DNA of 64,000 nucleotides. Origin: Verrucomicrobiales bacterium. GTDB lineage: Bacteria > Verrucomicrobiota > Verrucomicrobiia > Verrucomicrobiales > V1-33. Location: assembly GCA_031411295.1 (NCBI GenBank), contig JANOAV010000122.1, positions 14,255 to 78,254 of the forward strand, given 5' to 3'. The first letter of the stretch is position 1, and each line of letters opens with the position of its first letter. This document shows, in pieces, positions 1 to 64,000 of this stretch. The translations under genes were made by a program, and so were the position numbers. The notes below the pieces were generated by a model. That model did not search any database and was not told the DNA's origin. It saw only the letters and a list, made by a program, of their open reading frames with translations.

Positions 1-477
1 GAGCGACAGCCACCCGCACCCTCGTCCTGGGCCTGAGTGCCGGCCCACCGCGTCGATTCTTCCGCGTAGTTGCCGTGCCGCCGCTTCCCTGAAATAATCA
101 TTCACCACCCACCCAAGGAGCGGCAGCGTCAGCCACTCCACCGCCACCTCCAACGGCTCGACCGGCATCATCGCCAACAAGGCAGCGTAAATTAATGCAG
201 GCACCTTTTTGCTTCCAGTTCCTTTGCCAGATTGCATTCCCTCGACACAGTCATCAAGCCTTGCGAATCCCTTTGACAACGGCCAATGGCTATTTTCCAA
301 TCGCAACCAATCACGGGCATTGCCATGCTTTACCAAATTATCTACATGTCATTCCGCAAACTCCTCGGACTCGCCCTACTTGCATCCCTCACGTGGTCCC
401 GGGCGGATTAAGTATTCCACTACCTAGAGAAAGACCCCGTCGTAGCCTTTGCCGCACCGGATGATTGGACTGGAAAA

Positions 478-1335
478 GTGAAAAGTGGCAGCCTCTTCCT
501 CCTGCCTCCAGCGGGAGATGGAGACGACCTCATCGTGGAACTCTCCACCATGGAAGCGGGCATGGACGACGAAAAGGCAGCGCTGGCAGAGGCCAAAGAC
601 AGCATCAACGAGTTCAAGAAACTAAAGTTCGACGCCACCCAACACGCCACCAGTAATACCCTGGGCGTCACCATTCTCAATGCCGAGGGCGAGGACAAGC
701 ACGGCCCTGCGAAGATCGCTCTCCTCATTCTTGGCGCGCCCAAGGCAAAGTATCCCATTCTGGCATCCTTCATTTCCAGCCCGGATGGTCATAAGACGCA
801 CCTGGACGCCATCAACGGCATCATCAAAAGCCTCCAGCCTAGCCCCAAAGGCTCCGCTGCCAAGGCTGCCAAAGACGAACCCGCCAGCTCAGGCAATGCC
901 CAAACCTTTGCCTATCCCGCCAAAGGCAAACCCACCTACTCCTTCGAAATCCCAGCCGACTGGAAAATGCAAAAGTCCGACGAAGGCGTCAACATCGTTT
1001 CCGCCGACCAGGGCATCGGCATGAACGTCCTCACCATTGACATGGCGGGCGTGGAGACCGCCGCCGAAGCCATCAAGAAGCGCGTGGGCGCAGACTACAA
1101 GAGCATCGAGTGGGCTCCGCCCATGGAGAAAAAGGAAGCGGACAAAGGCATCCACGTGAAGTCCGAAGACGCAACCGCCATGGACGACGACGGGAAATAC
1201 AAAGTCAGCGTCCTGCAACTCATCAAGAAAGGCAGCGATAAATTCATCGTCATCATCGTCCAAGCCCCGGAAAAAGCCGTGACCGCCGGTGGCGAAGCCT
1301 GCATGAAGTTCCTCATGTCCATGAAGGTAAACTAG
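478..1335 (+). CDS. hypothetical secreted protein with an internal duplication; probably the downstream part of a longer frame that starts at ATG 346 and is interrupted by TAA 409-411
   Basis: 285-codon ORF. The motif AFAAPDDWTGKVKSGS recurs as FEIPADWKMQKSDEG. The same frame upstream encodes MSFRKLLGLALLASLTWSRAD (signal-peptide-like), followed by a stop. Confidence 0.6.
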   Translation: MKSGSLFLLPPAGDGDDLIVELSTMEAGMDDEKAALAEAKDSINEFKKLKFDATQHATSNTLGVTILNAEGEDKHGPAKIALLILGAPKAKYPILASFISSPDGHKTHLDAINGIIKSLQPSPKGSAAKAAKDEPASSGNAQTFAYPAKGKPTYSFEIPADWKMQKSDEGVNIVSADQGIGMNVLTIDMAGVETAAEAIKKRVGADYKSIEWAPPMEKKEADKGIHVKSEDATAMDDDGKYKVSVLQLIKKGSDKFIVIIVQAPEKAVTAGGEACMKFLMSMKVN

Positions 1336-1749
1336 CCCGCATTTCTCACCAAATTCTGCTGCGGCTTGATCTTGCTTGATCTACCTGCGTTGCGCTTGGT
1401 TGCTCCCTGGACAGTATGTCCTCATACAGCCCGGCGTCGCATCCTGCGCGCGCCTTGGTAAATCGAACAATCTCTGCGCCTCGCGACAAATCTGGTGAGA
1501 AATGAGATGTTTGCGGAAGTGGGCGCTGGCTTGGGATATTTCCGTGGCGTATGCGGAATACAGTTTCTTTCAAGAGAACTTGTGAGTGCCAATCGGTTAC
1601 GAAGAGCCGACAAAACTCCAACCAATCACCCGTCTGGCTAGTGCTAATGGAAAGTCTGCGGCGATACTTGTCAGGAAATTTTGAAACAATGTAGCCAGGC
1701 TCATTTTCCGAGGATTTCAAAATCGCTCAATCTTTCACTGGATAAAGAA

Positions 1750-1824
1750 TGGCGACCTCTACGGGAATCGAACCCGTGTTACAGCAGTGAAAGTGCCGTG
1801 TCCTAACCGCTGGACGAAGAGGTC
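1750..1824 (-). tRNA. tRNA-Glu (anticodon UUC), CCA encoded
   Basis: The reverse complement folds as a cloverleaf: acceptor GACCTCT/AGAGGTC, D stem GTCC/GGAC, anticodon stem CGGCA/TGCTG, loop CTTTCAC, 4-nt variable loop TAAC, T arm ACGGG-TTCGATT-CCCGT, then G-CCA. Length is 75 nt. Confidence 0.93.
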
Positions 1825-1988
1825 TTAGTGCTGAGCTGTTTAGCTCGCGCGGGGCGGCACCTTCCTTGGGAGTAAGGGGTTTGCAAGTAAATTTTTGAGA
1901 TTTGCGCGATTTTACTCATGGGTTTGTCGTTAAATTGCTTGAGGAAACTTTGCGTGCAATCAGGGCGCGGGGTGCGTATGCTCTGCTG

Positions 1989-2780
1989 ATGAAATGTTGT
2001 TTACTCCTTGCTCTGTTTTTTCCGCTTACTGCCTGTGGCCCCCAAGCTGGTGGCAATTCCGGCTCTGCTCCTTTGCGTGTGGGGATGGAGTTGAGCACTC
2101 CGCCGTTTGAAATGGCGGATCCGAATGGCAAACCCGATGGGGTCAGTGTGCGTTTGGCGGAGGCGATGGCAGCAAAGCTCCAGCGGCCTCTGCAGATTGA
2201 AATATTAGCCTTCAAGGGATTGGAAACGGCCCTAAAGTCTGGGAAGATCGATGTCATTCTGTCTTCGATGACGGATACTCCGAAGCGTCGTGAGTCGATT
2301 TCCTTTTCCGAACCCTACTGTCACATCGGTCTGGCTTTACTGGTGCCAAAGACTTCTTCGGTGCAATCGGTGGCCGATCTGAATCAAGCGGGGAAGAAGG
2401 TGATTGTCCGGCTGGGGACGACGGCGGCGGACTATGTGAAGACCACGTTGCCGCAGGCGGAAATTATCATGCTAGATCAAAATGCAGCCTGCCTGTTGGA
2501 GATCACGCAGCAGAAGGCGGATGCCTTCATTTACGATCAACTTTCGATCCAGAAACTGCAAGCTTCCCAGCCCGACACCACCCGGGCAATTCTCGCTCCG
2601 CTGCAACGCGAGGCTTGGGCCATGGCACTGCGGAAGGATGATGCCGAACTCAAATCCAAGATCGATGCCTTCCTAGCCGAGTATCGACAACAAGGTGGAT
2701 TCACCCAGTTGGCCGAGCGCTATCTGGCGGCGGAAAAGGCAGCCTTGGCTGCGCAGAGGGTGCCGTTTATTTTCGAGTGA
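1989..2780 (+). CDS. amino-acid ABC transporter substrate-binding lipoprotein (family 3 SBP)
   Basis: MKCCLLLALFFPLTAC lipobox at the in-frame ATG 1989. Family 3 SBP-like sequence (LRVGMELSTPPFE, DVILSSMTDTPKRRESISFSEPY). It is the first gene of a 3-gene transporter operon. Confidence 0.85.
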   Translation: MKCCLLLALFFPLTACGPQAGGNSGSAPLRVGMELSTPPFEMADPNGKPDGVSVRLAEAMAAKLQRPLQIEILAFKGLETALKSGKIDVILSSMTDTPKRRESISFSEPYCHIGLALLVPKTSSVQSVADLNQAGKKVIVRLGTTAADYVKTTLPQAEIIMLDQNAACLLEITQQKADAFIYDQLSIQKLQASQPDTTRAILAPLQREAWAMALRKDDAELKSKIDAFLAEYRQQGGFTQLAERYLAAEKAALAAQRVPFIFE

Positions 2781-2796
2781 TGGGGGTTAAATCTGC

Positions 2797-3558
2797 ATGC
2801 ACCCGACCCACCGCCCCCATCGCATCCTGACCTCCCTGTTGCTGGGTGGCTTGGTTTTGCTCGGGTTGCTGTTTCTGTGTTGGCAAATTTTCACCTCCCT
2901 GAAATATCATTGGAACTGGCAGGGGATGTGGGAGCAACGGGCTTTGCTGGTGCGCGGTTGGTGGATGACGCTGGGGATTTCCGCCGGGGCGCTGGTGGGA
3001 ACGTTTCTCTTCGGACTGCTGTTAGCAGCGGGGCAATCGACGCGTGAACCTGTGACGCGTCTGGTCTGTCGCACTTATGTGGAAATCATTCGCGGCACGC
3101 CACTGTTGACGCAACTGTTGTTGGGCTATTACGTGGTGGGCTCGGCCTTGCAGATCGACAACAAAATCTGGGCCGGCATTCTGTTACTGACCTCGTTTGA
3201 AGGCGCCTATCTGGCGGAAATATTCCGGGGCGGGGTGGCGAGCATTGAGCGGGGCCAATGGGATGCCGCCCGCGCACTCGGCTTTACACCCTGGCAGACT
3301 TGGCGTTGGGTGATTTTGCCGCAAACGATGCGTCGCGTGCTGCCGGGGCTGGCAGGTCAGAGCGCCAGTCTAATCAAGGATTCCAGCCTTCTGAGCGTCC
3401 TTGGCGTGGCGGAATTCGCCAAGCAAACAGATCTGGCCGTGAGCACCGCCAGCGCCCCACTCGAGGGCTACCTTCCGATGGCGTTAGGCTACCTTGCGCT
3501 CACCCTGCCATTGAGCTACCTGGCCCGACGCTGGGAAAGGAGGTGGCAAGTCGCATGA
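2797..3558 (+). CDS. amino-acid ABC transporter permease (HisM/GlnP type)
   Basis: Multi-TM protein with YVEIIRGTPLLTQLLL and an EAA-like loop (ARALGFTPWQTWRWVILPQ). The stop overlaps the next start (ATGA). Confidence 0.88.
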   Translation: MHPTHRPHRILTSLLLGGLVLLGLLFLCWQIFTSLKYHWNWQGMWEQRALLVRGWWMTLGISAGALVGTFLFGLLLAAGQSTREPVTRLVCRTYVEIIRGTPLLTQLLLGYYVVGSALQIDNKIWAGILLLTSFEGAYLAEIFRGGVASIERGQWDAARALGFTPWQTWRWVILPQTMRRVLPGLAGQSASLIKDSSLLSVLGVAEFAKQTDLAVSTASAPLEGYLPMALGYLALTLPLSYLARRWERRWQVA

Positions 3559-4292
3559 AACTCGATGTCACTTCCATTATCAAAGCCTACGGCTCCCAAC
3601 GCGCGCTGGATGAACTCTCCCTAACCGTTCCTGAAGGCACGCGGTGTCTCGCCCTCATTGGCCCCTCTGGTGGTGGGAAATCCACGCTGCTGCGACACCT
3701 CGGCGGCTTGGAAGTCCCTGACTCCGGCAACGTAGCGGTCAATGGCTATGCGCTACCCCACGACGAATCCAGCCTGCGGCAATTCCGGCGGAGCAACGGA
3801 TTTCTCTTTCAAGGGTATAACCTTTTTCCGCACTTATCCGCTTTGGAAAACATCACTCTGCCATTGGTCCAGGTGCAGGGCAAATCCCCTGCGGAAGCGC
3901 GAGAAATCGCCTCCCAAAATTTAACCCGTTTTGGCCTCGCTCCCCACTCTGCCAAATTCCCCCAGCAGCTCAGCGGTGGTCAGCAACAACGCGTGGCGTT
4001 GATCCGATCCTACGTGGCGGCTCCCGAAATCCTGTTGCTTGATGAACCCACCGCCGCGCTGGATCCGGAAATGACGGTCGAAGTGCTGGAGTTCGTCCAG
4101 GAACTGCGGCAAGCTGGTCAGGAGGTTATCCTGTGCACCCACGAAATGGGCTTCGCCAAGGCCGCCGCAGATCTCGTGGCCTTCGTGGCGCATGGCAAAA
4201 TCATCGAGTGTGCCCCACCTGCGGCACTTTTTGACCACCCCCGTGATCCCGCCGTTCAGCAATTCCTGCAGCGAGTGCTCGCGTTTCGGTGA
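3555..4292 (+). CDS. amino-acid ABC transporter ATP-binding protein (GlnQ-like)
   Basis: Walker A GPSGGGKST, signature LSGGQQQRVAL, Walker B LLLDEPTAALD. ATG 3555 overlaps the permease stop. The longer track ORF from 3258 is an out-of-context extension. Confidence 0.9.
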   Translation: MKLDVTSIIKAYGSQRALDELSLTVPEGTRCLALIGPSGGGKSTLLRHLGGLEVPDSGNVAVNGYALPHDESSLRQFRRSNGFLFQGYNLFPHLSALENITLPLVQVQGKSPAEAREIASQNLTRFGLAPHSAKFPQQLSGGQQQRVALIRSYVAAPEILLLDEPTAALDPEMTVEVLEFVQELRQAGQEVILCTHEMGFAKAAADLVAFVAHGKIIECAPPAALFDHPRDPAVQQFLQRVLAFR

Positions 4293-4369
4293 ACCTCATT
4301 TCCAGCTTGAGAATTCGGTCAGTTGCGACTGATTGCGCAGTTCCGAGTCCCCTTTCTCCCCCACTGTTT

Positions 4370-7300
4370 ATGCGTCAGATCATTCCATTATTTTCCCTCC
4401 TAATAACTACGAGTCTTGCGGCCGCAGATGCTGCCCATGGTGATGGGAAGCAATCCGGGGCGGATTTCCCCGGGGTGGATTTGGAATTGAAGCGCGAGGA
4501 TTTTGCGAAAGCGCCGCAAGTGCAGCACCCAATCGCGTTGGATGTGGACCCGCAAGGGCGAGTCTTTGTGGCGGAAACCTATCGTTATGAGAAGCGCGGT
4601 ATCATTGATAATCGGGGCAAGCCGGTGAGGGAACTAGCAGATCTGCAAATTACCTCCCTGGAGGAACGGGAACGCACCTCCCGCACTTGGCTGGACAACG
4701 GTGAATTGGATCCTGATCTGGCGGCACGGTTGGCTTCTTACAGCGATCCCGGGGATGGAAAGTCCAATTTCCTGACAAAGTTCAGTGAGAAAGTAGCCTG
4801 TTTGGTGGATGAGAATCATGATCTGAAGGCCGATCAGCGCACAGATTTTGCCACTGGTTTCAACGGACTGCTCGATGGTCCTGCCGCCGGAGTGATGGCC
4901 TGGCGGGGAAAGGTATGGCTGACCTGCATCCCTGACCTCTGGCTGCTGGAAGATAAGGATAACGATAATGTAGCAGATCAGAAGCAATCATTGGCCCGTG
5001 GTTTTGGCGTCCGCCATGGCTGGTTCGGTCATGACTTGCATGGCTTGGCGATGGGGCCGGATGGGCGAATTTATTTCTCCGTGGGCGATCGTGGTTTCAA
5101 TGTGAAAACGAAGGAAGGCCGCACGCTCTTCGGGCCGCGCACCGGGGCGGTGTTCCGCTGTTGGCCAGATGGGAAGGATCTGGAAATTGTGGCGCGCGGA
5201 TTGCGCAACCCGCAGGAATTGGCCTTCGATGATTTTGGAAATTTATTCACGGGAGACAACAACTGTGATGCAGGCGACAAGGCCCGGATCGAGTATGTGG
5301 TGGATGGGGCGGATTATGGCTGGGAAGTCAGCTATCAAGATCTGGTCCACCGCGGTCCCTGGCTGCGGGAAAAAATGTGGGAACTGCGTCCTGACAAAAA
5401 TGATGCGAGTTACCCTGCTTGGATTGTGCCGCCCGTCGGCCATTTAAGCGCGGGGCCCAGCGGCTTGGCCGCCTATCCGGGAACGGGCCTGCCCGAAGCC
5501 TTCAACGGTCATCTTTTCCTGTGTGATTTCCGGGGCGGTGGTAATGGTTACATCTTCTCTTTCCAGCCTCAGGCCAATGGTGCGGGCTTCAAGTTGGGCG
5601 ATACCAAGGTGTTCGAAAGCGGGGTCGGGGTTTCGGATTTGGCGTTCGGTTATGATGGTCGCATGTATATTAGTGATTGGGGAAATGCCTGGGACCAGAA
5701 TGACGCCAGCCGGGTCTACACGATTACTCATGAAGCCTCGCAGAAGCTGCCGTTAGTAGCAGAAGTCCAACAGTTGGCAGCCTCCAAATGGGAGGACCGG
5801 TCGGTGGAAGATTTGGCGAAGTTGCTGAGCCATCAGGACCGTCGCATTCGTTATTTGGCGCAGCAGACGTTGACTGGCAAGGCCGTCCCCGAGGTGCTGG
5901 AAAAACTGCTGCCACTGGCGCGGACACAGGAATCGCAACTGGGCCGCATCCATGCGTTGTGGACGTTGGGGATGATGGCGCGGATCAATCCCGTGCTGCT
6001 CACTGAGTTGACCCCATTTCTTCAGGACGAAGATGCGGAGATGCGGGCTCAGGCGGCGCGTTTATTAGGGGAGGCGCATTATCTTCCCAGCGTGCCGCAG
6101 TTAATCGCGCTGTTAGGTGAGCCCTCGTTGCGCGTGCGGATGCTCTCAGCCATTGCTTTAGGGCACCTGGGGGAGGCCTCGGCAGTGTTGCCATTGCTGG
6201 AAATGGCGCAGGTGAATGACGACCGGGATCCACTGCTGCGTCATGCCGCGGTCATGGGATTGGTCGGCTGCGCCAAGGCTGGGGAGATTTTTTCGCGCAC
6301 CCAGGCAAGCCCATCGAAGGCGGTCCGGCTGGCCGCAGTGCTGGCCCTACGGCGTCTCGAAGCTCCAGAAATCGAGCATTTCCTGGCGGATGCCGATCCG
6401 CAAATCGTCACTGAAGCAGCCCGGGCTATTTACGATAAGCAAATCACCCCTGCCTTCCCTGCCCTAGCCGCTGCGCTGGATCGCACGGAATGGCCAGAAG
6501 CCTTGCGGGGCGAGGGGTTGCTGCGTCGCTCCATCGAAATGAATCTGCGCTTGGGCGCAGCGGAGCACGCCGAGCGCGTGGTTAAATTCGCCACCCTGCC
6601 AAAGGAATCCGGCGTGTCCGATGCCTTCCGTTTGGTGGCTCTGGAGGCCCTGAATCGCTGGGATCAACCGGAGGACCGGGAGCAAGTCTGGGGCCGCTGG
6701 GCTCCCCTGCCACCGCGCGCCGCTGGGGTGGCGCGGGCCTTTATCAAGACCCATTTGCCAGAATTCCTGAAGACCGCTGCGGGAGAGGTGCTCAACAAGG
6801 CGCGGGAAGTTGATAATCGTTTCGGAGCTGAGAAAACGCCGGAACAACTCTCGGCCTTGGTAAAGGATCAATCCTTCGCGCTGAACCTGCGCTTGGATTA
6901 TTTGAAAACGCTGGAGGCCCGTGCTAATGCCGCCGCGCAGACGGATGAAGTCTGCCGCAGCCTGTTAGCCAATCGTGATGCTCCGCCCAGATTGCGCGTC
7001 GAGGCCCGCACGCTGTTAGTGAAACATCAGCCTGGTTCTGCCCTGTCAGCGTATGGCGAGGCCCTCATCACGGGTTCCCCTTTGGAAAAGCAAGACGCCG
7101 TGCTGGCCATCGCTAAACTGCGCACGAATGATACCGATCGCAAAATTCAAGAGTTGGGAAATGCCCTCGTGGCTGGCACGCTGGATCCGGTCATTCAAGT
7201 TGAGGTGCTCGAAACATTGCGTCATCGCGATGAGAAACGTTCCGCTTGGCGCAGAATTTTGGATCATTATGAAGAGAAGCTCGATCATGGCGGAGATCCC

Positions 7301-7741
7301 TTGGCGGCCCATCGCGTCACGCTGCAGGGGGGCGATGCGGCCACCGGACAAGCGGTATTTCAAAATCATCAAGCCGCGCAATGTCTGCGCTGTCATGCCA
7401 TCGGCGGGCATGGTGGCATGGTCGGGCCGGAACTCCAAGGCGTGGCGACGCGGGGTGACGCGACCTTTCTCTTGGAATCCCTCGTGAATCCATCTGCCAA
7501 GGTCGCGGATGGCTATGGGATTGTCAGCGTTACGCTCAAGGATGACAAAGTGCTGGGGGGGATCCTCCAAAGTAAAACCAAGGATGGCATCACTCTATTA
7601 GAAGGCACAACCGCCCGTGTCATTCCGCAAAACGACATCCAAGAAATCAGCGCTCCCCTGAGCGCCATGCCACCCATGGCCGCGTTACTGACGCCGCGGG
7701 AGTTGCGGGATTTGTTGGCGTATTTGCTGACCTTGAAATGA
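4370..7741 (+). CDS. PVC-type membrane-bound dehydrogenase domain / HEAT-repeat / C-terminal cytochrome c fusion protein
   Basis: Signal peptide MRQIIPLFSLLITTSLAAADA at ATG 4370. N-terminal glucose/sorbosone-dehydrogenase-like propeller, HEAT-like repeats (RIRYLAQQTL, EMRAQAARLLG, VRMLSAIALG) and a single heme motif CLRCH near the C-terminus. Confidence 0.85.
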   Translation: MRQIIPLFSLLITTSLAAADAAHGDGKQSGADFPGVDLELKREDFAKAPQVQHPIALDVDPQGRVFVAETYRYEKRGIIDNRGKPVRELADLQITSLEERERTSRTWLDNGELDPDLAARLASYSDPGDGKSNFLTKFSEKVACLVDENHDLKADQRTDFATGFNGLLDGPAAGVMAWRGKVWLTCIPDLWLLEDKDNDNVADQKQSLARGFGVRHGWFGHDLHGLAMGPDGRIYFSVGDRGFNVKTKEGRTLFGPRTGAVFRCWPDGKDLEIVARGLRNPQELAFDDFGNLFTGDNNCDAGDKARIEYVVDGADYGWEVSYQDLVHRGPWLREKMWELRPDKNDASYPAWIVPPVGHLSAGPSGLAAYPGTGLPEAFNGHLFLCDFRGGGNGYIFSFQPQANGAGFKLGDTKVFESGVGVSDLAFGYDGRMYISDWGNAWDQNDASRVYTITHEASQKLPLVAEVQQLAASKWEDRSVEDLAKLLSHQDRRIRYLAQQTLTGKAVPEVLEKLLPLARTQESQLGRIHALWTLGMMARINPVLLTELTPFLQDEDAEMRAQAARLLGEAHYLPSVPQLIALLGEPSLRVRMLSAIALGHLGEASAVLPLLEMAQVNDDRDPLLRHAAVMGLVGCAKAGEIFSRTQASPSKAVRLAAVLALRRLEAPEIEHFLADADPQIVTEAARAIYDKQITPAFPALAAALDRTEWPEALRGEGLLRRSIEMNLRLGAAEHAERVVKFATLPKESGVSDAFRLVALEALNRWDQPEDREQVWGRWAPLPPRAAGVARAFIKTHLPEFLKTAAGEVLNKAREVDNRFGAEKTPEQLSALVKDQSFALNLRLDYLKTLEARANAAAQTDEVCRSLLANRDAPPRLRVEARTLLVKHQPGSALSAYGEALITGSPLEKQDAVLAIAKLRTNDTDRKIQELGNALVAGTLDPVIQVEVLETLRHRDEKRSAWRRILDHYEEKLDHGGDPLAAHRVTLQGGDAATGQAVFQNHQAAQCLRCHAIGGHGGMVGPELQGVATRGDATFLLESLVNPSAKVADGYGIVSVTLKDDKVLGGILQSKTKDGITLLEGTTARVIPQNDIQEISAPLSAMPPMAALLTPRELRDLLAYLLTLK

Positions 7742-7948
7742 ATTTGCTTTTGTCAAAAATCAGTTTGCGGAGACCCCGGCATGAGTGAGCCCATGCTTGG
7801 ATGCTTCCTTTATTAACTCTTTTGCGGTGGTAAAAAAGAAACGGCGGAGGCATCTGCTTTGGAAACGGTGGCGTTATACCATCGCCATGTATCCCGTTGA
7901 TGCTCTGGCAATCATCCTACCCATACAATCATTAAATATCCTATCCCT

Positions 7949-8437
7949 ATGAAATTGTTCTCTTCCTTCCTCGCCGTCGCCTTCGCTTTCACTGCTACGG
8001 TCTCCAGTGCTCGGGCTGACGACACTAAAACCGTCGTCGAAATCGCGGCTGGCAATCCCGACTTCAGCACGCTGGTAGCCGCAGTGAAAGCTGCTGGTCT
8101 TGCAGAAACGCTGTCAGGCGACGGTCCCTTCACGGTCTTCGCCCCCACCAACGCAGCCTTTGCCAAGTTGCCCAAGGGCACCGTGGAAGATCTGCTCAAG
8201 CCGGAAAACAAAGCCAAGCTGGCCGGAATCCTCACTTATCACGTGGTTGGAGCCAAAGTGATGGCCAAGGACGTCAAGGCCGGCCCAGTCAAGACAGTCA
8301 ACGGTGCCGAAGCCAAAATCACCGTCGAAGGTGGGGTGGTGAAGATCGATGCCGCCACCGTCTCCAAGACCGACCTTGTTGGCAAGAATGGCGTCATCCA
8401 CGTCATCGATTCCGTGATTCTGCCAGCTGCCAAGTAA
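7949..8437 (+). CDS. fasciclin (FAS1) domain protein, secreted
   Basis: Signal peptide plus FAS1 motifs [23 protein letters not shown] and [13 protein letters not shown]. Confidence 0.88.
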
Positions 8438-8470
8438 GTCGCTAGCATTGCTCATTCCCCGAGAAACGCA

Positions 8471-8518
8471 CCACCCGGTAATTCCATTGATTGATGGAAT
8501 CCGGGTGGGGCCATTTTC
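8471..8518. terminator. hairpin between convergent genes, likely a bidirectional intrinsic terminator
   Basis: Stem 8471-8487 pairs with 8494-8508 (15 bp with a 2-nt bulge). The loop is TGATTG, followed by GGCCATTTT. Confidence 0.5.
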
Positions 8519-8523
8519 GGAGG

Positions 8524-8967
8524 TTAGTCCAAACGACACGTGCCCTGACATTCCGTTCTGCTCGTGGTTAGCTTGGCCGCGCTTTCCGGGGTCAGCTTGA
8601 GCAGTTCCGAGAGCCTGAGCCGATTCCCGCTAATGAGACTACAGAGCCGATGGGTTAACGGCTTCCATTCCGGGCGGCTGAACCGTTTGGCCCAGCCGCG
8701 CCAGTTCCGCAGCGTCCACAGGCAGGTAATCCAGGCGTCTGCACCCCGATACACCTCACCGGTGTCCGCTGCGACGACGATCTGTCCGGCGGGGTCCAGA
8801 CTGGGCAGCTCCGGCAGGACCTCCAGCGCGGTCGGATCATCGAAGGCCAGGAAACGCAGCGGAACATAAGCTGGCTGATGTTGCATCCAAGCCTTGACCT
8901 GACAGCAGACGCCGCATTTCTGATCGTAGAAGATCGTCAGTTGGTTCATGGGTTTCAAGGTCTTCAT
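8524..8967 (-). CDS. DCC-family thiol-disulfide oxidoreductase (DUF393-like)
   Basis: N-terminal IFYDQKCGVCC matches the D-x-x-C-x-x-C signature of the DCC family. Size is about 147 aa. Confidence 0.7.
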   Translation of the reverse strand: MKTLKPMNQLTIFYDQKCGVCCQVKAWMQHQPAYVPLRFLAFDDPTALEVLPELPSLDPAGQIVVAADTGEVYRGADAWITCLWTLRNWRGWAKRFSRPEWKPLTHRLCSLISGNRLRLSELLKLTPESAAKLTTSRTECQGTCRLD

Positions 8968-8981
8968 GGCTGAGGAGAGAG

Positions 8982-9380
8982 TTACATTTCAGGCCGCATC
9001 AGGATGGGCTGGGCGGGTGGGCGGACTTCTTGATCCAACAGGGCGTTCCGGCGCAGACGGTGGAAGAGCCAGATGTTAAAGAAATGCATCCCGCCAAGGA
9101 CCACCGTCACCACGCCCATCTTTGTGCTCAACATTTCGAAGACCTCTACGGCATTCGTGACGGGGCTGCCCACCTTCAGGTGATAACAGACGAAACCAAA
9201 GTTTAGCAGGTAAAAACCCACCACCAGCAAGTGATTCACACTGTCTGCGAGAGGTTCGTTACCATGGAAACAATCCACCAAAAAAAGTCGCCCATTGCGA
9301 TGAAGGGTGCGAGCCACCCAAATGGTCAGGGCAATGCTGAGGAGGAGATAAATCGTGTAGTTAATGATGGTCGCGTTCAT
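8982..9380 (-). CDS. small integral membrane protein, function unknown
   Basis: Four predicted hydrophobic helices starting at MNATIINYTIYLLLSIALTIW. The start was moved to the internal ATG at 9380. Confidence 0.6.
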   Translation of the reverse strand: MNATIINYTIYLLLSIALTIWVARTLHRNGRLFLVDCFHGNEPLADSVNHLLVVGFYLLNFGFVCYHLKVGSPVTNAVEVFEMLSTKMGVVTVVLGGMHFFNIWLFHRLRRNALLDQEVRPPAQPILMRPEM

Positions 9381-9562
9381 GGCCTGGGGTCTTTCTAGTG
9401 GTGATGGCAGCTTAATTGCTGTTCTTTCTGAAATTACAGAAATCAAAGAATAACGCAACTGATTTGTGAAGAAAGATGCGTCCGATGAATTTCTTCATTG
9501 GGCTCGTGGCCAAATGTGCAACTTTAGCAAACCGCCGGGGTTCTCCCTAGGCGATCTGCCTT

Positions 9563-10186
9563 ATGCCGCCCGAGTCCCAGTCCCCATCCCCCCCCACCAC
9601 TGCCGACGCAGATGATCTTAATGATCGCAGCGTAGCGCTGATGGCATTGGTGAAGACAGGTGATCACGCGGCCTTCACGGAGTTGGTGAAACTTCATCAA
9701 ACCGCCGTCATTGGCACGGCGTATCGCATGCTGGGCACGCAGGAAGATGCCCAGGACTTGGCGCAGCAAGTGTTCGTGCGGATCTGGAAAAGCGCGCCGC
9801 GTTATGAAGTCAGCGCGAAATTCACCACTTGGATGTTCACCATTTTACGGAACCTGGCCTTTAACGAATATCGACGGCGGGGTCGGCATCCTGCGCAAAG
9901 TTTGGAAGCCAGCGAAGAGGACTTTGGTCGGCAGTTGGTTGACCACCAAACCGTCTCCGCCGATGCCGCGTTAGGGCAAAAGGAACTGGAGGCCGCTGTG
10001 GATGCGGCCATCAAAGCCCTGCCTGAGAAACAACGCCTGGCGGTCTCCCTGCGGCGTTACGAAGACCTGCCCTATGAAGAGATTGCCGTGATCCTGGAAA
10101 TGACCGTCAGTGCGGTGAAGAGCCTGCTGTTCCGGGCTCGAGCGGACCTCCGAGAAATGCTGGCCGCTCATTTGGGTGAAGCCTAA
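9563..10186 (+). CDS. ECF-type RNA polymerase sigma factor (sigma-70 family)
   Basis: Region 2 (DAQDLAQQVFVRIW, FTTWMFTILRNLAFNEYRRR) and region 4 HTH (LPEKQRLAVSLRRYEDLPYEEIAVILEMTVSAVKSLLFRAR). Confidence 0.88.
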   Translation: MPPESQSPSPPTTADADDLNDRSVALMALVKTGDHAAFTELVKLHQTAVIGTAYRMLGTQEDAQDLAQQVFVRIWKSAPRYEVSAKFTTWMFTILRNLAFNEYRRRGRHPAQSLEASEEDFGRQLVDHQTVSADAALGQKELEAAVDAAIKALPEKQRLAVSLRRYEDLPYEEIAVILEMTVSAVKSLLFRARADLREMLAAHLGEA

Positions 10187-10342
10187 CGGCCTAGATTGAC
10201 CTGTGGTGATGCGGAAAGAAACCGCCGGGACTAGGGAGAAGTAGGCCTTGGGTGCGCGCCCGCATCATCCCCCAGCGGCGGCTAAATTTAGGTTTACCTT
10301 TGCCCAAGAACGGTTTGGTTACTGGATAGTTCTGTTTCCCCG

Positions 10343-11737
10343 ATGGAAGAATTCGCCCTACCCAATCCCTTGGATCAATTTCTGGAGGCTTTTCATGATG
10401 AAAAGCTGGAGGAGGCGCGTGCCCTCAGCACTGAGTTACATGGGGCCGACTGGGCGGGGATCTTCGAGCAGATCAGTGCGGATGAGCGTCCGGCGTTGAT
10501 TGGACTGGTGCCGGAGGAAGAGTTCTCCGAATTCTTGCACCAACTGCCGTTGGCAGATGCGGCGGAAATTCTAGCCGATCTGTCGGATGATCGCGCGGCC
10601 GTGGTGCTGGGAGAGTTGCCGGATGATACCCTGGTGGATTTGCTGCAGGAAATGGATTCTGAGCAGCGGGGGCACACGTTTCACATGCTCTCTGAGGATC
10701 GGCGCAAGGCGGCCCGACGGTTGCTGCGATTCCCGGATGACTCTGCCGGCGGACGGATGACCACGGCATTCGCCAGTGTGCGAGAGGATATCACGGTGCG
10801 GGAGGCTATCGTTGAACTGATGAAGGTGAAAGATGAAACCGAGGTGCTGGCGCGGATTTACGTGGTGGACAGCATCGGTCATATCTTGGGGAAGGTGCGG
10901 CTGCGCGATTTAACATTCTCCGCCCCCGAGGTGCTGATTGCGGATATTAACGACTTCGATACGCGCGCCGTGCTGGCCACGACGGACCAAGAGAAAGCGG
11001 TCCGGGTGATGCAGAAATACGATTTATTAACCCTTCCGGTAGTGGACGAGGAAGGTCGGCTGTTAGGGGTGATCACCCACGATGATGCCTTGGACATTCA
11101 GGAAGAGGAAAGCACCGAGGACATGGAGCGCCAGAGCGGTATTGCCGGGGAGAGTTCGGACGAAACGTATCTGAATACCTCCGTGCTGCGGCATGTGCGA
11201 CGTCGCATTGGTTGGATTGTATCTCTGGCATTCTTTGGGCTCATTGCGGGCTATCTGATTTACTCTTTTCAGAATGTGCTGGGCACGGTTTTTGTGCTCA
11301 GCATTTACATGCCCATGGTAGTGGCGGCGGGCGGAAATACCGGCGGTCAGGCGGCCACGATGGTGATCCGCGCCATGTCGATTGGGGAACTGCAACCGAC
11401 GGAGTTTTTGCGCGTGGCAGCCAAGGAACTGCGGGTGGGAATGCTGGTGGGGGCCGTGTTAGGCATTTGCATGGCCATTCAAATCAGGTGGTTCATGCCG
11501 CCGGGCACCACTCTGCCGCCGAGCATTTCCCTGGAGAAATTCGCTCTGGTGGTGAGTCTCTCGCTGCTCTGTCAGATCACGGCTTCCACGCTCATCGGAG
11601 CCACGCTACCGATTGCCGCCCGCATGGCGAAATTGGATCCAGCCGTGATGTCTTCTCCTGCGATCACGAGCATGGTGGATGCCACCGGCTTGGTGATCTA
11701 TTTTAACTTGGCGAAGGCGATTCTCGGCGTGGGTTGA
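10343..11737 (+). CDS. mgtE: magnesium transporter MgtE
   Basis: MgtE N-domain acidic repeats, a CBS pair (ILGKVRLRDL, LLGVITHDDALD) and a TM domain with AAGGNTGGQAATMVIRA. Confidence 0.92.
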   Translation: MEEFALPNPLDQFLEAFHDEKLEEARALSTELHGADWAGIFEQISADERPALIGLVPEEEFSEFLHQLPLADAAEILADLSDDRAAVVLGELPDDTLVDLLQEMDSEQRGHTFHMLSEDRRKAARRLLRFPDDSAGGRMTTAFASVREDITVREAIVELMKVKDETEVLARIYVVDSIGHILGKVRLRDLTFSAPEVLIADINDFDTRAVLATTDQEKAVRVMQKYDLLTLPVVDEEGRLLGVITHDDALDIQEEESTEDMERQSGIAGESSDETYLNTSVLRHVRRRIGWIVSLAFFGLIAGYLIYSFQNVLGTVFVLSIYMPMVVAAGGNTGGQAATMVIRAMSIGELQPTEFLRVAAKELRVGMLVGAVLGICMAIQIRWFMPPGTTLPPSISLEKFALVVSLSLLCQITASTLIGATLPIAARMAKLDPAVMSSPAITSMVDATGLVIYFNLAKAILGVG

Positions 11738-11801
11738 TCCCGGCGTATTCCCTGCGATTCCTCATTTGCCAAGTCCCCTCCTCCGCCCTTACTCTCAAAT
11801 T

Positions 11802-13373
11802 ATGACATTGTTCGGCACATCAATTATTGGCGCCACCCGCGGAGTCGCTGGGGGCGAGGTTTCTCATGGTCTCAACGCGAGCACGGGTGAGCCGCTGGAC
11901 CCGGTCTTCCATGGCGCCTCGGCGGCCGAAGTGGATGCTGCGGTCAGCCTGGCCGCTGACGCATTTCCCATTTACAGTAAACTGAGCGGGAAGGAACGGG
12001 CGAAATTTCTGCGCGCCATCGCCACGGAGATCGAAGCGTTGGGCGATGCATTGACGCAACGTGCCATGGCGGAGTCCGGCCTGCCGGAAGCTCGTATCAA
12101 GGGGGAAACCGGTCGCACCACCGGGCAACTGCGGATGCATGCCAGCGTGCTGGAAGAGGGCTCGTGGTGTGATGCGCGCATCGATCATGCGGACCCGCAG
12201 CGGCAGCCGATTCCCAAGGTGGATATCAGATCGATGCATCGGGCGATTGGGCCAGTGGCGGTCTTCTGTGCGAGCAATTTTCCTTTGGCCTTCAGCGTAG
12301 CCGGGGGCGATTCCTGTGCGGCCTGGGCTGCGGGCTGTCCGGTCATTGTCAAAGCGCACAGCAGCCACCCCGGCACTGCCGAGTTAGTGGGCCACGCAGT
12401 GCGGCAGGCGGTCATTTCCTGTGGGCTGCCGGACGGCGTCTTTTCTCTGCTCTATGGCAGCGGACGGGAAGTGGGAGCCACGTTAGTGAAACATCCGGAA
12501 ATCAAGGGTGTGGGCTTCACGGGCTCGCGCGCGGGTGGTCGGGCGCTGATGGATCTGGCGGCGGCCCGGCCTTGTCCGATTCCGGTCTATGCGGAAATGA
12601 GCAGCATTAATCCGACGATCATGCTGGCCGGAGCCCTGGCCGAACGCGCTCCCCAACTGGCCGCTGGCTTGCATGCTAGTGTGACCGCCAGCGTGGGGCA
12701 AATGTGCACCAATCCCGGTCTCATCATTTTGGATGTTTCCGGCCCGGTGGATGTCTTCCAGAAGGAGTTGGGGAAACTCATCGCCAGCACCGCTCCGGGC
12801 ACCATGCTGAACCCGACGATTTGTCAGGCGTATCGCCATGGGGTATCCCAGTTGCGGACGAATTCCCAAGTCCAGCCCGTGGCCTTTGTTACCGAGGGTG
12901 ATGGCCATACCGGAGCCGCCCACGTCTTCGCCACCACCACGGAGGCATTTCTCACGGATCCCACGTTATCGGAAGAAGTCTTTGGTCCAACTACACTGTT
13001 AGTTCATGCCCGCGGCAAGGCGGATATTTTGCGCCTCCTGGCCCATCTGGAAGGTCAGCTAACCGCTACCTTGCACGGCACGGAGGAGGAATTGGCGCAG
13101 AGTGGAGATTTGCTAGCAGCGATGGAAGCCAAGGCCGGTCGGGTGATCATCAATGGGTTCCCTACCGGAGTCGAAGTCTGTCACGCCATCGTGCACGGCG
13201 GCCCGTATCCCGCCACCAGCGATGGACGGAGCACGTCGGTCGGGGTGCAGGCGGTCAGTCGTTTCACCCGCCCAGTGGCCTTCCAGAATTTCCCGGATGC
13301 GGCGTTGCCAGCGGAATTGCAGGAAGCGAACCCGCTGGGGATTTCTCGAATTGTGGATGGGGTGCGGAAGTAA
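11802..13373 (+). CDS. NAD(P)-dependent aldehyde dehydrogenase, alpha-ketoglutaric semialdehyde dehydrogenase-like
   Basis: 523 aa from ATG 11802. It has the family layout of the about 525-aa KGSADH-type ALDHs (STGEPLDP, FCASNFPLAFS, GFTGSRAGGRAL, EEVFGP). Confidence 0.8.
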   Translation: MTLFGTSIIGATRGVAGGEVSHGLNASTGEPLDPVFHGASAAEVDAAVSLAADAFPIYSKLSGKERAKFLRAIATEIEALGDALTQRAMAESGLPEARIKGETGRTTGQLRMHASVLEEGSWCDARIDHADPQRQPIPKVDIRSMHRAIGPVAVFCASNFPLAFSVAGGDSCAAWAAGCPVIVKAHSSHPGTAELVGHAVRQAVISCGLPDGVFSLLYGSGREVGATLVKHPEIKGVGFTGSRAGGRALMDLAAARPCPIPVYAEMSSINPTIMLAGALAERAPQLAAGLHASVTASVGQMCTNPGLIILDVSGPVDVFQKELGKLIASTAPGTMLNPTICQAYRHGVSQLRTNSQVQPVAFVTEGDGHTGAAHVFATTTEAFLTDPTLSEEVFGPTTLLVHARGKADILRLLAHLEGQLTATLHGTEEELAQSGDLLAAMEAKAGRVIINGFPTGVEVCHAIVHGGPYPATSDGRSTSVGVQAVSRFTRPVAFQNFPDAALPAELQEANPLGISRIVDGVRK

Positions 13374-13449
13374 ATTGCCGCCTAGAAATGTGAGCGACGA
13401 TCTCCAGCAACTCTACGCCGCTCCGAAACACGAGTCTCCAAGGCCCTCC

Positions 13450-13911
13450 ATGCCGACGGACAAGCGGCCCGCGTCACATCGGTGGGCCATGGCGTGGTTT
13501 GTGCTGGTAGGGTTGAGCGCAGCTATCCAAATTTGGATGAGTTCCCATGTTGGGGTAAATCCATTATATCTTTTGATCATGCTCCTGGGGCCGATTGGGC
13601 TTATCGCCATGGTCGCAGGGAAGCGTTCAGTTAGTGCCGGCTATATTTTGCCAAGTATCTGCTTGGGAGTGTTTGCCGCCCGCAGCATCCAAACTAGCTT
13701 CTACTGGATACGGGCCTTGATTCGCACCCCCTCCATCTATGATGGAATTCCGATCTCCTACCAACTGCTTGGATTGATCGCTTGGGCACTGATGTGCTAT
13801 CTCTTCTATCGATTCACTTTCGGCTTACCCAGTCGGGCTTACTTTGGCATGGTCCGGTTCGATGCCTCCGCTCTCGGACGACGGATTAAGGTAAGACTGC
13901 TCGGGCTTTAG
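13450..13911 (+). CDS. hypothetical membrane protein
   Basis: 153 aa from the in-frame ATG 13450, with about 4 hydrophobic segments. The upstream part of the track ORF overlaps the ALDH gene. Confidence 0.5.
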   Translation: MPTDKRPASHRWAMAWFVLVGLSAAIQIWMSSHVGVNPLYLLIMLLGPIGLIAMVAGKRSVSAGYILPSICLGVFAARSIQTSFYWIRALIRTPSIYDGIPISYQLLGLIAWALMCYLFYRFTFGLPSRAYFGMVRFDASALGRRIKVRLLGL

Positions 13912-13981
13912 CGAAAATTTCCCGGTTGTCTCCTTCGGCTAGCAGCTTAGGAATACGGCACATTTCTCTCAGCCAACAATC

Positions 13982-14527
13982 ATGATCGCATTTAAAGAAT
14001 GGTCTCTCGTCTGTGACGCCCTGGGTTCGGGGCGGCAAAGTATTATTCTGCGGAAAGGTGGGATTGCGGAAGGCCGCAGCGGCTTCTCGTGGCAGCACGA
14101 TGAATTCGCTTTGTTTCCGACTTATTTTCACTCGCAGGATCAGGCCCTACGGGACATCCCGGCGGGATCGGTGGCGGCTCCCCATGAATCTCTACACACT
14201 ATTTCTCTGCTAGCCAAGGTGGATTTCAAGGTTCTGCTGGACGACTGGTCGCAAGTGGCAGCGCTGGCTTCCTATCATGGTTGGACGGAGGAAACGATGC
14301 AGGAGCGATTCGATTACACGGGCGAGCGCACGATCTCCCTGGCAGTATTGCGGGTGTTCCGCCTGCCGGAACCGTTCACGTTTCCTGATGCGCCTGGTTA
14401 TGGGGGATGCCGGTCATGGGTGACTGTCCCGGATTGCGGGGTTGCAGCGGACGCCATTCCCGTGCTAGATGACGCTACCCATACGCAACGGGTGGCGGAG
14501 ATCCGTCGCCTGATCGGGTTAGCGTAA
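13982..14527 (+). CDS. DUF1802-family protein
   Basis: N-terminus MIAFKEWSLVCDALGSGRQSIILRKGGI matches my memory of the DUF1802 consensus (KEW..v..AL..G.q.lllRKGGI). Confidence 0.6.
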   Translation: MIAFKEWSLVCDALGSGRQSIILRKGGIAEGRSGFSWQHDEFALFPTYFHSQDQALRDIPAGSVAAPHESLHTISLLAKVDFKVLLDDWSQVAALASYHGWTEETMQERFDYTGERTISLAVLRVFRLPEPFTFPDAPGYGGCRSWVTVPDCGVAADAIPVLDDATHTQRVAEIRRLIGLA

Positions 14528-14537
14528 TTCTTTCCCC

Positions 14538-15500
14538 ATGTCCGATTCTCCGCCGCCAGACGCCTCCCTTCCTCCATCGCCCGCCACCCGCACCGTCCGC
14601 ACGTTCAAGAACCGGGCCACGGCCGAGGCGGCAGTGGAGAAACTCAAGGGGCATGGGATCGAAGGTTCGATCTTGGAGTTAGCACCACCACCGGGGCGGC
14701 CAGCGTTAATTTCTGAGGCCGTGCGCTTAGTGGTGGATTCGGAGCATGCCGCCCAGGCGATGCGTCTGCTGGCAAATTTCACGATCGACAACGGTGGCGC
14801 AGCCGGGTTGGGCCAGAGTGTCAACCGTGGCGGACGGCGCAAACCCCGCCCGACCCCGCGGGTTAACGCCGGGCCGCCCTGGCTGTTCATCATCATCGCG
14901 CTCATGGGGGCCGGAGGAGCCATTTTTTACGGTGCCTGGAGTTATTTCGGTCCTCAGGCGAAACCAGTGACGGTGCTCCGGCCGCGCGAGCGCTATGTCA
15001 ATGAAGACACGAACCACGATGGCAAGATCGATCAGCGGCGTTATCTGGCGGCTTCTGGGGAGATTCTGCGTGATGAATTCGACGTCGATTTCGACGGGAA
15101 GTGGGACGTGCGAACCACCTATGATCGTGGTCGGCTCAAACGACGGTCCACGGATCTGGATCGCAATGGAATCATGGACGAGGACGTATTCTATGATCGG
15201 ATGGGGCGCCCTTTTTACAGCCAACTCATTATGAATGGCAAAGGCCCGGCCACCAAACGCAGCTTCTATCAAGAGGCGATGGAATTTCCTGACTGGGAAC
15301 CGACAGCGGAAGACCCGGGGCCATCCGAGGATCCCACCCAGCCGGGCGGGGGCGATTCCTGGCCGTTCCGCGTCCTCTTGGATACCGATGCCGATGGTCA
15401 CTTCGATCTGGATCAGAAACTCAACCTCAAGGGAGAGGTAATCGATGAACGCAAGTTGCAGAAGGGCGCGCTGGAGAACAACCCACCAACATTTCCCTAA
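14538..15500 (+). CDS. membrane-anchored protein with a DUF2007-like N-domain and four DxDxDG-type (calcium-binding-like) motifs
   Basis: N-domain VRTFKNRATAEAAVEKLKGHGIEG, one TM segment (WLFIIIALMGAGGAIFYGAW), then DTNHDGKID, DVDFDGKWD, DLDRNGIMD and DTDADGHFD. Confidence 0.6.
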   Translation: MSDSPPPDASLPPSPATRTVRTFKNRATAEAAVEKLKGHGIEGSILELAPPPGRPALISEAVRLVVDSEHAAQAMRLLANFTIDNGGAAGLGQSVNRGGRRKPRPTPRVNAGPPWLFIIIALMGAGGAIFYGAWSYFGPQAKPVTVLRPRERYVNEDTNHDGKIDQRRYLAASGEILRDEFDVDFDGKWDVRTTYDRGRLKRRSTDLDRNGIMDEDVFYDRMGRPFYSQLIMNGKGPATKRSFYQEAMEFPDWEPTAEDPGPSEDPTQPGGGDSWPFRVLLDTDADGHFDLDQKLNLKGEVIDERKLQKGALENNPPTFP

Positions 15501-15509
15501 CTAGGTGCC

Positions 15510-16340
15510 ATGAGCTGGTATGAATACGATCACGAATACGAGAGCCGCGCAGACAGCAATGCGCGCGTGGAGAAGAAGTTGGCCAAATTAAGGAAAGAGG
15601 GCCGGCGGCTGGAACCCACGCTGCCCACGGCCAAGCGGGATCTTAGCGCGACGTTCTGGGGCAGGGCCTGGAATTTGAACTTGATGGCTTACAGCGACTA
15701 CGAAAGCCGCATGCCACGGGGGCGGACGTATTTCCGCAACGGCAGTGTGCTGGGACTGGCGATTACGGAGGGTGAAGTCTCCAGTCTGGTGCGGGGCAAG
15801 GATTTGTATGAGGTGAACATCTCCATCAAACCGTTGGCGGCCAAGGCCTGGACTGCCTTGAAGCAACGGTGTCAGGGTAAAATCGCGGATGTGATGGATC
15901 TGTTGGCGGGCGAATTAAGTGACGATGTGATGCGCGAAGTCACGGACTTGGAGGGAGGATTATTCCCCACGAATCGGCAAATCAAACTCAGCTGTTCCTG
16001 TCCGGACTGGGCGGACATGTGCAAACATTGTGCCGCCACCTTGTATGCGGTGGGGGCCTTGCTGGATGACAATCCGCGGCATTTGTTTACCCTGCGGGGG
16101 GTGGATGCAGAGGAACTCATCGGCACCGTGGCCACCACCATCGATTCCCTAACCACTCCGGGGGGTCAGTCGGAGGACCGGACGGCGGCTCTGGGAGAGC
16201 AGGATCTGTCGGCGTTGTTTGGGGTTTCACTAACGGATGATGTTTTCCCTGACACGATTACTCAAACGCAGTCTGCTCCAGAGTCGCCCGCCACGAAGGC
16301 TGTGAAGCGCGCCAAAAAAGCGGATAATTCCGTTAATTAG
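15510..16340 (+). CDS. SWIM zinc-finger domain protein
   Basis: CSCPDWADMCKHC fits the SWIM CxCxnCxH signature. Confidence 0.75.
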   Translation: MSWYEYDHEYESRADSNARVEKKLAKLRKEGRRLEPTLPTAKRDLSATFWGRAWNLNLMAYSDYESRMPRGRTYFRNGSVLGLAITEGEVSSLVRGKDLYEVNISIKPLAAKAWTALKQRCQGKIADVMDLLAGELSDDVMREVTDLEGGLFPTNRQIKLSCSCPDWADMCKHCAATLYAVGALLDDNPRHLFTLRGVDAEELIGTVATTIDSLTTPGGQSEDRTAALGEQDLSALFGVSLTDDVFPDTITQTQSAPESPATKAVKRAKKADNSVN

Positions 16341-16400
16341 GGGATTGCGTGGAGCATCCGCCTCTGGCAGGATTCGTCCAGTCTTCCCAAAAATCACATT

Positions 16401-17045
16401 ATGCGCTGCTTTCCTTTCCCAACTTTGGTGCTCCTGAGCCTAGCGCCTCTAGGCGTCACCACCGCTCCGGCTGCGGTTCTCGCACGCTATGCTTTCCCGG
16501 GGCCCGTCCCCGCCCTCATGGTGACAACCGTGGATGCCAATGTCACTGCAAGTGATGTTACCTTTGCCGGCGGGGTGAGCACCCAGTTCACCACCATCCC
16601 CGATATCTTGGCCGTAAATGTCGCTGCCACTGCTCCAGCGACTGCCGTATCCACTGGCAGTTTCTTCGAAATTACCCTCGCTCCGACCTCTGGCAATGCG
16701 CTCGATCTCGCTTCGTTTACCTTCGATGCCGCCGCTGCCACAATCGGAGGTGGTTACGTTCTGCGCTCTAGTTTGGATGGCTATACAACGAATCTGGCGG
16801 CGGCTCCGATCAGCACCATTTACCCCGCTTTCTCTCCTTACAACGTCAGTTTGGCGGACCCGAGTTTTCAAGGAGTTTCCGGGCCAGTGAGCTTCCGGGT
16901 GTATACCTATACCCCAGGAAGCAATCCTGCGGCCGGATACGACAATGTGACCATCAATGGAGTTGTCATTCCGGTGCCGGAACCAACCGCTGGCGTCATG
17001 CTCCTGCTGGCCGGGGGATTCCTCGCGCGCCGTCGGCGTAATTAA
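16401..17045 (+). CDS. PEP-CTERM sorting-signal protein
   Basis: N-terminal signal peptide. C-terminus VPEPTAGVMLLLAGGFLARRRRN combines the PEP motif, a TM segment and an Arg cluster. Confidence 0.85.
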   Translation: MRCFPFPTLVLLSLAPLGVTTAPAAVLARYAFPGPVPALMVTTVDANVTASDVTFAGGVSTQFTTIPDILAVNVAATAPATAVSTGSFFEITLAPTSGNALDLASFTFDAAAATIGGGYVLRSSLDGYTTNLAAAPISTIYPAFSPYNVSLADPSFQGVSGPVSFRVYTYTPGSNPAAGYDNVTINGVVIPVPEPTAGVMLLLAGGFLARRRRN

Positions 17046-17074
17046 TTAGCTTCCCAGAGACACGGTCGCAAAGA

Positions 17075-18376
17075 TCACTCCACTGCCAGCGAGACGCAGA
17101 CCAGTTCCTTGTCGTTGCGGGCAAAGACGCATTTGTTGGCAAAGGCGGGATGACTCCACACGACCGTCCGGCCCATGGAAGGAGTATCTGCGCTGAGGAT
17201 CTTAGCCCGGGCAGCTTCTTGGTAGCCTGTGGGTTTGAGGTCCGCCAGAATCAACTCTCCGCTATCGTTAAAGATCACCCACTGCTGCGGCGTGTGGGCC
17301 ATGAAGAAGGTGCCAGAGCCAGATTTCTTTTTACTCATGATGTCCAGATTCGACCACATGCGCTCGCCCGTCGTCAGCTTTACACAACGGAGTTCACCGT
17401 CCATATCACAGCCATAGAAATAATCGCCCACCACCACTGGGGTCCCATTTTTCGGAGACATGGAATTCGACGGCACGCCATCCCAGGCCACGGTTGCCTT
17501 GCCATCCCCTGGTTTTACTAACATGGATTTCTTCATCATCGCACCGATGAAAATTCCCTCGTTTGTGACCCGGGGAGCCATGATGGACATGCCGTAAGCT
17601 GCTGCGAACGCCTGCGTCCAGCGGATCTTTCCCGTGGCGGGATCCAGTCCGTTCAAGGCTTCGGAGTGCCAGATTACCAACTCCTCTTTGCCCTCGCGCT
17701 TCGTCATTACCGGCGGAGCGTAACCGATGTCCTTCGTCTCCAAAGCGCGCCATTTTTCCTTCCCTGACTTTGCCTCCAGCGCCACCACCGCACTGCCAGA
17801 TCCACCTGCCAGCGTGTAGAGCAGGCCTCCGTGCACCAATGGCGTGGCCGCATATCCCCAGATGGGCGAATCACATTTATACTCTTGCTTGAGTTCCTTC
17901 TCCCACGCGGGCTTGCCGTCACTAACCGCCAAGGCCGACAAGTGACCTTCCGCTCCCAATGCATAGACCAAACCATCCGCCACGACCGGAGAGCAACGCG
18001 GACCATTCGGGAAACTCAGATTGATCGGGCAGTCATACGCATGCACCCACAGTTGGCGTCCCGTTTTCTCATCCAAGCAGACGACGCGCTCCTTGCCCGT
18101 CAGAGCAGTGCGTCCGCCGGGGTTTGCGTCCAACTTGCCCGTGGCAATTTGATAGTCCATGACGAAGACCTTCCCACCAGCCACGGCAGGACCTGAATAC
18201 CCGTTGGCCACGGGTGCCCGCCAAACAATTTTCGGACCCTCTGCGGCAAATCTCGTGATCAAACCAGTGTCGTTCCAAGTAGAATCGCCACGTGCTCCCA
18301 ACCACTGGGGCCAATCCTCAGCAGTTAGTGTGGCCGGGGCACAGACGAGTAGAGTGAGCGTTAGAAGAGTTTTCAT
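17075..18376 (-). CDS. PQQ-like beta-propeller repeat protein (BamB-like fold), secreted
   Basis: Signal peptide, then DWPQWLGARGDSTW and repeated G..V.A.D..TGK..W blades. Confidence 0.8.
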   Translation of the reverse strand: MKTLLTLTLLVCAPATLTAEDWPQWLGARGDSTWNDTGLITRFAAEGPKIVWRAPVANGYSGPAVAGGKVFVMDYQIATGKLDANPGGRTALTGKERVVCLDEKTGRQLWVHAYDCPINLSFPNGPRCSPVVADGLVYALGAEGHLSALAVSDGKPAWEKELKQEYKCDSPIWGYAATPLVHGGLLYTLAGGSGSAVVALEAKSGKEKWRALETKDIGYAPPVMTKREGKEELVIWHSEALNGLDPATGKIRWTQAFAAAYGMSIMAPRVTNEGIFIGAMMKKSMLVKPGDGKATVAWDGVPSNSMSPKNGTPVVVGDYFYGCDMDGELRCVKLTTGERMWSNLDIMSKKKSGSGTFFMAHTPQQWVIFNDSGELILADLKPTGYQEAARAKILSADTPSMGRTVVWSHPAFANKCVFARNDKELVCVSLAVE

Positions 18377-18555
18377 CCCGCTTATTCAAGCCGGGGAAAT
18401 GCCATCGTCAATCAGGTGGACGCGTAAGTTGGCGATCCCATTTCTATGTCCCCACGGGTCAGTCGTCGGTAGCGCTCAAAAAAGCCGCAGAATTTCTGTA
18501 AAGAAATCGGCTGCAAGCCCGTCTCAATGAAGGTAAGTCAGCAAAACTAAATCTC

Positions 18556-19263
18556 ATGAAACTCACCGCCCTCATCCTGCTCGCAAGCTTGGCGCTGCCA
18601 GCGCTCCCCAGCCTCGCTCAAGCCCCACGTTCCCAGCCGCCCACTGCGCTGCAGGCCATTGAGTTGGCGCGCACCCAGACTGGGAAAAGCATCGTCAAAC
18701 TCGTGCGCCTCTCCGGCAGCAACGGCAATCCAGATCCCCGCGGATGGAGCATGGTCTTCCACGATCCTGCTTCCAGCACGAACCTCTCCAAGCTCAATCC
18801 AGGCGAGGCTCCGGAACCGGCGGATGATAAATACGGCAGCGGCACAGCTCCGGTCTATTTCAACGCGAGTCGCGTGAGTGTGGATAGTCCCGCCGCGTTC
18901 TTAGCGGCTAATAAAGAAGCCGCTGAGGCGAAGATTGGCTTTGATCGGATTACCTTCGAATTGCGTGGTCAGGAGTTCACCGGCATGCCGGTGTGGACGC
19001 TGCGGTTGCTCAACGACGAAGAGGAAATCGTCGGCATCGTCAGCCTTTCCGCCGAAACCGGGAAAACACTCCGCACCGTCTGGCTGCGTCGCGATGGTCG
19101 TCGCGAGGAGCCTCGCATCATCGACAGCGCGATCTCCGGCGGTGGGACCGAAAGCACCAGTGAATCCAAAGAAAAGGAATCGCGCGCGCTTCCACCGATC
19201 CAAAACATCGAGCCCCCGCCAGCAGACCCCACGCCACCTGAAGTGGAAGCCCCGAGGCAATAA
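18556..19263 (+). CDS. hypothetical secreted protein
   Basis: Clear signal peptide MKLTALILLASLALPALPSLAQA and a Pro-rich C-terminus. No recognised motif. Confidence 0.6.
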   Translation: MKLTALILLASLALPALPSLAQAPRSQPPTALQAIELARTQTGKSIVKLVRLSGSNGNPDPRGWSMVFHDPASSTNLSKLNPGEAPEPADDKYGSGTAPVYFNASRVSVDSPAAFLAANKEAAEAKIGFDRITFELRGQEFTGMPVWTLRLLNDEEEIVGIVSLSAETGKTLRTVWLRRDGRREEPRIIDSAISGGGTESTSESKEKESRALPPIQNIEPPPADPTPPEVEAPRQ

Positions 19264-19269
19264 TTCGGG

Positions 19270-20763
19270 CTATTTCTGGGGGATGCGGTTCAGTGTGTAG
19301 TAAGCAGCGTCGTGCTCCAGCGTCGCCCCGGCAGCGGACTTTACACTCGGGAGATGAAGTTCGTGGACGTAGAGCGGCCGCAGGCCTTGGATTTGCAGTC
19401 GCACCCGCAGGCCATCTCCATTCACGGTCGCATGATTGATCGGTAAATTTTTCACATCAATCTCAGCACTCCCGTAAGCGGACGAGTAGAGGTAGGTGTA
19501 GCTTTGCATCGAGTAGGCAGTCACATCTTGTGCTGTCATCGGATCGACCGGAGTGGTGAACACGAGTTCAAAGCCATCCGCTTGCGCACGCATTTCGCGG
19601 ATCGCAAAGGGCACCGTGCCGTTCCACTGGACCCGCTGCAGGCCGTATGCTTTGGTGCCCAGCGATGACCAACCGCGGCTCGTCATCCCTGCAAACAAGC
19701 TGCCATCCGGGGCGAAACTAAGTCGCACGATGCCTGACGCGAAGCCGCTGAGGAAAGGAAACGCCGCGCCTTGGTATTCGCCATTCACCTTTTCCAGAAA
19801 GACGCGGCTAACTTTGGCGTCGGTGAATTCCGCCACCATGAACTGCCCGTCGAAGGGGCCAAATTGGCCACCTGCCGGGCACGCTGCTAGATCTGTGCCG
19901 CTGCGCCCCATCTTGTTATAAGGCAACCACACCGCCGGCGGTCTCATTTCTGGCAGGGCTTGGACCGCTTGGGGATACGGCAGTTTGTCCGGCACCTTGG
20001 CGGAAAGTTTCACGGGGGAGTTCGGTAATGTTTGCGAAGCGATTCCTTCCGGATTCAGGAAAAAGGCCCCGCGGCGTAAGTGATAGATCGGGGTGGCCGG
20101 CACCCAGTTGCCTTGCTGATCCACGCAGAACATATCGCCCGACAGATTAGCTCCCAAGCCGCAAGGCGAGCGCAGGCCCGCGGCCATCGGGGTGAAATTT
20201 CCATCCGCGGCTATCGTTCCCGCCCAGCCCCGCCAAGGCGCTTGGTTGTCCGCGCGGTCCCCCAAATCAACATTTAGTGAAACCCAGAGCTTGCCCTGGC
20301 CATCCCGCCGTGGGCCGTAGGCATAGCCATGATAGGAACCCGAAACATTCCAGCCGCGTCCGGCCGTGAGGTAATCATCGGCCACGCCATCGCCATTCGT
20401 ATCCTGCAAGCGAGTCACCTCCGTGCGCTGGGTTACCAGCAGACCGTTGCCGTCCCGCAACAGGCCCAATGGTTCATGCAGGCCGGACGCGAAGAGTTTG
20501 TAACTGACTTTGTCGGCCGGTCGGGTGAGTAATCCATCCAGCAACCATACCTCGCCTTTATGAATCGCCACCGCCAGCTTCCCATCCGCCATCCAATCCA
20601 TTCCGCTAATCTCCAAGGGGATACCGCTGCCGGGTTTCCAGTTAGGATCCCGTGAAGTGGCGGGCGCATCGGCCGTTAGAATGTCGCTGATTTTGTAAGA
20701 CGACTCTGCCCGGACCCAGCACGTCAGGCAAAGCATGCCCAGGAGCATAATTTTCATTTCCAT
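19270..20763 (-). CDS. secreted beta-propeller protein, sorbosone/glucose dehydrogenase-like; last gene of a 4-gene operon
   Basis: Signal peptide and propeller-like repeats (DGKLAVAIHKGEVWLL, NGDGVADD). The start overlaps the stop of the upstream cytochrome gene. Confidence 0.65.
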   Translation of the reverse strand: MEMKIMLLGMLCLTCWVRAESSYKISDILTADAPATSRDPNWKPGSGIPLEISGMDWMADGKLAVAIHKGEVWLLDGLLTRPADKVSYKLFASGLHEPLGLLRDGNGLLVTQRTEVTRLQDTNGDGVADDYLTAGRGWNVSGSYHGYAYGPRRDGQGKLWVSLNVDLGDRADNQAPWRGWAGTIAADGNFTPMAAGLRSPCGLGANLSGDMFCVDQQGNWVPATPIYHLRRGAFFLNPEGIASQTLPNSPVKLSAKVPDKLPYPQAVQALPEMRPPAVWLPYNKMGRSGTDLAACPAGGQFGPFDGQFMVAEFTDAKVSRVFLEKVNGEYQGAAFPFLSGFASGIVRLSFAPDGSLFAGMTSRGWSSLGTKAYGLQRVQWNGTVPFAIREMRAQADGFELVFTTPVDPMTAQDVTAYSMQSYTYLYSSAYGSAEIDVKNLPINHATVNGDGLRVRLQIQGLRPLYVHELHLPSVKSAAGATLEHDAAYYTLNRIPQK

Positions 20764-22838
20764 GAGTAAGTGAAGGTGCGGTGGCCCGGTGCGCTGGTTG
20801 GTTCCTCAGTGACCGTGACGTTCGTGGGATGCTGGATCGCAGGCTGGATCGGGGCCGTGGCATCCCAAGTAATGCTTCGGCGCAAGCCCTGCGTGAGGCC
20901 CTCGAATCGTTCTTCGAGGCTGACTCCGCCGACGGAGAGGAGAAACGTCGGCCCGCCCGCAGCATCAAGCCGATAACCGTTGCAAAGGATCATGGGTGCA
21001 TCCTTGTCGGGCTCTGGCCAGCGCACCACCGCACTTCCCAGGGGCTTCTCAAACGGGGCGAAGCGTGAAAACCAGGTGTTATAAGCATCAAAAAACTTCC
21101 CCTGCCAAGCCAGCGCAGGCCGCCCCAGCTTGCCATCGTAAGCCAAGTGGGTGCCGCTGGGAAACCCCACGAGAATCGCGTGCGTGCCCACGTCCGCGAG
21201 GAACGTGCGTTGCACAATCGGGCGATCCTGCGGAGTCAATTCGAACTCGCCATGGGTGTTGGCGGGGAAGCCTTCTGGTTCGCCATTGGCGCTCTTGGCA
21301 AAAGCGTAAATGGACGCAATCTGACGGTCCGTGTCTCCTTGGAGTATGGTGGTGTTAGCCGCTTTTCCCTCAGGCCAGAAGGATGGCATCAACGTCCCGG
21401 GCCGATAGCCCGCAGGGTGCACCAGATAGTCGCGCAGCCAACCTGGCTGCAACCGCTGGCCCAGATTACTGATGTCCAGTGCCTGAATTCCCAAGGCGGG
21501 CCGTTCACCCCAACGATGGCACGTGATGCAGCCCAATCCGCCTAACGTGCCCACTAACTTCCGTCCCGCCGTATCATCGCCCCCGGGCAGTGGCACTTCG
21601 GGGACGGTGTCAGCTGCTGCTAGCAAGGCCGCCAACTCTTTGGCGGATGCACTATGGATGGGCATTTTGGTTTGCAAATACGGGCGCACGCGGGCTTCAC
21701 CCGTGAGCACTTTCACCAGCCACTCCGGTTGCAGTTTGCGCCCCACCGCAGTGAGGGGCGGGGGGAAACGTCCCGTGTCTCCCAGGTTGTGATCTCCCTG
21801 GAAATACGCCTTGCGAGCGGCATCGGGTCCGCCCAGTCCATCGCGCTCATGGCAGGCCATGCAGTTGAGCGATTGCAGGGTAAGGGTGGCCTTTGCCTTT
21901 GGCGTGAGTGGGGCGTTCTGCTCGTTCAGGAACTGCGCCAACGCCAGTCGCTGCAGTTTGGAAAGCCCATACTGGGGGACGGTGGAGGCAGGTTGATCCG
22001 CGAGACAGCCCGCATTAAGATGGGTCATGGCTACTAGATTTGTAGTGGCCGTTTCTTTTGGTAAATCATGGCATGCCGCACAACGTTGTTCGCTTACAAT
22101 TTTCTGACCTCGCGCCACCGAGTCGGGGTGAGCCACGAAGGACGGCAGCGTTTCTGCGGTGCCATCGCTGCCTTTGAAATTCAGGAGATAACCAGCGATG
22201 TCCGAGGCGGCCTCATCGGTGAGTTTGAGATGGGGCATGCGACCATCGGAGCGAACTTCCAAGGGAGCCTGGAGAAATTTCACGAGCGATGGCAGGGTGT
22301 ATTTTTTCTCCAACATCGGCAGTGCTGCCGAACTATAACTCAATGCCGCAGGATCCGGCCGACCGTCTGGTGGCTGGAAATCCAAGGCGGGGGCATGACA
22401 GGCGACACAGCCCTGCGTATGGAACAGGCCTGCACCCCGGTCGGTGTTGATGTGTCGCAAAGGAACGCTCTTGGCTGCCGCAGGGGCCTTCAGTGAGGCC
22501 AGATAGTGCAGCACGGCCTCGCGCGCAGCAGCATCTGCCAACGCTGCAAAATGGGGCATCGAGGATCCACTGCGCGCTTCCGCAGGATTGGCCAGAAATT
22601 GCTCCACCCAAGTTGCGCGGGCTCGCTGGGTGATGCCTGCTAATCCTGGGCCACGACGCGGTGGTAATCCGGTTGCCCCACCATGACAGTTCGCGCAGCC
22701 GAGTTCGTTGAAGAGTAAGCGACCGCCGTCCGCGCTCGGCTGAGTCGCATGGAATCGCTCGAATCCAGGCACGAAAGGCTCTGCTGCCGACGTGGCTGCG
22801 CTGAGCAGGAATCCGAGTGCTGCCAGGCAGCGCATCAT
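20754..22838 (-). CDS. pentaheme c-type cytochrome domain protein
   Basis: Signal peptide plus five CxxCH motifs (CANCH, CVACH, CAACH, CMACH, CITCH). ATGA overlap with the upstream gene. Confidence 0.85.
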   Translation of the reverse strand: MMRCLAALGFLLSAATSAAEPFVPGFERFHATQPSADGGRLLFNELGCANCHGGATGLPPRRGPGLAGITQRARATWVEQFLANPAEARSGSSMPHFAALADAAAREAVLHYLASLKAPAAAKSVPLRHINTDRGAGLFHTQGCVACHAPALDFQPPDGRPDPAALSYSSAALPMLEKKYTLPSLVKFLQAPLEVRSDGRMPHLKLTDEAASDIAGYLLNFKGSDGTAETLPSFVAHPDSVARGQKIVSEQRCAACHDLPKETATTNLVAMTHLNAGCLADQPASTVPQYGLSKLQRLALAQFLNEQNAPLTPKAKATLTLQSLNCMACHERDGLGGPDAARKAYFQGDHNLGDTGRFPPPLTAVGRKLQPEWLVKVLTGEARVRPYLQTKMPIHSASAKELAALLAAADTVPEVPLPGGDDTAGRKLVGTLGGLGCITCHRWGERPALGIQALDISNLGQRLQPGWLRDYLVHPAGYRPGTLMPSFWPEGKAANTTILQGDTDRQIASIYAFAKSANGEPEGFPANTHGEFELTPQDRPIVQRTFLADVGTHAILVGFPSGTHLAYDGKLGRPALAWQGKFFDAYNTWFSRFAPFEKPLGSAVVRWPEPDKDAPMILCNGYRLDAAGGPTFLLSVGGVSLEERFEGLTQGLRRSITWDATAPIQPAIQHPTNVTVTEEPTSAPGHRTFTYSWK

Positions 22839-23749
22839 GCGTTTACCTCCGTCAGTAATTTTTCGATGTGAAGCAGCGACTTCTTTAATGCCTCCGTGAT
22901 CGCCCCGGCCGTGGGTAGAATGGGGATCCCGCGTGGCGTAGGGTGCATGAAAATCTCCGCCCAGCCTCGGAACGAAACGTCGCGCAGGGCTTGGAGAATG
23001 GAGCGATAATCCAGCGTGCCAAACCCAGGCAACTGCTGCAATTCAATGTCCTTCGCCACCTGTTGTTTGCTGCCAATCCCGTGCTCTTGGAAGTAAAAGA
23101 ACGGTAAATTCTGTGCACCCAAATCACGGATTAATTTTGGAATTTCCGCCACGTGCTCCACCAAATGATGCGGTGCAAAGGCCACGCCCAAGGCTGGATG
23201 ACGATTCAATTCCGCCCAACTGCGCAGCGAATCCGGCGTGCTGAGCAGTGAATCTGCATGGTTCTCAATCGCAATGGTGATACCTTGTTCGGCCGCGGCA
23301 TCGGCATGAGGTTTCATTTGTTCCAGGAAGGCCTTGATGCCAGCCTTGGCTTCGGCTCCACGGACGTTCTTAGGGCCCTTGGCACCAGTCACAAACATAT
23401 TCCCTCCGAGTCGTTTCAGCGCCGGCATTTCTTTCTGCAATGCGAACGGCCCCAGCGGATATTGCGTGAAGCAAATCAGCGGAGCCTCGTGCTTTTTGCA
23501 AAGCGCAGCGGTCGCTCCCAGGCCCAGCGCTTCCGCCTCCTCACGTTGCGTGCCGTGCGGCTTGCACCAGAGATCCAGACCGCCCCAACCGAGCGCCTTC
23601 AGCTCCGGTAAAATAGTTTCCAGCTTCAGATCCCCAAACAGCGCTGAGGCCAGCAGATACTTGAGTTGCAACTTCGGGGGCGCAGCGTGAACCACGGGAG
23701 CCAGCGCGGAGCCGGCCAAACATTGCAGGAAGTGACGTCGAGTGTTCAT
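22835..23749 (-). CDS. xylose-isomerase-like TIM-barrel sugar phosphate isomerase/epimerase with a Tat signal
   Basis: MNTRRHFLQCLAGSALAPVVHA twin-arginine signal at the in-frame ATG 23749. TIM-barrel family motifs (IAIENH, FQEHGIG). Confidence 0.75.
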   Translation of the reverse strand: MNTRRHFLQCLAGSALAPVVHAAPPKLQLKYLLASALFGDLKLETILPELKALGWGGLDLWCKPHGTQREEAEALGLGATAALCKKHEAPLICFTQYPLGPFALQKEMPALKRLGGNMFVTGAKGPKNVRGAEAKAGIKAFLEQMKPHADAAAEQGITIAIENHADSLLSTPDSLRSWAELNRHPALGVAFAPHHLVEHVAEIPKLIRDLGAQNLPFFYFQEHGIGSKQQVAKDIELQQLPGFGTLDYRSILQALRDVSFRGWAEIFMHPTPRGIPILPTAGAITEALKKSLLHIEKLLTEVNA

Positions 23750-23765
23750 AGCGGATGGTGGGGAG

Positions 23766-24380
23766 TTATTTGCCACAACTGGCTTCCAGCATTTTAATCC
23801 ACGGGCCCACGAAATGGCCGCTGTCATGATAGGTGCGGCCACTCACCATGTTCCGATCAATCACGCAGGGTTCATTGACATAAATGCCGCCGCAGACTTC
23901 CAGATCGAATTTACACTTCGCCACCGTGGCCATGCGCAGGCCCTGCACGATCCCGGCTCGGGCGGGGATTTCCACGCCGTGGCAAACGCTGGCCATGGGC
24001 TTCTGGTGCTCCCAGAACCAGCGCGTGAGGCGCAGTAAATCTTCGTCCTCGCGAATATATTCAGGCGCGCGGCCACCGCTGAAGAAAATGCCCGCATACT
24101 CTTCCGGCTGGATGTCCTTAAATGCGATCTCGGCATCGATGCTGTAGCCTTCCCACTCCTTTGTGATCGTCCAGCCGGGCTTCACCTCGTGCATCACCAT
24201 TTGGTATTTGCGACGCTCCGGAGCCGCCACCACTGGCTGGAACCCGGCTTCGATCAGGCGATAGTAAGGATACAGGGTGTCCACCGTTTCGGCGGCATCT
24301 CCGATGATAACAAGAACTTTGGGCGGGTGCATAAGGGAAATTTCGGGGGCTGGTAAAGTCACATGATACTTGTTTTGCAT
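23766..24380 (-). CDS. DJ-1/PfpI family protein
   Basis: KVLVIIGDAAE, nucleophile elbow ASVCHGVEI. The start may instead be the internal ATG at 24332. Confidence 0.8.
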   Translation of the reverse strand: MQNKYHVTLPAPEISLMHPPKVLVIIGDAAETVDTLYPYYRLIEAGFQPVVAAPERRKYQMVMHEVKPGWTITKEWEGYSIDAEIAFKDIQPEEYAGIFFSGGRAPEYIREDEDLLRLTRWFWEHQKPMASVCHGVEIPARAGIVQGLRMATVAKCKFDLEVCGGIYVNEPCVIDRNMVSGRTYHDSGHFVGPWIKMLEASCGK

Positions 24381-24443
24381 CGTCTGTCATTGCGGGTATG
24401 ATGCAGCAAAACTCAGGTTTTTCGTCATTCGCCAATTTTATCC

Positions 24444-25635
24444 ATGAAACCCCGTAAGCGTCGTTCTACCTCCCGTGTTCCCCGGGTTGCCCTGCTGGTG
24501 GAAACGACGCGAACCTATACCCGTGAATTGTTGGCGGGAGTGCGGCGGTATGTGGCCGCGCATGGTCCATGGTCCATGGTCCACGTTTTTGGAGCTACGT
24601 GCCTTGGATTCCTCCCCTCCGGCCTGGCTGCGTAATTGGGATGGCGACGGAATTCTGACGCGGACCTTCACTCAAGAAATGGCTGATCTGATCGATGCCA
24701 GTGGGTTGCCGGCGGTCGAATTACGCGCTACTGGCTTGGGCGGATCCCGACCGTTTGTCGGCATGGACAATGCCCACATCGGGAGCGCGGTGGCGGAACA
24801 TTTCTATGAACGCGGCTACCGGCAATTCGCCACCTATAGTTTACAGACAGAGCAATTCTTTGTCGATCGAGTGCGGAATTTTGTCACTGCCGTGCAAGGC
24901 TACGGCTGTCGTTGTTATGAGCTGCCCGAGACGAACTCGGACAGTGTTTCCGATTGGGAACAGAGTCAGGCACGGTTGATCACGTGGTTGGCTCAGCTAC
25001 CGAAACCGATCGGAATCTTCGCAGCCAACGATCAACTGGGCGTGCACCTCCTGGCGGCCTGCCAGCGGGCGGGCGTAGCCGTGCCGGAGGAAGTAGCCGT
25101 GGTGGGTGCGGAGAATGAAGAAACCCTCTGCAGCTTCGCCACCCCGCCTCTCACGAGCGTTTGTTTCGACGGGCAGACCGTGGGCTATCAGGCGGCGGAA
25201 TTGCTGGATCGACTCATGCTAGGGAAGTCGCCCCGTCGTCGGGAAATTCTCGTGCCCCCCAAGGGAATCATGGTGCGAGCCTCTTCCGATGAGTTGGTCA
25301 TCAATGACCCCTTGGTCGCCCAAGCGGCCCGTTTAATTCGGGAGAACGTTCTCACCGGAATCAACGTCGATGATCTCTGCCGCAAGCTCAACGCCTCCCG
25401 CAGCACGCTGGACCGCCGCATGAGAGCCGCCGTGAATCGTTCGCCCAAGGAGGAAATCACGCGACTCCGTTTTCGCGAAGTTCAACGACTGCTGCGGGAA
25501 ACGGATCTCACCATCGACCTCATAGCCGAACAAACCGGTTTCGCCCACAGCCAGTATCTCCAAGCTGCCTATAAACAAACCTTCGGCCAAACTCCAGGCG
25601 CCTACCGTCGTGGACGCGCAGCAATAACATCCTAA
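24444..25635 (+). pseudogene. XylR-like AraC-family transcriptional regulator, frameshifted by a 7-bp tandem triplication
   Basis: The N-terminus (RVALLVETTRTYTRELLAGVRRYVAAHGPWS) is in the frame of 24444. The rest (TFLELRALDSSPPAWLRNWDGDGILTR ... AraC HTH at the C-terminus) is in the frame of 24475. Removing one CATGGTC copy joins them perfectly. Confidence 0.8.
24561..24581. repeat. CATGGTC x3 tandem repeat
   Basis: Read directly: catggtc catggtc catggtc cacg. Two copies are inherent to the codons for HGPWS. The third copy adds +7 nt. Confidence 0.95.
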
Positions 25636-25687
25636 CTGTAGAGGGGGCGCCCTCGTCCCCAGGAATACCTCCTTGTTGAGTGATTCC

Positions 25688-25971
25688 AAGTTGCGTTCAA
25701 GATGAGGTGATCCCGGAGGGATCTCAGAAATTAGCCGGGGGTTGAGCGATAGCGATACCCCCGGATAGAGGCCCAAAAGAATCGTATCCCGGCAGGGATG
25801 CCAGATCAGCAATATGAGAGGAAATGGCTTGGCACGATCCTATTTTGGCATCCCTGCCGGGATGCGGTCATTTCGTTGGGATACCGGGGGTATCGCTATC
25901 GCTCAACCCCCGGCTAATTTCTGTCAAGCCTCCGGCTTGCATCTGATAAGATATCATCTTGAATGCAACTT
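25688..25971. repeat. nested/composite inverted repeat between convergent genes (two inverted copies of a hairpin-containing unit; REP/MITE-like)
   Basis: 25725-25764 is the perfect reverse complement of 25884-25923 (40 bp). 25786-25803 pairs with 25846-25863 (18 bp). 25688-25705 pairs with 25954-25971 (17/18). Each 40-bp arm also has its own 8-bp stem CCGGGGGT/ACCCCCGG. Confidence 0.9.
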
Positions 25972-26020
25972 AGAATGAGCGGAAGCGCTCCCACGTCTCT
26001 TGCCACCGCGATAAATCGCG

Positions 26021-27205
26021 CTACGGCAGCGCCCGCAGATAGAAGTTAGCCAACTCGATGGGAGCGCTGGGAGCTGCGAATTCCAAACTCCAAGGAGCTT
26101 CCGGGTCGAGGGATCCAGTTTCATTGGTCATTTCCCCCACCTTCACATGAGAACTGCCGTGCTCCCTGGAAACCGTTAGTCGATGCCATCCCATGCGTTT
26201 TTCCGGCTTCGCGAGGCTTGCGAACAGATCCACCGTGATCGTATGACCTTTGGGGTCTTTGATCTGGAGGCTGGGGGCTGCGGCATTATTGGTTTCCCGC
26301 CAGTCCATGGTGAGGACGAAGGCTGTTGGAGTGAGGTCCACGGAGATAATATCTTCTGCGGTGGGTTTTTCTGGCCGCCGGAGGCTCCAACCGCCTGCGC
26401 GCCAGCCAGTCTCCTTGTCCTTGGCTGACTTCCATCCACGCAGGTCCACCCCAGTAAATAATGACTTCCAGTTCTGATCTTCCGGAGCCGTTTGGTCTGC
26501 GGTGGCTCCACTAGGTGGCAGTTCTTTGAGGCGCAGATTTTTCCATTCCGTCGGGCTGCCCTCGCTTTCCAACCCCAAGTATCCTTTGCGCCACACGCAG
26601 TCGTCGCCCCCGGAGACTTCCTTACCATTCACGGAGAGGCGGAGTTTCCCCGCATTGGCCTCGATGCGATAATGATTCCATTCAGGGGCGGAGTGGCTGC
26701 GCTCCTCGATAGGGAAGCACCGCATCCCATTGCCCTTGTGAATCGGCTTCATGGTCGAGCCATGGATGGGAAACACATCGCCATGGGTCGTGAACCATTC
26801 GTTATTACCTTTGGCCACGTCCGCATAACCGTTGTCCAGCACCTGGACTTCGATGGCCCGCAGGAACGGCACCCCGGGAGCCGCCACGGGCGATCCCCAC
26901 ACGAAGATCCCGGCATTACCGCCCTTTTTCAGATGACGCCAATCCACCTCGAAGATGAAATTTTCCACCTGCCGCGTCATGCGCAATGCTCCGGTCGGCT
27001 CACCCGTGCAGGTAATGATCCCATTGGCCACCGCCCAAGTTTCCGGGGCGCAATTCACATTCACCCAGCCCGTCAGGTCCTTACCATTAAAGAGATCCAC
27101 GAAACCTTCCTCCTCGGCTGCGGCCGCTGCGGCGGGCAGCGCAGACATTGTCAGGGCGACACAAGCAAAATTAACTCGAAGGACTGATGCGGTAGGAAAT
27201 TTCAT
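26021..27205 (-). CDS. DUF1080 (3-keto-disaccharide hydrolase-like) domain protein, secreted
   Basis: Signal peptide from ATG 27205. FVDLFNGKDLTGWVN ... WAVANGIITC ... YLGLESEGSPTEWKNLRLKEL. A second, degenerate copy starts at WKSLFTGVDLRGWK. Confidence 0.8.
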   Translation of the reverse strand: MKFPTASVLRVNFACVALTMSALPAAAAAAEEEGFVDLFNGKDLTGWVNVNCAPETWAVANGIITCTGEPTGALRMTRQVENFIFEVDWRHLKKGGNAGIFVWGSPVAAPGVPFLRAIEVQVLDNGYADVAKGNNEWFTTHGDVFPIHGSTMKPIHKGNGMRCFPIEERSHSAPEWNHYRIEANAGKLRLSVNGKEVSGGDDCVWRKGYLGLESEGSPTEWKNLRLKELPPSGATADQTAPEDQNWKSLFTGVDLRGWKSAKDKETGWRAGGWSLRRPEKPTAEDIISVDLTPTAFVLTMDWRETNNAAAPSLQIKDPKGHTITVDLFASLAKPEKRMGWHRLTVSREHGSSHVKVGEMTNETGSLDPEAPWSLEFAAPSAPIELANFYLRALP

Positions 27206-27338
27206 AGACTGGTAGGATATTCGCTCGCGGTAGTGCCCGCAAGACAAACTCCATCCCGACTTCGCGCAGCCACTTTTTCCGCCGCCTCCCTCATCAGAGG
27301 GACTTGCCAGATCCCTCGAAACCACCTAAACACAGCCC

Positions 27339-29387
27339 ATGCCGAAAATATTACGAATTCTCCTCTGGACCGCCATCTCCGTGCTGGGTGCGGGCGCCGT
27401 GGCCGTTAGTGCTTTGCAACGCAATGAACCGCTCAACGCGCTATGGTTGGTCATTGCTGGCGTGTGCACGTTTGCCGTCTCGTATCGTTTTTACAGCGCA
27501 TGGCTCATGGCCAAGGTGCTGACGCTGGATGATCAACGCGCCACCCCTGCGCTCACCAAAGCGGACGGCAAGGACTTCGTGCCGACGCACAAGTGGGTGG
27601 CATTTGGCCACCACTTTGCGGCCATTGCCGGCCCAGGACCGCTGGTGGGACCAGTGCTGGCGGCTCAATTCGGTTACCTTCCGGGCACCTTGTGGATTCT
27701 GATTGGGGCTACCTTGGGTGGTGGCGTGCATGATGCCGTCGTGCTCTTCGCCTCCATGCGGCGGGATGGGAAATCGCTTGGGCAAATGCTCAAGGAAGAA
27801 TTGAATCCGGTGATCGGGTTGATCGCCATGGTTTGTCTGCTGGGCATTATGACGATCCTGTTGGCGGTGTTGGGTTTGGTGGTTGTAAAGGCCTTATCCG
27901 AGAGCCCGTGGGGCTTGTTTACCATCGCCATGACGATGCCGTTGGCCATGATCATGGGTATAGCGCTGAAGACTGGTAAATTCGGCGTTGGCCCAGTCTC
28001 GGCGTTCGGGGTCATCGGATTGCTGGTCTGCGTGTGGGGTGGGAGCATGCTACCAGAAGGCGTGCGTCATGCACTCACATGGGACTCGCCCAGCCTCGCT
28101 TGGGCGATCATGATTTACGGCTTTGCCGCTTCGGTGCTGCCCGTTTGGCTGCTGTTGGCCCCGCGGGACTATCTCAGCACGTTTATGAAACTGGGCACAG
28201 TGGCCATTCTGGGCATCTTCATTGTCTTCATCAATCCTCCGCTCCGCATGCCTGCGTTGACCCAATTTATTCATGGCGGTGGCTGGGTGGTGCCGGGACC
28301 GGTATTTCCCTTTGTGTGCATTACAATTGCCTGTGGAGCCATCTCAGGGTTCCATTCGCTGATCTCCAGCGGCACCACGCCGAAGTTACTGAAAGGCGAA
28401 CGCGACATCCGCCTCGTGGGCTATGGCAGTATGGTCACGGAAATGCTGGTTGCGCTGATGGCGATCATTGCGGCGTGCGCCTTGGAACCAGGACAATATT
28501 TTGCTATCAACACACCGATCGATCCCACCGATGCCGCCAGCATTCCGGCTGCGATTGCGAAGATCAACAACGCTGGATTTGCTGTCACGGCCGAAGAAAT
28601 GAAGACGCTTGCCACCGATCTGGGGGAGATCAACATGATCGGCAAGACCGGTGGCGCACCAACATTTGCCGTCGGTATGGCCCACATGTTCGCCAAGGTC
28701 ATTCCCACGAAGTCCGCCCTCGCGCTGTGGTATCATTTCGCGATCATGTTCGAGGCGTTGTTCATTCTGACCACGTTGGATGCCGGCACCCGCGTGGGGC
28801 GCTTCATCCTTCAGGACTTGCTAGGCTACATCAGTCCGAAATTACAGAACACCCAGTCCTGGGGCGCCAACGTGCTCGCGAGCGGCTTGCTCGTTAGTGC
28901 TTGGGGCTACTTCCTCTACCAAGGGGCGATCGATCCGGCGGGGATTGCCAAAAGTCTCTGGCCGTTGTTTGGCATAGCCAATCAATTGCTGGCGGTCATT
29001 GCCTTCGCGTTAGGAACGACCATCCTGATTAAAATGGGACGGGCGCGCTATTGCTGGACCACCTTGGTGCCGATGTGTTATCTGGTAGCCGTAACGTTCA
29101 CCGCCGGTCTCATGAAAATTTTCTCCGCCAATGCCGCTGGCTTCCTGCCGGACATCGAGAAAACGAAACTAGCCCTGAGCACAGCAACGGATCCGAAGGT
29201 GATTTCCAAACTAAACGTCAGCCTCACGAACGCCTACGTGGACATCGGCGTGACCACCTTCTTCCTTTGCGGGGTGGCCATCATTGTGGGTGGATGTATC
29301 TACGAATGGACCCGCTTGCTCCGCGGGCGGAAGGTCATCGTCTTGCGAGAGTCGGTCTACGTCTCGATCATTGAGGTGTCGCGCTGA
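27339..29387 (+). CDS. cstA: carbon starvation protein A
   Basis: 682-aa polytopic membrane protein with FGHHFAAIAGPGPLVGPVLAAQFGYLPG and other CstA-type blocks. Confidence 0.9.
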   Translation: MPKILRILLWTAISVLGAGAVAVSALQRNEPLNALWLVIAGVCTFAVSYRFYSAWLMAKVLTLDDQRATPALTKADGKDFVPTHKWVAFGHHFAAIAGPGPLVGPVLAAQFGYLPGTLWILIGATLGGGVHDAVVLFASMRRDGKSLGQMLKEELNPVIGLIAMVCLLGIMTILLAVLGLVVVKALSESPWGLFTIAMTMPLAMIMGIALKTGKFGVGPVSAFGVIGLLVCVWGGSMLPEGVRHALTWDSPSLAWAIMIYGFAASVLPVWLLLAPRDYLSTFMKLGTVAILGIFIVFINPPLRMPALTQFIHGGGWVVPGPVFPFVCITIACGAISGFHSLISSGTTPKLLKGERDIRLVGYGSMVTEMLVALMAIIAACALEPGQYFAINTPIDPTDAASIPAAIAKINNAGFAVTAEEMKTLATDLGEINMIGKTGGAPTFAVGMAHMFAKVIPTKSALALWYHFAIMFEALFILTTLDAGTRVGRFILQDLLGYISPKLQNTQSWGANVLASGLLVSAWGYFLYQGAIDPAGIAKSLWPLFGIANQLLAVIAFALGTTILIKMGRARYCWTTLVPMCYLVAVTFTAGLMKIFSANAAGFLPDIEKTKLALSTATDPKVISKLNVSLTNAYVDIGVTTFFLCGVAIIVGGCIYEWTRLLRGRKVIVLRESVYVSIIEVSR

Positions 29388-29388
29388 T

Positions 29389-30267
29389 ATGGAAATTTCC
29401 TCCGCTTGGCAAGCGCTGTTGCAGTCCGTTTCCCGGTCGTTCTATCTCAGCCTACGGTTTCTTCCTGCAGCGGTGCGGGGAGAATTATCGGTGGCTTACC
29501 TGCTGGCACGGGCCTCGGATAGCATTGCGGATTCAGCTTCTGTGGCTGCTTCCGGGCGCTTGGCGCTACTGGAGCAGTTCTCCGTCGCCATGACTGCACC
29601 AGCACCAGAGGGATTCTTCAGCAGCGTTGGCCGCTTGCAGGTGGATCACGCCGGGGAGCAAATTTTGCTGCAACGATTAGCCGAATGTTTTGCGCAATAC
29701 GAGAAGGTGGATGCGCCAGCTCGGAGGTTGATCCAAGCCGTGCTCGGTCACATTCTGCACGGCCAGAAATTGGATCTGCAACGTTTCCCTGGCAGCCTGC
29801 AAACTCCCGCCGAATTGACAGAATACACCTATCTCGTGGCTGGTTGCGTGGGGGAATTCTGGACGGGAATGCTGGCGCTGCGGATCCCGAAGTGGGCGAC
29901 ACTTCCAAGCGACGAAATGCTGCGCCTGGGCCGGGAATACGGTCAGGGATTGCAACTGGTGAACATCCTGCGCGACCTCCCGGGCGATCTCGCAGACGGT
30001 CGCAGTTATCTGCCGGGCGAGAACGACTTGCTAGCGAAACGAAATTTCTGGGCGCAGCAGGCGCGCACTTGGCTGGCTAGTGGCGAAAGCTATGCCGCCC
30101 ACCTCAATGGCTGGCGCTTGCGCTTCACTGCGGACCTCCCCTGGCGCTTGGGTCTCGCCACGTTGAATGCCCTGCCGCCCACGGAAATTGCCACCGTGAA
30201 GATTTCACGCAAGGCCGTGCGCAAACTCATGTTCACCAGCGCCTGGCGCGCCTTGTCCGGCCACTAA
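29389..30267 (+). CDS. squalene/phytoene synthase family protein (HpnC/HpnD-like)
   Basis: SRSFYLSLRFLP, a first Asp-rich motif ARASDSIAD and a second motif NILRDLPGDLADGRSYLP. ATG 29389 lies 1 nt after the cstA stop. Confidence 0.8.
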   Translation: MEISSAWQALLQSVSRSFYLSLRFLPAAVRGELSVAYLLARASDSIADSASVAASGRLALLEQFSVAMTAPAPEGFFSSVGRLQVDHAGEQILLQRLAECFAQYEKVDAPARRLIQAVLGHILHGQKLDLQRFPGSLQTPAELTEYTYLVAGCVGEFWTGMLALRIPKWATLPSDEMLRLGREYGQGLQLVNILRDLPGDLADGRSYLPGENDLLAKRNFWAQQARTWLASGESYAAHLNGWRLRFTADLPWRLGLATLNALPPTEIATVKISRKAVRKLMFTSAWRALSGH

Positions 30268-30434
30268 AAAGTGGTGCAGGTTTTGCCCCCACGGGCTGAC
30301 GGGCAAGTTCAGGTGAAATGCAGTGGCGGATAACTCCATCGTCATCCCAGTCAATCCGGCAAATCCCCCCGATTGACAAGGTCCAGAGTAATGGCCCCCA
30401 GCGATTCGACCCCAATTTCCATCTTTTCCGCCTC

Positions 30435-30462
30435 TTGACTCCCTGCCACACCCGCATAGATT
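30435..30462 (+). promoter_or_regulatory. candidate sigma-70-type promoter for ppdK
   Basis: TTGACT (30435-30440), a 16-nt spacer, then TAGATT (30457-30462), about 135 nt upstream of the ATG. Sequence match only. Confidence 0.25.
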
Positions 30463-30595
30463 CCGGCCCTTCCCGCACAAGGCGCGGTCACGACCGCCTG
30501 CTCCTAACATTTCGCCAAGAGCCCCGCCTCCCCCGAGCCCTGCGCACGTTTTTTACCAAACATAAACCCCGTCACATCGACACCTAAAATCCAAC

Positions 30596-33406
30596 ATGGC
30601 ATCTAAAACCAAACCCGCTAAGCCAGCCAAAGCCGCCGGCAAATCCACCAAATTCGTTTACACTTGGGGTGACGGCAAAGCTGACGGCAACGGCAGCATG
30701 AAAGCCCTCCTCGGTGGCAAAGGCGCCAACCTCGCTGAAATGAGCCGCATCGGCCTCCCAGTGCCTCCTGGATTCACCGCCACCACCGAAGTATGCACTT
30801 ACTTCTACGCCAATAAGAAGACCTATCCAGCTGTGCTCCAAAGCCAAATGGAAGCTGGTGTGAAGAACATGGAAAAGATCATGGGCTGCAAATTTGGCGA
30901 TACCAAAGGCATGCCCCTCCTCGTGGCCGTGCGCTCCGGTGCCCGTGATTCCATGCCTGGCATGATGGACACCATTTTGAATCTCGGCCTCAATGACGAG
31001 ACCGTGAAGTCCCTGGCCGCCGCCACCAAGAACGAGCGTTTCGCTTGGGATTGCTACCGCCGCTTCATCCAAATGTATGGCGATGTCGTCCTCGGCGTGC
31101 AAAAGACCGAAGGTGAAGACCACGAGCCATTTGAAGTCGTGATCGAAGAATTCAAACACGCCAAGTATAGCGACAAGCACATCGTCGATTCCGATCTGAC
31201 CGCTGAAGACCAAGCTGAATTGGTGAAGCGTTTCAAGGCCCTCGTGAAAAAGCGCACCGGTCACGTGTTCCCCACGGATCCTTGGGAGCAACTCCGTGGC
31301 GCTGCTGGCGCGGTGTTCGGCAGCTGGATGAACGATCGCGCGATCGTTTATCGTCGTAAATACAATATCCCAACCGAGTGGGGCACCGCCGTGAACGTGC
31401 AGGCCATGGTCTATGGCAACACGGGCGATGATTCCGGTTCCGGCGTGGCCTTCACGCGGAATCCTGCCAACGGTGTGAACGAGTTCTACGGTGAATTCCT
31501 GATCAATGCCCAAGGCGAAGACGTCGTCGCTGGCGTGCGCACCCCAGAGCCTGTTTCCAAGCTCAAGGCCGCCATGCCAAAGCCATTTGCCGAACTGATG
31601 AAAGTTCGCGCCACGTTGGAGAAACATTTCAAAGACGTGCAAGACGTCGAGTTCACCGTGCAACAAGGCAAACTCTTCATGTTGCAAACCCGTAACGGCA
31701 AACGCACCGCCGCTGCTGCTCTGAAGTTTGCCTCTGACATGGTCAAAGAAAAACTCATCGACTGGGAAACCGCCGTGCTGCGCAATCCAGCTGATCAGCT
31801 CGAGCAACTTCTGGCTCCTGACTTCGATCTCAACGAGATCAAGAAAGCCAAGATCCTCGCCACGGGCCTCCCAGCAGGTCCTGGTGCTGCTTCCGGCATC
31901 ATCTACCTCAACGCTGACCGCGCTGCCGCCGCCGCCGAGAAAGGCCAAAACGTCCTCCTCGTCCGCAACGAAACTTCCCCTGAAGACCTCCGCGGCATGA
32001 TCGCAGCGGTCGGCATTCTCACTGCCAAGGGCGGTGTGTCCAGCCACGCAGCGCTCGTCGCTCGTCAGATGGGTAAGGTTTGTATCTGTGGCGCCAGTGC
32101 CGTGGATATCGACTACGACAAGAAGACCGTGAAGATCGCAGGCCAAACCTTCCATGAAGGCAAAGACTTCCTCAGCATCGACGGCACCGCCGGCACGATC
32201 TATGGTGGTCAAGTCAAGACCGGCCCATCCTCCATCGTGATGGGTCTGCTCCATGGCGACAAAGCCGCGCAGAAGACGGAGAAATTTGCCGCCTTCAAGC
32301 AACTCATGGACTGGTGTTCCAAGGCCACCCGTATGGCCGTTCGCACCAACGCCGACAACCCAGAGCAAACCGAACAAGCCATCGCATTCGGAGCCCAAGG
32401 CATCGGCCTGACCCGCACGGAGCACATGTTCTTCGAAGGTGATCGCATTGATGCCGTTCGGGAAATGATTCTCGCTGAAAGCGTGGAAGCCCGCAAAGCC
32501 GCCCTGGCCAAGCTCCTCCCCTACCAGCGCGAAGATTTCACTGGCATCTTCAAAGCCCTCAAAGGCTTGCCAGCCACCATCCGTCTGCTCGACCCACCAC
32601 TCCACGAATTCGTGCCGCATGAAGCCAAAGCGCAGGCCGATCTCGCCAAGAAAATGGGTGTCACCGCCGCCAAGGTTGCCCACCGCGTGGAACAACTCCA
32701 CGAGTTCAACCCCATGCTCGGACACCGTGGATGCCGCTTAGGTATCGCCTACCCAGAGATCACCGAAATGCAGGCTCGCGCCATCTTCGAAGCCGCCGCT
32801 GATGTGGCCAAGAAGAAGATCAAGGTGAAGCCAGAAGTCATGATCCCGCTCGTCGGCTTCAAGAAAGAGTTCGACCTCCAGGCCGAAATCGTTCACCGCG
32901 TCGCCAAGGAAGTCATGAAGGAGAAGAAGGTCACCTTCGATTACCAAGTCGGAACCATGATTGAAGTCCCGCGTGGCGCCCTGACCGCTGATGAAATCGC
33001 GCAAAACGCCGAGTTCTTCAGCTTCGGCACCAACGACCTGACCCAGACCGCCCTCGGCATCAGCCGGGACGACATGGGCAGCTTCCTCATGCCTTACGTC
33101 GAGAACGAAGTGTTCAAGAAGAACCCCTTCGCCACCCTCGACACCGTGGGCGTCGGCCAACTCATGCAAACCGCCGTCACCAAAGGCCGCAGCGTCCGCC
33201 CAGACATCAAGCTCGGCATCTGCGGAGAACACGGTGGTGACCCAGACAGCGTTAAGTTCTGTCACAAGCTGGGCCTCGCCTACGTGAGCTGCTCCCCATA
33301 CCGCGTGCCAGTAGCACGTCTGGCCGCAGCCCAAGCCGCCATCGAAGAGAAGCGCTCCGCTCCAGCAGCCAAGGCTGCTCCTGCGAAGAAGGCTAAGAAG
33401 AAGTAA
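30596..33406 (+). CDS. ppdK: pyruvate, phosphate dikinase
   Basis: [12 protein letters not shown], phosphohistidine region [15 protein letters not shown], and a PEP-utilising C-domain ([21 protein letters not shown]). It carries extra Lys/Ala/Pro-rich N- and C-terminal tails. Confidence 0.95.
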
Positions 33407-33424
33407 TTCATCAAAACCACACCT

Positions 33425-33456
33425 AAAGCCGCCGGGGAAACCCGGCGGCTTTCTAT
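33425..33456 (+). terminator. rho-independent terminator of ppdK
   Basis: AAAGCCGCCGGG-GAAA-CCCGGCGGCTTT forms a perfect 12-bp stem, followed by CTATT. Confidence 0.75.
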
Positions 33457-33457
33457 T

Positions 33458-34126
33458 ATGATTCCAATCGCAAATTGCTCCCTTACTAGAGGGATTGCGG
33501 ATAACACTGAAGTGCTGATCCCTGCGGAGTTGAGTTGGATTTCCGATCCGAGAGATTGGCTTTTCGCTGACGAATGGGAAGAAGCAGCAAAAGGGACTGC
33601 TGACCCGAAAAAAATCGACTCTGTCGAATTCGCAAAAATTGCTGAAGGCAGATGGAATTATTTGCGGCAACGCAAGGAATGCGCCTTGAGCTGGGAGGAT
33701 GGTAAATCTCGATCACGTGAACACCCAAAAAGTGAGTATGGATTTGGAATCGCATTAAGAATGAGTGACGGACGCTGGAAACGAACGGTGGGATTTATTC
33801 ATGTGCGGCGGCTTTGGAGTGGAAATTTTTGCCTTGAGTTTCTGGGAACTTTTGCACCACCAGGGATCAAACACATAGGTTTTACTCTGCTCACTTCGCT
33901 TGGCGGGCTAGCCGAAAAAAGCAAGGTAGGCGAGGTTTGGGGGGGAATGCACAGAAGACTCGAAGGGCTTTTACCAGAACTTCAAAACCAAACTGATGAT
34001 CGCGAGCTTGGAAGATTGCTTAGTTCGCAAGGAATTCCCCCTGAAGGGATGGCAACTTCCTGGGGCGATACTCGACAGGTTTGTGTTCGGTCAACAGGAA
34101 CTCAAGGCGATGAGTTCAGCTTTTGA
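33458..34126 (+). CDS. island ORF A, possible GNAT-fold protein; probably frameshifted at a G7 run (33939-33945), with the true end at 34181
   Basis: 222-codon ORF. After deleting one G the reading becomes ...FCLEFLGTFAPPGIKHIGFTLLTSLGGLAEKSKVGEVWGECTEDSKGFYQNF..., which resembles the GNAT core. That frame ends in an ATGA overlap with the next ORF. Confidence 0.5.
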   Translation: MIPIANCSLTRGIADNTEVLIPAELSWISDPRDWLFADEWEEAAKGTADPKKIDSVEFAKIAEGRWNYLRQRKECALSWEDGKSRSREHPKSEYGFGIALRMSDGRWKRTVGFIHVRRLWSGNFCLEFLGTFAPPGIKHIGFTLLTSLGGLAEKSKVGEVWGGMHRRLEGLLPELQNQTDDRELGRLLSSQGIPPEGMATSWGDTRQVCVRSTGTQGDEFSF

Positions 34127-34177
34127 TGCCTGGCAAAATGACGTTGACCGGCAAACAGCAAAGCGTAATAATGAGAC

Positions 34178-34378
34178 ATGACAAAGAATCAGAAAATTAA
34201 TCTAGCCAAAAGTCTAATGGCTATCGAACTCACTGCCACTCCCGTGACAGGATCGCGCACATCAATGCGGGCACAGTCTAGAGTAACTCCACAAAGGAAA
34301 TCTGTGACTTTTACCGCAAGCCAGAAGCAGAAGCTTCGGACATTCTACAATAGTCCCTCTGTCGCCAAGCCGACTTAA
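34178..34378 (+). CDS. island ORF B, small hypothetical protein (66 aa)
   Basis: Its ATG overlaps the TGA of the alternative frame of ORF A (ATGA coupling). No motif recognised. Confidence 0.3.
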   Translation: MTKNQKINLAKSLMAIELTATPVTGSRTSMRAQSRVTPQRKSVTFTASQKQKLRTFYNSPSVAKPT

Positions 34379-34551
34379 GCTCCAGACGCCCTAGCACCCA
34401 CATGGCCAGCGTTTTAGCGCGTGTCTCCGCCCTGCTCGATGAACTACCCTTCCCGGATGACAAAAAGCAAGTCCTCAAACTCGCCCGTAGCATTATGCTG
34501 CCTCTAAATCAATAGCAAGACCTGCTGGTTGCCAAGTAAAGTGGAGGTGTT

Positions 34552-37500
34552 ATGTCTCCAGCGATGCACCCTTTACACGAAATCCGATTGCCAGCAGCGC
34601 CCTCCATATCTGGGGAAACGTTATTGGAGTGGGATCGTCTTTGGTGTCCGTTAGGCGGTAAAATTTTGATGGAGGGGTTCGGGTTTCATGATTCCAACCG
34701 AGGATTTCTTCAGGAACCTTCAGCTTACGCCAATAAAGAGTGCCGAACATTGCAGCAATGGATTAGCTGTCCTGCTGGCGCTTGGGTTCTTTGCGGTGCT
34801 CCGGGCACAGGCAAAACTGGTGCGATCCATCGCTGGTTGGAACTTGTAAAGAAAGCTGAGCCTGATACTGCCATCATTGCTTGGACGACTGGCATGTTTG
34901 GCGCGGCAGCAAATTTTGAATGCCTCTCCAGACAGCCAACCTTCATCGAAGCGCTCACTTCGCAACGAAACTTGATTCTGGTTATCGACGGGTTCGATCA
35001 ATTTCGCACCGAGGGAGGGTTGCCATTTGAATCCCTGACAGCGTTCTTAACATCTATTCCTGACCGCTCGCGCCTGCGCCTTGTCATCGGTTGTAGATCT
35101 CGTGACTGGAACTCCACTCATGGGCAAGCATTAATAACCCTTTGGGGGAAGCCCGAAAATCCAAGAGTGCTAGAAATTTGCCAATTGCGGCGTTCCGAGG
35201 TGGTTTTGGCGACGGAGGCATTTGGCGGAATTTCATCGCAGAGTTTTCTCAATGAAGTCTTCGCCAAACGGCTTGAGGCTGCCGCTCAGTGGCCATTGCC
35301 CCTTGGCTCACTGATGAATCAGTTCTCCAATGAGGGAGGATTAACGGCGTCTGTGCGCGAAATGTTTTCGCGGACGATTGATCAGTTGCTAGCTGACGCT
35401 CGGGCGCGACTACCCGAAACAAACGCACTTCATCGAAGGCAACTCCGGCAATGCGCGAGCAGACTTGCCGCTTTGACTAATTTTGGTGGCTACTCCCGCA
35501 TCGGGCGCAGCGAGACGTCCCTCAATTCATTAAAGCCCAGCGAATTCTGCGGTTCTTATGCGCTCGCTTCTGAGGTCACCACCGAAACGGGAGAATTTGT
35601 CCTTTCTGAGCCGATGTTGCACCAATTACTTGGGACTGCACTCTTCACAACTGTCGAACCGCCCTTAGTGCAGGAACCAGATCCGCCATTCGGCTTCACG
35701 CATCAGAACTACGCCGAATTTCTAGCAGCCGAGTATGTGGCCCACTTGAACATTGATCAATTGCGCAGTCTGCTAGCAATTCGAGGACTTGGAGGAGAAA
35801 CAGTGCCGGGCCCACTCGTGGAGACGACCAGTTGGTTGGCAGTTATGCGACCTGATTGGTTTGCATATCTCGTTTCCTCCATGCCCGAAATTCTGGTGCG
35901 GGCGGATGGAGCACAGTATTCAAATGAGCAGAAACTTCGCTTAGTGCAGGCGCTGTTAGAAAGGGCCCACAGTTGGAACGCCTCGGTATTTGAAGATTTA
36001 AAGTTACTGACTCCTGCGTTCAATTTTAGCGGATTGGCCGAGATACTAGAACCCGTCATCGTCGATGCCTGCGCCACAAATTTCCCTCGTAGGCTGGCTA
36101 TGGAAATAGCTGAACGATGCAAGTTAAGCGCATTGGAAGAAGCTTTATGGCAAGTGCTGGAGCGAGACAATGAAGACGAGAATCTTCGCTATTGGGCCAC
36201 TCGTGCACTGCTGAGAATTTTAATGGAAGCTAGCCTTGGAGAAAAAAGCATTCAGCGGTTGAATCGAGCAATGCGAGGAGAGATGGGCCCAGATGCAAAT
36301 GACGAACTCAAAGGCGCAGCCCTTAGGTGTCTTGTCCCGCGAGTGCTGAAACCAAGGGAGGTCGCTCAGTTTCTTACAATTTGTCAAAACGGATCTTATT
36401 ACGGAAATTACTCTGCATTCCTAAATCGGGTGCTGCCAGCAATTCTTACAGAAGATGACTTGGAGGCGTTCTTGGGGCTTGGGGCAATTACCCCATCCCT
36501 GTTTCATGTCCAGTTTACGTCCAACATTTTGGCAACTGCTGTGCTAAAACTTTTCAGCAAAGTCACCTCGCCAACCCAGGGGATGAAACAGGGGTTCATA
36601 GGATGGGTTCAGCGCTGTGTGAAAAATCATACGATGCTCCCTTTGTCCGAGAGACATTCATTCGATTCAGAACTAGCAGAATCGTTGTCGGATGACATCC
36701 CGATAACAAAACGATTCGAGTGGTTGACGATGTTCGTGAAAGAAAAAATGCCGTCCAAGGATTCAGACTGGGCGGTCATCCATGCCCTGGGATTCCCTCA
36801 TCCACCGTTGGATCTAACCCTAAATGCATTAAACGAAGCAGAGCCTGCGTTGCGTCCATTTTGGGCTGAGATCGTTCGGTTCTCGCTGGGTCCGGACCAG
36901 AGGATTGCCCATCTTGATGCGCTGCTTGCGGCTTATGAGCGCCATGAAGAACTACGAACCGCATTGCTGCCATGTAAGAAGGGCAAGAACATCCACCAAA
37001 CATACAACGAAATAGCACACAAGGCAGCCAAGGAGAACGAACGCCATCTACGACAACGAAAGAAGTCGGAGAAGGAACTACTTTCACGGCGGCAATTGCT
37101 AGACGTGTATATTGGCCAATGGAAGACCGACGGAACAGAACTTTCGTGGATAAATTTGTGGCAGATATGTGGTTTAGACGAAGCCGGGGTTTCGTTCGAC
37201 TGGAGTGGCGAAATGTTGACGGACTGGAAAGGGTGGAAATCTTTAACCGTAGATGAGCAATCCCATGTGAGAGGCTGCGCCAAAGCGTTCCTGATGCTTC
37301 GGGACGACCCTCATCGCAACGCCTCAGAATGGAAGGCGACAAAATGGACTGATGCAGCTAGGTATGCCGTTGGGTTACTTTCCGATGAACTTGGAGTGGA
37401 TCATCAGTTGGCGCAGACTGTTGGGCAGAAGTGGGTGATCGCATGGTCCCACCATCATTGTGACAACACCGGGGCGAACCGAAAAATCGCCAGCGTTTTT

Positions 37501-38928
37501 TATAAGCTACACCCAGAGACGGTTATTAGACTCATGCGCTCCAATTTCCAAAAGGAGAACGAGGCGAACAACCATTGTCAGAGTGTTCGTCTGCTAGCGG
37601 ATTGCTGGGGTAACGCGTTAAGCGCTGAGCTCACAGACTGGCTGAGTGCAGACAACATTCAACCAACCACATTTCGCACAGGAGTTCAGTTTCTCTCATC
37701 AAAAGCCCCGGACAGCGCCATAAGCCTTTTATCTGGGCGCTTAGACCGGATGGCTTCCGAGGGTAAGGAAACCGAAGACCCGCTGCGTGAGGTAATAATC
37801 CTCTGCTCACTTCTTTTTTCGAATGGAGAGCTCTTTGAACAAGCGATTACGCTCTTGAGTGACGCCACCAATGCTAGACGCATTCTTTGCTTAGCTCATG
37901 GAGACGTGGGAGATGGCGCGCATGGCTTGCCTTCAACGCTGACGGCATTAACGAATGAGCAATTGGGTCGTCTCACGGTGTTAGTTGCCCATGCCTTTCC
38001 TGAAGATGAGCGTGCCCACAATGCCGCAGGAGATGAAATCGATGAGCCGGGGGAACAGGAGATTGACGATGAGGAGGCAGCAGGCCTTGCGTTGGAGAAG
38101 AAGTCCGGTCAGACCGGGAGAACCACAACATCCAGCATGCTCATGCATCGCATCTCCACTAGCATCATTGCGCACTTTGCCTCTGTCGCTACCTCTAAAG
38201 AAATCGATGCATTGCGTCCACAGATGCCAGCAGGCAGACGGACGGAGTTGGCATTCAGGCGCAGCAGTGCTCAGCGTCAAGCAGCGCAAATCGCTTGGGA
38301 ACCGCTTACACCTGTGCAGTTATTGAAGCTGGTTCAGATGCCGCACGCGTGCTTCGTGCGGACCAATGATGATTTGCTAGAATTCATTTTGCTGCGCCTT
38401 CAAGCATTTGCAGACCAACCTTGGGACATCTCTGTGCAACCTCTGTGGAATGAAGATGACGGCAAGCCGACAACAGCAAAAAATGAAGAAGCTCTATCGA
38501 ATACACTCAAGCGGTGGCTGGACAAAGATTGGCAACTCGTGGTGAACCGTGAAGTCCAACCTATCGAGACCATGCCGAATCGATTAGACCTGAAAATCGA
38601 CATTCCCGGCCAGCCTGCATTATGCGTCATTATTGAGGTAAAAAAGGCTGGAAACGCCGAGGTCTTAACCTCCCTGCAAACGCAGTTGATTGACCGATAT
38701 CTTATCGCAGGGCGTCAAACTCATGGCGTCTATCTGGTGGCCTACTTTGGTGACAAGGGCAGCCCATTCCGGGGAAAATCAATTGAAGAGGTAAGGCAGG
38801 AACTCCAGCATATTCGTGATAGCGCCACCCTGCCACCTGACGTTCGGGTCAGCACCCTCTTGATGGATTTTAGACACCTTAAGGTTGTTCAGAGAGCACT
38901 TAGGAAGCCAAAGCGAAAGCAGCGGTAG
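34552..38928 (+). CDS. NACHT-type STAND NTPase with a helical-repeat region and a C-terminal PD-(D/E)xK-like nuclease motif (1458 aa)
   Basis: GGAGGT Shine-Dalgarno 5 nt upstream. Walker A GAPGTGKT (aa 82-89), Walker B LILVIDGFDQ (141-150), RLVIGCRSRDW, NACHT-end motif FTHQNYAEFLAAEY (about 381-395). About 800 aa of HEAT/ARM-like helices, an acidic linker (DEIDEPGEQEIDDEE), then RLDLKID...VIIEVKK (aa 1344-1365). Confidence 0.85.
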   Translation: MSPAMHPLHEIRLPAAPSISGETLLEWDRLWCPLGGKILMEGFGFHDSNRGFLQEPSAYANKECRTLQQWISCPAGAWVLCGAPGTGKTGAIHRWLELVKKAEPDTAIIAWTTGMFGAAANFECLSRQPTFIEALTSQRNLILVIDGFDQFRTEGGLPFESLTAFLTSIPDRSRLRLVIGCRSRDWNSTHGQALITLWGKPENPRVLEICQLRRSEVVLATEAFGGISSQSFLNEVFAKRLEAAAQWPLPLGSLMNQFSNEGGLTASVREMFSRTIDQLLADARARLPETNALHRRQLRQCASRLAALTNFGGYSRIGRSETSLNSLKPSEFCGSYALASEVTTETGEFVLSEPMLHQLLGTALFTTVEPPLVQEPDPPFGFTHQNYAEFLAAEYVAHLNIDQLRSLLAIRGLGGETVPGPLVETTSWLAVMRPDWFAYLVSSMPEILVRADGAQYSNEQKLRLVQALLERAHSWNASVFEDLKLLTPAFNFSGLAEILEPVIVDACATNFPRRLAMEIAERCKLSALEEALWQVLERDNEDENLRYWATRALLRILMEASLGEKSIQRLNRAMRGEMGPDANDELKGAALRCLVPRVLKPREVAQFLTICQNGSYYGNYSAFLNRVLPAILTEDDLEAFLGLGAITPSLFHVQFTSNILATAVLKLFSKVTSPTQGMKQGFIGWVQRCVKNHTMLPLSERHSFDSELAESLSDDIPITKRFEWLTMFVKEKMPSKDSDWAVIHALGFPHPPLDLTLNALNEAEPALRPFWAEIVRFSLGPDQRIAHLDALLAAYERHEELRTALLPCKKGKNIHQTYNEIAHKAAKENERHLRQRKKSEKELLSRRQLLDVYIGQWKTDGTELSWINLWQICGLDEAGVSFDWSGEMLTDWKGWKSLTVDEQSHVRGCAKAFLMLRDDPHRNASEWKATKWTDAARYAVGLLSDELGVDHQLAQTVGQKWVIAWSHHHCDNTGANRKIASVFYKLHPETVIRLMRSNFQKENEANNHCQSVRLLADCWGNALSAELTDWLSADNIQPTTFRTGVQFLSSKAPDSAISLLSGRLDRMASEGKETEDPLREVIILCSLLFSNGELFEQAITLLSDATNARRILCLAHGDVGDGAHGLPSTLTALTNEQLGRLTVLVAHAFPEDERAHNAAGDEIDEPGEQEIDDEEAAGLALEKKSGQTGRTTTSSMLMHRISTSIIAHFASVATSKEIDALRPQMPAGRRTELAFRRSSAQRQAAQIAWEPLTPVQLLKLVQMPHACFVRTNDDLLEFILLRLQAFADQPWDISVQPLWNEDDGKPTTAKNEEALSNTLKRWLDKDWQLVVNREVQPIETMPNRLDLKIDIPGQPALCVIIEVKKAGNAEVLTSLQTQLIDRYLIAGRQTHGVYLVAYFGDKGSPFRGKSIEEVRQELQHIRDSATLPPDVRVSTLLMDFRHLKVVQRALRKPKRKQR

Positions 38929-38936
38929 GCCAGCTC

Positions 38937-39416
38937 ATGCAGCTGCCGTCACTAAGGACGCAGCCACCACATGCCCGCAGCTCCAGAACCCTTCCTCCAC
39001 AAGAAGGAAACTACCATGATCTGCTGGCCTACCGGAAGGCAGAGTTGGTCTATGACCTCACCTACCGCTTCACCCAGAAGCACCTTCAGAAAGGCGACCG
39101 CACCGTTGACCAAATGATCCAAGCCGCCCGTTCGGGAAAGCAAAACATCGCAGAAGGCTCCAAGGCTGGCGTCAGCTCCGCTGAAATGGAGTTGAAGCTG
39201 ATGAACGTTGCCAGAGCCAGCCTTGAGGAACTGCTCATCGATTTCAAAGACTACATCCGCGTGCGAGATCACCAGCTCTGGGTTAAGAATTCCAAGGAAG
39301 CGCTGTTTGTCAGGAAACTCGGCTCCAACAAAGACCTGACATTCGAACACGTCCGTGAAGTTTTCGAAACTCGTCCACCAGAAGTCATCGCGAACTTGAG
39401 GGTGTGCTTCAGATAG
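38937..39416 (+). CDS. four-helix-bundle protein (23S rRNA intervening-sequence protein family, with suffix domain)
   Basis: NYHDLLAYRKAELVYDLTYRF ... GDRTVDQMIQAARSGKQNIAEGS ... SLEELLIDFKDYIRVR matches my memory of this family. It lies 8 nt after the NACHT gene stop. Confidence 0.75.
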   Translation: MQLPSLRTQPPHARSSRTLPPQEGNYHDLLAYRKAELVYDLTYRFTQKHLQKGDRTVDQMIQAARSGKQNIAEGSKAGVSSAEMELKLMNVARASLEELLIDFKDYIRVRDHQLWVKNSKEALFVRKLGSNKDLTFEHVREVFETRPPEVIANLRVCFR

Positions 39417-39427
39417 GCCCGATTACG

Positions 39428-42400
39428 TTACTTGAAGATTGGGGCAAAAGTCGTATCCACGGAACCATCTGGATTGAGGCGGACGATGCTGGTGCGGGTT
39501 TGCCCGCCGAAGGTGCTGAAAGTGCCACCACCCAAGACTTGCCCGTTGCCGACTGGCAGGATGGCCTTCACCTCGGTGCCAGAGTTGTTTCCCGTGCCGG
39601 TTTGGTAGGAGGGATCGACGGCACCCGTGGTCGTGCTGAGGCGGGCGATACCCCGATGCGCGGTGGCTGAAGCACCAAAATCACCCCCAATATAGAAGAG
39701 GTTGCTGACATCGTCTGGACGCGATAGATCCGGCCCAGCGAGATCCCGGAAGGCCAGCGCCCCAGTGGAAACGTTGGTGCTGACACTACCAGTTAGGCTG
39801 ATTTTGTGAATTTGAGTGGTCAGGGTTGGTCCGACGGCGGGATTGAACACTCCGTAGAATTGGGTGCCTGCTGCGTTGATGGACAACGCATCCGGGGTTC
39901 CTTGCGTGAAGGTGCTGACTACCGTTGCTGGAGCCAAGGTTTGGACGTTGAAGGAATACAATTTACTGCCGGCTGTAAAGTAAGCCACGTAGGCATTGCC
40001 ACAAGTGAGATCACCCACGTTGACCAAACTCACGTTGCCATTGAGATCGGCAATTTGCACCTGATTCACGATGGCGGTGCTGCTGACATCGATGCGCACG
40101 AGATCATCGGTGCCAGTGGCAATATAGTAAAGCCCGCCGCGCATGAAGGCCAAATTGCCAGGCTTGCTGGTCGGGCTGTAAGTGAAGCTGCCCTGTAGGG
40201 AACCCAGGGCAAGGTGGCTGCCACTGTCCAGGCTATAGCGACCCAGTTTGAAGTTGCTGGCCGTTTCCTCGACGTAATAAAGGTAGCCGTTGGCCTGATC
40301 CCAAGCGATGGCGGACAGTCCGGCAAAGGCGGCTGCTGCGGTGGTCAGGGTGCTGCTCGTGCCAGTTTCGGGATTCACTTGGTAAATGTTCCGGTCCGTT
40401 CCGCCGGCCACGGCGTAGTAGGCGCCAGCATAGGATGCCGCATTCAAATGAAGGTCGGAGGTATCCAGCAACGCGAGGCCCGGGGTCGTCGCGGTGCTGG
40501 TGCCGCTGATGGCTCCGGTCGTGGGGTTCAAGGTCCGAATAATGGTTCGCGCAGCATCACGCGCCACGTAGAGCGGACGACCACTGCCAGCATCAGGTCC
40601 GAAGACGATGGACTCGCAATAATCAGCAGTGCCTGCGGTGGAGGCAATCTGGGTGTAGGTGCTCATGGTCGTGAGATTGAATTTCGCCATGATGCTATTG
40701 CCTCCAGCGATCGCGCTGAAATACATCATGCCCGAGTCGTCCACCGCCAGATCCCCCACGGAAGCAAAGGCCACGGTGTTGGCGGTGAGATCCCGCACCT
40801 TGGTTTGTTCAGTGCCGATCGTCGGACTAGTGGTGATGCGGATCAGATCGTCCGTGCCCGGCTCAATGAAGTAGAGATAGCCGCCCCACCAGGATAAGTT
40901 GGTGGGTTTGACGGTCGAGTTATAATTGTTGCCCGTGGTTAGGTTGTAAACGGCAGTATGGACATTGGTGGCAATCTGCCAGCTCCCTAACGAGTAGCCC
41001 GTGGCGGTGTCCTGGAGATAGAACACGGTGTTCTGCACCGGATCATAGGCCAGCGAGGAGACGTTGAAGGCGGCGGCGTTGTCCACCACTTTGACGGTGG
41101 CTCCCGTAGTTAGGTTCAAGGTGTAAATGTCTTTGTTTCCACCCGTAACAGCATAGACCAGCCCTGCTGGCGGAGTGGGCACGGGGTTGAAATTGCGGGC
41201 GGGGAATTTGAAACCCGGGAGGTCGGTAAAGATGGGCGTGCCCCAGGGTGGAGCGGAGTTATAGCTCCATAGGGTGGTATCCGCACCAGAGGCGACGACC
41301 CGTTGCAGGGTTTTGCTGGTTCCGTTAACGGAGACGAAATCATTGTTCGTCGGACTGATGGCCAGATCCTTGCCCGTCACGGAGGCTTCCGTGCTGTGCA
41401 AGCTGGTGACGACGGCTGTGGTTGGATTAATCACCAACATTTCCCCATCCTTGGAGTCGAAGGCGTAGAGGGTGCCATTCGGATGGAACTCGAGGGCGTC
41501 AACATTGGTCCCCACATTCGTGCCGTTGGTGATATCTCCGACCGCCGACCATGCCGTTAGGTTGTTGGCTCCGTCCACAGACAGTCCGGTGATTTTGAAG
41601 AGTTTGTCCACCGCTGTATCGGTCCCGCGCTGATAAACCGCATAGAGTGAACCGTCCGCGCCCACGGCCAATCCACTGACCGCTTCAACATTAGTGGACG
41701 TGGTGATGGCGGCTCCGTTCATGCTGCTAAGCGCTTGATCCAAATCACCCACGAAGGTTGCGGTCACACTACCGGCGGTCACCGTGTTCAAATCAACCCG
41801 GAAGAGGGGGCGGCCATAGAGGACACCGTTGACGTTGGTGTCTTTGTTGCGCACAAAGTAAGCGTAGTTATCGGTTGTGACCGCAAAGGATTCGATGTCG
41901 CTATCTGCTGCCAGTGCAGTGGCGGCACCGCCACTGCCGGGGTAACGAATATCACCGTAGTTGGTCAGGGTAGGCGCGCCGTCGTAGCCGTTGATCTTGA
42001 GCAACTGCGCGTTGGTATTTTCTCCGATGGCCCAGGCGGGTGGAGCGGGAACAGAGGCGTTGGAGGCGGACGCGAAGTCCGTGAAGGTCAGCTGGGGCTG
42101 CGCATTGGCAGTCACGGAAGCGACTCCGGAACTAAGATTCAACGAATCGATCACGAAGGCGTTGCCACCGGTGCCGTAAAGCTTTCCCGTCAGGAAGCCT
42201 AACGATGGATAGGCGCTGGTCGTGGTGCCGATGGTGGCGAAACCAGTGGCATCGCGCAGGTTGTATTTGTAGAAGGTGTTGACGCCGGCGTTGGTGCTGA
42301 CCCAGTAGAGCACGCCTGAATCATCCAGCGCCAAGTCACCGACAGTATTGAAGGTGGTGCCCAGGCTGATGGTGGATTGACCAGTGATGATGGTAGCCCC

Positions 42401-45400
42401 GGCATCGAGTTGACTCTTCACGATGTTGCTCGTGCCAGGTTGGATGTAGTAGAGGGCACTGTTGTAATAAACCAAGTTCCCAGGATACGCGGTGGCGGTA
42501 GTTGCGATGGTTTTGATATTTCCCAACGTGGCTGAGTGCGTGCTGGTGCCGACGGTATATTTACCAACGTTCCAGGTCGCATTCGCTCCATCTTCCAGAT
42601 AGAAAATATTTCCACTCACACCGTCATAGGCAATAGCGCCGAGATTGTAGGGTGCCGAACTGTTCAGCAGGGCACTAATGCCAGTGGTAGGCTCGAGTCG
42701 ATAGAGATTCTTATTTCCCCCAGTGATGGCAAAGAAATTAGCCGAAGGAGCTGGCAGCGCTGGCTGATTGGGCGTGGAGGTGGCCAAGTCAAGAATTTGG
42801 TTGGCTGGATTGACATTGCCGACCAAAGTGCGAGCCCCTGTAGTAACGTTCAAGGTGTAAAGCTTCTGACTCACTACGGGATCGAATGGAATCCCGTTGA
42901 GTTTACTGCTGTCATAAGTTAGCGCGTAGTAGCGTGGATTCATGGCACTGCTATCGATGATGGTATAACCACCGAACGTGCGCATATCGAAGCGAGCCAA
43001 CACGTTGGCATCTTCATAGGAAATGTAGGCTTGGCCGAGGTCGTCAATCGTGAAGGCCCCAACCGTCGAACCAACGGTGGCGTTGCCGGCCACGTCCGCC
43101 ACGCGAACTTGATCCGCGATGACATAGGGACTGGTGAAAGTGATCTTGAAGAGATCGTCGGTGCCTGTGGCAATGTAATAAAGGGCTCCATTGAAGTGAG
43201 TTAGGTTATGGGCCCGCGTGCCCGTTGGTCGATGGGTGCCGATGAGTTTTAGATCCGTCTGGAAGAGCGCATCGCGCACGGCGCTGTGGGTATCGGTGCG
43301 GAGATCGTAAGCGTAGAGGCGCTGTGGATTGTCCGTGGTTACGGTGTAGTAAACCAGCGCGTTGGTCTGGTCGAAGGCGACCGCCTCCACATCACCCTTG
43401 GCTTGCCAAGTTAGGAAATAGGCGCGGGCAGTCGAGAGATCCGTCCGCAGAATGGCCGGGGTATTGGTGATGCTGGTAAAGGCATAGCCACTGCCCGGCA
43501 AGTAAGGGCCGGAGGTTGAGGATATGTCGGTAAAGGCAATTTTCGGCAACACTGGGGCGACAAAGGTCGGAGCACCAGTGGTGATGTCGAGGGAGAACGT
43601 TTTGTAAGGATCATCACCGCGCACCCCATAGAGGGAGCCCGAGGAATTGAACACAAGGCTGGACCAAGGGATGTTGGGATTGTTCGAGATCAGAGTATAA
43701 CCACCCATGATCGTGAGATCGTAGCGGGCCAGCTTGGCCGTCGAGGCGAAATAGAGCATGCCATTGCTGTCGATCGTGGCTGCAGTGACGGCTCCCTGCG
43801 AGGCGTCGTTATTGAGATCGGCCACTTTGTGAAGGCTGTCGATCCCGATGGGGGTGAGGTCAATTTTGATCAAATCATCGGTATTGGGCGCGATGGTGTA
43901 GAGACCACCGTTGGCGATAAAGAGATTTTCCGGCTGCGCAGTGATCGGCGTGTGATTGGTGCCGCCGGGTGCGGTGAGATTGAAATTGTAAATCGTGTGA
44001 ACATTGCCCGTGAGATCATAGCGGCCGACGCGCCAGTTGCTGGCGGCGGCTTCCACATAGTAAAGTTTGTTGGTTGCGCTATCGAAGCCCAGAGACTGAA
44101 CATTGAACGGAGCGCTCGTGATGGCCATGTTAGAGCCCGTGGCGGGATCAATCCGGTAAATGGTGGAGGTGCCATCGGCTGCGAAATAGCCAGTAACCGC
44201 AGGCGGTGGCGTGACCGCTAACCCAACAAAGCTAAGGGCGGATGGGGTGCTGAGGCCCCAGAGGTTGAAGTAATTGAAGTAAGCAGTGTCATTCGCGTTG
44301 CCAGTGACGACTTTGGTGATCGTGGAGTTATTCAACGCAGTGACGAGGTCGGTGTCGGAGAGATGGACGGCCAGCGGACCCGCGGAAGCTTCGGTGCTGT
44401 GCATGGCCACGGTGAGGGATCCGGTGGTGGCATTGACTTTATAAACGCCGAGGTCATCCGTATCACTGACATAAGCCTGCCCCGTGCTGTCGATGGCCAG
44501 ACCGCGGGCATTCCCGGCGTTCGTGGCACCATTTTGCAAGGTTCCGACCAAGCCCACCGCGAGGTTGCCTGCGCTCGAAGGAGTCAGACTGATGATTCGG
44601 CATAAGGCATCGGCGGTGGCGCCATTGCCAATCCGCACCACCAAGCGCAGGCTCCCGTCCGCGCCTGGGGCCAGGCCGGAGACCACTTCATTGGAGGTGA
44701 GCGGAGTCACTCCGATGGCCGTGCGCAGGCCGGGACCGAGGTCGCCCACCAAGGATGCCACCACGGGACCAGAACTTGGCAGGCTGTTCAGGTTGAGGGT
44801 AAACAACGGCCGTTCGTAAGTCACCCCGGCAATGACCGTGGCCGCACTATTTACGAAGTAGAGTCGGTTGGAAGCATCCACCGTCATGGCGCCAAGAACT
44901 GACGCAGCATTGGTGAAGAGCGTGGTGGCAGCACCATCCCGATAAGCCAGGGCTCCGAAGTCGGTGCTAGCAACGTTGCCGCCATTATTTTTATAGTTAC
45001 GGAAACGCAGCAGATGTGGATCTGGGGCTGCGGAGTATCCGGCAATGGCCCAGAGATCGTCGCTGGCAGCGGGAGGAGTGTTAGCCGAGGGGCCAGCGAA
45101 GTCGGTGAAGGCCAGCGCAGGGGAGGAGTTCACAGAGGAGATGAGGGAGGCGTTGCCTTGGCTCAACTGGTCAACTTGGAGGGAGCCAGCGGCATAAAGA
45201 TTACTTTGATAAAGGCCTAAAGCCGGCTCGGCTCGGGGCAGGGTGCCCACGACGCCAAAGCCAGTGCTCCCAACGATGTCGTAACGATAAAGCGATGGGG
45301 TTCCTACCGCAGGGGTGTTCGTGAAGAGCAACATCCCAGCATCCGTGGCGGAAATATCGCCAGGGTCCGCAAAGGTGACTGCTCCACCAGTTAGGCTGGC

Positions 45401-48400
45401 GACCTGGGAAATCCCGGTGATGGAAACTCCGCTGGCATCCAACTGCACCTTGAGAAGATCATCGCGCCCCGGCACCACAAAGTAGAGGGCTCCATTATAG
45501 TAAGCGAGATTCTTGGGAACCATGCTCGGGCTGAAGCCATTGGTGACGGATTTGATGTCGCCCACGCTGGAATGCAAGCCAGTGGTCACGTCGAAGCGCC
45601 CCAGGTTCCACGCACCGTTACTGAGGAGCGTGTCTTGGAGATAGTAGAGGTAATTGCGGGTAGCATCGTAAGCTAATGCGCCAAGGTTGTAAGGCGCTGA
45701 ACCGTTTAAGAGGACATTGACTCCGGTGGTGGGATCGAGGCGATAAATGTTCGGGCTACCGTTAGTGGTGGCGAAGAAGGTAGTCGTCATCGGGGCAGCC
45801 GCACTTTGCCCACTGGCGAAATCAATGAAGGAAATGTTCGGCTGAGCTGTTGCCACTAGGGTGCTGGCGGCCGTGGTGGGATTGAGGGATTCAATGATGG
45901 CTCCGTTAGCCCCCGTGCCATACAACGTGCCACCGAGGAAGCCCAAGCCAGGATAATTTCTGGGAGCCACGCCCATGGCGGTCAAACCGGAACCAGTCTG
46001 CAGGTTGTAGCGATAGAGGGTAGGGATACTTGCGGAGGTGTTGACAAAATACAGCAGACCACTGTCGTTGAGCGCCAAGTCACCGATGGAAACGAAATTC
46101 GTGCCCAAGCTGATGGCGGTTTGTTCGATGACGGTATCCAAGGCGCTATTAAGCTGCACTTTCACCAAATTACTCGTGCCGGGATGGATGTAGTAAAGTG
46201 CCTGATTATAGTAAACCAAGTTTCCAGGGAAGTTGGAGGGACGCGTGCTCCCAACTTGCTTGAGGTCACCCAACGTGGCGGTGTGGATGTCCGCAGTGAG
46301 GTTATAGCGACCTACGCGCCAGGTGGCACTGGCGCTTTCTTCCAAGTAGAAAAGAGAATTGCTCACCGCATCGTAAGCCAGCGCACCCAGATTGTAAGGG
46401 GCTGCGCGATTAATAATTTTATGGACTCCCGTAACGGGATTCAATTGATAAATATTGGTGCCACCGTTGATGGCGTAGAACAAGCTGGTGGCGGTGGGAA
46501 GTGCGGGCGCATTTTCCTCTCCCGCATAGTCCACGAAGCCCTTGGGCGGATTTGTGGCGACGTTTGTGGTCTCCGTTCCGGCCGCATCCAGTTGGTAAAT
46601 CTTGGTGTCCACCCCCTGCCGGTCAGCATAGATGGTGTTCCAGAGGTCGCGCTGCAAGCCGGGGTAATAAGCTTCCAACCCAGGGGAAGCAGTCGTTGTG
46701 GTGCGTTTTGCGGTGTAACCGGACAGCGTGGTAAGATTGAAGGTCGCCAACTCATTTTCGGATGCGATCCAGAGGAGTCCGGTGGAGGTCGTGGTGATGT
46801 CCCCGATGTATCCAAGGTTGCTGGCTCCATTCGTCAAATCCGCCACCTGGTTTTGATTAGCGATGGCATTACCCAGCAGATCAATGCGGACCAAGTCATC
46901 GGTGTTACTATGAATGTAGTAAAGGTTTCCGTCGAAGAAACTGAGATTGCTGGGGCGCGCGGTTGGGTTGTAGTTCCAAGTGCCCGCCACGCTGGGTTCA
47001 TCGAGATTCCCCAGAATCGTATGGGTATTGGTCGCCAGATCATACTTGGCGAGACGCCAGTTCGGGGTGGCGTTTTCGGTGTAGTAGATGACTTGTGACG
47101 CCGCATCGTAGGCCAGAGCATTGAGGTTGAAAGCAGCGGCAGTGGTCAGCGCAGTGACCGTTCCGGTCGTGGGGCTGACGCGGAAAATGTTGGGACCACC
47201 ATCCGTCGCGAATTGAGAGCCGCTGGTGATCGGAGCATCACTATAGGGGGACGTAAAGTCACTGATCGCCAAGCCCACCCCGCCATTGTAGCTGCCATCC
47301 CACAAGTAGGTGGTGGCTCCGTTGAAGGGATTGACGCGATAGCCCTTGGTATTGATGTGTTGCAGTGCACCAATCATTTGACCTGATGCACCAAATGTCA
47401 GGGCCGCATAATCCGCCCCTTCATCGCTCCCTTTGGAGGTCTTCAAAATTTGCGGTCCGGTCAGCAATTGGAGATTGATGCGGGCCAGGTAATCAGTATC
47501 CCGGGTGGAGAGGTAAGCGGAGGAATCCGGTGCGATGGCCAACGTATCCCAATCCTGAGCGGCAACTCCAATATCCCAGACCTTACTGGCCGCAGTGATG
47601 CTGCTGGCACCTACGGTCACTTTCACCAAATCATCGGTGTTCTTGGCTACGTAGTAGAGGAATCCATTCTGATAAGCCAAATTGTGCGCAGCGGCAGTTG
47701 GCGTGTAGGCCAGTCCACCCGCTTTCAGGCTACCGAGCAGCGTGTTGCTGCCGGTGCTCAGGTTGAAGACAGATAACTGAATATCACCAGTGCTGGCAAG
47801 ATCATCTCCAGCGGTGTAGAGCAACCCATTCACGTGGTCCATGGCGATGGCGCTTGGGGTTAGCGGGACTTGCGAAGTGACGAGGGCTTCTTTGCCCGTG
47901 GCCAGATCCAGACGATAAATGGAGGTGCCGGCGGCACTGATGAAATAGGTCAATCCCGTGGTGTCGATGGCAACATTTGGCTGCGGAGCGGCAAAGTCAA
48001 AGAAGCTCACGGAGGGGGTAAAGCTGGCGACGAAGGTTCCGGCACCCGTCGTTTTGCTCACTTCATAAAGTTTCCCCGGTTCCGCATTACTCACCCCGAG
48101 CAGTTTTCCGGCTGCGGTGGTCACCAACCCGGTCCAGTAGGTCGCAGGAGCGGCAGTCTTGATGCTGAAGGAAGACTGGGTTTGATAGTTCCATGTAGCG
48201 AAGGCGTTGCTGGCGGAGATGAACATCGTGCCAGACGTGTCCGTGGCGATATCTCCCACATTCGTCAATGCCACATTGTTGTTCAGATCGGCCACCTTCG
48301 ACTGCGTTTTGACGGTGGGAGTGCCGCTGTCGGCAAATTCGATGGCGATAAGGTCGTCCGTGCCCTCCGCAATGTAATACAAACGACCATTCAGGAACAT

Positions 48401-51400
48401 CAGGTTGCGGGGCTGGCTGGAGGCTTGGTAAGCATAGACCGAATCATTCAGCGTAGCGCGGATCGCATGGGTATTGGTGGCGGGCACGTATTCGCCCAAA
48501 CGCCAGTTGCTGGAGGCCTGCTCGATGTAGTAAATGCGCGTCTCATCGGTATTTACCGCCACGCTCTCGAGCGGGAAGGGCGCGTTACTAACCCAGTCAA
48601 TGTTGTTGCCGTTGCCGCCGTCGAATTTGTAGATGCTGGTGTTGTTACCGCCGACGGCATATAGGTTCGGAACCACGCCGATGAGGGTGATGGCGTCTGA
48701 CAAATCGACGATGGGGTTGGCTTCGGTGCTATTGGACACGAAAGTGAGTGCCCCCGTGGTCTTGTTGACGCTGGAGAATTTCTTCCCGAGATCCCCCACC
48801 ACACTAGCGGGGCGGGTGGCATACATGGCCTGATCGGATGACCGAATTGCCAAACCTTGGTAAGTGCGGGGAGCCGCAGTGCTTACGGTGGAGAAGGCAC
48901 TGCCGTCCGGCATCATGAATTTGCCATAGAAGTCCGACGTCGTTTCCCCGAAGTAAGCCAACCCGAGGTTATTGACCGTCAGGCCACCAATCTGCCAAGT
49001 GCTCACATTGTTGCTCAGGTCCTTGATTTTAACCTGAGAGGAAATGGTATTACCGCTGACAGTAATCTTCACGAGATCATCCGTGCCATCAGCGATGTAG
49101 TAAAGGCCATCTTGGAAGTAAACCAGGTTCTGCGCACGAGTGCCAGGGGTGTAGGCATAGGTGGCCGCTGCCCGCAGGTCTCCCATGAGGAAGTGCTGGC
49201 CGCTGGAGACCACATAGCGGGCCAGCTTGAATTCTCCCGCCGCGGCTCCACCCGTATAATAAATGATCTGGGTGGAGGCATCGTAAGCCACGGCATAGGG
49301 CTGGAATTTGGCGATATCGGTGAGGGACGTCACTTCCCCGGTATCAGGGTTAGCCCGGAAGAGGCTGAGTTTAGTATCTGCCACTGCGATCAGATCACCT
49401 GGTGCGGTGGGATCAGGGAGCGCTGGAGGGGCCGTGCCTGCGATATCATGGAAGACGCGGTTAGAGGTGTAAGTGGCCGTGATGGCGCCAGCTCCCGTGA
49501 GTGGATCCACCACTTTACTCTTGGTGTTCTGAGCCGTGTCTACCCCGTAGAGTAGGCTGTTCGCGGCATACACCAAGGCCTGCCAATTGCTGGGCGGGCT
49601 GTTGGAAATGACGGCGTAATTGCTCTTGGTCAGCAAATTGTATTTCGCAAACATCGTGGAGGACGCGAAATACAACGTGCCGTCTGGGGCTACCGTGGCG
49701 GCATTAACCGCGCCCTGACTCACGCCACCGTTAAGCTTGGCGAACGGTCCCACCATGGCGATGGCGTTGCCATCAATTTCCACGCGTCGAAGATTGTCCG
49801 TGTTGTTATCGATGAAGAGCAACTGTCCGCCAAAGAAAATCAGGTGATTGGGTTGGGACGTGGCTGGAGTCCAGCCAGCGGCCACATTTCCCAAATGATT
49901 TGTCAGGGTGGTATGCACCCCGGTCGTTGGATTATAACGACCCACGCGCCAGTTGCTGGTAGCCTTTTCCACATAGTAAACCAAGTTATTCACCTTATCA
50001 TAGGCGACGGCGCCAGGCACGAACGGACATGAGATCGGTTCCCGGGTGTAACGACCGGTATCTGGATCGAGCTTGTAGATCCGCTGCGAGCCATTGGAGA
50101 CCGCATAGTAAAGGCCTGCTGGGGATGGAGGAGGAACGGTGGACCCTGCCGCAAAATCGGTAAAGGTGAGATTGGGTTGGCTAGTTGATACCTGGACGGG
50201 AGTTCCGGGCGCGATTTCGGTATCGATGGAATCGTTGGCAGCCCCATTGCCGCCAGCGCCGTAGAGCACATCATTGAGCACGCCCAAGGCCGGGTAGGCG
50301 CGGCTCGCGGTTCCCAGATTCGTGAGGAAGCTGTCGTTCACCAATTCAAACTGCCAGAGCGTATGGGTGGAGCCGTTCGTATTCACCCAGTAGAGCACCC
50401 CGGAATTATCTAAAGCCAAGTCCCCAATGGTGTTCATCGTTGTGCCGAGCGCGCGATTTACTTGGGTCGAGACCGCCGTCGCCCCAGCATTAAGGCCGAC
50501 TTGGACCAGATTTTGCGAGGATGCATGGATGTAATAAAGGGAGTTATTATAAAAGACCAAATTGCCCGGATAGCTACTCGGCCGGTTGGCCCCAATGAGC
50601 TTCAGATCACCCAGGGAGGCTGTATGCGTATTCGTGGCCACAAGATACTTTCCCACCCGCCAAGTGCTGCTGCCACCATCTTCCAGATAGTAAACTGCAC
50701 CTGCCGCAGCATCGTAAGCAATGGCTCCGAGGTTGAAGGGCGCGCTATTGTTGATCATTTGGTGCAGGCCAGTCACGGGGTCCAAGCGGTAAATGTTCTT
50801 GTTTCCGCCAGTCACAGCAAAGAAGTTCGCACTGGGGCTGGGCAGGACGATGGGCGCTACCACCCCGGAAGTGTCATTGAAGACGGTGGAAGGGAAGGAA
50901 GGGACGCTGGTAGCTTCGGCCCCAGCAGCATTCAGTTTGTAGATGGTGGCATCACCCGATCGGTTGACGTAGAGCGTATCGTTGGGCAGGCGGGTAATGG
51001 CGGCATAGAAGGGAGTGGCTGGCGTGCTGGCGAGCGCGCGCACTACAGTATAGCCGCTGAGGGTGGCGAGGTTGAACGTGGCCAGCACGCTTTCCCCCGC
51101 AATCCACAGCCGTCCATCGGCACTCGTGCTGAGGTCGCCCATGATGCCAAAGTTGGCCGTGCCATTGGTGATATCGGCAATTTTCTCCTGGTTCGAAACG
51201 ACGCCACCGCTGAGATCAATCCGCACCAAATCATCCGTGCCATTGGCCACATAATAGAGATTCCCTGCGAAGTAGGTCATCCCAGTGAGGCGGCCGGAGG
51301 GAGTGTAATTCCAGGTGCCGGATGAAGGGGTGGCCAGACTGCCTAGCAACGTATGCGAGTCGGTGGCGAGACTGTATTTTCCCAGGCGAAAGTTGGTCGA

Positions 51401-54058
51401 ACTGTCCTCAGTATAGTAAACGATGGCGTTGGCACTGTCGTAAGCTACGGTGGCAATGGGGAACAAGGCGGTGGTTGTCACGCTGGCGACGCCCCCCGTA
51501 TTCGGATCAAAGCGGAAGATTGTGTTGGTGCCGTTACTGGCATAGCAATCCGTGGTGATGGCCATGGTGAAGTTAGCGGAAGCTACCGCACTGGTGTCAA
51601 ACCAATTCATGTATCCAGAGGGAGCGTAACACCGCGCCTTCACATTCTGGGTGGCCACAATGATGATCGGAGTCCCGTCCCAGAGCGTAGCCCCAGGATT
51701 TGGTTCGCCAGCGGCATTGCCAGGGTCCACCCCGTCCTTCCGGTAATAAATCCGGGCCCCAGCGGGAACTTTACCGGATGCCACATCTAATTCCAGGGTG
51801 ACCCCGCCGGCGGGATCTCCTCCGCTGGCAGGGGTAAAGATGGGCGGCGGCAAGGCGATTTTGCTGATGTTGACGGTTTTGGTAGTCACTGTCGAATCCA
51901 CCAAGTAGGGGGCCGAGGCGGCGGCATCGGCCACATATTTGACGATTACTGAACTGTTGGAACCAAAGTTTACCAGCGTCACTGGAACATTGTCTCCGGC
52001 GTAGCCATTGGTGAAGGAGGCCCCTTGAGTGCGACTGCCGGATGACAACGGATCTGTGCCATCCAAGGTCCAATAGACGCGGAATGTAGAATTATTCTCG
52101 TAAACATTCGGAATCGACGCGCCATTGACCAACGTGATTTGTCCCGGAGTTGTCAGCGACACGGCTGGACTGCCCGGGGCCATGGCCCCCCCCAGTTGGG
52201 AGTAGGAATACGCGCCAGGGAAATTGTCCGTTAGTTGCAGGGTGACCGCCGTGGGTTGGTAGGTCGCAAGCGCGTGCTCCGAATCACGATACTGCAGTAG
52301 ATCGGTGGAATAAATATAGGCATTAATCGTGGTGCCCGGAGGGGTGATGATGGGTCCATTATAGGTCAGACTTGTGGCCGGTGCCGAAGAGAGAGTATAT
52401 TTGATCTGAGTGTAGGTGGCATCATTGGGGTTGTTGATGGTCACGGAGAGGGGGTAAAGCGAGATGTCTAAGACTGGCGGCGGTGGCGTGAAGGTCGGAG
52501 GATCTGCCTGCGGGGCGCACGAGTAAGTGGCACTCGTTAGAGCACTAGTGGAGAACCAAGATTTCAAGCCCGAAGGAGGGTAAGCGCGACAAGTGACGGT
52601 GACGGGAGTGGTGAGGGTGGGCGTGACCGTGAAGGTGCTCCCGGTCCACAGGGTGGAGCCAGCCACCGGTTCTCCGCTGGCGTTGTTTCCAGGGTCTGTG
52701 CCATCGGTGCGGTAGTAGATCCGCACGCCTGCCGGCAACACCCCGGCGGAGGTATTGAGACTCAGGGTTACAGTGGCATCCACAGCTACGACCCCAGCAT
52801 CCGGTGCGATCAGCGGCGGCTGCAAAGTGGTTTTTTGGACGGTGATAGTTTTGTTATAAACGGCTGAACTTGTCACAGTTAGCGGCTTGGCAGATCCAGC
52901 GTAAAGGTTGAGGCTAAGAGCGGGAGCGCTGCCGAAGTCTGCCAGTGTTAGAGGGAGGAACATCCCCGGATAGCCATTGGTAAATGGCACCCCGGCGTGC
53001 CGGGTGCCGGAAGTGGTTGGATCACTGCCATCCAGAGTCCAATAAACGTTGAACACCGAAGAATTCTGATACGCTAGTGGAATGGTGCCGGCACTTGCCA
53101 GCGTGACTGTTCCGGGAGGAGTCAGCTCTTCCGCTCCCCTGACCAATGGTCCACCCAAGCTAGCATACGTAACCGTTGACGGGAACGTATTGCCAAGAAC
53201 CAAAGGTTCTGGATTTGGAATATAGGATACGGAGGCCGTCGGGCTGTCGGTAAAAGTTTCCGGCTCCAAACTGATGCGCTTGGCCACCAGCACATCGCCG
53301 GGATCCACCGTAATCGGGCCAGTATAGGGATAGAAGGAGGAGTCATTATTCTTCTTATAGACGGTAGTCCACTGGTCGGTGCTGGGGGGACCTACCATCA
53401 CCAGCAAGGGGTAGGAAAGCAGCACTAACTGGGGTGGCGGCGGCATGAAGACGGGTGGCGTGAGTTGGGTCGTTTCTGGGGTGGTCGGGGTGGGGGAATT
53501 CACCACCACGGAGGGCCGATTCGTGGGGGCTGGCTTGGGGCTCCGCGTCGTATTGGTGTAGGCCCAGACCCAGCCAGCATCCTCGTTGAGTGCCATCATC
53601 GGCTTGCGAATCTCCGTGGCTTGGTTGGTGGGAATGGCGGATTCGGAGAGGGTAAACTCTTTAATGGCATCGGTCGCATCGTCTGTGATCACAAAATTGT
53701 GCTGGGGGCCATTCCAGACTGCGAACGGCGGAGTATCACCTTCCTGTGCACTAATAAAACTTAAGCGTTGGTCGATCATGCTACCTCGCAGCGCTGCCAA
53801 TTTGCCGCCATTGGAGGCCACGGTCTTTAATTTAGCGATCATCCCTGCCGCATCGGTTACCCCATCAAAACTTCCTCCGCTGATGGAGTAGAGACGGATC
53901 GAGTTATTGATCGTGACCACATCCTGTTCCAGTTTGGCACGCTTCGTATCCTCCCGGACGTTTTTCATAACAACGTAGGCACCAACGGAAAGAATGGCGA
54001 TGATGGCCACCACCATCGTCACCTCGATTAGGGTATAACCAGGGGAACGCGACTTCAT
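39428..54058 (-). CDS. giant (4876 aa) surface protein with a prepilin-type N-terminal cleavage/methylation signal, two chitobiase/hexosaminidase-C-like tandem units, about 16 beta-propeller-like modules and C-terminal delta-60-like repeats
   Basis: Uninterrupted 14,631-nt ORF. N-terminus MKSRSPG/YTLIEVTMVVAIIAIL. Recurring IYRLDPxTG...NLGAIAYD...YY.E...W..G.Y...T..H...G...NL.....LYYI..GTDDL..I blocks. C-terminus GGTFSTFGGQTRTSIVRLNPDGSVDTTF. Confidence 0.9.
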   Translation of the reverse strand: MKSRSPGYTLIEVTMVVAIIAILSVGAYVVMKNVREDTKRAKLEQDVVTINNSIRLYSISGGSFDGVTDAAGMIAKLKTVASNGGKLAALRGSMIDQRLSFISAQEGDTPPFAVWNGPQHNFVITDDATDAIKEFTLSESAIPTNQATEIRKPMMALNEDAGWVWAYTNTTRSPKPAPTNRPSVVVNSPTPTTPETTQLTPPVFMPPPPQLVLLSYPLLVMVGPPSTDQWTTVYKKNNDSSFYPYTGPITVDPGDVLVAKRISLEPETFTDSPTASVSYIPNPEPLVLGNTFPSTVTYASLGGPLVRGAEELTPPGTVTLASAGTIPLAYQNSSVFNVYWTLDGSDPTTSGTRHAGVPFTNGYPGMFLPLTLADFGSAPALSLNLYAGSAKPLTVTSSAVYNKTITVQKTTLQPPLIAPDAGVVAVDATVTLSLNTSAGVLPAGVRIYYRTDGTDPGNNASGEPVAGSTLWTGSTFTVTPTLTTPVTVTCRAYPPSGLKSWFSTSALTSATYSCAPQADPPTFTPPPPVLDISLYPLSVTINNPNDATYTQIKYTLSSAPATSLTYNGPIITPPGTTINAYIYSTDLLQYRDSEHALATYQPTAVTLQLTDNFPGAYSYSQLGGAMAPGSPAVSLTTPGQITLVNGASIPNVYENNSTFRVYWTLDGTDPLSSGSRTQGASFTNGYAGDNVPVTLVNFGSNSSVIVKYVADAAASAPYLVDSTVTTKTVNISKIALPPPIFTPASGGDPAGGVTLELDVASGKVPAGARIYYRKDGVDPGNAAGEPNPGATLWDGTPIIIVATQNVKARCYAPSGYMNWFDTSAVASANFTMAITTDCYASNGTNTIFRFDPNTGGVASVTTTALFPIATVAYDSANAIVYYTEDSSTNFRLGKYSLATDSHTLLGSLATPSSGTWNYTPSGRLTGMTYFAGNLYYVANGTDDLVRIDLSGGVVSNQEKIADITNGTANFGIMGDLSTSADGRLWIAGESVLATFNLATLSGYTVVRALASTPATPFYAAITRLPNDTLYVNRSGDATIYKLNAAGAEATSVPSFPSTVFNDTSGVVAPIVLPSPSANFFAVTGGNKNIYRLDPVTGLHQMINNSAPFNLGAIAYDAAAGAVYYLEDGGSSTWRVGKYLVATNTHTASLGDLKLIGANRPSSYPGNLVFYNNSLYYIHASSQNLVQVGLNAGATAVSTQVNRALGTTMNTIGDLALDNSGVLYWVNTNGSTHTLWQFELVNDSFLTNLGTASRAYPALGVLNDVLYGAGGNGAANDSIDTEIAPGTPVQVSTSQPNLTFTDFAAGSTVPPPSPAGLYYAVSNGSQRIYKLDPDTGRYTREPISCPFVPGAVAYDKVNNLVYYVEKATSNWRVGRYNPTTGVHTTLTNHLGNVAAGWTPATSQPNHLIFFGGQLLFIDNNTDNLRRVEIDGNAIAMVGPFAKLNGGVSQGAVNAATVAPDGTLYFASSTMFAKYNLLTKSNYAVISNSPPSNWQALVYAANSLLYGVDTAQNTKSKVVDPLTGAGAITATYTSNRVFHDIAGTAPPALPDPTAPGDLIAVADTKLSLFRANPDTGEVTSLTDIAKFQPYAVAYDASTQIIYYTGGAAAGEFKLARYVVSSGQHFLMGDLRAAATYAYTPGTRAQNLVYFQDGLYYIADGTDDLVKITVSGNTISSQVKIKDLSNNVSTWQIGGLTVNNLGLAYFGETTSDFYGKFMMPDGSAFSTVSTAAPRTYQGLAIRSSDQAMYATRPASVVGDLGKKFSSVNKTTGALTFVSNSTEANPIVDLSDAITLIGVVPNLYAVGGNNTSIYKFDGGNGNNIDWVSNAPFPLESVAVNTDETRIYYIEQASSNWRLGEYVPATNTHAIRATLNDSVYAYQASSQPRNLMFLNGRLYYIAEGTDDLIAIEFADSGTPTVKTQSKVADLNNNVALTNVGDIATDTSGTMFISASNAFATWNYQTQSSFSIKTAAPATYWTGLVTTAAGKLLGVSNAEPGKLYEVSKTTGAGTFVASFTPSVSFFDFAAPQPNVAIDTTGLTYFISAAGTSIYRLDLATGKEALVTSQVPLTPSAIAMDHVNGLLYTAGDDLASTGDIQLSVFNLSTGSNTLLGSLKAGGLAYTPTAAAHNLAYQNGFLYYVAKNTDDLVKVTVGASSITAASKVWDIGVAAQDWDTLAIAPDSSAYLSTRDTDYLARINLQLLTGPQILKTSKGSDEGADYAALTFGASGQMIGALQHINTKGYRVNPFNGATTYLWDGSYNGGVGLAISDFTSPYSDAPITSGSQFATDGGPNIFRVSPTTGTVTALTTAAAFNLNALAYDAASQVIYYTENATPNWRLAKYDLATNTHTILGNLDEPSVAGTWNYNPTARPSNLSFFDGNLYYIHSNTDDLVRIDLLGNAIANQNQVADLTNGASNLGYIGDITTTSTGLLWIASENELATFNLTTLSGYTAKRTTTTASPGLEAYYPGLQRDLWNTIYADRQGVDTKIYQLDAAGTETTNVATNPPKGFVDYAGEENAPALPTATSLFYAINGGTNIYQLNPVTGVHKIINRAAPYNLGALAYDAVSNSLFYLEESASATWRVGRYNLTADIHTATLGDLKQVGSTRPSNFPGNLVYYNQALYYIHPGTSNLVKVQLNSALDTVIEQTAISLGTNFVSIGDLALNDSGLLYFVNTSASIPTLYRYNLQTGSGLTAMGVAPRNYPGLGFLGGTLYGTGANGAIIESLNPTTAASTLVATAQPNISFIDFASGQSAAAPMTTTFFATTNGSPNIYRLDPTTGVNVLLNGSAPYNLGALAYDATRNYLYYLQDTLLSNGAWNLGRFDVTTGLHSSVGDIKSVTNGFSPSMVPKNLAYYNGALYFVVPGRDDLLKVQLDASGVSITGISQVASLTGGAVTFADPGDISATDAGMLLFTNTPAVGTPSLYRYDIVGSTGFGVVGTLPRAEPALGLYQSNLYAAGSLQVDQLSQGNASLISSVNSSPALAFTDFAGPSANTPPAASDDLWAIAGYSAAPDPHLLRFRNYKNNGGNVASTDFGALAYRDGAATTLFTNAASVLGAMTVDASNRLYFVNSAATVIAGVTYERPLFTLNLNSLPSSGPVVASLVGDLGPGLRTAIGVTPLTSNEVVSGLAPGADGSLRLVVRIGNGATADALCRIISLTPSSAGNLAVGLVGTLQNGATNAGNARGLAIDSTGQAYVSDTDDLGVYKVNATTGSLTVAMHSTEASAGPLAVHLSDTDLVTALNNSTITKVVTGNANDTAYFNYFNLWGLSTPSALSFVGLAVTPPPAVTGYFAADGTSTIYRIDPATGSNMAITSAPFNVQSLGFDSATNKLYYVEAAASNWRVGRYDLTGNVHTIYNFNLTAPGGTNHTPITAQPENLFIANGGLYTIAPNTDDLIKIDLTPIGIDSLHKVADLNNDASQGAVTAATIDSNGMLYFASTAKLARYDLTIMGGYTLISNNPNIPWSSLVFNSSGSLYGVRGDDPYKTFSLDITTGAPTFVAPVLPKIAFTDISSTSGPYLPGSGYAFTSITNTPAILRTDLSTARAYFLTWQAKGDVEAVAFDQTNALVYYTVTTDNPQRLYAYDLRTDTHSAVRDALFQTDLKLIGTHRPTGTRAHNLTHFNGALYYIATGTDDLFKITFTSPYVIADQVRVADVAGNATVGSTVGAFTIDDLGQAYISYEDANVLARFDMRTFGGYTIIDSSAMNPRYYALTYDSSKLNGIPFDPVVSQKLYTLNVTTGARTLVGNVNPANQILDLATSTPNQPALPAPSANFFAITGGNKNLYRLEPTTGISALLNSSAPYNLGAIAYDGVSGNIFYLEDGANATWNVGKYTVGTSTHSATLGNIKTIATTATAYPGNLVYYNSALYYIQPGTSNIVKSQLDAGATIITGQSTISLGTTFNTVGDLALDDSGVLYWVSTNAGVNTFYKYNLRDATGFATIGTTTSAYPSLGFLTGKLYGTGGNAFVIDSLNLSSGVASVTANAQPQLTFTDFASASNASVPAPPAWAIGENTNAQLLKINGYDGAPTLTNYGDIRYPGSGGAATALAADSDIESFAVTTDNYAYFVRNKDTNVNGVLYGRPLFRVDLNTVTAGSVTATFVGDLDQALSSMNGAAITTSTNVEAVSGLAVGADGSLYAVYQRGTDTAVDKLFKITGLSVDGANNLTAWSAVGDITNGTNVGTNVDALEFHPNGTLYAFDSKDGEMLVINPTTAVVTSLHSTEASVTGKDLAISPTNNDFVSVNGTSKTLQRVVASGADTTLWSYNSAPPWGTPIFTDLPGFKFPARNFNPVPTPPAGLVYAVTGGNKDIYTLNLTTGATVKVVDNAAAFNVSSLAYDPVQNTVFYLQDTATGYSLGSWQIATNVHTAVYNLTTGNNYNSTVKPTNLSWWGGYLYFIEPGTDDLIRITTSPTIGTEQTKVRDLTANTVAFASVGDLAVDDSGMMYFSAIAGGNSIMAKFNLTTMSTYTQIASTAGTADYCESIVFGPDAGSGRPLYVARDAARTIIRTLNPTTGAISGTSTATTPGLALLDTSDLHLNAASYAGAYYAVAGGTDRNIYQVNPETGTSSTLTTAAAAFAGLSAIAWDQANGYLYYVEETASNFKLGRYSLDSGSHLALGSLQGSFTYSPTSKPGNLAFMRGGLYYIATGTDDLVRIDVSSTAIVNQVQIADLNGNVSLVNVGDLTCGNAYVAYFTAGSKLYSFNVQTLAPATVVSTFTQGTPDALSINAAGTQFYGVFNPAVGPTLTTQIHKISLTGSVSTNVSTGALAFRDLAGPDLSRPDDVSNLFYIGGDFGASATAHRGIARLSTTTGAVDPSYQTGTGNNSGTEVKAILPVGNGQVLGGGTFSTFGGQTRTSIVRLNPDGSVDTTFAPIFK
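41165..42035 (-). repeat. divergent 'type W' module, copy 2, inside the giant ORF
   Basis: PAWAIGENTNAQLLKI ... YGRPLFRVDLNT ... VSGLAVGADGSL ... LHSTEASVTGKDLAI. Boundaries are approximate. Confidence 0.55.
44215..45065 (-). repeat. divergent 'type W' module, copy 1, inside the giant ORF
   Basis: DDLWAIAGYSAAPDPHLLRF ... YERPLFTLNLNS ... VSGLAPGADGSL ... MHSTEASAGPLAV. Paralogous to 41165-42035. Boundaries are approximate. Confidence 0.55.
51560..53458 (-). repeat. tandem duplication of a 315-320 aa unit inside the giant ORF (coding repeat)
   Basis: Unit 1 starts PPVFMPPPPQLVLLSYPLLV ... VYWTLDGSDPTTSG ... VRIYYRTDGTDPG. Unit 2 starts PPTFTPPPPVLDISLYPLSV ... VYWTLDGTDPLSSG ... ARIYYRKDGVDPG. 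Boundaries are approximate. Confidence 0.7.
53966..54058 (-). other. prepilin-type N-terminal cleavage/methylation domain of the giant ORF
   Basis: Gly7 precedes the cleavage site, Glu is at +5 (YTLIE), and a hydrophobic helix of about 20 aa follows. Confidence 0.8.
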
Positions 54059-54285
54059 AATCTAAAAATTTACTGCAATTATGAAAATTATAACGAACTT
54101 TGTGATTCTGAAAAGGGATTTCTTCAAAAATTTGGAACGGAAGAATATCAATCCTTCTGGTCAGTCTGGAAGGGGGGCGCTCTTTATCAAAAGTGCGACA
54201 GCTCGGACGCAACGAAGTCAGGTGCTCGGCAAACGAGCGATGAAGAGCGGTGCGAAAGCCAAGCTCTTATGCCAGGAGGAACGTC

Positions 54286-55662
54286 CTACCGATGAAATGC
54301 CATTTCCTCCAAACGGGCGACGCGCGCATTCAGCCGATGAGCCACAATCATCACCCCTAATCCCGCAGCCACGACAAATCCGAAACCATACCAAGCCTCG
54401 TTGAGTTTGATGGTGAGGAAACCCAGTCCAGCATTGGTCAGCGCGAAAACCGCACTGGCAAGCAGGGCGCCCCTTTGATCGTCAAAGTAGAATAAAGCCG
54501 TCAGCATGCTGAGGAAGCAAACCAGCAGAAACGCCCCGAAAAGGGTCACTTGGAAGATCCCTGCCTGGGTGGCTCCGATGCCAAACGACTCCGCAATCGG
54601 CCGCGCGAAGGCCACCAGCAGGGCGGTGGTCAGCAACTGAACTTTAAATAATTGGGCCAGGCCAGACCGCAGCGTCGTGATGACATTTTGCTTCGCTTGA
54701 CGGATGTCTGAGAGTGATCCGCCATCCTGAATCGAATCGAAAAACGCCTGATACCGATCCGCAAATTCCGTTTCCAGCTTCAGGAAAAATACCGCCATGC
54801 CCGGCACAATACTCAGCAGGCTGAGGTAGATGGCCGTGTCATAGATGGGTGCTGCGTAGAGGCTGCCGGAAATATTTTGCCGGCTCTCTGCGAACCACCA
54901 GAACATCAATTTGTCCGCCCAGATTCCCAGATTATAGAAAAACCCGCAGGCCATCAGCATGGGGAAACGGAAAAAATAACCCAGGAAATCCCACGCATTG
55001 GCCGTGCTCGAATGTCCGCCCGCGCCGAATTCCCGATGCAGGCAGAGCATTAGCAGGACGAACAAAACTCCGTGCCCGGCGGCAAAGCCCAGGATGATGG
55101 CGTCCTCCCCATAAACTTTAGCGGATAGATAGGCCAGAACACAACTCGCGGCATAGCCGAAAAAGAAACTCCAGACCACACTCTTATAATCCCGCAGGGC
55201 GGTCAGGTAATTGGAAATGATGAAAATGCAGCTGACCATCACCAGCAAAGCGACCGCTGACATACGATACAGCACCGTGCCATCGACCATCGTGCCAAAG
55301 AAAATGCCTCCCACAGCCAATGCGAGCACGGCAGTCAAGGTCAGCGCGCCATAGCAAGCGGGGAAAATACTGTCCCGCTTCTTGGCAAAGAATTTATCCG
55401 CCGCATGGCGTGTCAGCACCAACTGTTGCGGACCCACCAGGATCAGGGAAAAGGCGTAGCAATGGGTAACTGAGGCGGAGAAAAGTTGGATGGATTCTTT
55501 CGACAGGAAGAGATGTAACACCCGCGTGAGGAACACCAACGACAGGATGGAAATGATCCACGGTCCACTGCTGATGACGCCGGAAAATGCATAGGACCGG
55601 AAAATACTCTCCAGCGAGCCACTGCGGCTGATTTTACGAAGTTCGAAGCCAATGCCTGCCAT
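54286..55662 (-). CDS. pelG: Pel exopolysaccharide biosynthesis membrane protein PelG
   Basis: MAGIGFELRKISRSGSLESIFRSYAFSGVISSGPWIISI closely matches the PelG N-terminus as I remember it. Polytopic, about 12 TM segments. Confidence 0.85.
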   Translation of the reverse strand: MAGIGFELRKISRSGSLESIFRSYAFSGVISSGPWIISILSLVFLTRVLHLFLSKESIQLFSASVTHCYAFSLILVGPQQLVLTRHAADKFFAKKRDSIFPACYGALTLTAVLALAVGGIFFGTMVDGTVLYRMSAVALLVMVSCIFIISNYLTALRDYKSVVWSFFFGYAASCVLAYLSAKVYGEDAIILGFAAGHGVLFVLLMLCLHREFGAGGHSSTANAWDFLGYFFRFPMLMACGFFYNLGIWADKLMFWWFAESRQNISGSLYAAPIYDTAIYLSLLSIVPGMAVFFLKLETEFADRYQAFFDSIQDGGSLSDIRQAKQNVITTLRSGLAQLFKVQLLTTALLVAFARPIAESFGIGATQAGIFQVTLFGAFLLVCFLSMLTALFYFDDQRGALLASAVFALTNAGLGFLTIKLNEAWYGFGFVVAAGLGVMIVAHRLNARVARLEEMAFHR

Positions 55663-55668
55663 AAGATT

Positions 55669-57297
55669 TTATCGGGAAATTACGTTGGTGGTGGGCCGGA
55701 CCGCCGGCACATTGCTTGTGGTATCGGATTTCACGCGGTGCAACGGCCCCAAGCCAGTGCGGCTGAAATCTTTGGGGGTGAGTTGATAGAGTTGGCGGTA
55801 GCGCTTAATCACCGTTTGGCTGGCATAATGCGCTTCCACCCGCTGCCGCCCGGCATCGCCCATCTGATCCCCCAACAGCGGATCGGTCAGGATTCGGATC
55901 ATGCCATCAGCTAGCTGCTCAGCATTGCCCACCGGAACTACGAACCCTCCCGGACCGAAGTTGGGTTTCTCCTCCGGGCGGCCCTCGATCAATTCCCGAC
56001 AGGCTCCCACATCCGTGCTGACGATCGGCACGCCCGCCGCATAGCTCTCCAACACCACAAAGGGCAGTCCTTCGCTAATGCTCGTCAGCAGCATCAAATC
56101 CAATTCCCCCAGCAGTTCGTGCACTTTCACTGAGCCGAGGAACTTAACATGATCCTGCAAGCCCAGATGCTGCACCAACGTCTGACATTCCTCGGCATAA
56201 GCGGGCTCCTCATCCATTGGCCCAGCGATAAGGAACTGCGTATCCGGCAACACATTCACCACCAACCGTGCACTCTTAAGGAGGGTTTTCACATCTTTAA
56301 TTGGGACCACACGCCCAATGAATCCCACGTTCTTCCGCCCATAATTCAGTTGCCGGGCGGCCCGACGTTTCCCCCGCAACTGGTAGAAATCGGGCACGTG
56401 AATCCCATTTGGAATAATCTCAATCCGACACGGGTCCGCCCCGAACTCCACCTGCGTGCGGGCGTTATTTTCAAAGAGCGAAGTCACATAATTAGCCGTC
56501 TGATAAGCGAACCGCCCGAGTAGCTTGAAAAACTCGATCCAGATCAGGCGCAACATGGCCGGCTGGCGATACAAATCCGGGCGGATCACTGGCGGATCCG
56601 TAATCCACCGGGCCTTCTGCAATTCAGACACCCGCTCCCGCACATAGATTCCATGTTCGCTCAGCAGGAAGGCTGATTCATAATTGCTGGCCGCAATTCC
56701 TGCGGCAAAGCCTGCGTAGCCGGTGCACAGACTGTGATACATCCGGGCTGGTGGAACCTGCTCGCTGGCGGATACGATTTTCCAAATCGGTTCACACAAG
56801 GCCCGCACGGCCCAGAAAAAGTCCAGAAACGATTCCTCTGGCGCGTGCTTTTCATAGATGTCACACACCAAACCCCAGACGGTGGGATGATTCCACACCG
56901 CATCGAAACTGGCTACCTTGGAAACCTTCATGATCTTCCGCGCAATGGCCAGAAAAGCCGTCGTCTCGGCTGGGCCTGCGCTCGGCTCCATCAGAAACGC
57001 TCGCAGCATTCCCATTAATTCCTCGCAATCATCATCTGGCGCCCGGCCTGATCCCCCGCCGCCGCGTGCTGGCTCGTGCAGGTATATTTCCTCGATGCTG
57101 ATGATGTTCGGTGGCAGCGTGTATTTGAATTTCACGTTGGCGGCCTTTTCTGACCCGATAAAAAACAGAGAGAACTGATACTCCGGCAGCGCGTTAATGA
57201 TCTGGTGAACCCAAGTCGAAACCCCGCCTGACACGTAGGGGTAGGTGCCTTCCAAAAGGAGGCAGACGTCTGGTTTCGGCTGAAAGGCGCTTTTCAT
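55669..57297 (-). CDS. pelF: Pel glycosyltransferase PelF (GT4 with DUF3492-type N-domain)
   Basis: DVCLLLEGTYPYVSGGVSTWVHQII (PelF N-domain signature) and a GT4 C-domain (LTSISEGLPFVVLESYAAGVPIVSTDVG). The start is set at ATG 57297 rather than TTG 57318. Confidence 0.85.
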   Translation of the reverse strand: MKSAFQPKPDVCLLLEGTYPYVSGGVSTWVHQIINALPEYQFSLFFIGSEKAANVKFKYTLPPNIISIEEIYLHEPARGGGGSGRAPDDDCEELMGMLRAFLMEPSAGPAETTAFLAIARKIMKVSKVASFDAVWNHPTVWGLVCDIYEKHAPEESFLDFFWAVRALCEPIWKIVSASEQVPPARMYHSLCTGYAGFAAGIAASNYESAFLLSEHGIYVRERVSELQKARWITDPPVIRPDLYRQPAMLRLIWIEFFKLLGRFAYQTANYVTSLFENNARTQVEFGADPCRIEIIPNGIHVPDFYQLRGKRRAARQLNYGRKNVGFIGRVVPIKDVKTLLKSARLVVNVLPDTQFLIAGPMDEEPAYAEECQTLVQHLGLQDHVKFLGSVKVHELLGELDLMLLTSISEGLPFVVLESYAAGVPIVSTDVGACRELIEGRPEEKPNFGPGGFVVPVGNAEQLADGMIRILTDPLLGDQMGDAGRQRVEAHYASQTVIKRYRQLYQLTPKDFSRTGLGPLHRVKSDTTSNVPAVRPTTNVISR

Positions 57298-57819
57298 GCA
57301 GAGCGGGTGGCTTGACAATTATAACACATATAATAATTACTAATAAATAAATTCTAGAACATCTTAGTCAATCTGACTAGTCCAAAATGGTAAAATTTGC
57401 ACGGATGATGGGTCAGAATGACAGGTTAGGGGCACCCCAGCCAGCTTAAACTGCGCCAGATCCAGTCATTTCAAGATCATTTTGAAGCCCCGCGCATGAT
57501 TTTGGTGTGCCCCGGAAAGGTGCAGCGTTGGGCAGCAACGACTGTGTGGAGCGCGGTCTGGCCGATGCTCCTCCGCCCGCCCCGTAGGGTGCCATCTCAT
57601 CAGCCTTTGGGTGGTCATAACTGACGGAGCCTGGTCCATGCCATCCTTGCTTTGGAAGTGGTTATTAGATCCACCTTTGCTATTTTTGCTTGAGATCCCG
57701 CTTACCTCCGCCCATAGACATGACGAGCCTGACTATGGGCAGGCGGGTGATGCGGCAAGTTCCACGCATACCAGCAATTGAGGATTTAGGGAACGGCTCC
57801 CATTTTTCATCCCTCTATT

Positions 57820-58989
57820 TTGTCAGTCAACTTCACCAGTTACATCTCCGCCGCCGAGGCCGCCTGCGCCCTTGGGAGCACGCTTGCGGACTGCGCTGAC
57901 GCAGTGCGATGGGGGAAATGTGGGCTGCGCCCGTTAGGTGAGTTGGTGTCGGCTCCTGGTTTGGAAACGCTGCCCTGTGGTTGGATTCAGGATCGGGAGC
58001 TGCTCAAAGGCCGGCGTTATGGTGTGGCGACCAATGTGGCGCTGCACGTGGCGCGCGGTGCCTTGGCGCAGACGGATTGGACGCCTGATGAGATTGCCGA
58101 TGCGTGGATCTTTGCGGGCACGAGTCGGGGGAATGCGATGGAAGTTTACGGCCACACCGCCTGGCGCAGGCCGGTTGGGCGGTTTGCGGCCAGCAACACC
58201 TTGCCGAGTGAAATTCCCGCCGCCATCAGCATCGAGCTGGGAGTGAAGGGTCCGTGGCAATTGCTTTCCAATGCCTGCGCGGCGGGGTTGGATGCCTTGG
58301 GGATGGCGCATCTGGCGCTGGCATCGGGGGCCTGTGAGCGGGCATTAGTGGTGGCAGTGGAGCTACCGTTAGTGCCGGAATTATTGCGCACGTTTCAGCA
58401 AAGCGGCTTGCTCTCGAAGAATCATCTGAACGATCCCTATCATCCCGATACCGCTGGACTATTGCCTGCGGAAGCCGCCGCCGCTGTGACCCTGGAAGCG
58501 AAACCCCGCGGCCCGGCTTTGGCAAAACTTTGTGGCTACTGGGCCTCTAGTGATGCTTATCACCCACTAGCAGTGCCGGCCGATGGGCGTGGTCTGCGGG
58601 CGTGCTTGGATCTGATGCGGCGGGAATTTCCTGACCTCTCCTTGGGCGGCATCTGCCCTCATGCCACTGGCACCGCAGAGCAGGGTCGTGCGGAGCAGGC
58701 GGTGCTGAGGGAGTGGCTAGGGGCGGACTATGGCGCGGTTCCCCTGGCTTTACTGAAGCCGCTTACAGGGCATTCCCTGGGTGCCAGTGGGCTATTGGAA
58801 GTAGCGCTCATGGGCGCATTTCTGAAGGAAGGACAATTTCCGCCGAGTCTTGCTGGACTCACAGGTGCTGGCGTGGCCACCATTTCATCGCAGATCCGTC
58901 CCGACCAAGTTGCGTTAAAAATGGCCAGCGGCATGGGCGGGCATAATGCGTTGATAGCGCTGCAACCGGCCCCGTGGAGGGCGAGGTAA
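57820..58989 (+). CDS. beta-ketoacyl-ACP synthase family protein (Cys-His-His type)
   Basis: Active-site context SNACAAGLDA, HATGTAEQGRAE and GHSLGASG. TTG start in the track. The last 6 codons lie in an inverted-repeat arm. Confidence 0.75.
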   Translation: MSVNFTSYISAAEAACALGSTLADCADAVRWGKCGLRPLGELVSAPGLETLPCGWIQDRELLKGRRYGVATNVALHVARGALAQTDWTPDEIADAWIFAGTSRGNAMEVYGHTAWRRPVGRFAASNTLPSEIPAAISIELGVKGPWQLLSNACAAGLDALGMAHLALASGACERALVVAVELPLVPELLRTFQQSGLLSKNHLNDPYHPDTAGLLPAEAAAAVTLEAKPRGPALAKLCGYWASSDAYHPLAVPADGRGLRACLDLMRREFPDLSLGGICPHATGTAEQGRAEQAVLREWLGADYGAVPLALLKPLTGHSLGASGLLEVALMGAFLKEGQFPPSLAGLTGAGVATISSQIRPDQVALKMASGMGGHNALIALQPAPWRAR

Positions 58990-59086
58990 CGAGACCAGTA
59001 ACAGGCAACGGTTTTACAGTCGGTTAGTCTCCTGCCTCCTTTCGCTCAGCGTGGCGCTGGTCTCGTTACCTCGCCCTCCACGGGGC
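58969..59086. repeat. perfect 30-bp inverted repeat with a 58-nt spacer, spanning the 3' ends of two convergent genes
   Basis: 58969-58998 (GCCCCGTGGAGGGCGAGGTAACGAGACCAG) is the exact reverse complement of 59057-59086. Confidence 0.95.
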
Positions 59087-59708
59087 TCCGGAGTTGAGCC
59101 AGTGGCACGCTGTCGTCCACGTAGAGCCAGTGCTCCATGGCGGCAGCGATGGCTGGCCATTCGTGGTCCAACATGGCGAACCATGTGGTATCCCGGTTCT
59201 GACCTTTGCTTAGCATGTGCTGCCGAAAGAGCCCCTCGTATTGGAAGCCTAATCGTAAAGCAGCCGCTCGGCTCCGGGCATTGGCAGCATCACATTTCCA
59301 TTCCACCCGACGATACCCCAACTGGAATAAATATTTCAAGAGCAGGTAAACAGTCTCCGTATTGGCTTTGGTGCGTTGCGCAGCGGGCGCATACCAGATG
59401 TAACCCAGTTCAGCGACCCCATGGTCCGGTGTGATTCGAAGGATGGAGATGCTGCCGATCGGTTGGTGATCCACTGCATTCCTAACAGTAAAGGCAATGG
59501 AATCCGCCGCCGTCATGCGCGTTTCCAGCCATGCCTGCATGTCGAGCGCGTTGGCAAATGGCCCTACGGAAACATGACGCCACATGGATTCGACCGTGGC
59601 GGGCTCGTGGGAGCCTAACCATAGTTGGGCAGCGTCCGCGTGAGCGTCCAGTGGGGTTAGGGAAACGTGACGTCCCTCATGAGTCTGAGCTTGGGGGAGC
59701 GGGAACAT
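59046..59708 (-). CDS. GNAT-family N-acetyltransferase (RimJ/RimL-like)
   Basis: Start set at the in-frame ATG 59708, directly after the SDR stop. GNAT core VAELGYIWYAPAAQRTKANTETVYLLLKYLFQLGYRRVEWKCDAANARSRAAALRLGFQYEG. Confidence 0.75.
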   Translation of the reverse strand: MFPLPQAQTHEGRHVSLTPLDAHADAAQLWLGSHEPATVESMWRHVSVGPFANALDMQAWLETRMTAADSIAFTVRNAVDHQPIGSISILRITPDHGVAELGYIWYAPAAQRTKANTETVYLLLKYLFQLGYRRVEWKCDAANARSRAAALRLGFQYEGLFRQHMLSKGQNRDTTWFAMLDHEWPAIAAAMEHWLYVDDSVPLAQLRSPVEGEVTRPAPR

Positions 59709-59709
59709 T

Positions 59710-60477
59710 TCACCAAGGGGATGCTCCGCCGTTGACGCACAGCGTTTGGCCGGAAACAAAGGAGGCTTCTTGACTGGCGAAGAACACCGCGGCAGCGGCC
59801 ACGTCATCAGGAATACCCCAGCGCCCCATGGGGATCGTTTTGAAATAGTTGTCTTTGTCCTCCTGAGGATCGTTGTCGTGGCGCTCGGTGGGGATCCAGC
59901 CAGGGGCGATGATATTTACCGTGATGCCGAAGGGAGCCAGTTCCTTGGCCAGCGAGCGCGTCTGCCCCAGTTGACCACCTTTGGCGCTAACATAGGGTGC
60001 AAAGTTCGGCACGGAGCGTTGGAAGACCTCGCTGCCAATGTTGATGATGCGCCCCCATTGCTTGGCCTTCATCCCTGGCACGATGGCCTGGGATAACAGA
60101 AACGGACTCTTCACGAAGAAATCCAACATCTGCTGGAAGAACGCCCAGTCATACTGCTCGAGCGGCTTCAGCGGCTGAGCGGGCGTGGCATTTGGCACCA
60201 GAATATCGATCGGGCCCAGCTGGGCACTCACCTCCGTCACCATGCGGGAAATTTCACCCGCATCGCTCGCATCCGCCCGCACGATCATCCCCTGCCCACC
60301 GGCGGCCTGAAACTCAGCAAACGTCTTCTGGGCCGCCGCTTCGTTGTTCAGATAATTGAATGCCACCTTGGCCCCGCGCTTGCCCAGCGCAAAAGCAATT
60401 GCCTTGCCGAGACCACGGGAGCTTCCAGTAACCAAGGCCACATGGCCTTCCAGCGAGAATGAGAAATCGTAATTCAT
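59710..60477 (-). CDS. SDR-family oxidoreductase (FabG-like)
   Basis: [13 protein letters not shown] cofactor motif, catalytic [15 protein letters not shown]. Confidence 0.88.
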
Positions 60478-60543
60478 AAGTTGCCCACAGAGCCGGAGAT
60501 TGGCTCGATTGTCAAGATGCGGGCACTCCGCGTGTGAGAGTCA

Positions 60544-61521
60544 TTAGTTCGCTGCGCCCGCTGGCGCAACTGGCTTGGCCTCTACTTTCTTTTGCTTCGG
60601 TGGCGGTGGGACCACGTAGGCGGGATTGGTGTAGGCTTCTGGAGCGGCAGTTTTGATGTTGGGGGTGAGGTCACCCTTGGCATCGCCCAGGGCAAATTTC
60701 ACACCGCCGATGAGGATTTTCTGGAAGATGGGGTTGGTCCACACATCTTCGCGATGCCCCATGGCGGTATACCACACACGGCCAGTGCCTTCTGCTCGGG
60801 CCCACGTGCTGGGGTAAGGTGGACGTTTGTAGTCATCCCCCTTCATGGCAGGCGCATCAATCACGCTGAGCACGTGAATGTCAGGCGCGAAGTCCTTCAG
60901 CGAATACCATTCTTCCATGAAACCAAAGTCGGCTCCCACCGTTTCGAAGCCGGGAAATTTGGGATCAATCACGGTATTTTTGGCTTCCTGTTGCGCATCG
61001 TGTTTGATGAATTCGCCACCGAGGAATTTCACATAGGGATCGGCCTTCTCGCCATGGTTCTTGTAGCGTTCCGGGCCTTTCTTATCCTCGTTGTCGGTGT
61101 GGAAAGTATCGCTGGCGGAATGCGTGCCGACGAAGCCCTTGCCAGCCTTCACATAGTCGAACAAGGCTTGCTTACCCTCTGGGCTCATGGCTGGTTGCTT
61201 GTCCGTGCCGGGGGTGGTTAGATCTCCCGTAGTGTAGAAGAACACCGCATCGAATTGCTTGAGGTAGTCCTTACTGAAGAGCGAGCCGTCCTTGGAGAAC
61301 GTGAACTCCCAGCCTTCCTTGTCACCCAACTCCTTGAGGACCGTTTCTGCATGGCTGGGCTGCCCCTTTTTCCAAGAAATGACGGAATGCTCGAAGCCGC
61401 TGGATTTCGTGAAGAAAAGGATTTTCCGCTTGGCGGAAGCGTTGGCGGCAGGTGCGAAATTCAACGCCAAGACCAAACTGGCCAAGGCTCCAAGGGCGAG
61501 AGTGAAGGTAAATTTTTTCAT
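60544..61521 (-). CDS. ThuA-domain protein, secreted
   Basis: Signal peptide from ATG 61521. KILFFTKSSGFEHS, WYTAMGHREDVW. Confidence 0.78.
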   Translation of the reverse strand: MKKFTFTLALGALASLVLALNFAPAANASAKRKILFFTKSSGFEHSVISWKKGQPSHAETVLKELGDKEGWEFTFSKDGSLFSKDYLKQFDAVFFYTTGDLTTPGTDKQPAMSPEGKQALFDYVKAGKGFVGTHSASDTFHTDNEDKKGPERYKNHGEKADPYVKFLGGEFIKHDAQQEAKNTVIDPKFPGFETVGADFGFMEEWYSLKDFAPDIHVLSVIDAPAMKGDDYKRPPYPSTWARAEGTGRVWYTAMGHREDVWTNPIFQKILIGGVKFALGDAKGDLTPNIKTAAPEAYTNPAYVVPPPPKQKKVEAKPVAPAGAAN

Positions 61522-61590
61522 GATGTCATTGCGCATACAAGGTTCGACGTGGTAACGCCATAGAAATTTCACCCATCTTCAATTAAAGCC

Positions 61591-61968
61591 ATGTCATCAA
61601 CCAAGCCAGAAATCGTGGTCGTGCTGGGTGCCAGCAATCAACCAGAACGCTACTCATATTTAGCCGTGAAGCTGCTTCAGGAGCACGGCCATACCGTGGT
61701 TCCGGTGCATCCGGCCTTGGCGGAAATTCTCGGACTGCCCGTGGTGCCAGAGCTTGGCAAAATCACAGAACCGGTGGACACCCTGACGCTTTATCTGGGC
61801 CCCGAACGGCTGGAGAAACTGATCCCAGACATCGTGCAGCTGAACCCCAAGCGGGTGATCTTCAATCCCGGCACGGAATCTGCCAGCGTGCAAAGCGCCT
61901 TGGACGCAGCGGGCATTCCCTGGCTGGAAGCCTGCACGCTGGTGCTGCTGCGCACCGGACAGTTTTAG
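61591..61968 (+). CDS. CoA-binding domain protein (YccU/YneT-like)
   Basis: VVVLGASNQPERYSYLAVKLLQEHGHTVVPVHP ... VIFNPGTES. Confidence 0.8.
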   Translation: MSSTKPEIVVVLGASNQPERYSYLAVKLLQEHGHTVVPVHPALAEILGLPVVPELGKITEPVDTLTLYLGPERLEKLIPDIVQLNPKRVIFNPGTESASVQSALDAAGIPWLEACTLVLLRTGQF

Positions 61969-62039
61969 GTTTAAGGTTAAGGTTAACGGAGGGCTACAGA
62001 ACTACTTGGCGGCAGCCGATTTCGGTTTAAGATGCGGGC

Positions 62040-63266
62040 ATGAAATTAACCCGCCTTCCCATTCTGTTCTGCCTGTTTGCACTTTGGACATCCGCCCAGG
62101 CCGACGATTGGGCGCAGTGGCGCGGCCCCAAGCGCGACGGGCAAGCGCCCGCAGCACCCGTTTGGCCCACAGGACTTGGGGGCTTGCAGCAGAAGTGGCG
62201 CGTGGAGTTGGACGCGAGTTACTCAGGTCCGTTAGTGGTCGGAGACACCGTCATTACCACTGCCAGCAAGGACAAGACCTTTGAGTTAGCCATCGCGTTG
62301 GATCGAGCCACCGGGAAGGAGAAATGGCGGGTGCAGTGGGAGGGACATCAAGGCGTGCCCTTCTACGCGGCTTCCAATGGCGATTGGATTCGATCCACTC
62401 CAGCCTGTGATGGAACCACCGTTTACATCGCAGGCATGCGCGATGTGCTCGTCGCCTTGAATTTGGAGACCGGGAAAGAAAAATGGCGGGTCGATTTTGT
62501 CAAAGATTTGGCTGCCAAGCCGCCGGCCTTCGGATTCGTTTGCAGTCCCTTACTGGATGGCGATTTCGTTTACGTGCAGGCAGGCGGGGCTTTCTGTAAA
62601 CTGGCCAAGAGCACCGGGAAGCTGATCTGGAAGAGTTTGGAAGACGGTGGGGGAACCAATGGCAGCGCGTTCGCCTCCCCCATCATCGCAGAACTTGGCG
62701 GCACCCGGCAACTGGTGGTGCAAACCCGCAAGAACCTCTGTGGCGTAAATATTGACACCGGAGCGGAACTCTGGTCGCAGCCGATCCCAGCATTTCAAGG
62801 GATGAACATCCTAACTCCCGTAGTGAAATCCAATCGCCTCTTCACCAGCGCCTATGGCGGGAAAACGCAGGCGTTTGCCTTCGATAAAAAGGATGGGGCA
62901 CATCCCCTAAGTTTGCAGTGGGAGCACAAAGCAGAAGCCTACATGTCCACCCCGGTGGTGATCGCAGGCAAGGTGTTCCTGCATCTTCGCAACCAGCGGA
63001 TCACGTGCTTCGATCTGGCCACCGGTCAACAGCATTGGGTCACGGATGAGAAGTTCGGGAAATACATGAGCATGGTGGCGCAGGGAGATCGCATTCTGGC
63101 GCTGGATGAACGCGGTCTGCTCCTCCTCATCAAAGCCAATCCAGAGAAATTTGAACTGATCGAGCAAAAGAAAGTCAGCGACCAAGACGCGTGGGCGCAC
63201 TTGGCGATCAGCGGGAAAGCCCTTTATATCAGGGAACTCAAGGCGCTGAGTTGCTGGACCTGGTGA
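62040..63266 (+). CDS. PQQ-like beta-propeller repeat protein, secreted (paralogue of 17075-18376)
   Basis: Signal peptide, DDWAQWRGPKRDGQA, repeated TGKEKWR blades. Confidence 0.8.
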   Translation: MKLTRLPILFCLFALWTSAQADDWAQWRGPKRDGQAPAAPVWPTGLGGLQQKWRVELDASYSGPLVVGDTVITTASKDKTFELAIALDRATGKEKWRVQWEGHQGVPFYAASNGDWIRSTPACDGTTVYIAGMRDVLVALNLETGKEKWRVDFVKDLAAKPPAFGFVCSPLLDGDFVYVQAGGAFCKLAKSTGKLIWKSLEDGGGTNGSAFASPIIAELGGTRQLVVQTRKNLCGVNIDTGAELWSQPIPAFQGMNILTPVVKSNRLFTSAYGGKTQAFAFDKKDGAHPLSLQWEHKAEAYMSTPVVIAGKVFLHLRNQRITCFDLATGQQHWVTDEKFGKYMSMVAQGDRILALDERGLLLLIKANPEKFELIEQKKVSDQDAWAHLAISGKALYIRELKALSCWTW

Positions 63267-63274
63267 GCTGCCAG

Positions 63275-63952
63275 CTACTTCATCACCCGTCCTGGACGCT
63301 GCGTGATATGAACCATGGCCGCCGCGCCCAAGATTGGCATGAACAGATTCAATATCGGCACGACGCCCAACAGGGTAATGGCCAGTCCCGTCCAGAAGAC
63401 GGACCCCCAACGCGCGTTGCGGGCGGCATCCACCTCCCCGCCAGACAACCGCCGCAGTGCCACCACCTCGAAATACTCCCGTCCCGCCAGGAAGCCGTTG
63501 AGCACCGCATAGACCGCGGCACCACTCCCCATGAAAAACATCATCCCCAGATAGATGGGTGCAGCGCCCAGATTCAAGGAGAGCATCACGAGAAAGAACT
63601 TCAGGGCTCGCCAGATGGCAGTCCAGAACGGAGCCCCATCGGCAGGGGGTAAATGAGGATAATATTTCGCGTCCACGCAATCCGCCACCGCCTCCTGGAA
63701 GAAGCTCTGCACCAGCACGAACATCGTCGGGAAAACAAAACAGGTGGCCACGAAGCTGACCACGACGCCCCCCCAACTCAGCCACGTTTGGAGACGCGGC
63801 CAATGCGTGGCCCCCCAATGCAGGAGCCCACTCATCGCAGCCCACAAGGCCACGAAGCACACGAGGGAAACAAGCATACTCCACCCCAAAAGTTTCCACA
63901 TCTTGGGATCGGTCAGGAGCTGGATAGCGGCTTTGCGGAAAGCATTTAACAT
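63275..63952 (-). CDS. EI24/CysZ-like membrane protein
   Basis: 225 aa with about 4-5 TM segments. The overall pattern (FFQEAVADCVDAKYYP, GREYFEVVALRR) resembles the EI24/CysZ family. Confidence 0.55.
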   Translation of the reverse strand: MLNAFRKAAIQLLTDPKMWKLLGWSMLVSLVCFVALWAAMSGLLHWGATHWPRLQTWLSWGGVVVSFVATCFVFPTMFVLVQSFFQEAVADCVDAKYYPHLPPADGAPFWTAIWRALKFFLVMLSLNLGAAPIYLGMMFFMGSGAAVYAVLNGFLAGREYFEVVALRRLSGGEVDAARNARWGSVFWTGLAITLLGVVPILNLFMPILGAAAMVHITQRPGRVMK

Positions 63953-64000
63953 TAGCCAAATGGATCGAGCTTTCCCGCTCGCGCAAGCGGGTTGGTGGGG

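Follow-up and report, generated by a model that had tools for sequence, protein, structure and literature searches.

A gene in the Verrucomicrobiales DNA analysed here, a stretch of 64,000 nucleotides referred to as the window, probably encodes a stand-alone anti-phage NACHT-type STAND ATPase that carries a C-terminal nuclease effector and belongs to the EruA/HyoA superfamily. An anti-phage role, already proposed in a sequence-only reading of this DNA, remains the best reading of the protein given its homology to named antiphage families, the signature of horizontal transfer at its locus, and its patchy distribution.

Domain organization of the 1458-residue protein

The open reading frame (ORF) begins at an ATG with a GGAGG Shine-Dalgarno sequence 7 nt upstream (Table 1). 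Homologues P0002–P0006 cover the full length of the protein at 32–51% identity (E-values of 1e-205 to 0), which rules out a chance ORF. One database gene call places the start at M40; we prefer M1 because the motif WxRLWCPLGG, upstream of M40, is conserved among homologues. The ORF list and translation bear out the gene as first read, together with the positions of its motifs: GAPGTGKT (aa 82–89), LILVIDGFDQ (aa 141–150), RLVIGCRSRDW (aa 176–186), FTHQNYAEFLAAEY (aa 382–395), DEIDEPGEQEIDDEE (aa 1161–1175), RLDLKIDIPGQPALCVIIEVKK (aa 1344–1365), and RKPKRKQR (aa 1451–1458).

Table 1 Features of the NACHT-type gene and its low-GC island in window coordinates
Feature	Residues	Position	Strand	Remarks
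Likely terminator, GC-rich hairpin and T-tract		33428..33454	+	After dikinase stop codon; left island edge
222-aa orphan ORF		33458..34126	+	Possible accessory gene; low-GC island, GC3 0.41
66-aa ORF		34178..34378	+	Between 222-aa ORF and NACHT gene
Complete gene, STAND/NACHT-type protein	1–1458	34552..38928	+	Single-gene system; ORF list, translation
N-terminal region	1–74	34552..34773	+	Conserved WxRLWCPLGG (aa 27–36)
NACHT-type NTPase module	75–400	34774..35751	+	Conserved residues, NCBIfam matches
Helical region, presumed sensor	401–1150	35752..38001	+	
Acidic low-complexity stretch	1161–1175	38032..38076	+	Within variable linker aa 1151–1225
C-terminal alpha/beta domain, Pfam DUF8371	1262–1445	38335..38886	+	PD-(D/E)xK-like putative nuclease effector
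Basic C-terminal tail		38887..38925	+	Ends RKPKRKQR

The N-terminal region precedes the P-loop and has no family match in NCBIfam or Pfam. Within the close clade, W27, R29, W31, C32, P33, G35, and G36 are invariant, and across 50 superfamily members the motif takes the consensus YxWKRFWCPR, with R29 conserved in at least 90%. The NTPase module that follows contains a Walker A motif with K88, a Walker B motif with D146 and D149, a sensor arginine (R182), and a winged-helix histidine (H384) located inside the FTHQNYAEFLAAEY block. In 50 superfamily sequences, D146, D149, and H384 are invariant, while G82, G85, G87, K88, and R182 are each conserved at 90% or more. This segment matches the NCBIfam profiles EruA (E 3.8e-20) and HyoA (E 5.9e-8). 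Pfam nSTAND5, NPHP3_N, and NACHT match the window protein only below threshold; its homologue P0009 exceeds the Pfam NACHT gathering score. The conserved motifs and the EruA/HyoA matches support the assignment of a STAND/NACHT-type NTPase with ~80 residues ahead of the P-loop.

The middle of the protein is helical. A superfamily profile matches alphaRep/HEAT repeat proteins (E 4e-7), and Pfam HEAT_2 matches below threshold in the window protein, P0008, and P0023. An earlier description of ~800 residues of HEAT/ARM-like helices holds in part, as HEAT-like character is demonstrable for residues ~480–575 only, but the succession of a helical, partly HEAT-like region and a variable acidic linker is supported. 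The helical region is the most variable structured part, with 39–43% identity to homologues over residues 641–1150; the linker falls to 11–32%, and the P0005 and P0006 alignments have gaps there.

The C-terminal domain DUF8371

The C-terminal domain corresponds to Pfam PF28130 (DUF8371), ~185 residues long, with a core (aa 1299–1400) that displays E1312, N1332, E1334, D1346, E1362-x-K1364, Q1378, and Y1383. In 65 diverse sequences with a mean column identity of 32%, S1316, E1334, D1346, E1362, K1364, Q1378, Y1383, and G1392 are invariant, while E1312 and N1332 are each retained by 90% or more. D1350, listed with D1346 in the first reading and chosen there for mutation, is not conserved in this set; the conserved acidic residue is D1346. 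An AlphaFold2 model of the domain (pLDDT 92.1) predicts an alpha-beta-beta-beta-alpha-beta core in which a helix begins at E1312, D1346 lies immediately before strand 2, and E1362-x-K1364 belongs to strand 3, part of a hairpin after which come a helix and a strand.

The top Foldseek matches to this model repeatedly have the restriction-endonuclease fold (Kpn2I, EndoMS/NucS, EcoO109I, Mus81, and XPF, as well as EcoT38I, BglII, BamHI, OkrAI, and BstYI), none of them significant: against the PDB, no nuclease match reached significance, the best having E 0.033 and TM ≤0.31. A BFVD search with the domain returned nothing significant, its profile found no matches among PDB sequences, and no Pfam PD-(D/E)xK family matched recurrently in 65 family members. 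Since no structure or profile match is significant, the PD-(D/E)xK nuclease fold is only a probable assignment. The PD-(D/E)xK motif first seen by eye thus stands as regards its invariant residues and predicted topology, but the fold lacked significant confirmation in the AlphaFold2 and Foldseek check.

Conservation within the protein also peaks in the core of this domain (68–70% identity versus 39–43% for the solenoid), the pattern expected of an effector paired with a sensor. A protein encoded on a Rhizobium pTi plasmid matches the superfamily profile over positions 5–1197 (E 1.5e-192) and carries a GT4-like glycosyltransferase in place of DUF8371, an exchange that, judged from sequence, makes the C-terminal slot a swappable output position. 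Basic tails after the domain are also found in P0002–P0005, with none in P0006 or more distant members.

In an alternative that we consider unlikely, the protein is a defence STAND in which DUF8371 serves as a sensor that binds a ligand or nucleic acid, as a tether, or in regulation, and the output comes from elsewhere, for example from the conserved N-terminal WxRxWCP region recruiting a host factor or from ATP depletion. The superfamily-wide conservation of the N-terminal motif and the Pfam label, still a DUF, fit such a scheme, as does the want of a significant match to solved nucleases or Pfam PD-(D/E)xK families. Yet the invariant E, D, and ExK fall on exactly the same secondary-structure elements as in PD-(D/E)xK enzymes, the domain is conserved where sensors usually diversify, the glycosyltransferase of the Rhizobium relative is what an output slot would be expected to hold, and the 74 N-terminal residues are too few for a known enzymatic effector.

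Family membership and genomic setting

A full HMMER scan located DUF8371 in at least 5,038 50%-identity cluster representatives, mostly ~1,400-residue proteins that end with this domain and share the same N-terminal NTPase. Taken by itself, the C-terminal domain matches the C-terminal ends of EruA (E 9.8e-11) and of HyoA (E 3.1e-6); the whole protein matches HyoA (E 1.8e-22), and the intermediate relatives P0005, P0012, P0021, P0023, P0044, and P0110 align end to end with EruA. These matches at both ends, the size of the DUF8371 family, and the earlier description of bacterial NACHT proteins with C-terminal effectors (Kibby et al., bioRxiv 10.1101/2022.07.19.500537; later Cell 2023) contradict the initial view of the layout as an undescribed family and largely undo a novelty claim that, in its own terms, a match to a named system would remove. 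The layout is already known, and the alignments identify the window protein as a deeply divergent member of the EruA/HyoA superfamily, ~20–23% identical to its main body. Its Verrucomicrobial clade is small and fast-diverging, and a word-based search of 5.8 billion proteins yielded 10 homologues. No PADLOC v2.0.0 model matches the window protein or its relatives, and the antiphage status of EruA and HyoA comes solely from their NCBIfam names, a primary publication not having been found.

The gene is inserted downstream of a pyruvate phosphate dikinase gene, in an island with a GC content of 0.509 versus 0.572 elsewhere (~6 sd) and a GC3 of 0.52 versus 0.70, which confirms the lower-GC insertion proposed at the outset. 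The terminator at its left edge was read directly (gccgccgggg-aaa-cccggcggc-tttct) and was not listed by a consensus terminator scan. Coupling to neighbouring genes, described as tight, is so downstream, where the next ATG is 8 nt away, but not upstream, where gaps of 173 and 425 nt separate the gene from the 66-aa and 222-aa ORFs. Neither ORF has a family match. The 222-aa ORF has one homologue (67% identity), in L087 between the dikinase gene and the NACHT homologue, and is absent from L001–L004; the 66-aa ORF has a 54%-identical counterpart, likewise positioned, in both L087 and L088.

Of 80 related Verrucomicrobial dikinase loci, none has a member of the NACHT family. The same place after the dikinase gene holds one in three genomes (the window, L002, and L087). 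Two genomes with a 91%-identical dikinase have NACHT homologues of only 51% and 44% identity, and accessory genes differ between the copies. Together with the base composition, this supports horizontal acquisition of the island. Among the relatives, plasmid-borne members have TIR, VapC, AbiEi, SIR2, Abi, and integrase genes as neighbours, others lie near type IV secretion genes or a CapP-like peptidase, and several are surrounded by housekeeping genes, with nothing obviously related to defence nearby.

It is improbable that the protein has no immune function and is a STAND ATPase for signalling or regulation, serving the cell in this lineage from a fixed locus behind the dikinase gene. The shared position in three genomes, the metabolic genes around the L001 and L003 copies, and the absence of a PADLOC match would agree with such a role, and Lee et al. 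(Nature 2026, PMC13581612) note that STAND clades with and without a defence role intermingle. Against it stand the absence of the gene from all 80 related loci, the strongly atypical GC and GC3, the divergence of the shared-locus copies, the superfamily members on conjugative plasmids beside toxin–antitoxin (TA), TIR, SIR2, and Abi genes, and the annotation of the nearest named relatives as antiphage. Slightly more remote is a role as mobile-element cargo that targets other mobile DNA (such as plasmids or conjugative elements) or serves as an addiction module, not specific to phage. The gene does lie within a low-GC island, P0009 adjoins type IV secretion and relaxase genes, and plasmid-borne members adjoin integrases and a Tn3 transposase. 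Yet neither flanking repeats nor an integrase or transposase occurs in the window island, the gene stands alone as an ORF, no antitoxin-like partner recurs from locus to locus, and the STAND proteins characterised to date recognise phage proteins.

Proposed mechanism and comparison with known systems

As an anti-phage STAND ATPase, the protein would rest as a nucleotide-bound, autoinhibited monomer whose closed state may be held by the conserved winged-helix His384. The fast-evolving HEAT-like solenoid (aa 401–1150) would bind a phage-derived ligand, allowing the Walker A/B site (K88, D146/D149) to exchange nucleotide and the NTPase modules to oligomerize. Oligomerization would gather the C-terminal DUF8371 domains, putative PD-(D/E)xK-type metal-dependent nucleases (E1312, D1346, E1362, K1364), which would cut DNA and either halt phage replication or kill the infected cell. 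Ligand sensing by the solenoid, oligomerization, nuclease activity, and the abortive-infection outcome are modelled on Avs and bNACHT proteins.

The C-terminal domain resembles the PD-(D/E)xK superfamily in its predicted alpha-beta-beta-beta-alpha-beta core, with an acidic residue opening helix 1, an Asp ahead of strand 2, and the ExK motif within strand 3, and 15 residues separating D1346 from E1362; its weak structural matches are enriched for the restriction-endonuclease fold. It differs in that neither structure nor profile searches match it to a solved or Pfam member at statistical significance, in the extra invariants S1316, N1332-R-E1334, and Q1378-x4-Y1383, and in an N-terminal helical extension (aa 1262–1298).

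The antiviral STAND families Avs1–21 are single-gene STAND NTPases whose large helical-repeat sensors bind conserved phage proteins, after which the proteins oligomerise and fire nuclease or other effectors (Gao lab; Lee et al., PMC13581612). Their effectors are N-terminal and their sensors TPR-like, whereas the window protein has its effector-like domain at the C-terminus and HEAT-like repeats, and no PADLOC Avs model matches it. With bNACHT proteins such as bNACHT25, which has an Mrr-like restriction-endonuclease effector, it shares a NACHT-type NTPase, the winged-helix His, a repeat sensor, and an effector of probable restriction-endonuclease fold. The effector is N-terminal in bNACHT25 and most tested bNACHTs but C-terminal here, and the window protein stays below the Pfam NACHT threshold; the bNACHT set was compared by description.

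The closest comparison is with EruA (NF058535) and HyoA (NF058534). The window protein scores 78.9 bits against the HyoA equivalog cut-off of 1200, and its segments score 71.7 and 40.5 bits against the EruA cut-off of 1000, so that any transfer of function from the two spans a long distance. Both are NCBIfam NACHT domain-containing antiphage proteins, with profiles of 1318 and 1430 positions, respectively. They share the window protein's overall length and domain order, and align with it in the N-terminal NTPase, the helical middle region, and the C-terminal domain.

The NACHT gene and its island

The NACHT gene begins at an ATG preceded, 7 nt upstream, by a GGAGG Shine-Dalgarno sequence and runs for 1458 codons. 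Its reading frame and all the motifs quoted in the sequence-only reading were recovered at the residue numbers given there. Among 5.8 billion proteins searched, five homologues match over the full length with 32–51% identity (E 1e-205 to 0) and four others are more distant; the full-length matches indicate that the ORF is a genuine gene. The database copy of the protein begins at M40. Upstream of this residue, the motif WxRLWCPLGG (aa 27–36) is invariant in the homologues, which makes M1 the better start; the same motif appears as YxWKRFWCPR in the alignment of 50 superfamily sequences.

Features of the island, the encoded NACHT protein and selected loci of relatives (nt, nucleotide positions; aa, residues of the window protein)
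Feature	Position	Strand	Basis or remark
713-aa antisense ORF	nt 30584–32725	-	overlaps dikinase gene
310-aa antisense ORF	nt 32738–33670	-	overlaps dikinase gene
Terminator-like hairpin	nt 33428–33454		after dikinase gene; start of island
222-aa ORF	nt 33458–34126	+	counterpart (67%) in same order in L087/L088; family not detected
66-aa ORF	nt 34178–34378	+	counterpart (54%) in same order in L087/L088; family not detected
37-aa ORF	nt 34403–34516	+	between dikinase and NACHT genes
NACHT gene	nt 34552–38928	+	ORF listing, translation
159-aa four-helix-bundle gene	nt 38937–39416	+	TIGR02436 E 1.1e-7; Pfam 23S_rRNA_IVP E 3.2e-7
4876-aa ORF	nt 39428–54058	-	converges on island
Walker A GAPGTGKT	aa 82–89		motif position check
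LILVIDGFDQ	aa 141–150		motif position check
RLVIGCRSRDW	aa 176–186		motif position check
FTHQNYAEFLAAEY	aa 382–395		motif position check
Acidic run	aa 1161–1175		motif position check
Helix	aa 1312–1329		starts at E1312; DSSP of AlphaFold2 model
Short strand	aa about 1339		DSSP of AlphaFold2 model
RLDLKIDIPGQPALCVIIEVKK	aa 1344–1365		motif position check
Beta-hairpin strands	aa 1347–1351, 1357–1365		D1346 just before first, E1362-x-K1364 in second; DSSP of AlphaFold2 model
Helix	aa 1374–1385		bears Q1378 and Y1383; DSSP of AlphaFold2 model
Strand	aa 1391–1398		DSSP of AlphaFold2 model
Basic tail	aa 1451–1458		motif position check
Two ORFs upstream of homologue P0005	L001 6632–7911	-	no Pfam match
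Genes flanking NACHT homologue	L002 3732–5375, 9913–10794		
Glycosyltransferase-bearing superfamily member	L093 5671–10584		Rhizobium sp. K1/93 plasmid pTiK1_93

The island extends from the hairpin 3' of the pyruvate phosphate dikinase gene to about position 39420. Its GC content is 0.509; elsewhere in the window the value is 0.572, and 6-kb windows there have a standard deviation of 0.010 and a minimum of 0.548. Third-position GC (GC3) is 0.52 in the NACHT gene and 0.41 in the 222-aa ORF, versus 0.70 in the dikinase gene, so the lower-GC insertion proposed from the sequence is borne out. Within the window, no integrase, transposase, or att-like repeat flanks the island; a search around it for direct or inverted att-like repeats gave short chance-level matches only, and a promoter and terminator scan gave results at the level of shuffled sequence.

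The host is a verrucomicrobium, whose dikinase shares 81–90% identity with its counterparts in MAGs of Verrucomicrobiales, Prosthecobacter, and Akkermansiaceae. On two metagenomic contigs, L002 and L087, a NACHT homologue lies directly 3' of a 91%-identical dikinase gene; the L002 homologue shares 51% identity with the window protein, and the N-terminal 451 aa of the L087 homologue share 44%. Of 80 related dikinase loci in GTDB representative genomes, none holds a family member; 48 of the 80 include at least 5 kb of downstream sequence. The loci lacking the family, together with receptor identities of 44–51% against 91% for the neighboring gene, point to an accessory gene that diverges much faster than its flanks and document a lineage-specific, Verrucomicrobial hotspot 3' of the dikinase gene. 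The three small ORFs upstream of the NACHT gene may have accessory or regulatory roles in the island, and counterparts of the 222- and 66-aa ORFs also precede the L087 homologue.

A gap of 8 nt separates the NACHT stop codon from the start of the four-helix-bundle gene. We rejected this gene as a component of the system because its GC3 of 0.66 resembles that of the host and no NACHT homologue has it as a neighbor. Thr, Ala, Gly, and Ser abound in the product of the convergent 4876-aa ORF, which has no internal repeats by self-BLAST and no sequence match in the PDB. Its N-terminus (MKSRSPGYTLIEVTMVVAIIAILS...) resembles a prepilin-type (type IV pilin-like) signal, and a giant surface protein or adhesin of pilin-like type is the probable identity. 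The 713- and 310-aa antisense ORFs are most likely spurious products of a high-GC3 coding strand.

NTPase module and helical region

The motif GAPGTGKT conforms to the Walker A pattern GxxGxGK[ST]. A NACHT-type Walker B consists of a hydrophobic strand followed by D-G-x-D-[EQ], with two acidic residues, and LILVIDGFDQ has this form; the superfamily consensus is LFLDSLDE. Among 50 superfamily sequences, the Walker B residues D146 and D149 and the winged-helix histidine H384 are invariant, and G82, G85, G87, K88, and the sensor arginine after Walker B, R182, are at least 90% conserved. The position of H384 appears equivalent to that of NLRC4 H443, and the role of the conserved winged-helix histidine has been described by Kibby et al. 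(bioRxiv 10.1101/2022.07.19.500537). All Pfam matches to the window NTPase are sub-threshold: nSTAND5 (E 1.5e-4), NPHP3_N (2.7e-3), and NACHT (PF05729; E 0.011, 16.0 bits versus a gathering score of 26.7 bits). The more distant homologue P0009 scores 31.8 bits against NACHT, above the gathering score; a frameshifted relative gives a weak NACHT match, and NCBI lists one fragment as a NACHT domain protein.

Profile positions 458–546 of the superfamily match artificial HEAT-type alphaRep proteins (E 4e-7), and Pfam HEAT_2 gives sub-threshold matches in the same area. These matches indicate that at least the first part of the roughly 800 aa originally read as HEAT/ARM-like helices is indeed HEAT-like. 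Searched against PDB sequences, the full-length superfamily profile found only alphaRep/HEAT proteins and weak AAA+ P-loop matches, with no NLR and no nuclease, and the window protein by itself matched only a Cdc6 P-loop (E 0.9). The acidic stretch sits within an indel-rich, weakly conserved linker.

The C-terminal DUF8371 domain

Pre-computed annotations assign the C-terminal domain to Pfam PF28130 (DUF8371). Enzymes of the PD-(D/E)xK class share an alpha-beta-beta-beta-alpha-beta core. Strands 2 and 3 of this core bear the catalytic D...(D/E)xK residues, and helix 1 may contribute a further acidic residue. In a 65-sequence alignment of the domain (mean column identity 32%), S1316, E1334, D1346, E1362, K1364, Q1378, L1379, Y1383, and G1392 are invariant, and W1299, E1312, N1332, and R1333 are at least 90% conserved. 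The sequence-only reading had included D1350 in the putative active site, but this residue is not conserved in homologues and was rejected as catalytic; the invariant acidic residue is D1346. An AlphaFold2 model of aa 1262–1445 built on this alignment (mean pLDDT 92.1, pTM 0.88) predicts the expected core, and its strand placement puts D1346, E1362, and K1364 in the signature positions, with E1312 as the acidic residue of helix 1.

Comparison with solved structures by Foldseek, using two models, found nothing in the PDB at E ≤1e-3. The first model reached E 0.074 at best and the second 0.033; the leading matches were Kpn2I (0.033), EndoMS (0.10), and EcoO109I (0.12), and TM-scores were ~0.3, rising to 0.39 with the first model. 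Restriction-endonuclease folds, none of them significant, recur in the top ranks: Kpn2I, EndoMS/NucS, EcoO109I, Mus81, XPF, EcoT38I, BglII, BamHI, OkrAI, and BstYI. We infer that this recurrence far exceeds their share of the PDB and favors a nuclease fold. The better model had no significant match in BFVD, where the best (E 7e-3) was a phage protein named only for its HTH domain. The C-terminal profile matched no PDB sequence at E up to 10, a PHROGs search found nothing, and a Pfam scan of the 65 sequences revealed no recurrent family, only weak matches to PDDEXK_3 in one and DUF7149 in three. The PD-(D/E)xK-like C-terminus first noticed in the translation gains core topology from the model and conserved residues from the alignment, with structure and profile matches all below significance, and we consider it likely that DUF8371 of the window protein has the predicted PD-(D/E)xK nuclease fold.

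Conservation is uneven along the protein. In the close clade, the small Verrucomicrobial group that holds the window protein, identity is 68–70% in the C-terminal core, 48–63% in the P-loop region, and 39–43% over aa 641–1150, a pattern expected if a catalytic effector is conserved while the adjoining sensor diversifies. A Rhizobium Ti-plasmid protein of 1637 aa (WP_257623507.1) matches superfamily profile positions 5–1197 (E 1.5e-192), N-terminal motif included, and lacks DUF8371; its C-terminal ~400 aa are instead a GT4-like glycosyltransferase. Given this replacement, the C-terminal slot of the superfamily appears exchangeable, and the swap supports a model that puts the effector on the distal end of the solenoid. 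Against this conservation and exchange, we judge it rather unlikely that the domain serves as a sensor or tether instead of a nuclease. On plasmid pTiK1_93, the glycosyltransferase-bearing member adjoins SIR2, AAA ATPase, integrase, DfrB trimethoprim-resistance, and Tn3 transposase genes.

For a domain that has carried no annotation, E1312, D1346, E1362-x-K1364, and Q1378..Y1383 form a putative nuclease active site. This residue-level hypothesis covers thousands of proteins and could be tested directly by point mutation.

Probable immune role and relation to named antiphage families

The best-supported reading of the window protein is a stand-alone anti-phage STAND receptor. By analogy with work on Avs and bNACHT proteins, the HEAT-like solenoid would sense a phage component, the NACHT module would exchange nucleotide and oligomerize, and the clustered C-terminal PD-(D/E)xK-like domains would cleave nucleic acid. 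The analysis itself shows the order of the domains, which residues are conserved, and the homology to antiphage families already named.

Neighborhoods differ among loci L001–L004, and only the 222- and 66-aa ORFs recur, solely in L087 and L088, so a conserved partner gene was rejected; with no partner conserved across loci, the system is a single gene. The L001 and L003 homologues lie among ordinary metabolic genes, and a non-immune cellular role for the window protein, set beside its homology to antiphage families, seems improbable. Some distant superfamily members adjoin type IV secretion and relaxase genes, and others are found on conjugative plasmids beside TIR, VapC/Phd, AbiEi, SIR2, Abi, integrase, and Tn3 genes; that the window protein, in its island 3' of the dikinase gene, chiefly targets plasmids or serves a mobile element as an addiction module is the least probable of the alternatives.

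Genes flanking the L002 homologue encode a CapP-like M78 peptidase (PADLOC capP, 7e-19), a 356-aa protein (MSVDLAGSTAF...AIGDELVF) that by eye resembles a class III nucleotidyl cyclase, and an R2K ATP-grasp; they could form a separate defense module at the same hotspot. Upstream of P0005 in L001, a 246-aa ORF with a nucleotidyltransferase-like GG...DLD motif and an HTH-like 180-aa ORF, both read by eye, may be an AbiE-type pair.

Two NCBIfam equivalogs in the June 2026 release bear the name 'NACHT domain-containing antiphage protein': the models HyoA (NF058534; 1430 positions, whole-protein cut-off 1200 bits) and EruA (NF058535; 1318 positions, 1000 bits). The whole window protein matches HyoA at E 1.8e-22 with 78.9 bits, below the cut-off, and matches EruA by segments only, short of its cut-off. 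The NTPase segment alone matches EruA at E 3.8e-20 (71.7 bits) and HyoA at E 5.9e-8; the C-terminal domain alone matches the EruA C-terminus (positions 1110–1278 of 1318) at E 9.8e-11 (40.5 bits) and that of HyoA (positions 1222–1382 of 1430) at E 3.1e-6. Both ends of the protein therefore match both families, as do all seven superfamily members sampled, and intermediate relatives align with EruA end to end.

Run exhaustively with HMMER over 1.84 billion cluster representatives, the C-terminal profile detected 5,038 proteins at E ≤1e-3 and 1,594 at ≤1e-30. Full-length DUF8371 proteins are overwhelmingly 1,380–1,420 aa long, with the domain at the extreme C-terminus, and both modules contain invariant residues in the 50-sequence alignment. 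The superfamily architecture comprises a short N-terminus, the NTPase, a ~750-aa helical region, and a terminal DUF8371 in ~1,300–1,450 aa, and the window protein shares it. These matches place the protein outside both equivalogs, as a distant, deeply divergent member of the same very large superfamily. Stand-alone DUF8371 proteins were rejected, the short ORFs P0194 and P0205 on long contigs being pieces of frameshifted full-length genes. A 416-aa DUF8371 fragment, P0065, carries pre-computed Pfam matches to sigma-70 regions 1.1 and 1.2 (PF03979, PF00140), which may reflect a gene call that merged neighbors or else an unusual fusion. A scan of genome contigs with the full-length alignment gave 101 pattern matches, none confirmed.

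A joint reading is possible, and we hold it tentatively. DUF8371 would be a structurally divergent, unrecognized PD-(D/E)xK branch with no significant match among solved structures, and would provide a STAND superfamily of at least 5,000 clusters at 50% identity with an interchangeable output module at the C-terminus; the solenoid would fold back so that the conserved N-terminal motif WxRxWCP controls this module; and the Verrucomicrobial clade would represent a fixed immune locus 3' of the dikinase gene, with a diversification that outpaces that of its flanks several-fold.

Had its layout been undescribed, as first supposed, the window protein would have been important as a novel architecture for an immune receptor. 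The layout is instead very widespread and already catalogued, in NCBIfam as EruA/HyoA, in Pfam as DUF8371, and among the C-terminal effectors of Kibby et al. The sequence-only reading allowed that a match to a named system would remove its claim to novelty, and the matches to EruA and HyoA, below the equivalog cut-offs, essentially provide one. A literature search found no relevant paper on HyoA, EruA, or DUF8371, and the names HyoA and EruA are absent from DefensePredictor, a domain-centric NAR 2026 paper, and a phage-trigger preprint. PADLOC v2.0.0 gave no match for the window protein, its neighbors, or four relatives, and its Avs models did not match the window protein at E up to 0.1. Avs/AVAST proteins combine an N-terminal effector with a TPR-like sensor, whereas the window protein has 74 aa before the NTPase and an effector-like domain at the C-terminus. 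Kibby et al. (bioRxiv 10.1101/2022.07.19.500537) list restriction-endonuclease-fold DNases among bacterial NACHT effectors and propose that the solenoid brings a C-terminal effector back to the usual spatial position.

What the first reader, a model, noticed from the sequence alone, without database searches (positions are those of the whole stretch)
39428..54058. 4876-aa protein carrying a type IV pilin/pseudopilin-style N-terminus
Seen: one open frame of 14,631 nt. The N-terminus MKSRSPG-YTLIEVTMVVAIIAILSVGAYVV has Gly at -1 and Glu at +5, which is the prepilin peptidase cleavage/methylation signature. Next come two 315-320 aa units with YWTLDG(S/T)DP and IYYR.DG.DPG motifs (chitobiase/hexosaminidase C-terminal-like). 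About 16 modules of 240-290 aa follow, then delta-60-like C-terminal repeats. Established knowledge: PVC bacteria encode many proteins with prepilin-type N-termini, but pilins and pseudopilins are normally 15-40 kDa. Inference: a cargo of about 500 kDa on a pilin-type anchor implies either a tip or terminal subunit of a fibre, or use of the pilin helix simply as a membrane anchor for a giant adhesin. Neither is well described.
Basis: partly seen in the sequence, partly recalled or inferred. Interest (0 to 1): 0.68.

Follow-up and report, generated by a model that had tools for sequence, protein, structure and literature searches.

The report
Giant pilin-headed beta-propeller surface protein
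A freshwater-sediment Verrucomicrobiales bacterium encodes an intact, conserved 511-kDa protein that joins a genuine type IV pilin head to a stalk and 16 beta-propellers; it belongs to an apparently undescribed family of giant "modular pilins" and is probably shown on a pilus-like fibre as an adhesin.

Summary
It is not an assembly artefact. The longest exact internal DNA repeat is 16 nt. Independent contigs reproduce the sequence. Orthologues from two other assemblies are collinear (78% identity over 4874 aa with 2 gap positions; 68% over 3843 aa), with dN/dS about 0.13.

Architecture:
- class III (prepilin) signal peptide and a small pilin-like head
- a Pro/Thr-rich linker
- 2 x 3 FnIII/Ig-like domains
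- 14 five-bladed propellers (DUF6923/olfactomedin-like) plus 2 NHL/PknD-like propellers
- a two-blade delta-60 cap

A profile of the head matches 22 solved pilins and pseudopilins, each aligned from its mature residue 1. Glu+5 is invariant in 20/20 relatives.

The protein belongs to a Verrucomicrobial family with the same head and stalk and 0 to 19 propellers (600-6386 aa). In two distant lineages a mid-sized member heads an operon with a PilT-family ATPase, PilMNO-sized genes and another prepilin; in one of them a secretin gene lies beside it.

Best reading: a giant modular minor pilin displayed on a type IV filament. Cleavage, filament incorporation and export are not shown, and the 64-kb window holds no pilus machinery. 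It is a new variant of a known kind.

The parts
39428..54058 (-). Whole gene: 4876-aa ORF. The mature protein would be 4869 aa, 510.7 kDa, pI 4.7.
   Evidence: collinear orthologues; dN/dS 0.13
54087..54114 (-). Promoter-like site (TTTTCA-16-TATAAT, 10/12) about 30 nt upstream of the ATG, in an AT-rich 227-bp spacer after pelG. This is a consensus match only.
54038..54058 (-). Leader peptide MKSRSPG (residues 1-7, net charge +2), ending in Gly at -1.
   Evidence: PF07963 and TIGR02532
53639..54037 (-). Pilin module, residues 8-140. It has Tyr+1, Glu+5 and a hydrophobic alpha1-N. The model shows a continuous helix to about residue 59, a second helix at 70-82, and a 4-stranded sheet at 99-137.
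   Evidence: AF2 secondary structure, pLDDT 77-86 in most 10-residue blocks of residues 41-140 (range 52-86). The head profile hits 22 solved pilins/pseudopilins aligned from their residue 1. Invariant E12, D46, N51, G61, G62, D96, R98, F135 across 17 relatives.
53444..53638 (-). Linker, residues about 141-205. It contains the invariant W163-x-W165 motif and then a Pro/Thr-rich tract. Predicted to be disordered.
   Evidence: pLDDT below 50 for residues 139-193; sequence; alignment
52499..53443 (-). First trio of FnIII/Ig-like beta-sandwich domains (residues about 206-520; motifs YWTLDGSDP and IYYRTDGTDPG). All family members share this trio.
   Evidence: Foldseek top hits are tandem FnIII triplets; CHB_HEX_C_1 and Fn3_assoc are significant in a homologue
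51557..52498 (-). Second, duplicated trio of FnIII/Ig-like domains (residues about 521-834). It is present in this orthologue group and not in most relatives.
45047..51556 (-). Nine P-type beta-propeller modules of about 240 aa each (residues 835-3004).
   Evidence: AF2 of module 1076-1316: pLDDT 91.4, pTM 0.89, 20 strands. Foldseek hits to YWTD/kelch propellers. Pfam DUF6923 70.6 bits.
44198..45046 (-). N-type propeller module 1 (residues 3005-3287), NHL/PknD-like.
42029..44197 (-). Three P-type propeller modules (residues 3288-4010).
41168..42028 (-). N-type propeller module 2 (residues 4011-4297).
39674..41167 (-). Two P-type propeller modules (residues 4298-4795).
39431..39673 (-). C-terminal cap of about two delta-60/DUF5122 blades (residues 4796-4876). 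The 600-aa relatives P0001 and P0002 and the giants P0007, P0008, P0011 and P0012 end in the same cap.

Best explanation
The gene encodes a giant modular minor type IV pilin.

Shown by the data: the ORF is real, intact and under purifying selection. Its first 60-90 residues or so are homologous to type IV pilins and pseudopilins. The rest consists of a disordered linker, six FnIII-like domains, 16 beta-propellers and a two-blade delta-60 cap.

Inferred mechanism:
1. The protein inserts into the cytoplasmic membrane through its class III signal peptide.
2. A prepilin peptidase cuts after Gly7 and methylates Tyr+1.
3. The small pilin head is taken up by a type IV filament machine encoded elsewhere in the genome. 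That machine would be of the kind seen next to smaller family members: a PilT-family ATPase, PilMNO-like proteins and further prepilins in both lineages examined, plus a secretin in one of them.
4. A 510-kDa appendage cannot be packed at every about 1-nm rise of a filament. The subunit would therefore sit at or near the tip, or be incorporated only sparsely.
5. The domains are all small (propellers about 4-4.5 nm, FnIII about 2.5 nm) and joined by short linkers. They could pass a secretin channel one after another.
6. The result would be a flexible chain of about 100 nm made of ligand-binding propellers on the cell surface. It would act as an adhesin or capture line for polysaccharide, particles or other cells, possibly retractable.
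For: - Reality of the gene. Orthologue P0007 is 77.7% identical over 4876/4874 aa with 2 gap positions. The L002 orthologue is 68% identical and collinear over 3843 aa. dN/dS is 0.13, with pN 0.13-0.34 against pS 0.63-0.83 in every region.
- Pilin identity of the head: PF07963 and TIGR02532 are above threshold. A profile of 17 heads hits 22 solved pilins/pseudopilins (geopilin 4e-8; S. sanguinis PilE1 1e-7 over 80 residues; GspG 4e-7; PilA, PpdD, MshA, TcpA). Most of these are mature chains, and they align from their own residue 1 or 2 at the predicted +1. The AF2 topology is a long alpha1, a helix in the alpha-beta loop, and a 4-stranded sheet.
- Conservation of the signal: 20/20 relatives at 24-40% identity keep Glu+5, Gly or Ala at -1, and an aromatic or aliphatic +1.
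- Link to filament machinery: in L005 (Terrimicrobiaceae) the 877-aa member lies between a secretin gene (PF00263, 125 bits) and a PilT/PilU-family ATPase (TIGR01420, 259 bits). Four PilMNOP-sized genes with TM segments follow, then a 358-aa prepilin. The same member->PilT->o289->o194->o178->prepilin order recurs in L025, a marine lineage, at 34-54% identity.
- Cargo: all 16 modules are beta-propellers, a fold typical of extracellular binding. The module also occurs widely in proteins with N-termini that look like Sec or lipoprotein signals.
- Precedent: modular pilins such as PilB and CofB are predicted or proposed to sit at the pilus tip, and PilB acts as an adhesin (PMC8179133).
Against: - No prepilin peptidase, assembly ATPase, platform protein, secretin or other pilin is present in the 64-kb window.
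- None lies within 10 kb of three other giants, whose neighbours all differ.
- Cleavage, methylation, filament incorporation and surface exposure were not tested.
- Foldseek on the N-terminal model returned only FnIII triplets in its top 50. The pilin fold of residues 60-140 therefore rests on AF2 topology with a 6-sequence alignment (whole-model pLDDT 68).
- No pilin of comparable size has been shown to pass a secretin. The largest multi-domain example noted in the 2021 survey had 860 residues.
- PF07963 on the full-length protein is only 0.1 bit above its threshold.
Confidence: 0.55

Rival explanations
1. Pseudopilus-driven self-secretion. The pilin head engages a T2SS-like machine only transiently. 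A short pseudopilus with the giant at its tip pushes the propeller chain through the secretin. The protein then stays tethered at the outer-membrane pore or is released, and no long pilus forms.
For: - The head profile hits GspG about as well as true pilins. Weak GspG, GspH and GspJ N-terminal matches appear.
- The secretin next to the L005 member scores best against GspD.
- In Omnitrophota, giant genes are reported next to T2SS/T4P-like loci and small class III signal-peptide genes (bioRxiv 10.1101/2023.11.21.568195).
Against: - The ATPase conserved in the operon is of the PilT/PilU type (259 bits), not GspE (120 bits). That points to a dynamic pilus.
- No GspC, GspL, GspF or GspE was found beside any member.
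- This model differs from the best explanation mainly in filament length and cannot be separated from it in silico.
Confidence: 0.2
2. Signal-anchor only. The class III peptide serves as an inner-membrane anchor, cleaved or not. The protein is never polymerised, and the propeller chain works in the periplasm or reaches the surface by another route.
For: - No filament genes lie near any of the four giant genes examined.
- Passage of 510 kDa through a secretin has no precedent.
Against: - Glu+5 and the whole globular head are invariant or conserved across 17-20 relatives at 24-40% identity. A simple anchor would not need either.
- Smaller members are embedded in a conserved filament-type operon.
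- An extended length of roughly 100 nm far exceeds the width of a periplasm (inference).
- The cargo domains are typical extracellular binding folds.
Confidence: 0.15
3. Assembly or annotation artefact. The long ORF is a chimaera of collapsed or mis-joined repeat modules, or a pseudogene remnant.
For: - The source is a short-read metagenome.
- The Logan assembly breaks once inside the gene, at 49679.
- One X2 contig shows a 4533-nt skip, 46123->50657.
Against: - Modules share only 22-52% amino-acid identity, and the longest exact DNA repeat is 16 nt.
- Two independent assemblies from other samples give collinear orthologues across the break, one with the same length to within 2 residues.
- dN/dS is 0.13 along the whole length.
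- The X2 joint rests on a 21-nt side in a single contig.
Confidence: 0.03

Closest known systems
Modular type IV pilins (S. sanguinis PilB and PilC; concept of Raynaud et al. 2021, PMC8179133)
   Same: [quoted passage not shown] These pilins are predicted to be tip-exposed, and PilB acts as an adhesin.
   Different: - PilB is 50 kDa with one vWA module. The most extreme multi-domain case in that survey had 860 residues. This protein has 4876 residues, 22 globular cargo domains and a two-blade C-terminal cap.
- The host here is a diderm, so the cargo must also cross an outer membrane.
- No sequence similarity was found beyond alpha1.
Type IVb minor pilins CofB (ETEC) and TcpB (V. cholerae)
   Same: A pilin domain, a flexible linker and C-terminal beta-domains. 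CofB forms a trimer predicted to sit at the pilus tip (discussion section), and TcpB initiates pilus assembly according to the title and abstract of PMC5207764 (listed).
   Different: - They are roughly ten times smaller (my recollection).
- They are encoded inside their pilus operons.
- They were not among the PDB sequences matched by the head profile, so the resemblance is architectural and not demonstrated homology.
PilY1/PilC tip adhesin of type IVa pili
   Same: A large beta-propeller-containing adhesin presented at the pilus tip, with variable binding modules.
   Different: PilY1 is not a pilin. It has no class III signal peptide and docks on minor pilins through its C-terminal propeller. 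Here the pilin module is part of the same polypeptide. No PilY1-domain match appeared in the Pfam scan.
DUF6923 / olfactomedin-like and NHL/PknD-like beta-propeller repeats of bacterial surface proteins
   Same: - P modules match PF21959 (70.6 bits, 6 stretches) and, summed, PF02191.
- The N-module profile matches PknD-derived 'Pizza' and NHL propellers.
- 5222 representative proteins carry the P module, and many of the top 150 have Sec- or lipoprotein-type N-termini by eye.
   Different: Among the hits with intact N-termini, only the best-scoring subgroup is fused to a pilin head.
Giant genes of Omnitrophota and other PVC bacteria (West-Roberts et al. 2023 preprint)
   Same: Very large repetitive surface proteins in the PVC supergroup, associated with T2SS/T4P-like loci and class III signal-peptide genes.
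   Different: In that study the class III signal peptides are on small neighbouring genes and the giants exceed 30,000 aa. Here the class III peptide is the N-terminus of the giant itself.

Membership tests
Type IV pilin / pseudopilin (class III signal peptide protein) | Short, positively charged leader ending in Gly (rarely Ala) at -1 | tested here: met
   MKSRSPG, 7 residues, net charge +2. Relatives have Gly (12) or Ala (8) at -1.
Type IV pilin / pseudopilin (class III signal peptide protein) | About 20 hydrophobic residues after the cleavage site, with Glu at +5 | tested here: met
   YTLIEVTMVVAIIAILSVGAYVV. Glu+5 is invariant in 20/20 relatives.
Type IV pilin / pseudopilin (class III signal peptide protein) | Match to curated N-terminal models above their thresholds | tested here: met
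   PF07963: 21.3 bits (cut-off 21.2) on the whole protein and 25.8 on the isolated head. TIGR02532: 21.9 bits (cut-off 16.3). 16/17 family heads hit PF07963.
Type IV pilin / pseudopilin (class III signal peptide protein) | Homology of alpha1 to solved pilins in the correct register | tested here: met
   The head profile hits 22 solved pilins/pseudopilins, E from 4e-8 down the list. The mature chains among them align from their residue 1 or 2 at profile position 9-11.
Type IV pilin / pseudopilin (class III signal peptide protein) | Globular head with the pilin alpha/beta-roll (alpha1-C packed on an antiparallel sheet) | tested here: inconclusive
   The AF2 topology fits: helix 10-59, helix 70-82, four strands 99-137, pLDDT 77-86 in most 10-residue blocks of 41-140 (range 52-86). 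The alignment had only 6 sequences, and Foldseek's top 50 were all FnIII hits to the rest of the model.
Type IV pilin / pseudopilin (class III signal peptide protein) | Cleavage and N-methylation by a prepilin peptidase | not testable with these tools
   This needs proteomics or N-terminal sequencing. No peptidase gene is present in the window.
Type IV pilin / pseudopilin (class III signal peptide protein) | Incorporation into a filament built by a type IV filament machine | not testable with these tools
   The evidence is indirect only: a conserved operon of smaller family members with a PilT-family ATPase, PilMNO-like genes and a prepilin in two lineages, plus a secretin gene in L005 only.
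Type IV pilin / pseudopilin (class III signal peptide protein) | Genomic linkage to filament assembly genes | tested here: not met
   None in the 64-kb window, nor within 10 kb of giants P0007, P0008 and P0012. The feature is met only for mid-sized paralogues in L005 and L025. It is common in pilins but not defining, because minor pilin genes are often dispersed.
Modular pilin (sensu Raynaud et al. 2021) | N-terminal pilin module fused through a linker to domain(s) not specific to pilus biology | tested here: met
   Head 8-140, disordered linker 139-193, then FnIII-like domains, beta-propellers and DUF5122. Definition.
PilY1/PilC tip adhesin | C-terminal PilY1-type beta-propeller and no class III signal peptide | tested here: not met
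   No PilY1 family match in the Pfam scan, and the protein has a class III signal peptide.
DUF6923 repeat (PF21959) beta-propeller | Score above the Pfam gathering threshold; all-beta propeller fold | tested here: met
   70.6 bits against 27, with 6 stretches. AF2 module: pLDDT 91.4, 20 strands consistent with 5 blades. Foldseek probability 1.00 to YWTD/kelch propellers, TM about 0.6.
Olfactomedin-like domain (PF02191) | An individual domain match above threshold | tested here: inconclusive
   The whole-protein sum is 64.8 bits (cut-off 23.9), but no single stretch passes on its own. No olfactomedin appears in the Foldseek top 50.
delta-60 repeat / DUF5122 propeller | Repeat match above threshold; enough blades for a closed propeller | tested here: inconclusive
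   PF17164 scores 42.1 bits (cut-off 27) at 4838-4871. TIGR02608 scores 27.1, below its cut-off of 76.5. Only about two blades are present, too few for a propeller on their own.

The most novel reading that the evidence does not exclude
Verrucomicrobia have a dedicated type IV filament system whose first operon gene is a head-plus-FnIII-stalk pilin. Dispersed giant paralogues with up to 19 propellers and 6386 aa are loaded onto the same machine in trans. A folded propeller chain of 0.5-0.7 MDa and about 100 nm would be threaded domain by domain through a secretin. [quoted passage not shown] The conserved two-blade delta-60 cap might close into a six-bladed propeller by trimerisation, as two-blade lectins do, or might dock on the DUF5122 proteins encoded next to short members. 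Trimerisation would match the three-fold arrangement of tip minor pilins.
Probability: 0.3. Interest if true: 0.8.

Novelty: new variant of a known kind. Interest (0 to 1): 0.6.

Why it matters
Type IV filaments are thought to gain new functions when modules are grafted onto minor pilins. The experimentally characterised examples carry one to three extra domains. This family has a conserved pilin head and carries 0 to 19 propellers, and in this gene the cargo outweighs the carrier by more than 30 to 1.

If these proteins really are filament subunits, three consequences follow:
- They set a new upper bound for what a secretin and pilus machine can export and display.
- They give a natural size series (600 to 6386 aa with the same head) for testing how cargo size limits pilus assembly.
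- They point to a so far uncharacterised filament operon in Verrucomicrobia, a phylum important in the turnover of polysaccharides in soil, freshwater and the gut.

If the head turns out to be only an anchor, that would show a second use of class III signal peptides. It would help explain the puzzling abundance of prepilin-type proteins in PVC bacteria.

Tried and rejected
- A full-length homology search timed out.
- An exact-sequence lookup of the giant found nothing on record.
The 3-sequence alignment worked.
- Word-indexed searches with the module profile and the head profile found almost nothing useful. The index-free HMMER scan was what revealed the family.
- Foldseek on the 530-residue N-terminal model was dominated by FnIII triplets and said nothing about the head.
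- P0159 looked like a stand-alone head of 196 aa. It turned out to be a frameshifted fragment in a noisy long-read contig.
- pelF-pelG as functional partners (a giant adhesin coupled to Pel polysaccharide) was rejected as a conserved link. Orthologues in L002 and L022 and the other giants have entirely different neighbours, and the gene has its own promoter-like site.
- The 1458-aa and 159-aa downstream genes as partners was rejected. They are convergent, have no homologues beside the L002 orthologue, and gave no PADLOC hit.
- P0010 (6386 aa) was too long for a context lookup.
- No RNA run could be listed for the gene, so expression is untested.
- The PDB sequence search with the whole protein gave only a marginal PknD hit. 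That hit was later strengthened with a profile of the N module.
Full report

The ORF listing and translate show one ATG-initiated ORF at 39428..54058. It has 4876 codons and no internal stop, and it lies on the minus strand. An in-frame stop two codons upstream of the ATG fixes the start. This is the only class III signal-peptide motif found in six-frame translation of the whole window.

- The N-terminus is MKSRSPG|YTLIEVTMVV..., with Gly at -1 and Glu at +5.
- YWTLDG(S/T)DP lies at residues 339 and 662, and IYYR.DG.DPG at 447 and 770.
- There are 14 modules of about 240 aa and 2 modules of about 285 aa.
- A DUF5122/delta-60 match closes the C-terminus.

The mature protein would be 4869 aa, 510.7 kDa, with pI 4.7. 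It has only 8 Cys and is rich in Thr, Ala, Gly, Ser and Asn.

**2. Is it an assembly artefact or a dead gene?**

No.
- The modules are old duplicates. Pairwise amino-acid identity is 22-52% (median 29%). Internal DNA repeats are 60-81% alike over at most 76 nt, and the longest exact repeat is 16 nt. Short-read collapse is therefore not expected.
- Logan contigs of a freshwater-sediment metagenome run (X1) reproduce 38900-54400 with zero differences. There is one break, at 49679.
- Two independent assemblies from other samples carry collinear orthologues that span this break.
  - P0007 (ENA ERZ26165887, 147-kb contig) has 4874 aa and is 77.7% identical end to end, with only 2 gap positions.
  - L002 is from a Verrucomicrobiales MAG. 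Its copy is 68% identical and collinear over all 3843 residues before its contig ends.
- Against L002, dN/dS is 0.13. Synonymous sites are near saturation. Every region, from the leader to module 12, shows pN 0.13-0.34 against pS 0.63-0.83.

The gene is intact, and both its length and its sequence are maintained by selection.

**3. Anatomy**

(a) Residues 1-7 form a basic leader. Residues 8-30 are hydrophobic and carry Glu+5. PF07963 and TIGR02532 pass their thresholds.

(b) AlphaFold2 on residues 1-530, with five homologues as the alignment, gave:
- an essentially continuous helix over residues 10-59;
- a second helix over 70-82;
- four strands over 99-137.

Most 10-residue blocks between residues 41 and 140 have pLDDT 77-86 (range 52-86). 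This is the topology of a small pilin or pseudopilin head. No model was obtained for the head alone, so the fold could not be searched separately.

(c) Residues about 139-193 are predicted to be disordered. They end in a Pro/Thr-rich tract.

(d) Two trios of beta-sandwich domains follow. Foldseek matches them to tandem FnIII triplets. A homologue scores significantly for CHB_HEX_C_1 and Fn3_assoc.

(e) The P module was modelled with its 14 paralogues as the alignment. The result was pLDDT 91.4, pTM 0.89 and 20 beta-strands, consistent with five four-stranded blades. Foldseek matches YWTD and kelch propellers at probability 1.00 and TM about 0.6. Pfam calls the module DUF6923.

(f) A profile of the two N modules matches PknD-derived 'Pizza' and NHL propellers at 1e-7.

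(g) The last 81 residues are about two delta-60 blades.

The module order is P9-N-P3-N-P2.

**4. The head is a true pilin N-terminus**

A profile of 17 family heads was searched against all PDB sequences. It returned 22 type IV pilins and pseudopilins:
- Geobacter PilA-N, 4e-8;
- S. sanguinis PilE1, 1e-7, aligned over about 80 residues;
- GspG, 4e-7;
- Pseudomonas and Neisseria pilins, PpdD, MshA, TcpA and CofA.

Only four unrelated hits appeared, all with E of 0.12 or worse. Most of the pilin entries are mature chains. These aligned with their own residue 1 or 2 on the predicted +1 position.

Across 20 relatives with intact N-termini, at only 24-40% identity:
- Glu+5 is invariant;
- position -1 is Gly (12) or Ala (8);
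- position +1 is Phe, Tyr, Leu or Ile.

The globular part of the head also has invariant positions: D46, N51, G61, G62, D96, R98, F135 and W163-x-W165. Conservation of this kind argues for a specific interaction. A simple membrane anchor would not need it.

**5. It belongs to a family**

Residues 1-514 find five proteins of 603-808 aa with the same head and stalk but different C-termini: two delta-60 blades, a 'choice-of-anchor A'/pAdhesive_15 domain, or other beta-rich regions.

An index-free HMMER scan of 1.84 billion representative proteins with the P-module profile found 5222 hits. The best hits are all proteins with many modules:

| Protein | Length (aa) | Modules |
|---|---|---|
| P0007 | 4874 | 16 |
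| P0008 | 4652 | 14 |
| P0009 | 5087 | 15 |
| P0010 | 6386 | 19 |
| P0012 | 4743 | 16 |
| P0013 | 4848 | 12 |
| Smaller 'P-N-P' forms | 1487-2247 | 3 |

Every one of these that has an intact N-terminus carries the same class III peptide and head. Lower-scoring hits carry the propeller behind what look by eye like Sec or lipoprotein signals. The propeller is therefore a common extracellular module, and one subgroup of it has been fused to the pilin head.

N modules recur about every 1000 residues. This suggests the family grew by duplication of N-P-P-P blocks.

Locus titles place members in Verrucomicrobiales, Terrimicrobiaceae and marine Verrucomicrobia. P0012 lies near BtubA/B-type tubulin genes.

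**6. Genomic context**

In the window, pelG (54286-55662) and a pelF-like GT4 gene (55669-57318) lie upstream on the same strand. A 227-bp AT-rich spacer with a promoter-like site separates them from the giant. Downstream, a 159-aa four-helix ORF and a 1458-aa P-loop protein converge on it.

Nothing in the 64 kb encodes a prepilin peptidase or any filament component. None of the neighbours is conserved beside the orthologues or the other giants. The giant genes therefore stand alone.

Mid-sized members are different.
- In L005 (Terrimicrobiaceae, 247-kb contig) the 877-aa member is flanked by a divergent secretin gene (PF00263, 125 bits). Downstream on the same strand lie:
  - a PilT/PilU-family ATPase (TIGR01420, 259 bits);
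  - four genes of 289, 194, 178 and 212 aa with TM or signal segments, one weakly GspM-like;
  - a 358-aa prepilin;
  - a 477-aa membrane protein.
- In L025 (a 1.09-Mb contig of the marine lineage that also gave L004) tblastn finds the same order. The member is followed by PilT-like (48-54% identity), o289, o194, o178 and the prepilin homologue.

The same gene order in two distant lineages is the strongest available evidence that the head-bearing family belongs to a type IV filament system.

The short members P0001 and P0002 sit in a different conserved trio. Their partners are a VKOR/thioredoxin-type protein and an 1120-1140-aa SdrD_B+DUF5122 protein.

**7. Most likely mechanism**

Shown by the data: this is a real, selected gene whose N-terminus is homologous to pilins and whose remainder is a string of small beta domains.

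Inferred: insertion into the cytoplasmic membrane; cleavage after Gly7 and methylation of Tyr+1 by a prepilin peptidase encoded elsewhere; and uptake of the head by a filament machine of the L005/L025 kind. Placement would be at or near the tip, because a 510-kDa appendage cannot be repeated at each about 1-nm rise of a filament.

Each cargo domain is small. From general structural knowledge, a five-bladed propeller is about 4-4.5 nm and an FnIII domain about 2.5 x 3.5 nm. Open secretin channels are about 6-7 nm. A beads-on-a-string chain could therefore pass one domain at a time. Sixteen propellers, six FnIII domains and a 55-residue linker would give roughly 100 nm when extended (my estimate).

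Propellers of this kind typically bind ligands. A multivalent adhesin or capture line for glycans, particles or cells is therefore the most economical function. I give this reading 0.55.

Rivals:
- Pseudopilus-driven self-secretion without a long pilus (0.2).
- Use of the class III peptide as a mere anchor (0.15). This is disfavoured by the conserved Glu+5 and head and by the operon context, but it is not excluded.
- Artefact (0.03).

**8. Comparison with what is known**

The concept exists. Raynaud et al. (PMC8179133) defined modular pilins. They found more than 1,200 of them in 264 architectures and predicted tip exposure. The most extreme multi-domain case they noted had 860 residues. They discuss CofB and GspK as larger minor pilins, and TcpB is a further example. 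PilY1 is the non-pilin analogue.

This protein meets the definition of a modular pilin: class III peptide, pilin-type alpha1, a linker, and unrelated domains. It is not a PilY1, and no homology to CofB or TcpB was detected.

My literature searches found no description of this family or of any pilin of comparable size. The nearest published theme is the association of Omnitrophota giant genes with T2SS/T4P-like loci and small class III genes.

**9. Verdict**

- The finding is a new variant of a known kind, and one member of an apparently undescribed family.
- The untested steps are processing, filament incorporation, export and expression. No RNA run could be listed.

Noticed in passing
window 54286-57318 (- strand): A pelF-like GT4 (DUF3492 + Glycos_transf_1) and pelG (PelG, 442 bits) lie as an isolated pair directly upstream of the giant gene. 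No pelA-E is present in the window: the next gene upstream is a + strand ketoacyl synthase. The adjacency is also seen in Logan contig L001, but not beside the orthologues in L002 and L022.
   Followed up: partly
window 34552-38928 (+) and 38937-39416 (+): A 1458-aa protein with a P-loop (GAPGTGKTG) near its N-terminus has no Pfam or PADLOC hit. A 159-aa four-helix-bundle ORF follows it (23S_rRNA_IVP, 31 bits, below threshold). Both converge on the 3' end of the giant gene. The pair looks like a STAND-type NTPase, possibly a defence gene, but nothing confirmed that.
   Followed up: partly
window 46123 -> 50657 (run X2): One Logan contig of a second sediment metagenome joins 46123 to 50657, skipping 4533 nt (1511 codons, in frame). 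Only 21 nt lie on the shorter side, and the join is out of register between modules. It is probably a de Bruijn chimaera between paralogous modules, but it could be a strain variant with fewer modules.
   Followed up: no
L005 7488-18421; L025 10001-18404: A conserved Verrucomicrobial operon: large head-bearing pilin, then a PilT-family ATPase, then three or four small membrane proteins, then a 307-358-aa prepilin. L005 also has a divergent secretin gene. No PilB/GspE-type ATPase or PilC/GspF platform gene is visible in the stretches examined.
   Followed up: partly
L016/L017 10001-16940; L019/L020: The 600-aa family members that end in two DUF5122 blades are always followed by a VKOR + DUF1573/thioredoxin-type gene and an 1120-1140-aa SdrD_B + DUF5122 protein. 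The two-blade cap might dock on a DUF5122 partner.
   Followed up: no
giant residues 4796-4876 (window 39431-39673); C-termini of P0001, P0002, P0007, P0008, P0011, P0012: The same cap of about 80 residues (two delta-60 blades) ends both the 600-aa and the 4600-4900-aa family members. It is as if the propeller array had been inserted between stalk and cap. Two blades cannot close a propeller alone, so oligomerisation or a partner is implied.
   Followed up: no
L023/L024 32867-34232: Two adjacent Tubulin/Tubulin_C genes (BtubA/B-like) lie 9 kb from the giant P0012, which suggests a Prosthecobacter-like host. The same two samples also hold the short member P0001.
   Followed up: no
L005 1237-5952; L021 3515-8145: Bat/MoxR-type aerotolerance genes (BatA/VWA, BatD, TPR; or MoxR, DUF58, VWA) lie a few kb upstream of a family member in two unrelated loci. 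This may be lineage synteny or chance.
   Followed up: no
window 30584-32725 (-) vs 30596-33406 (+): A 713-aa ORF with no family match lies entirely opposite the pyruvate phosphate dikinase gene (PEP-utilizers_C, 268 bits). It is a shadow ORF and not a gene.
   Followed up: yes
P0009, P0010, P0014, P0015, P0021, P0005; L003, L004, L005 members: A large minority of the family has Ala rather than Gly at -1 of the class III peptide (8 of the 20 scanned; also by eye in the L003, L004 and L005 members). This is unusual for bacterial pilins and may reflect the specificity of the Verrucomicrobial peptidase.
   Followed up: no
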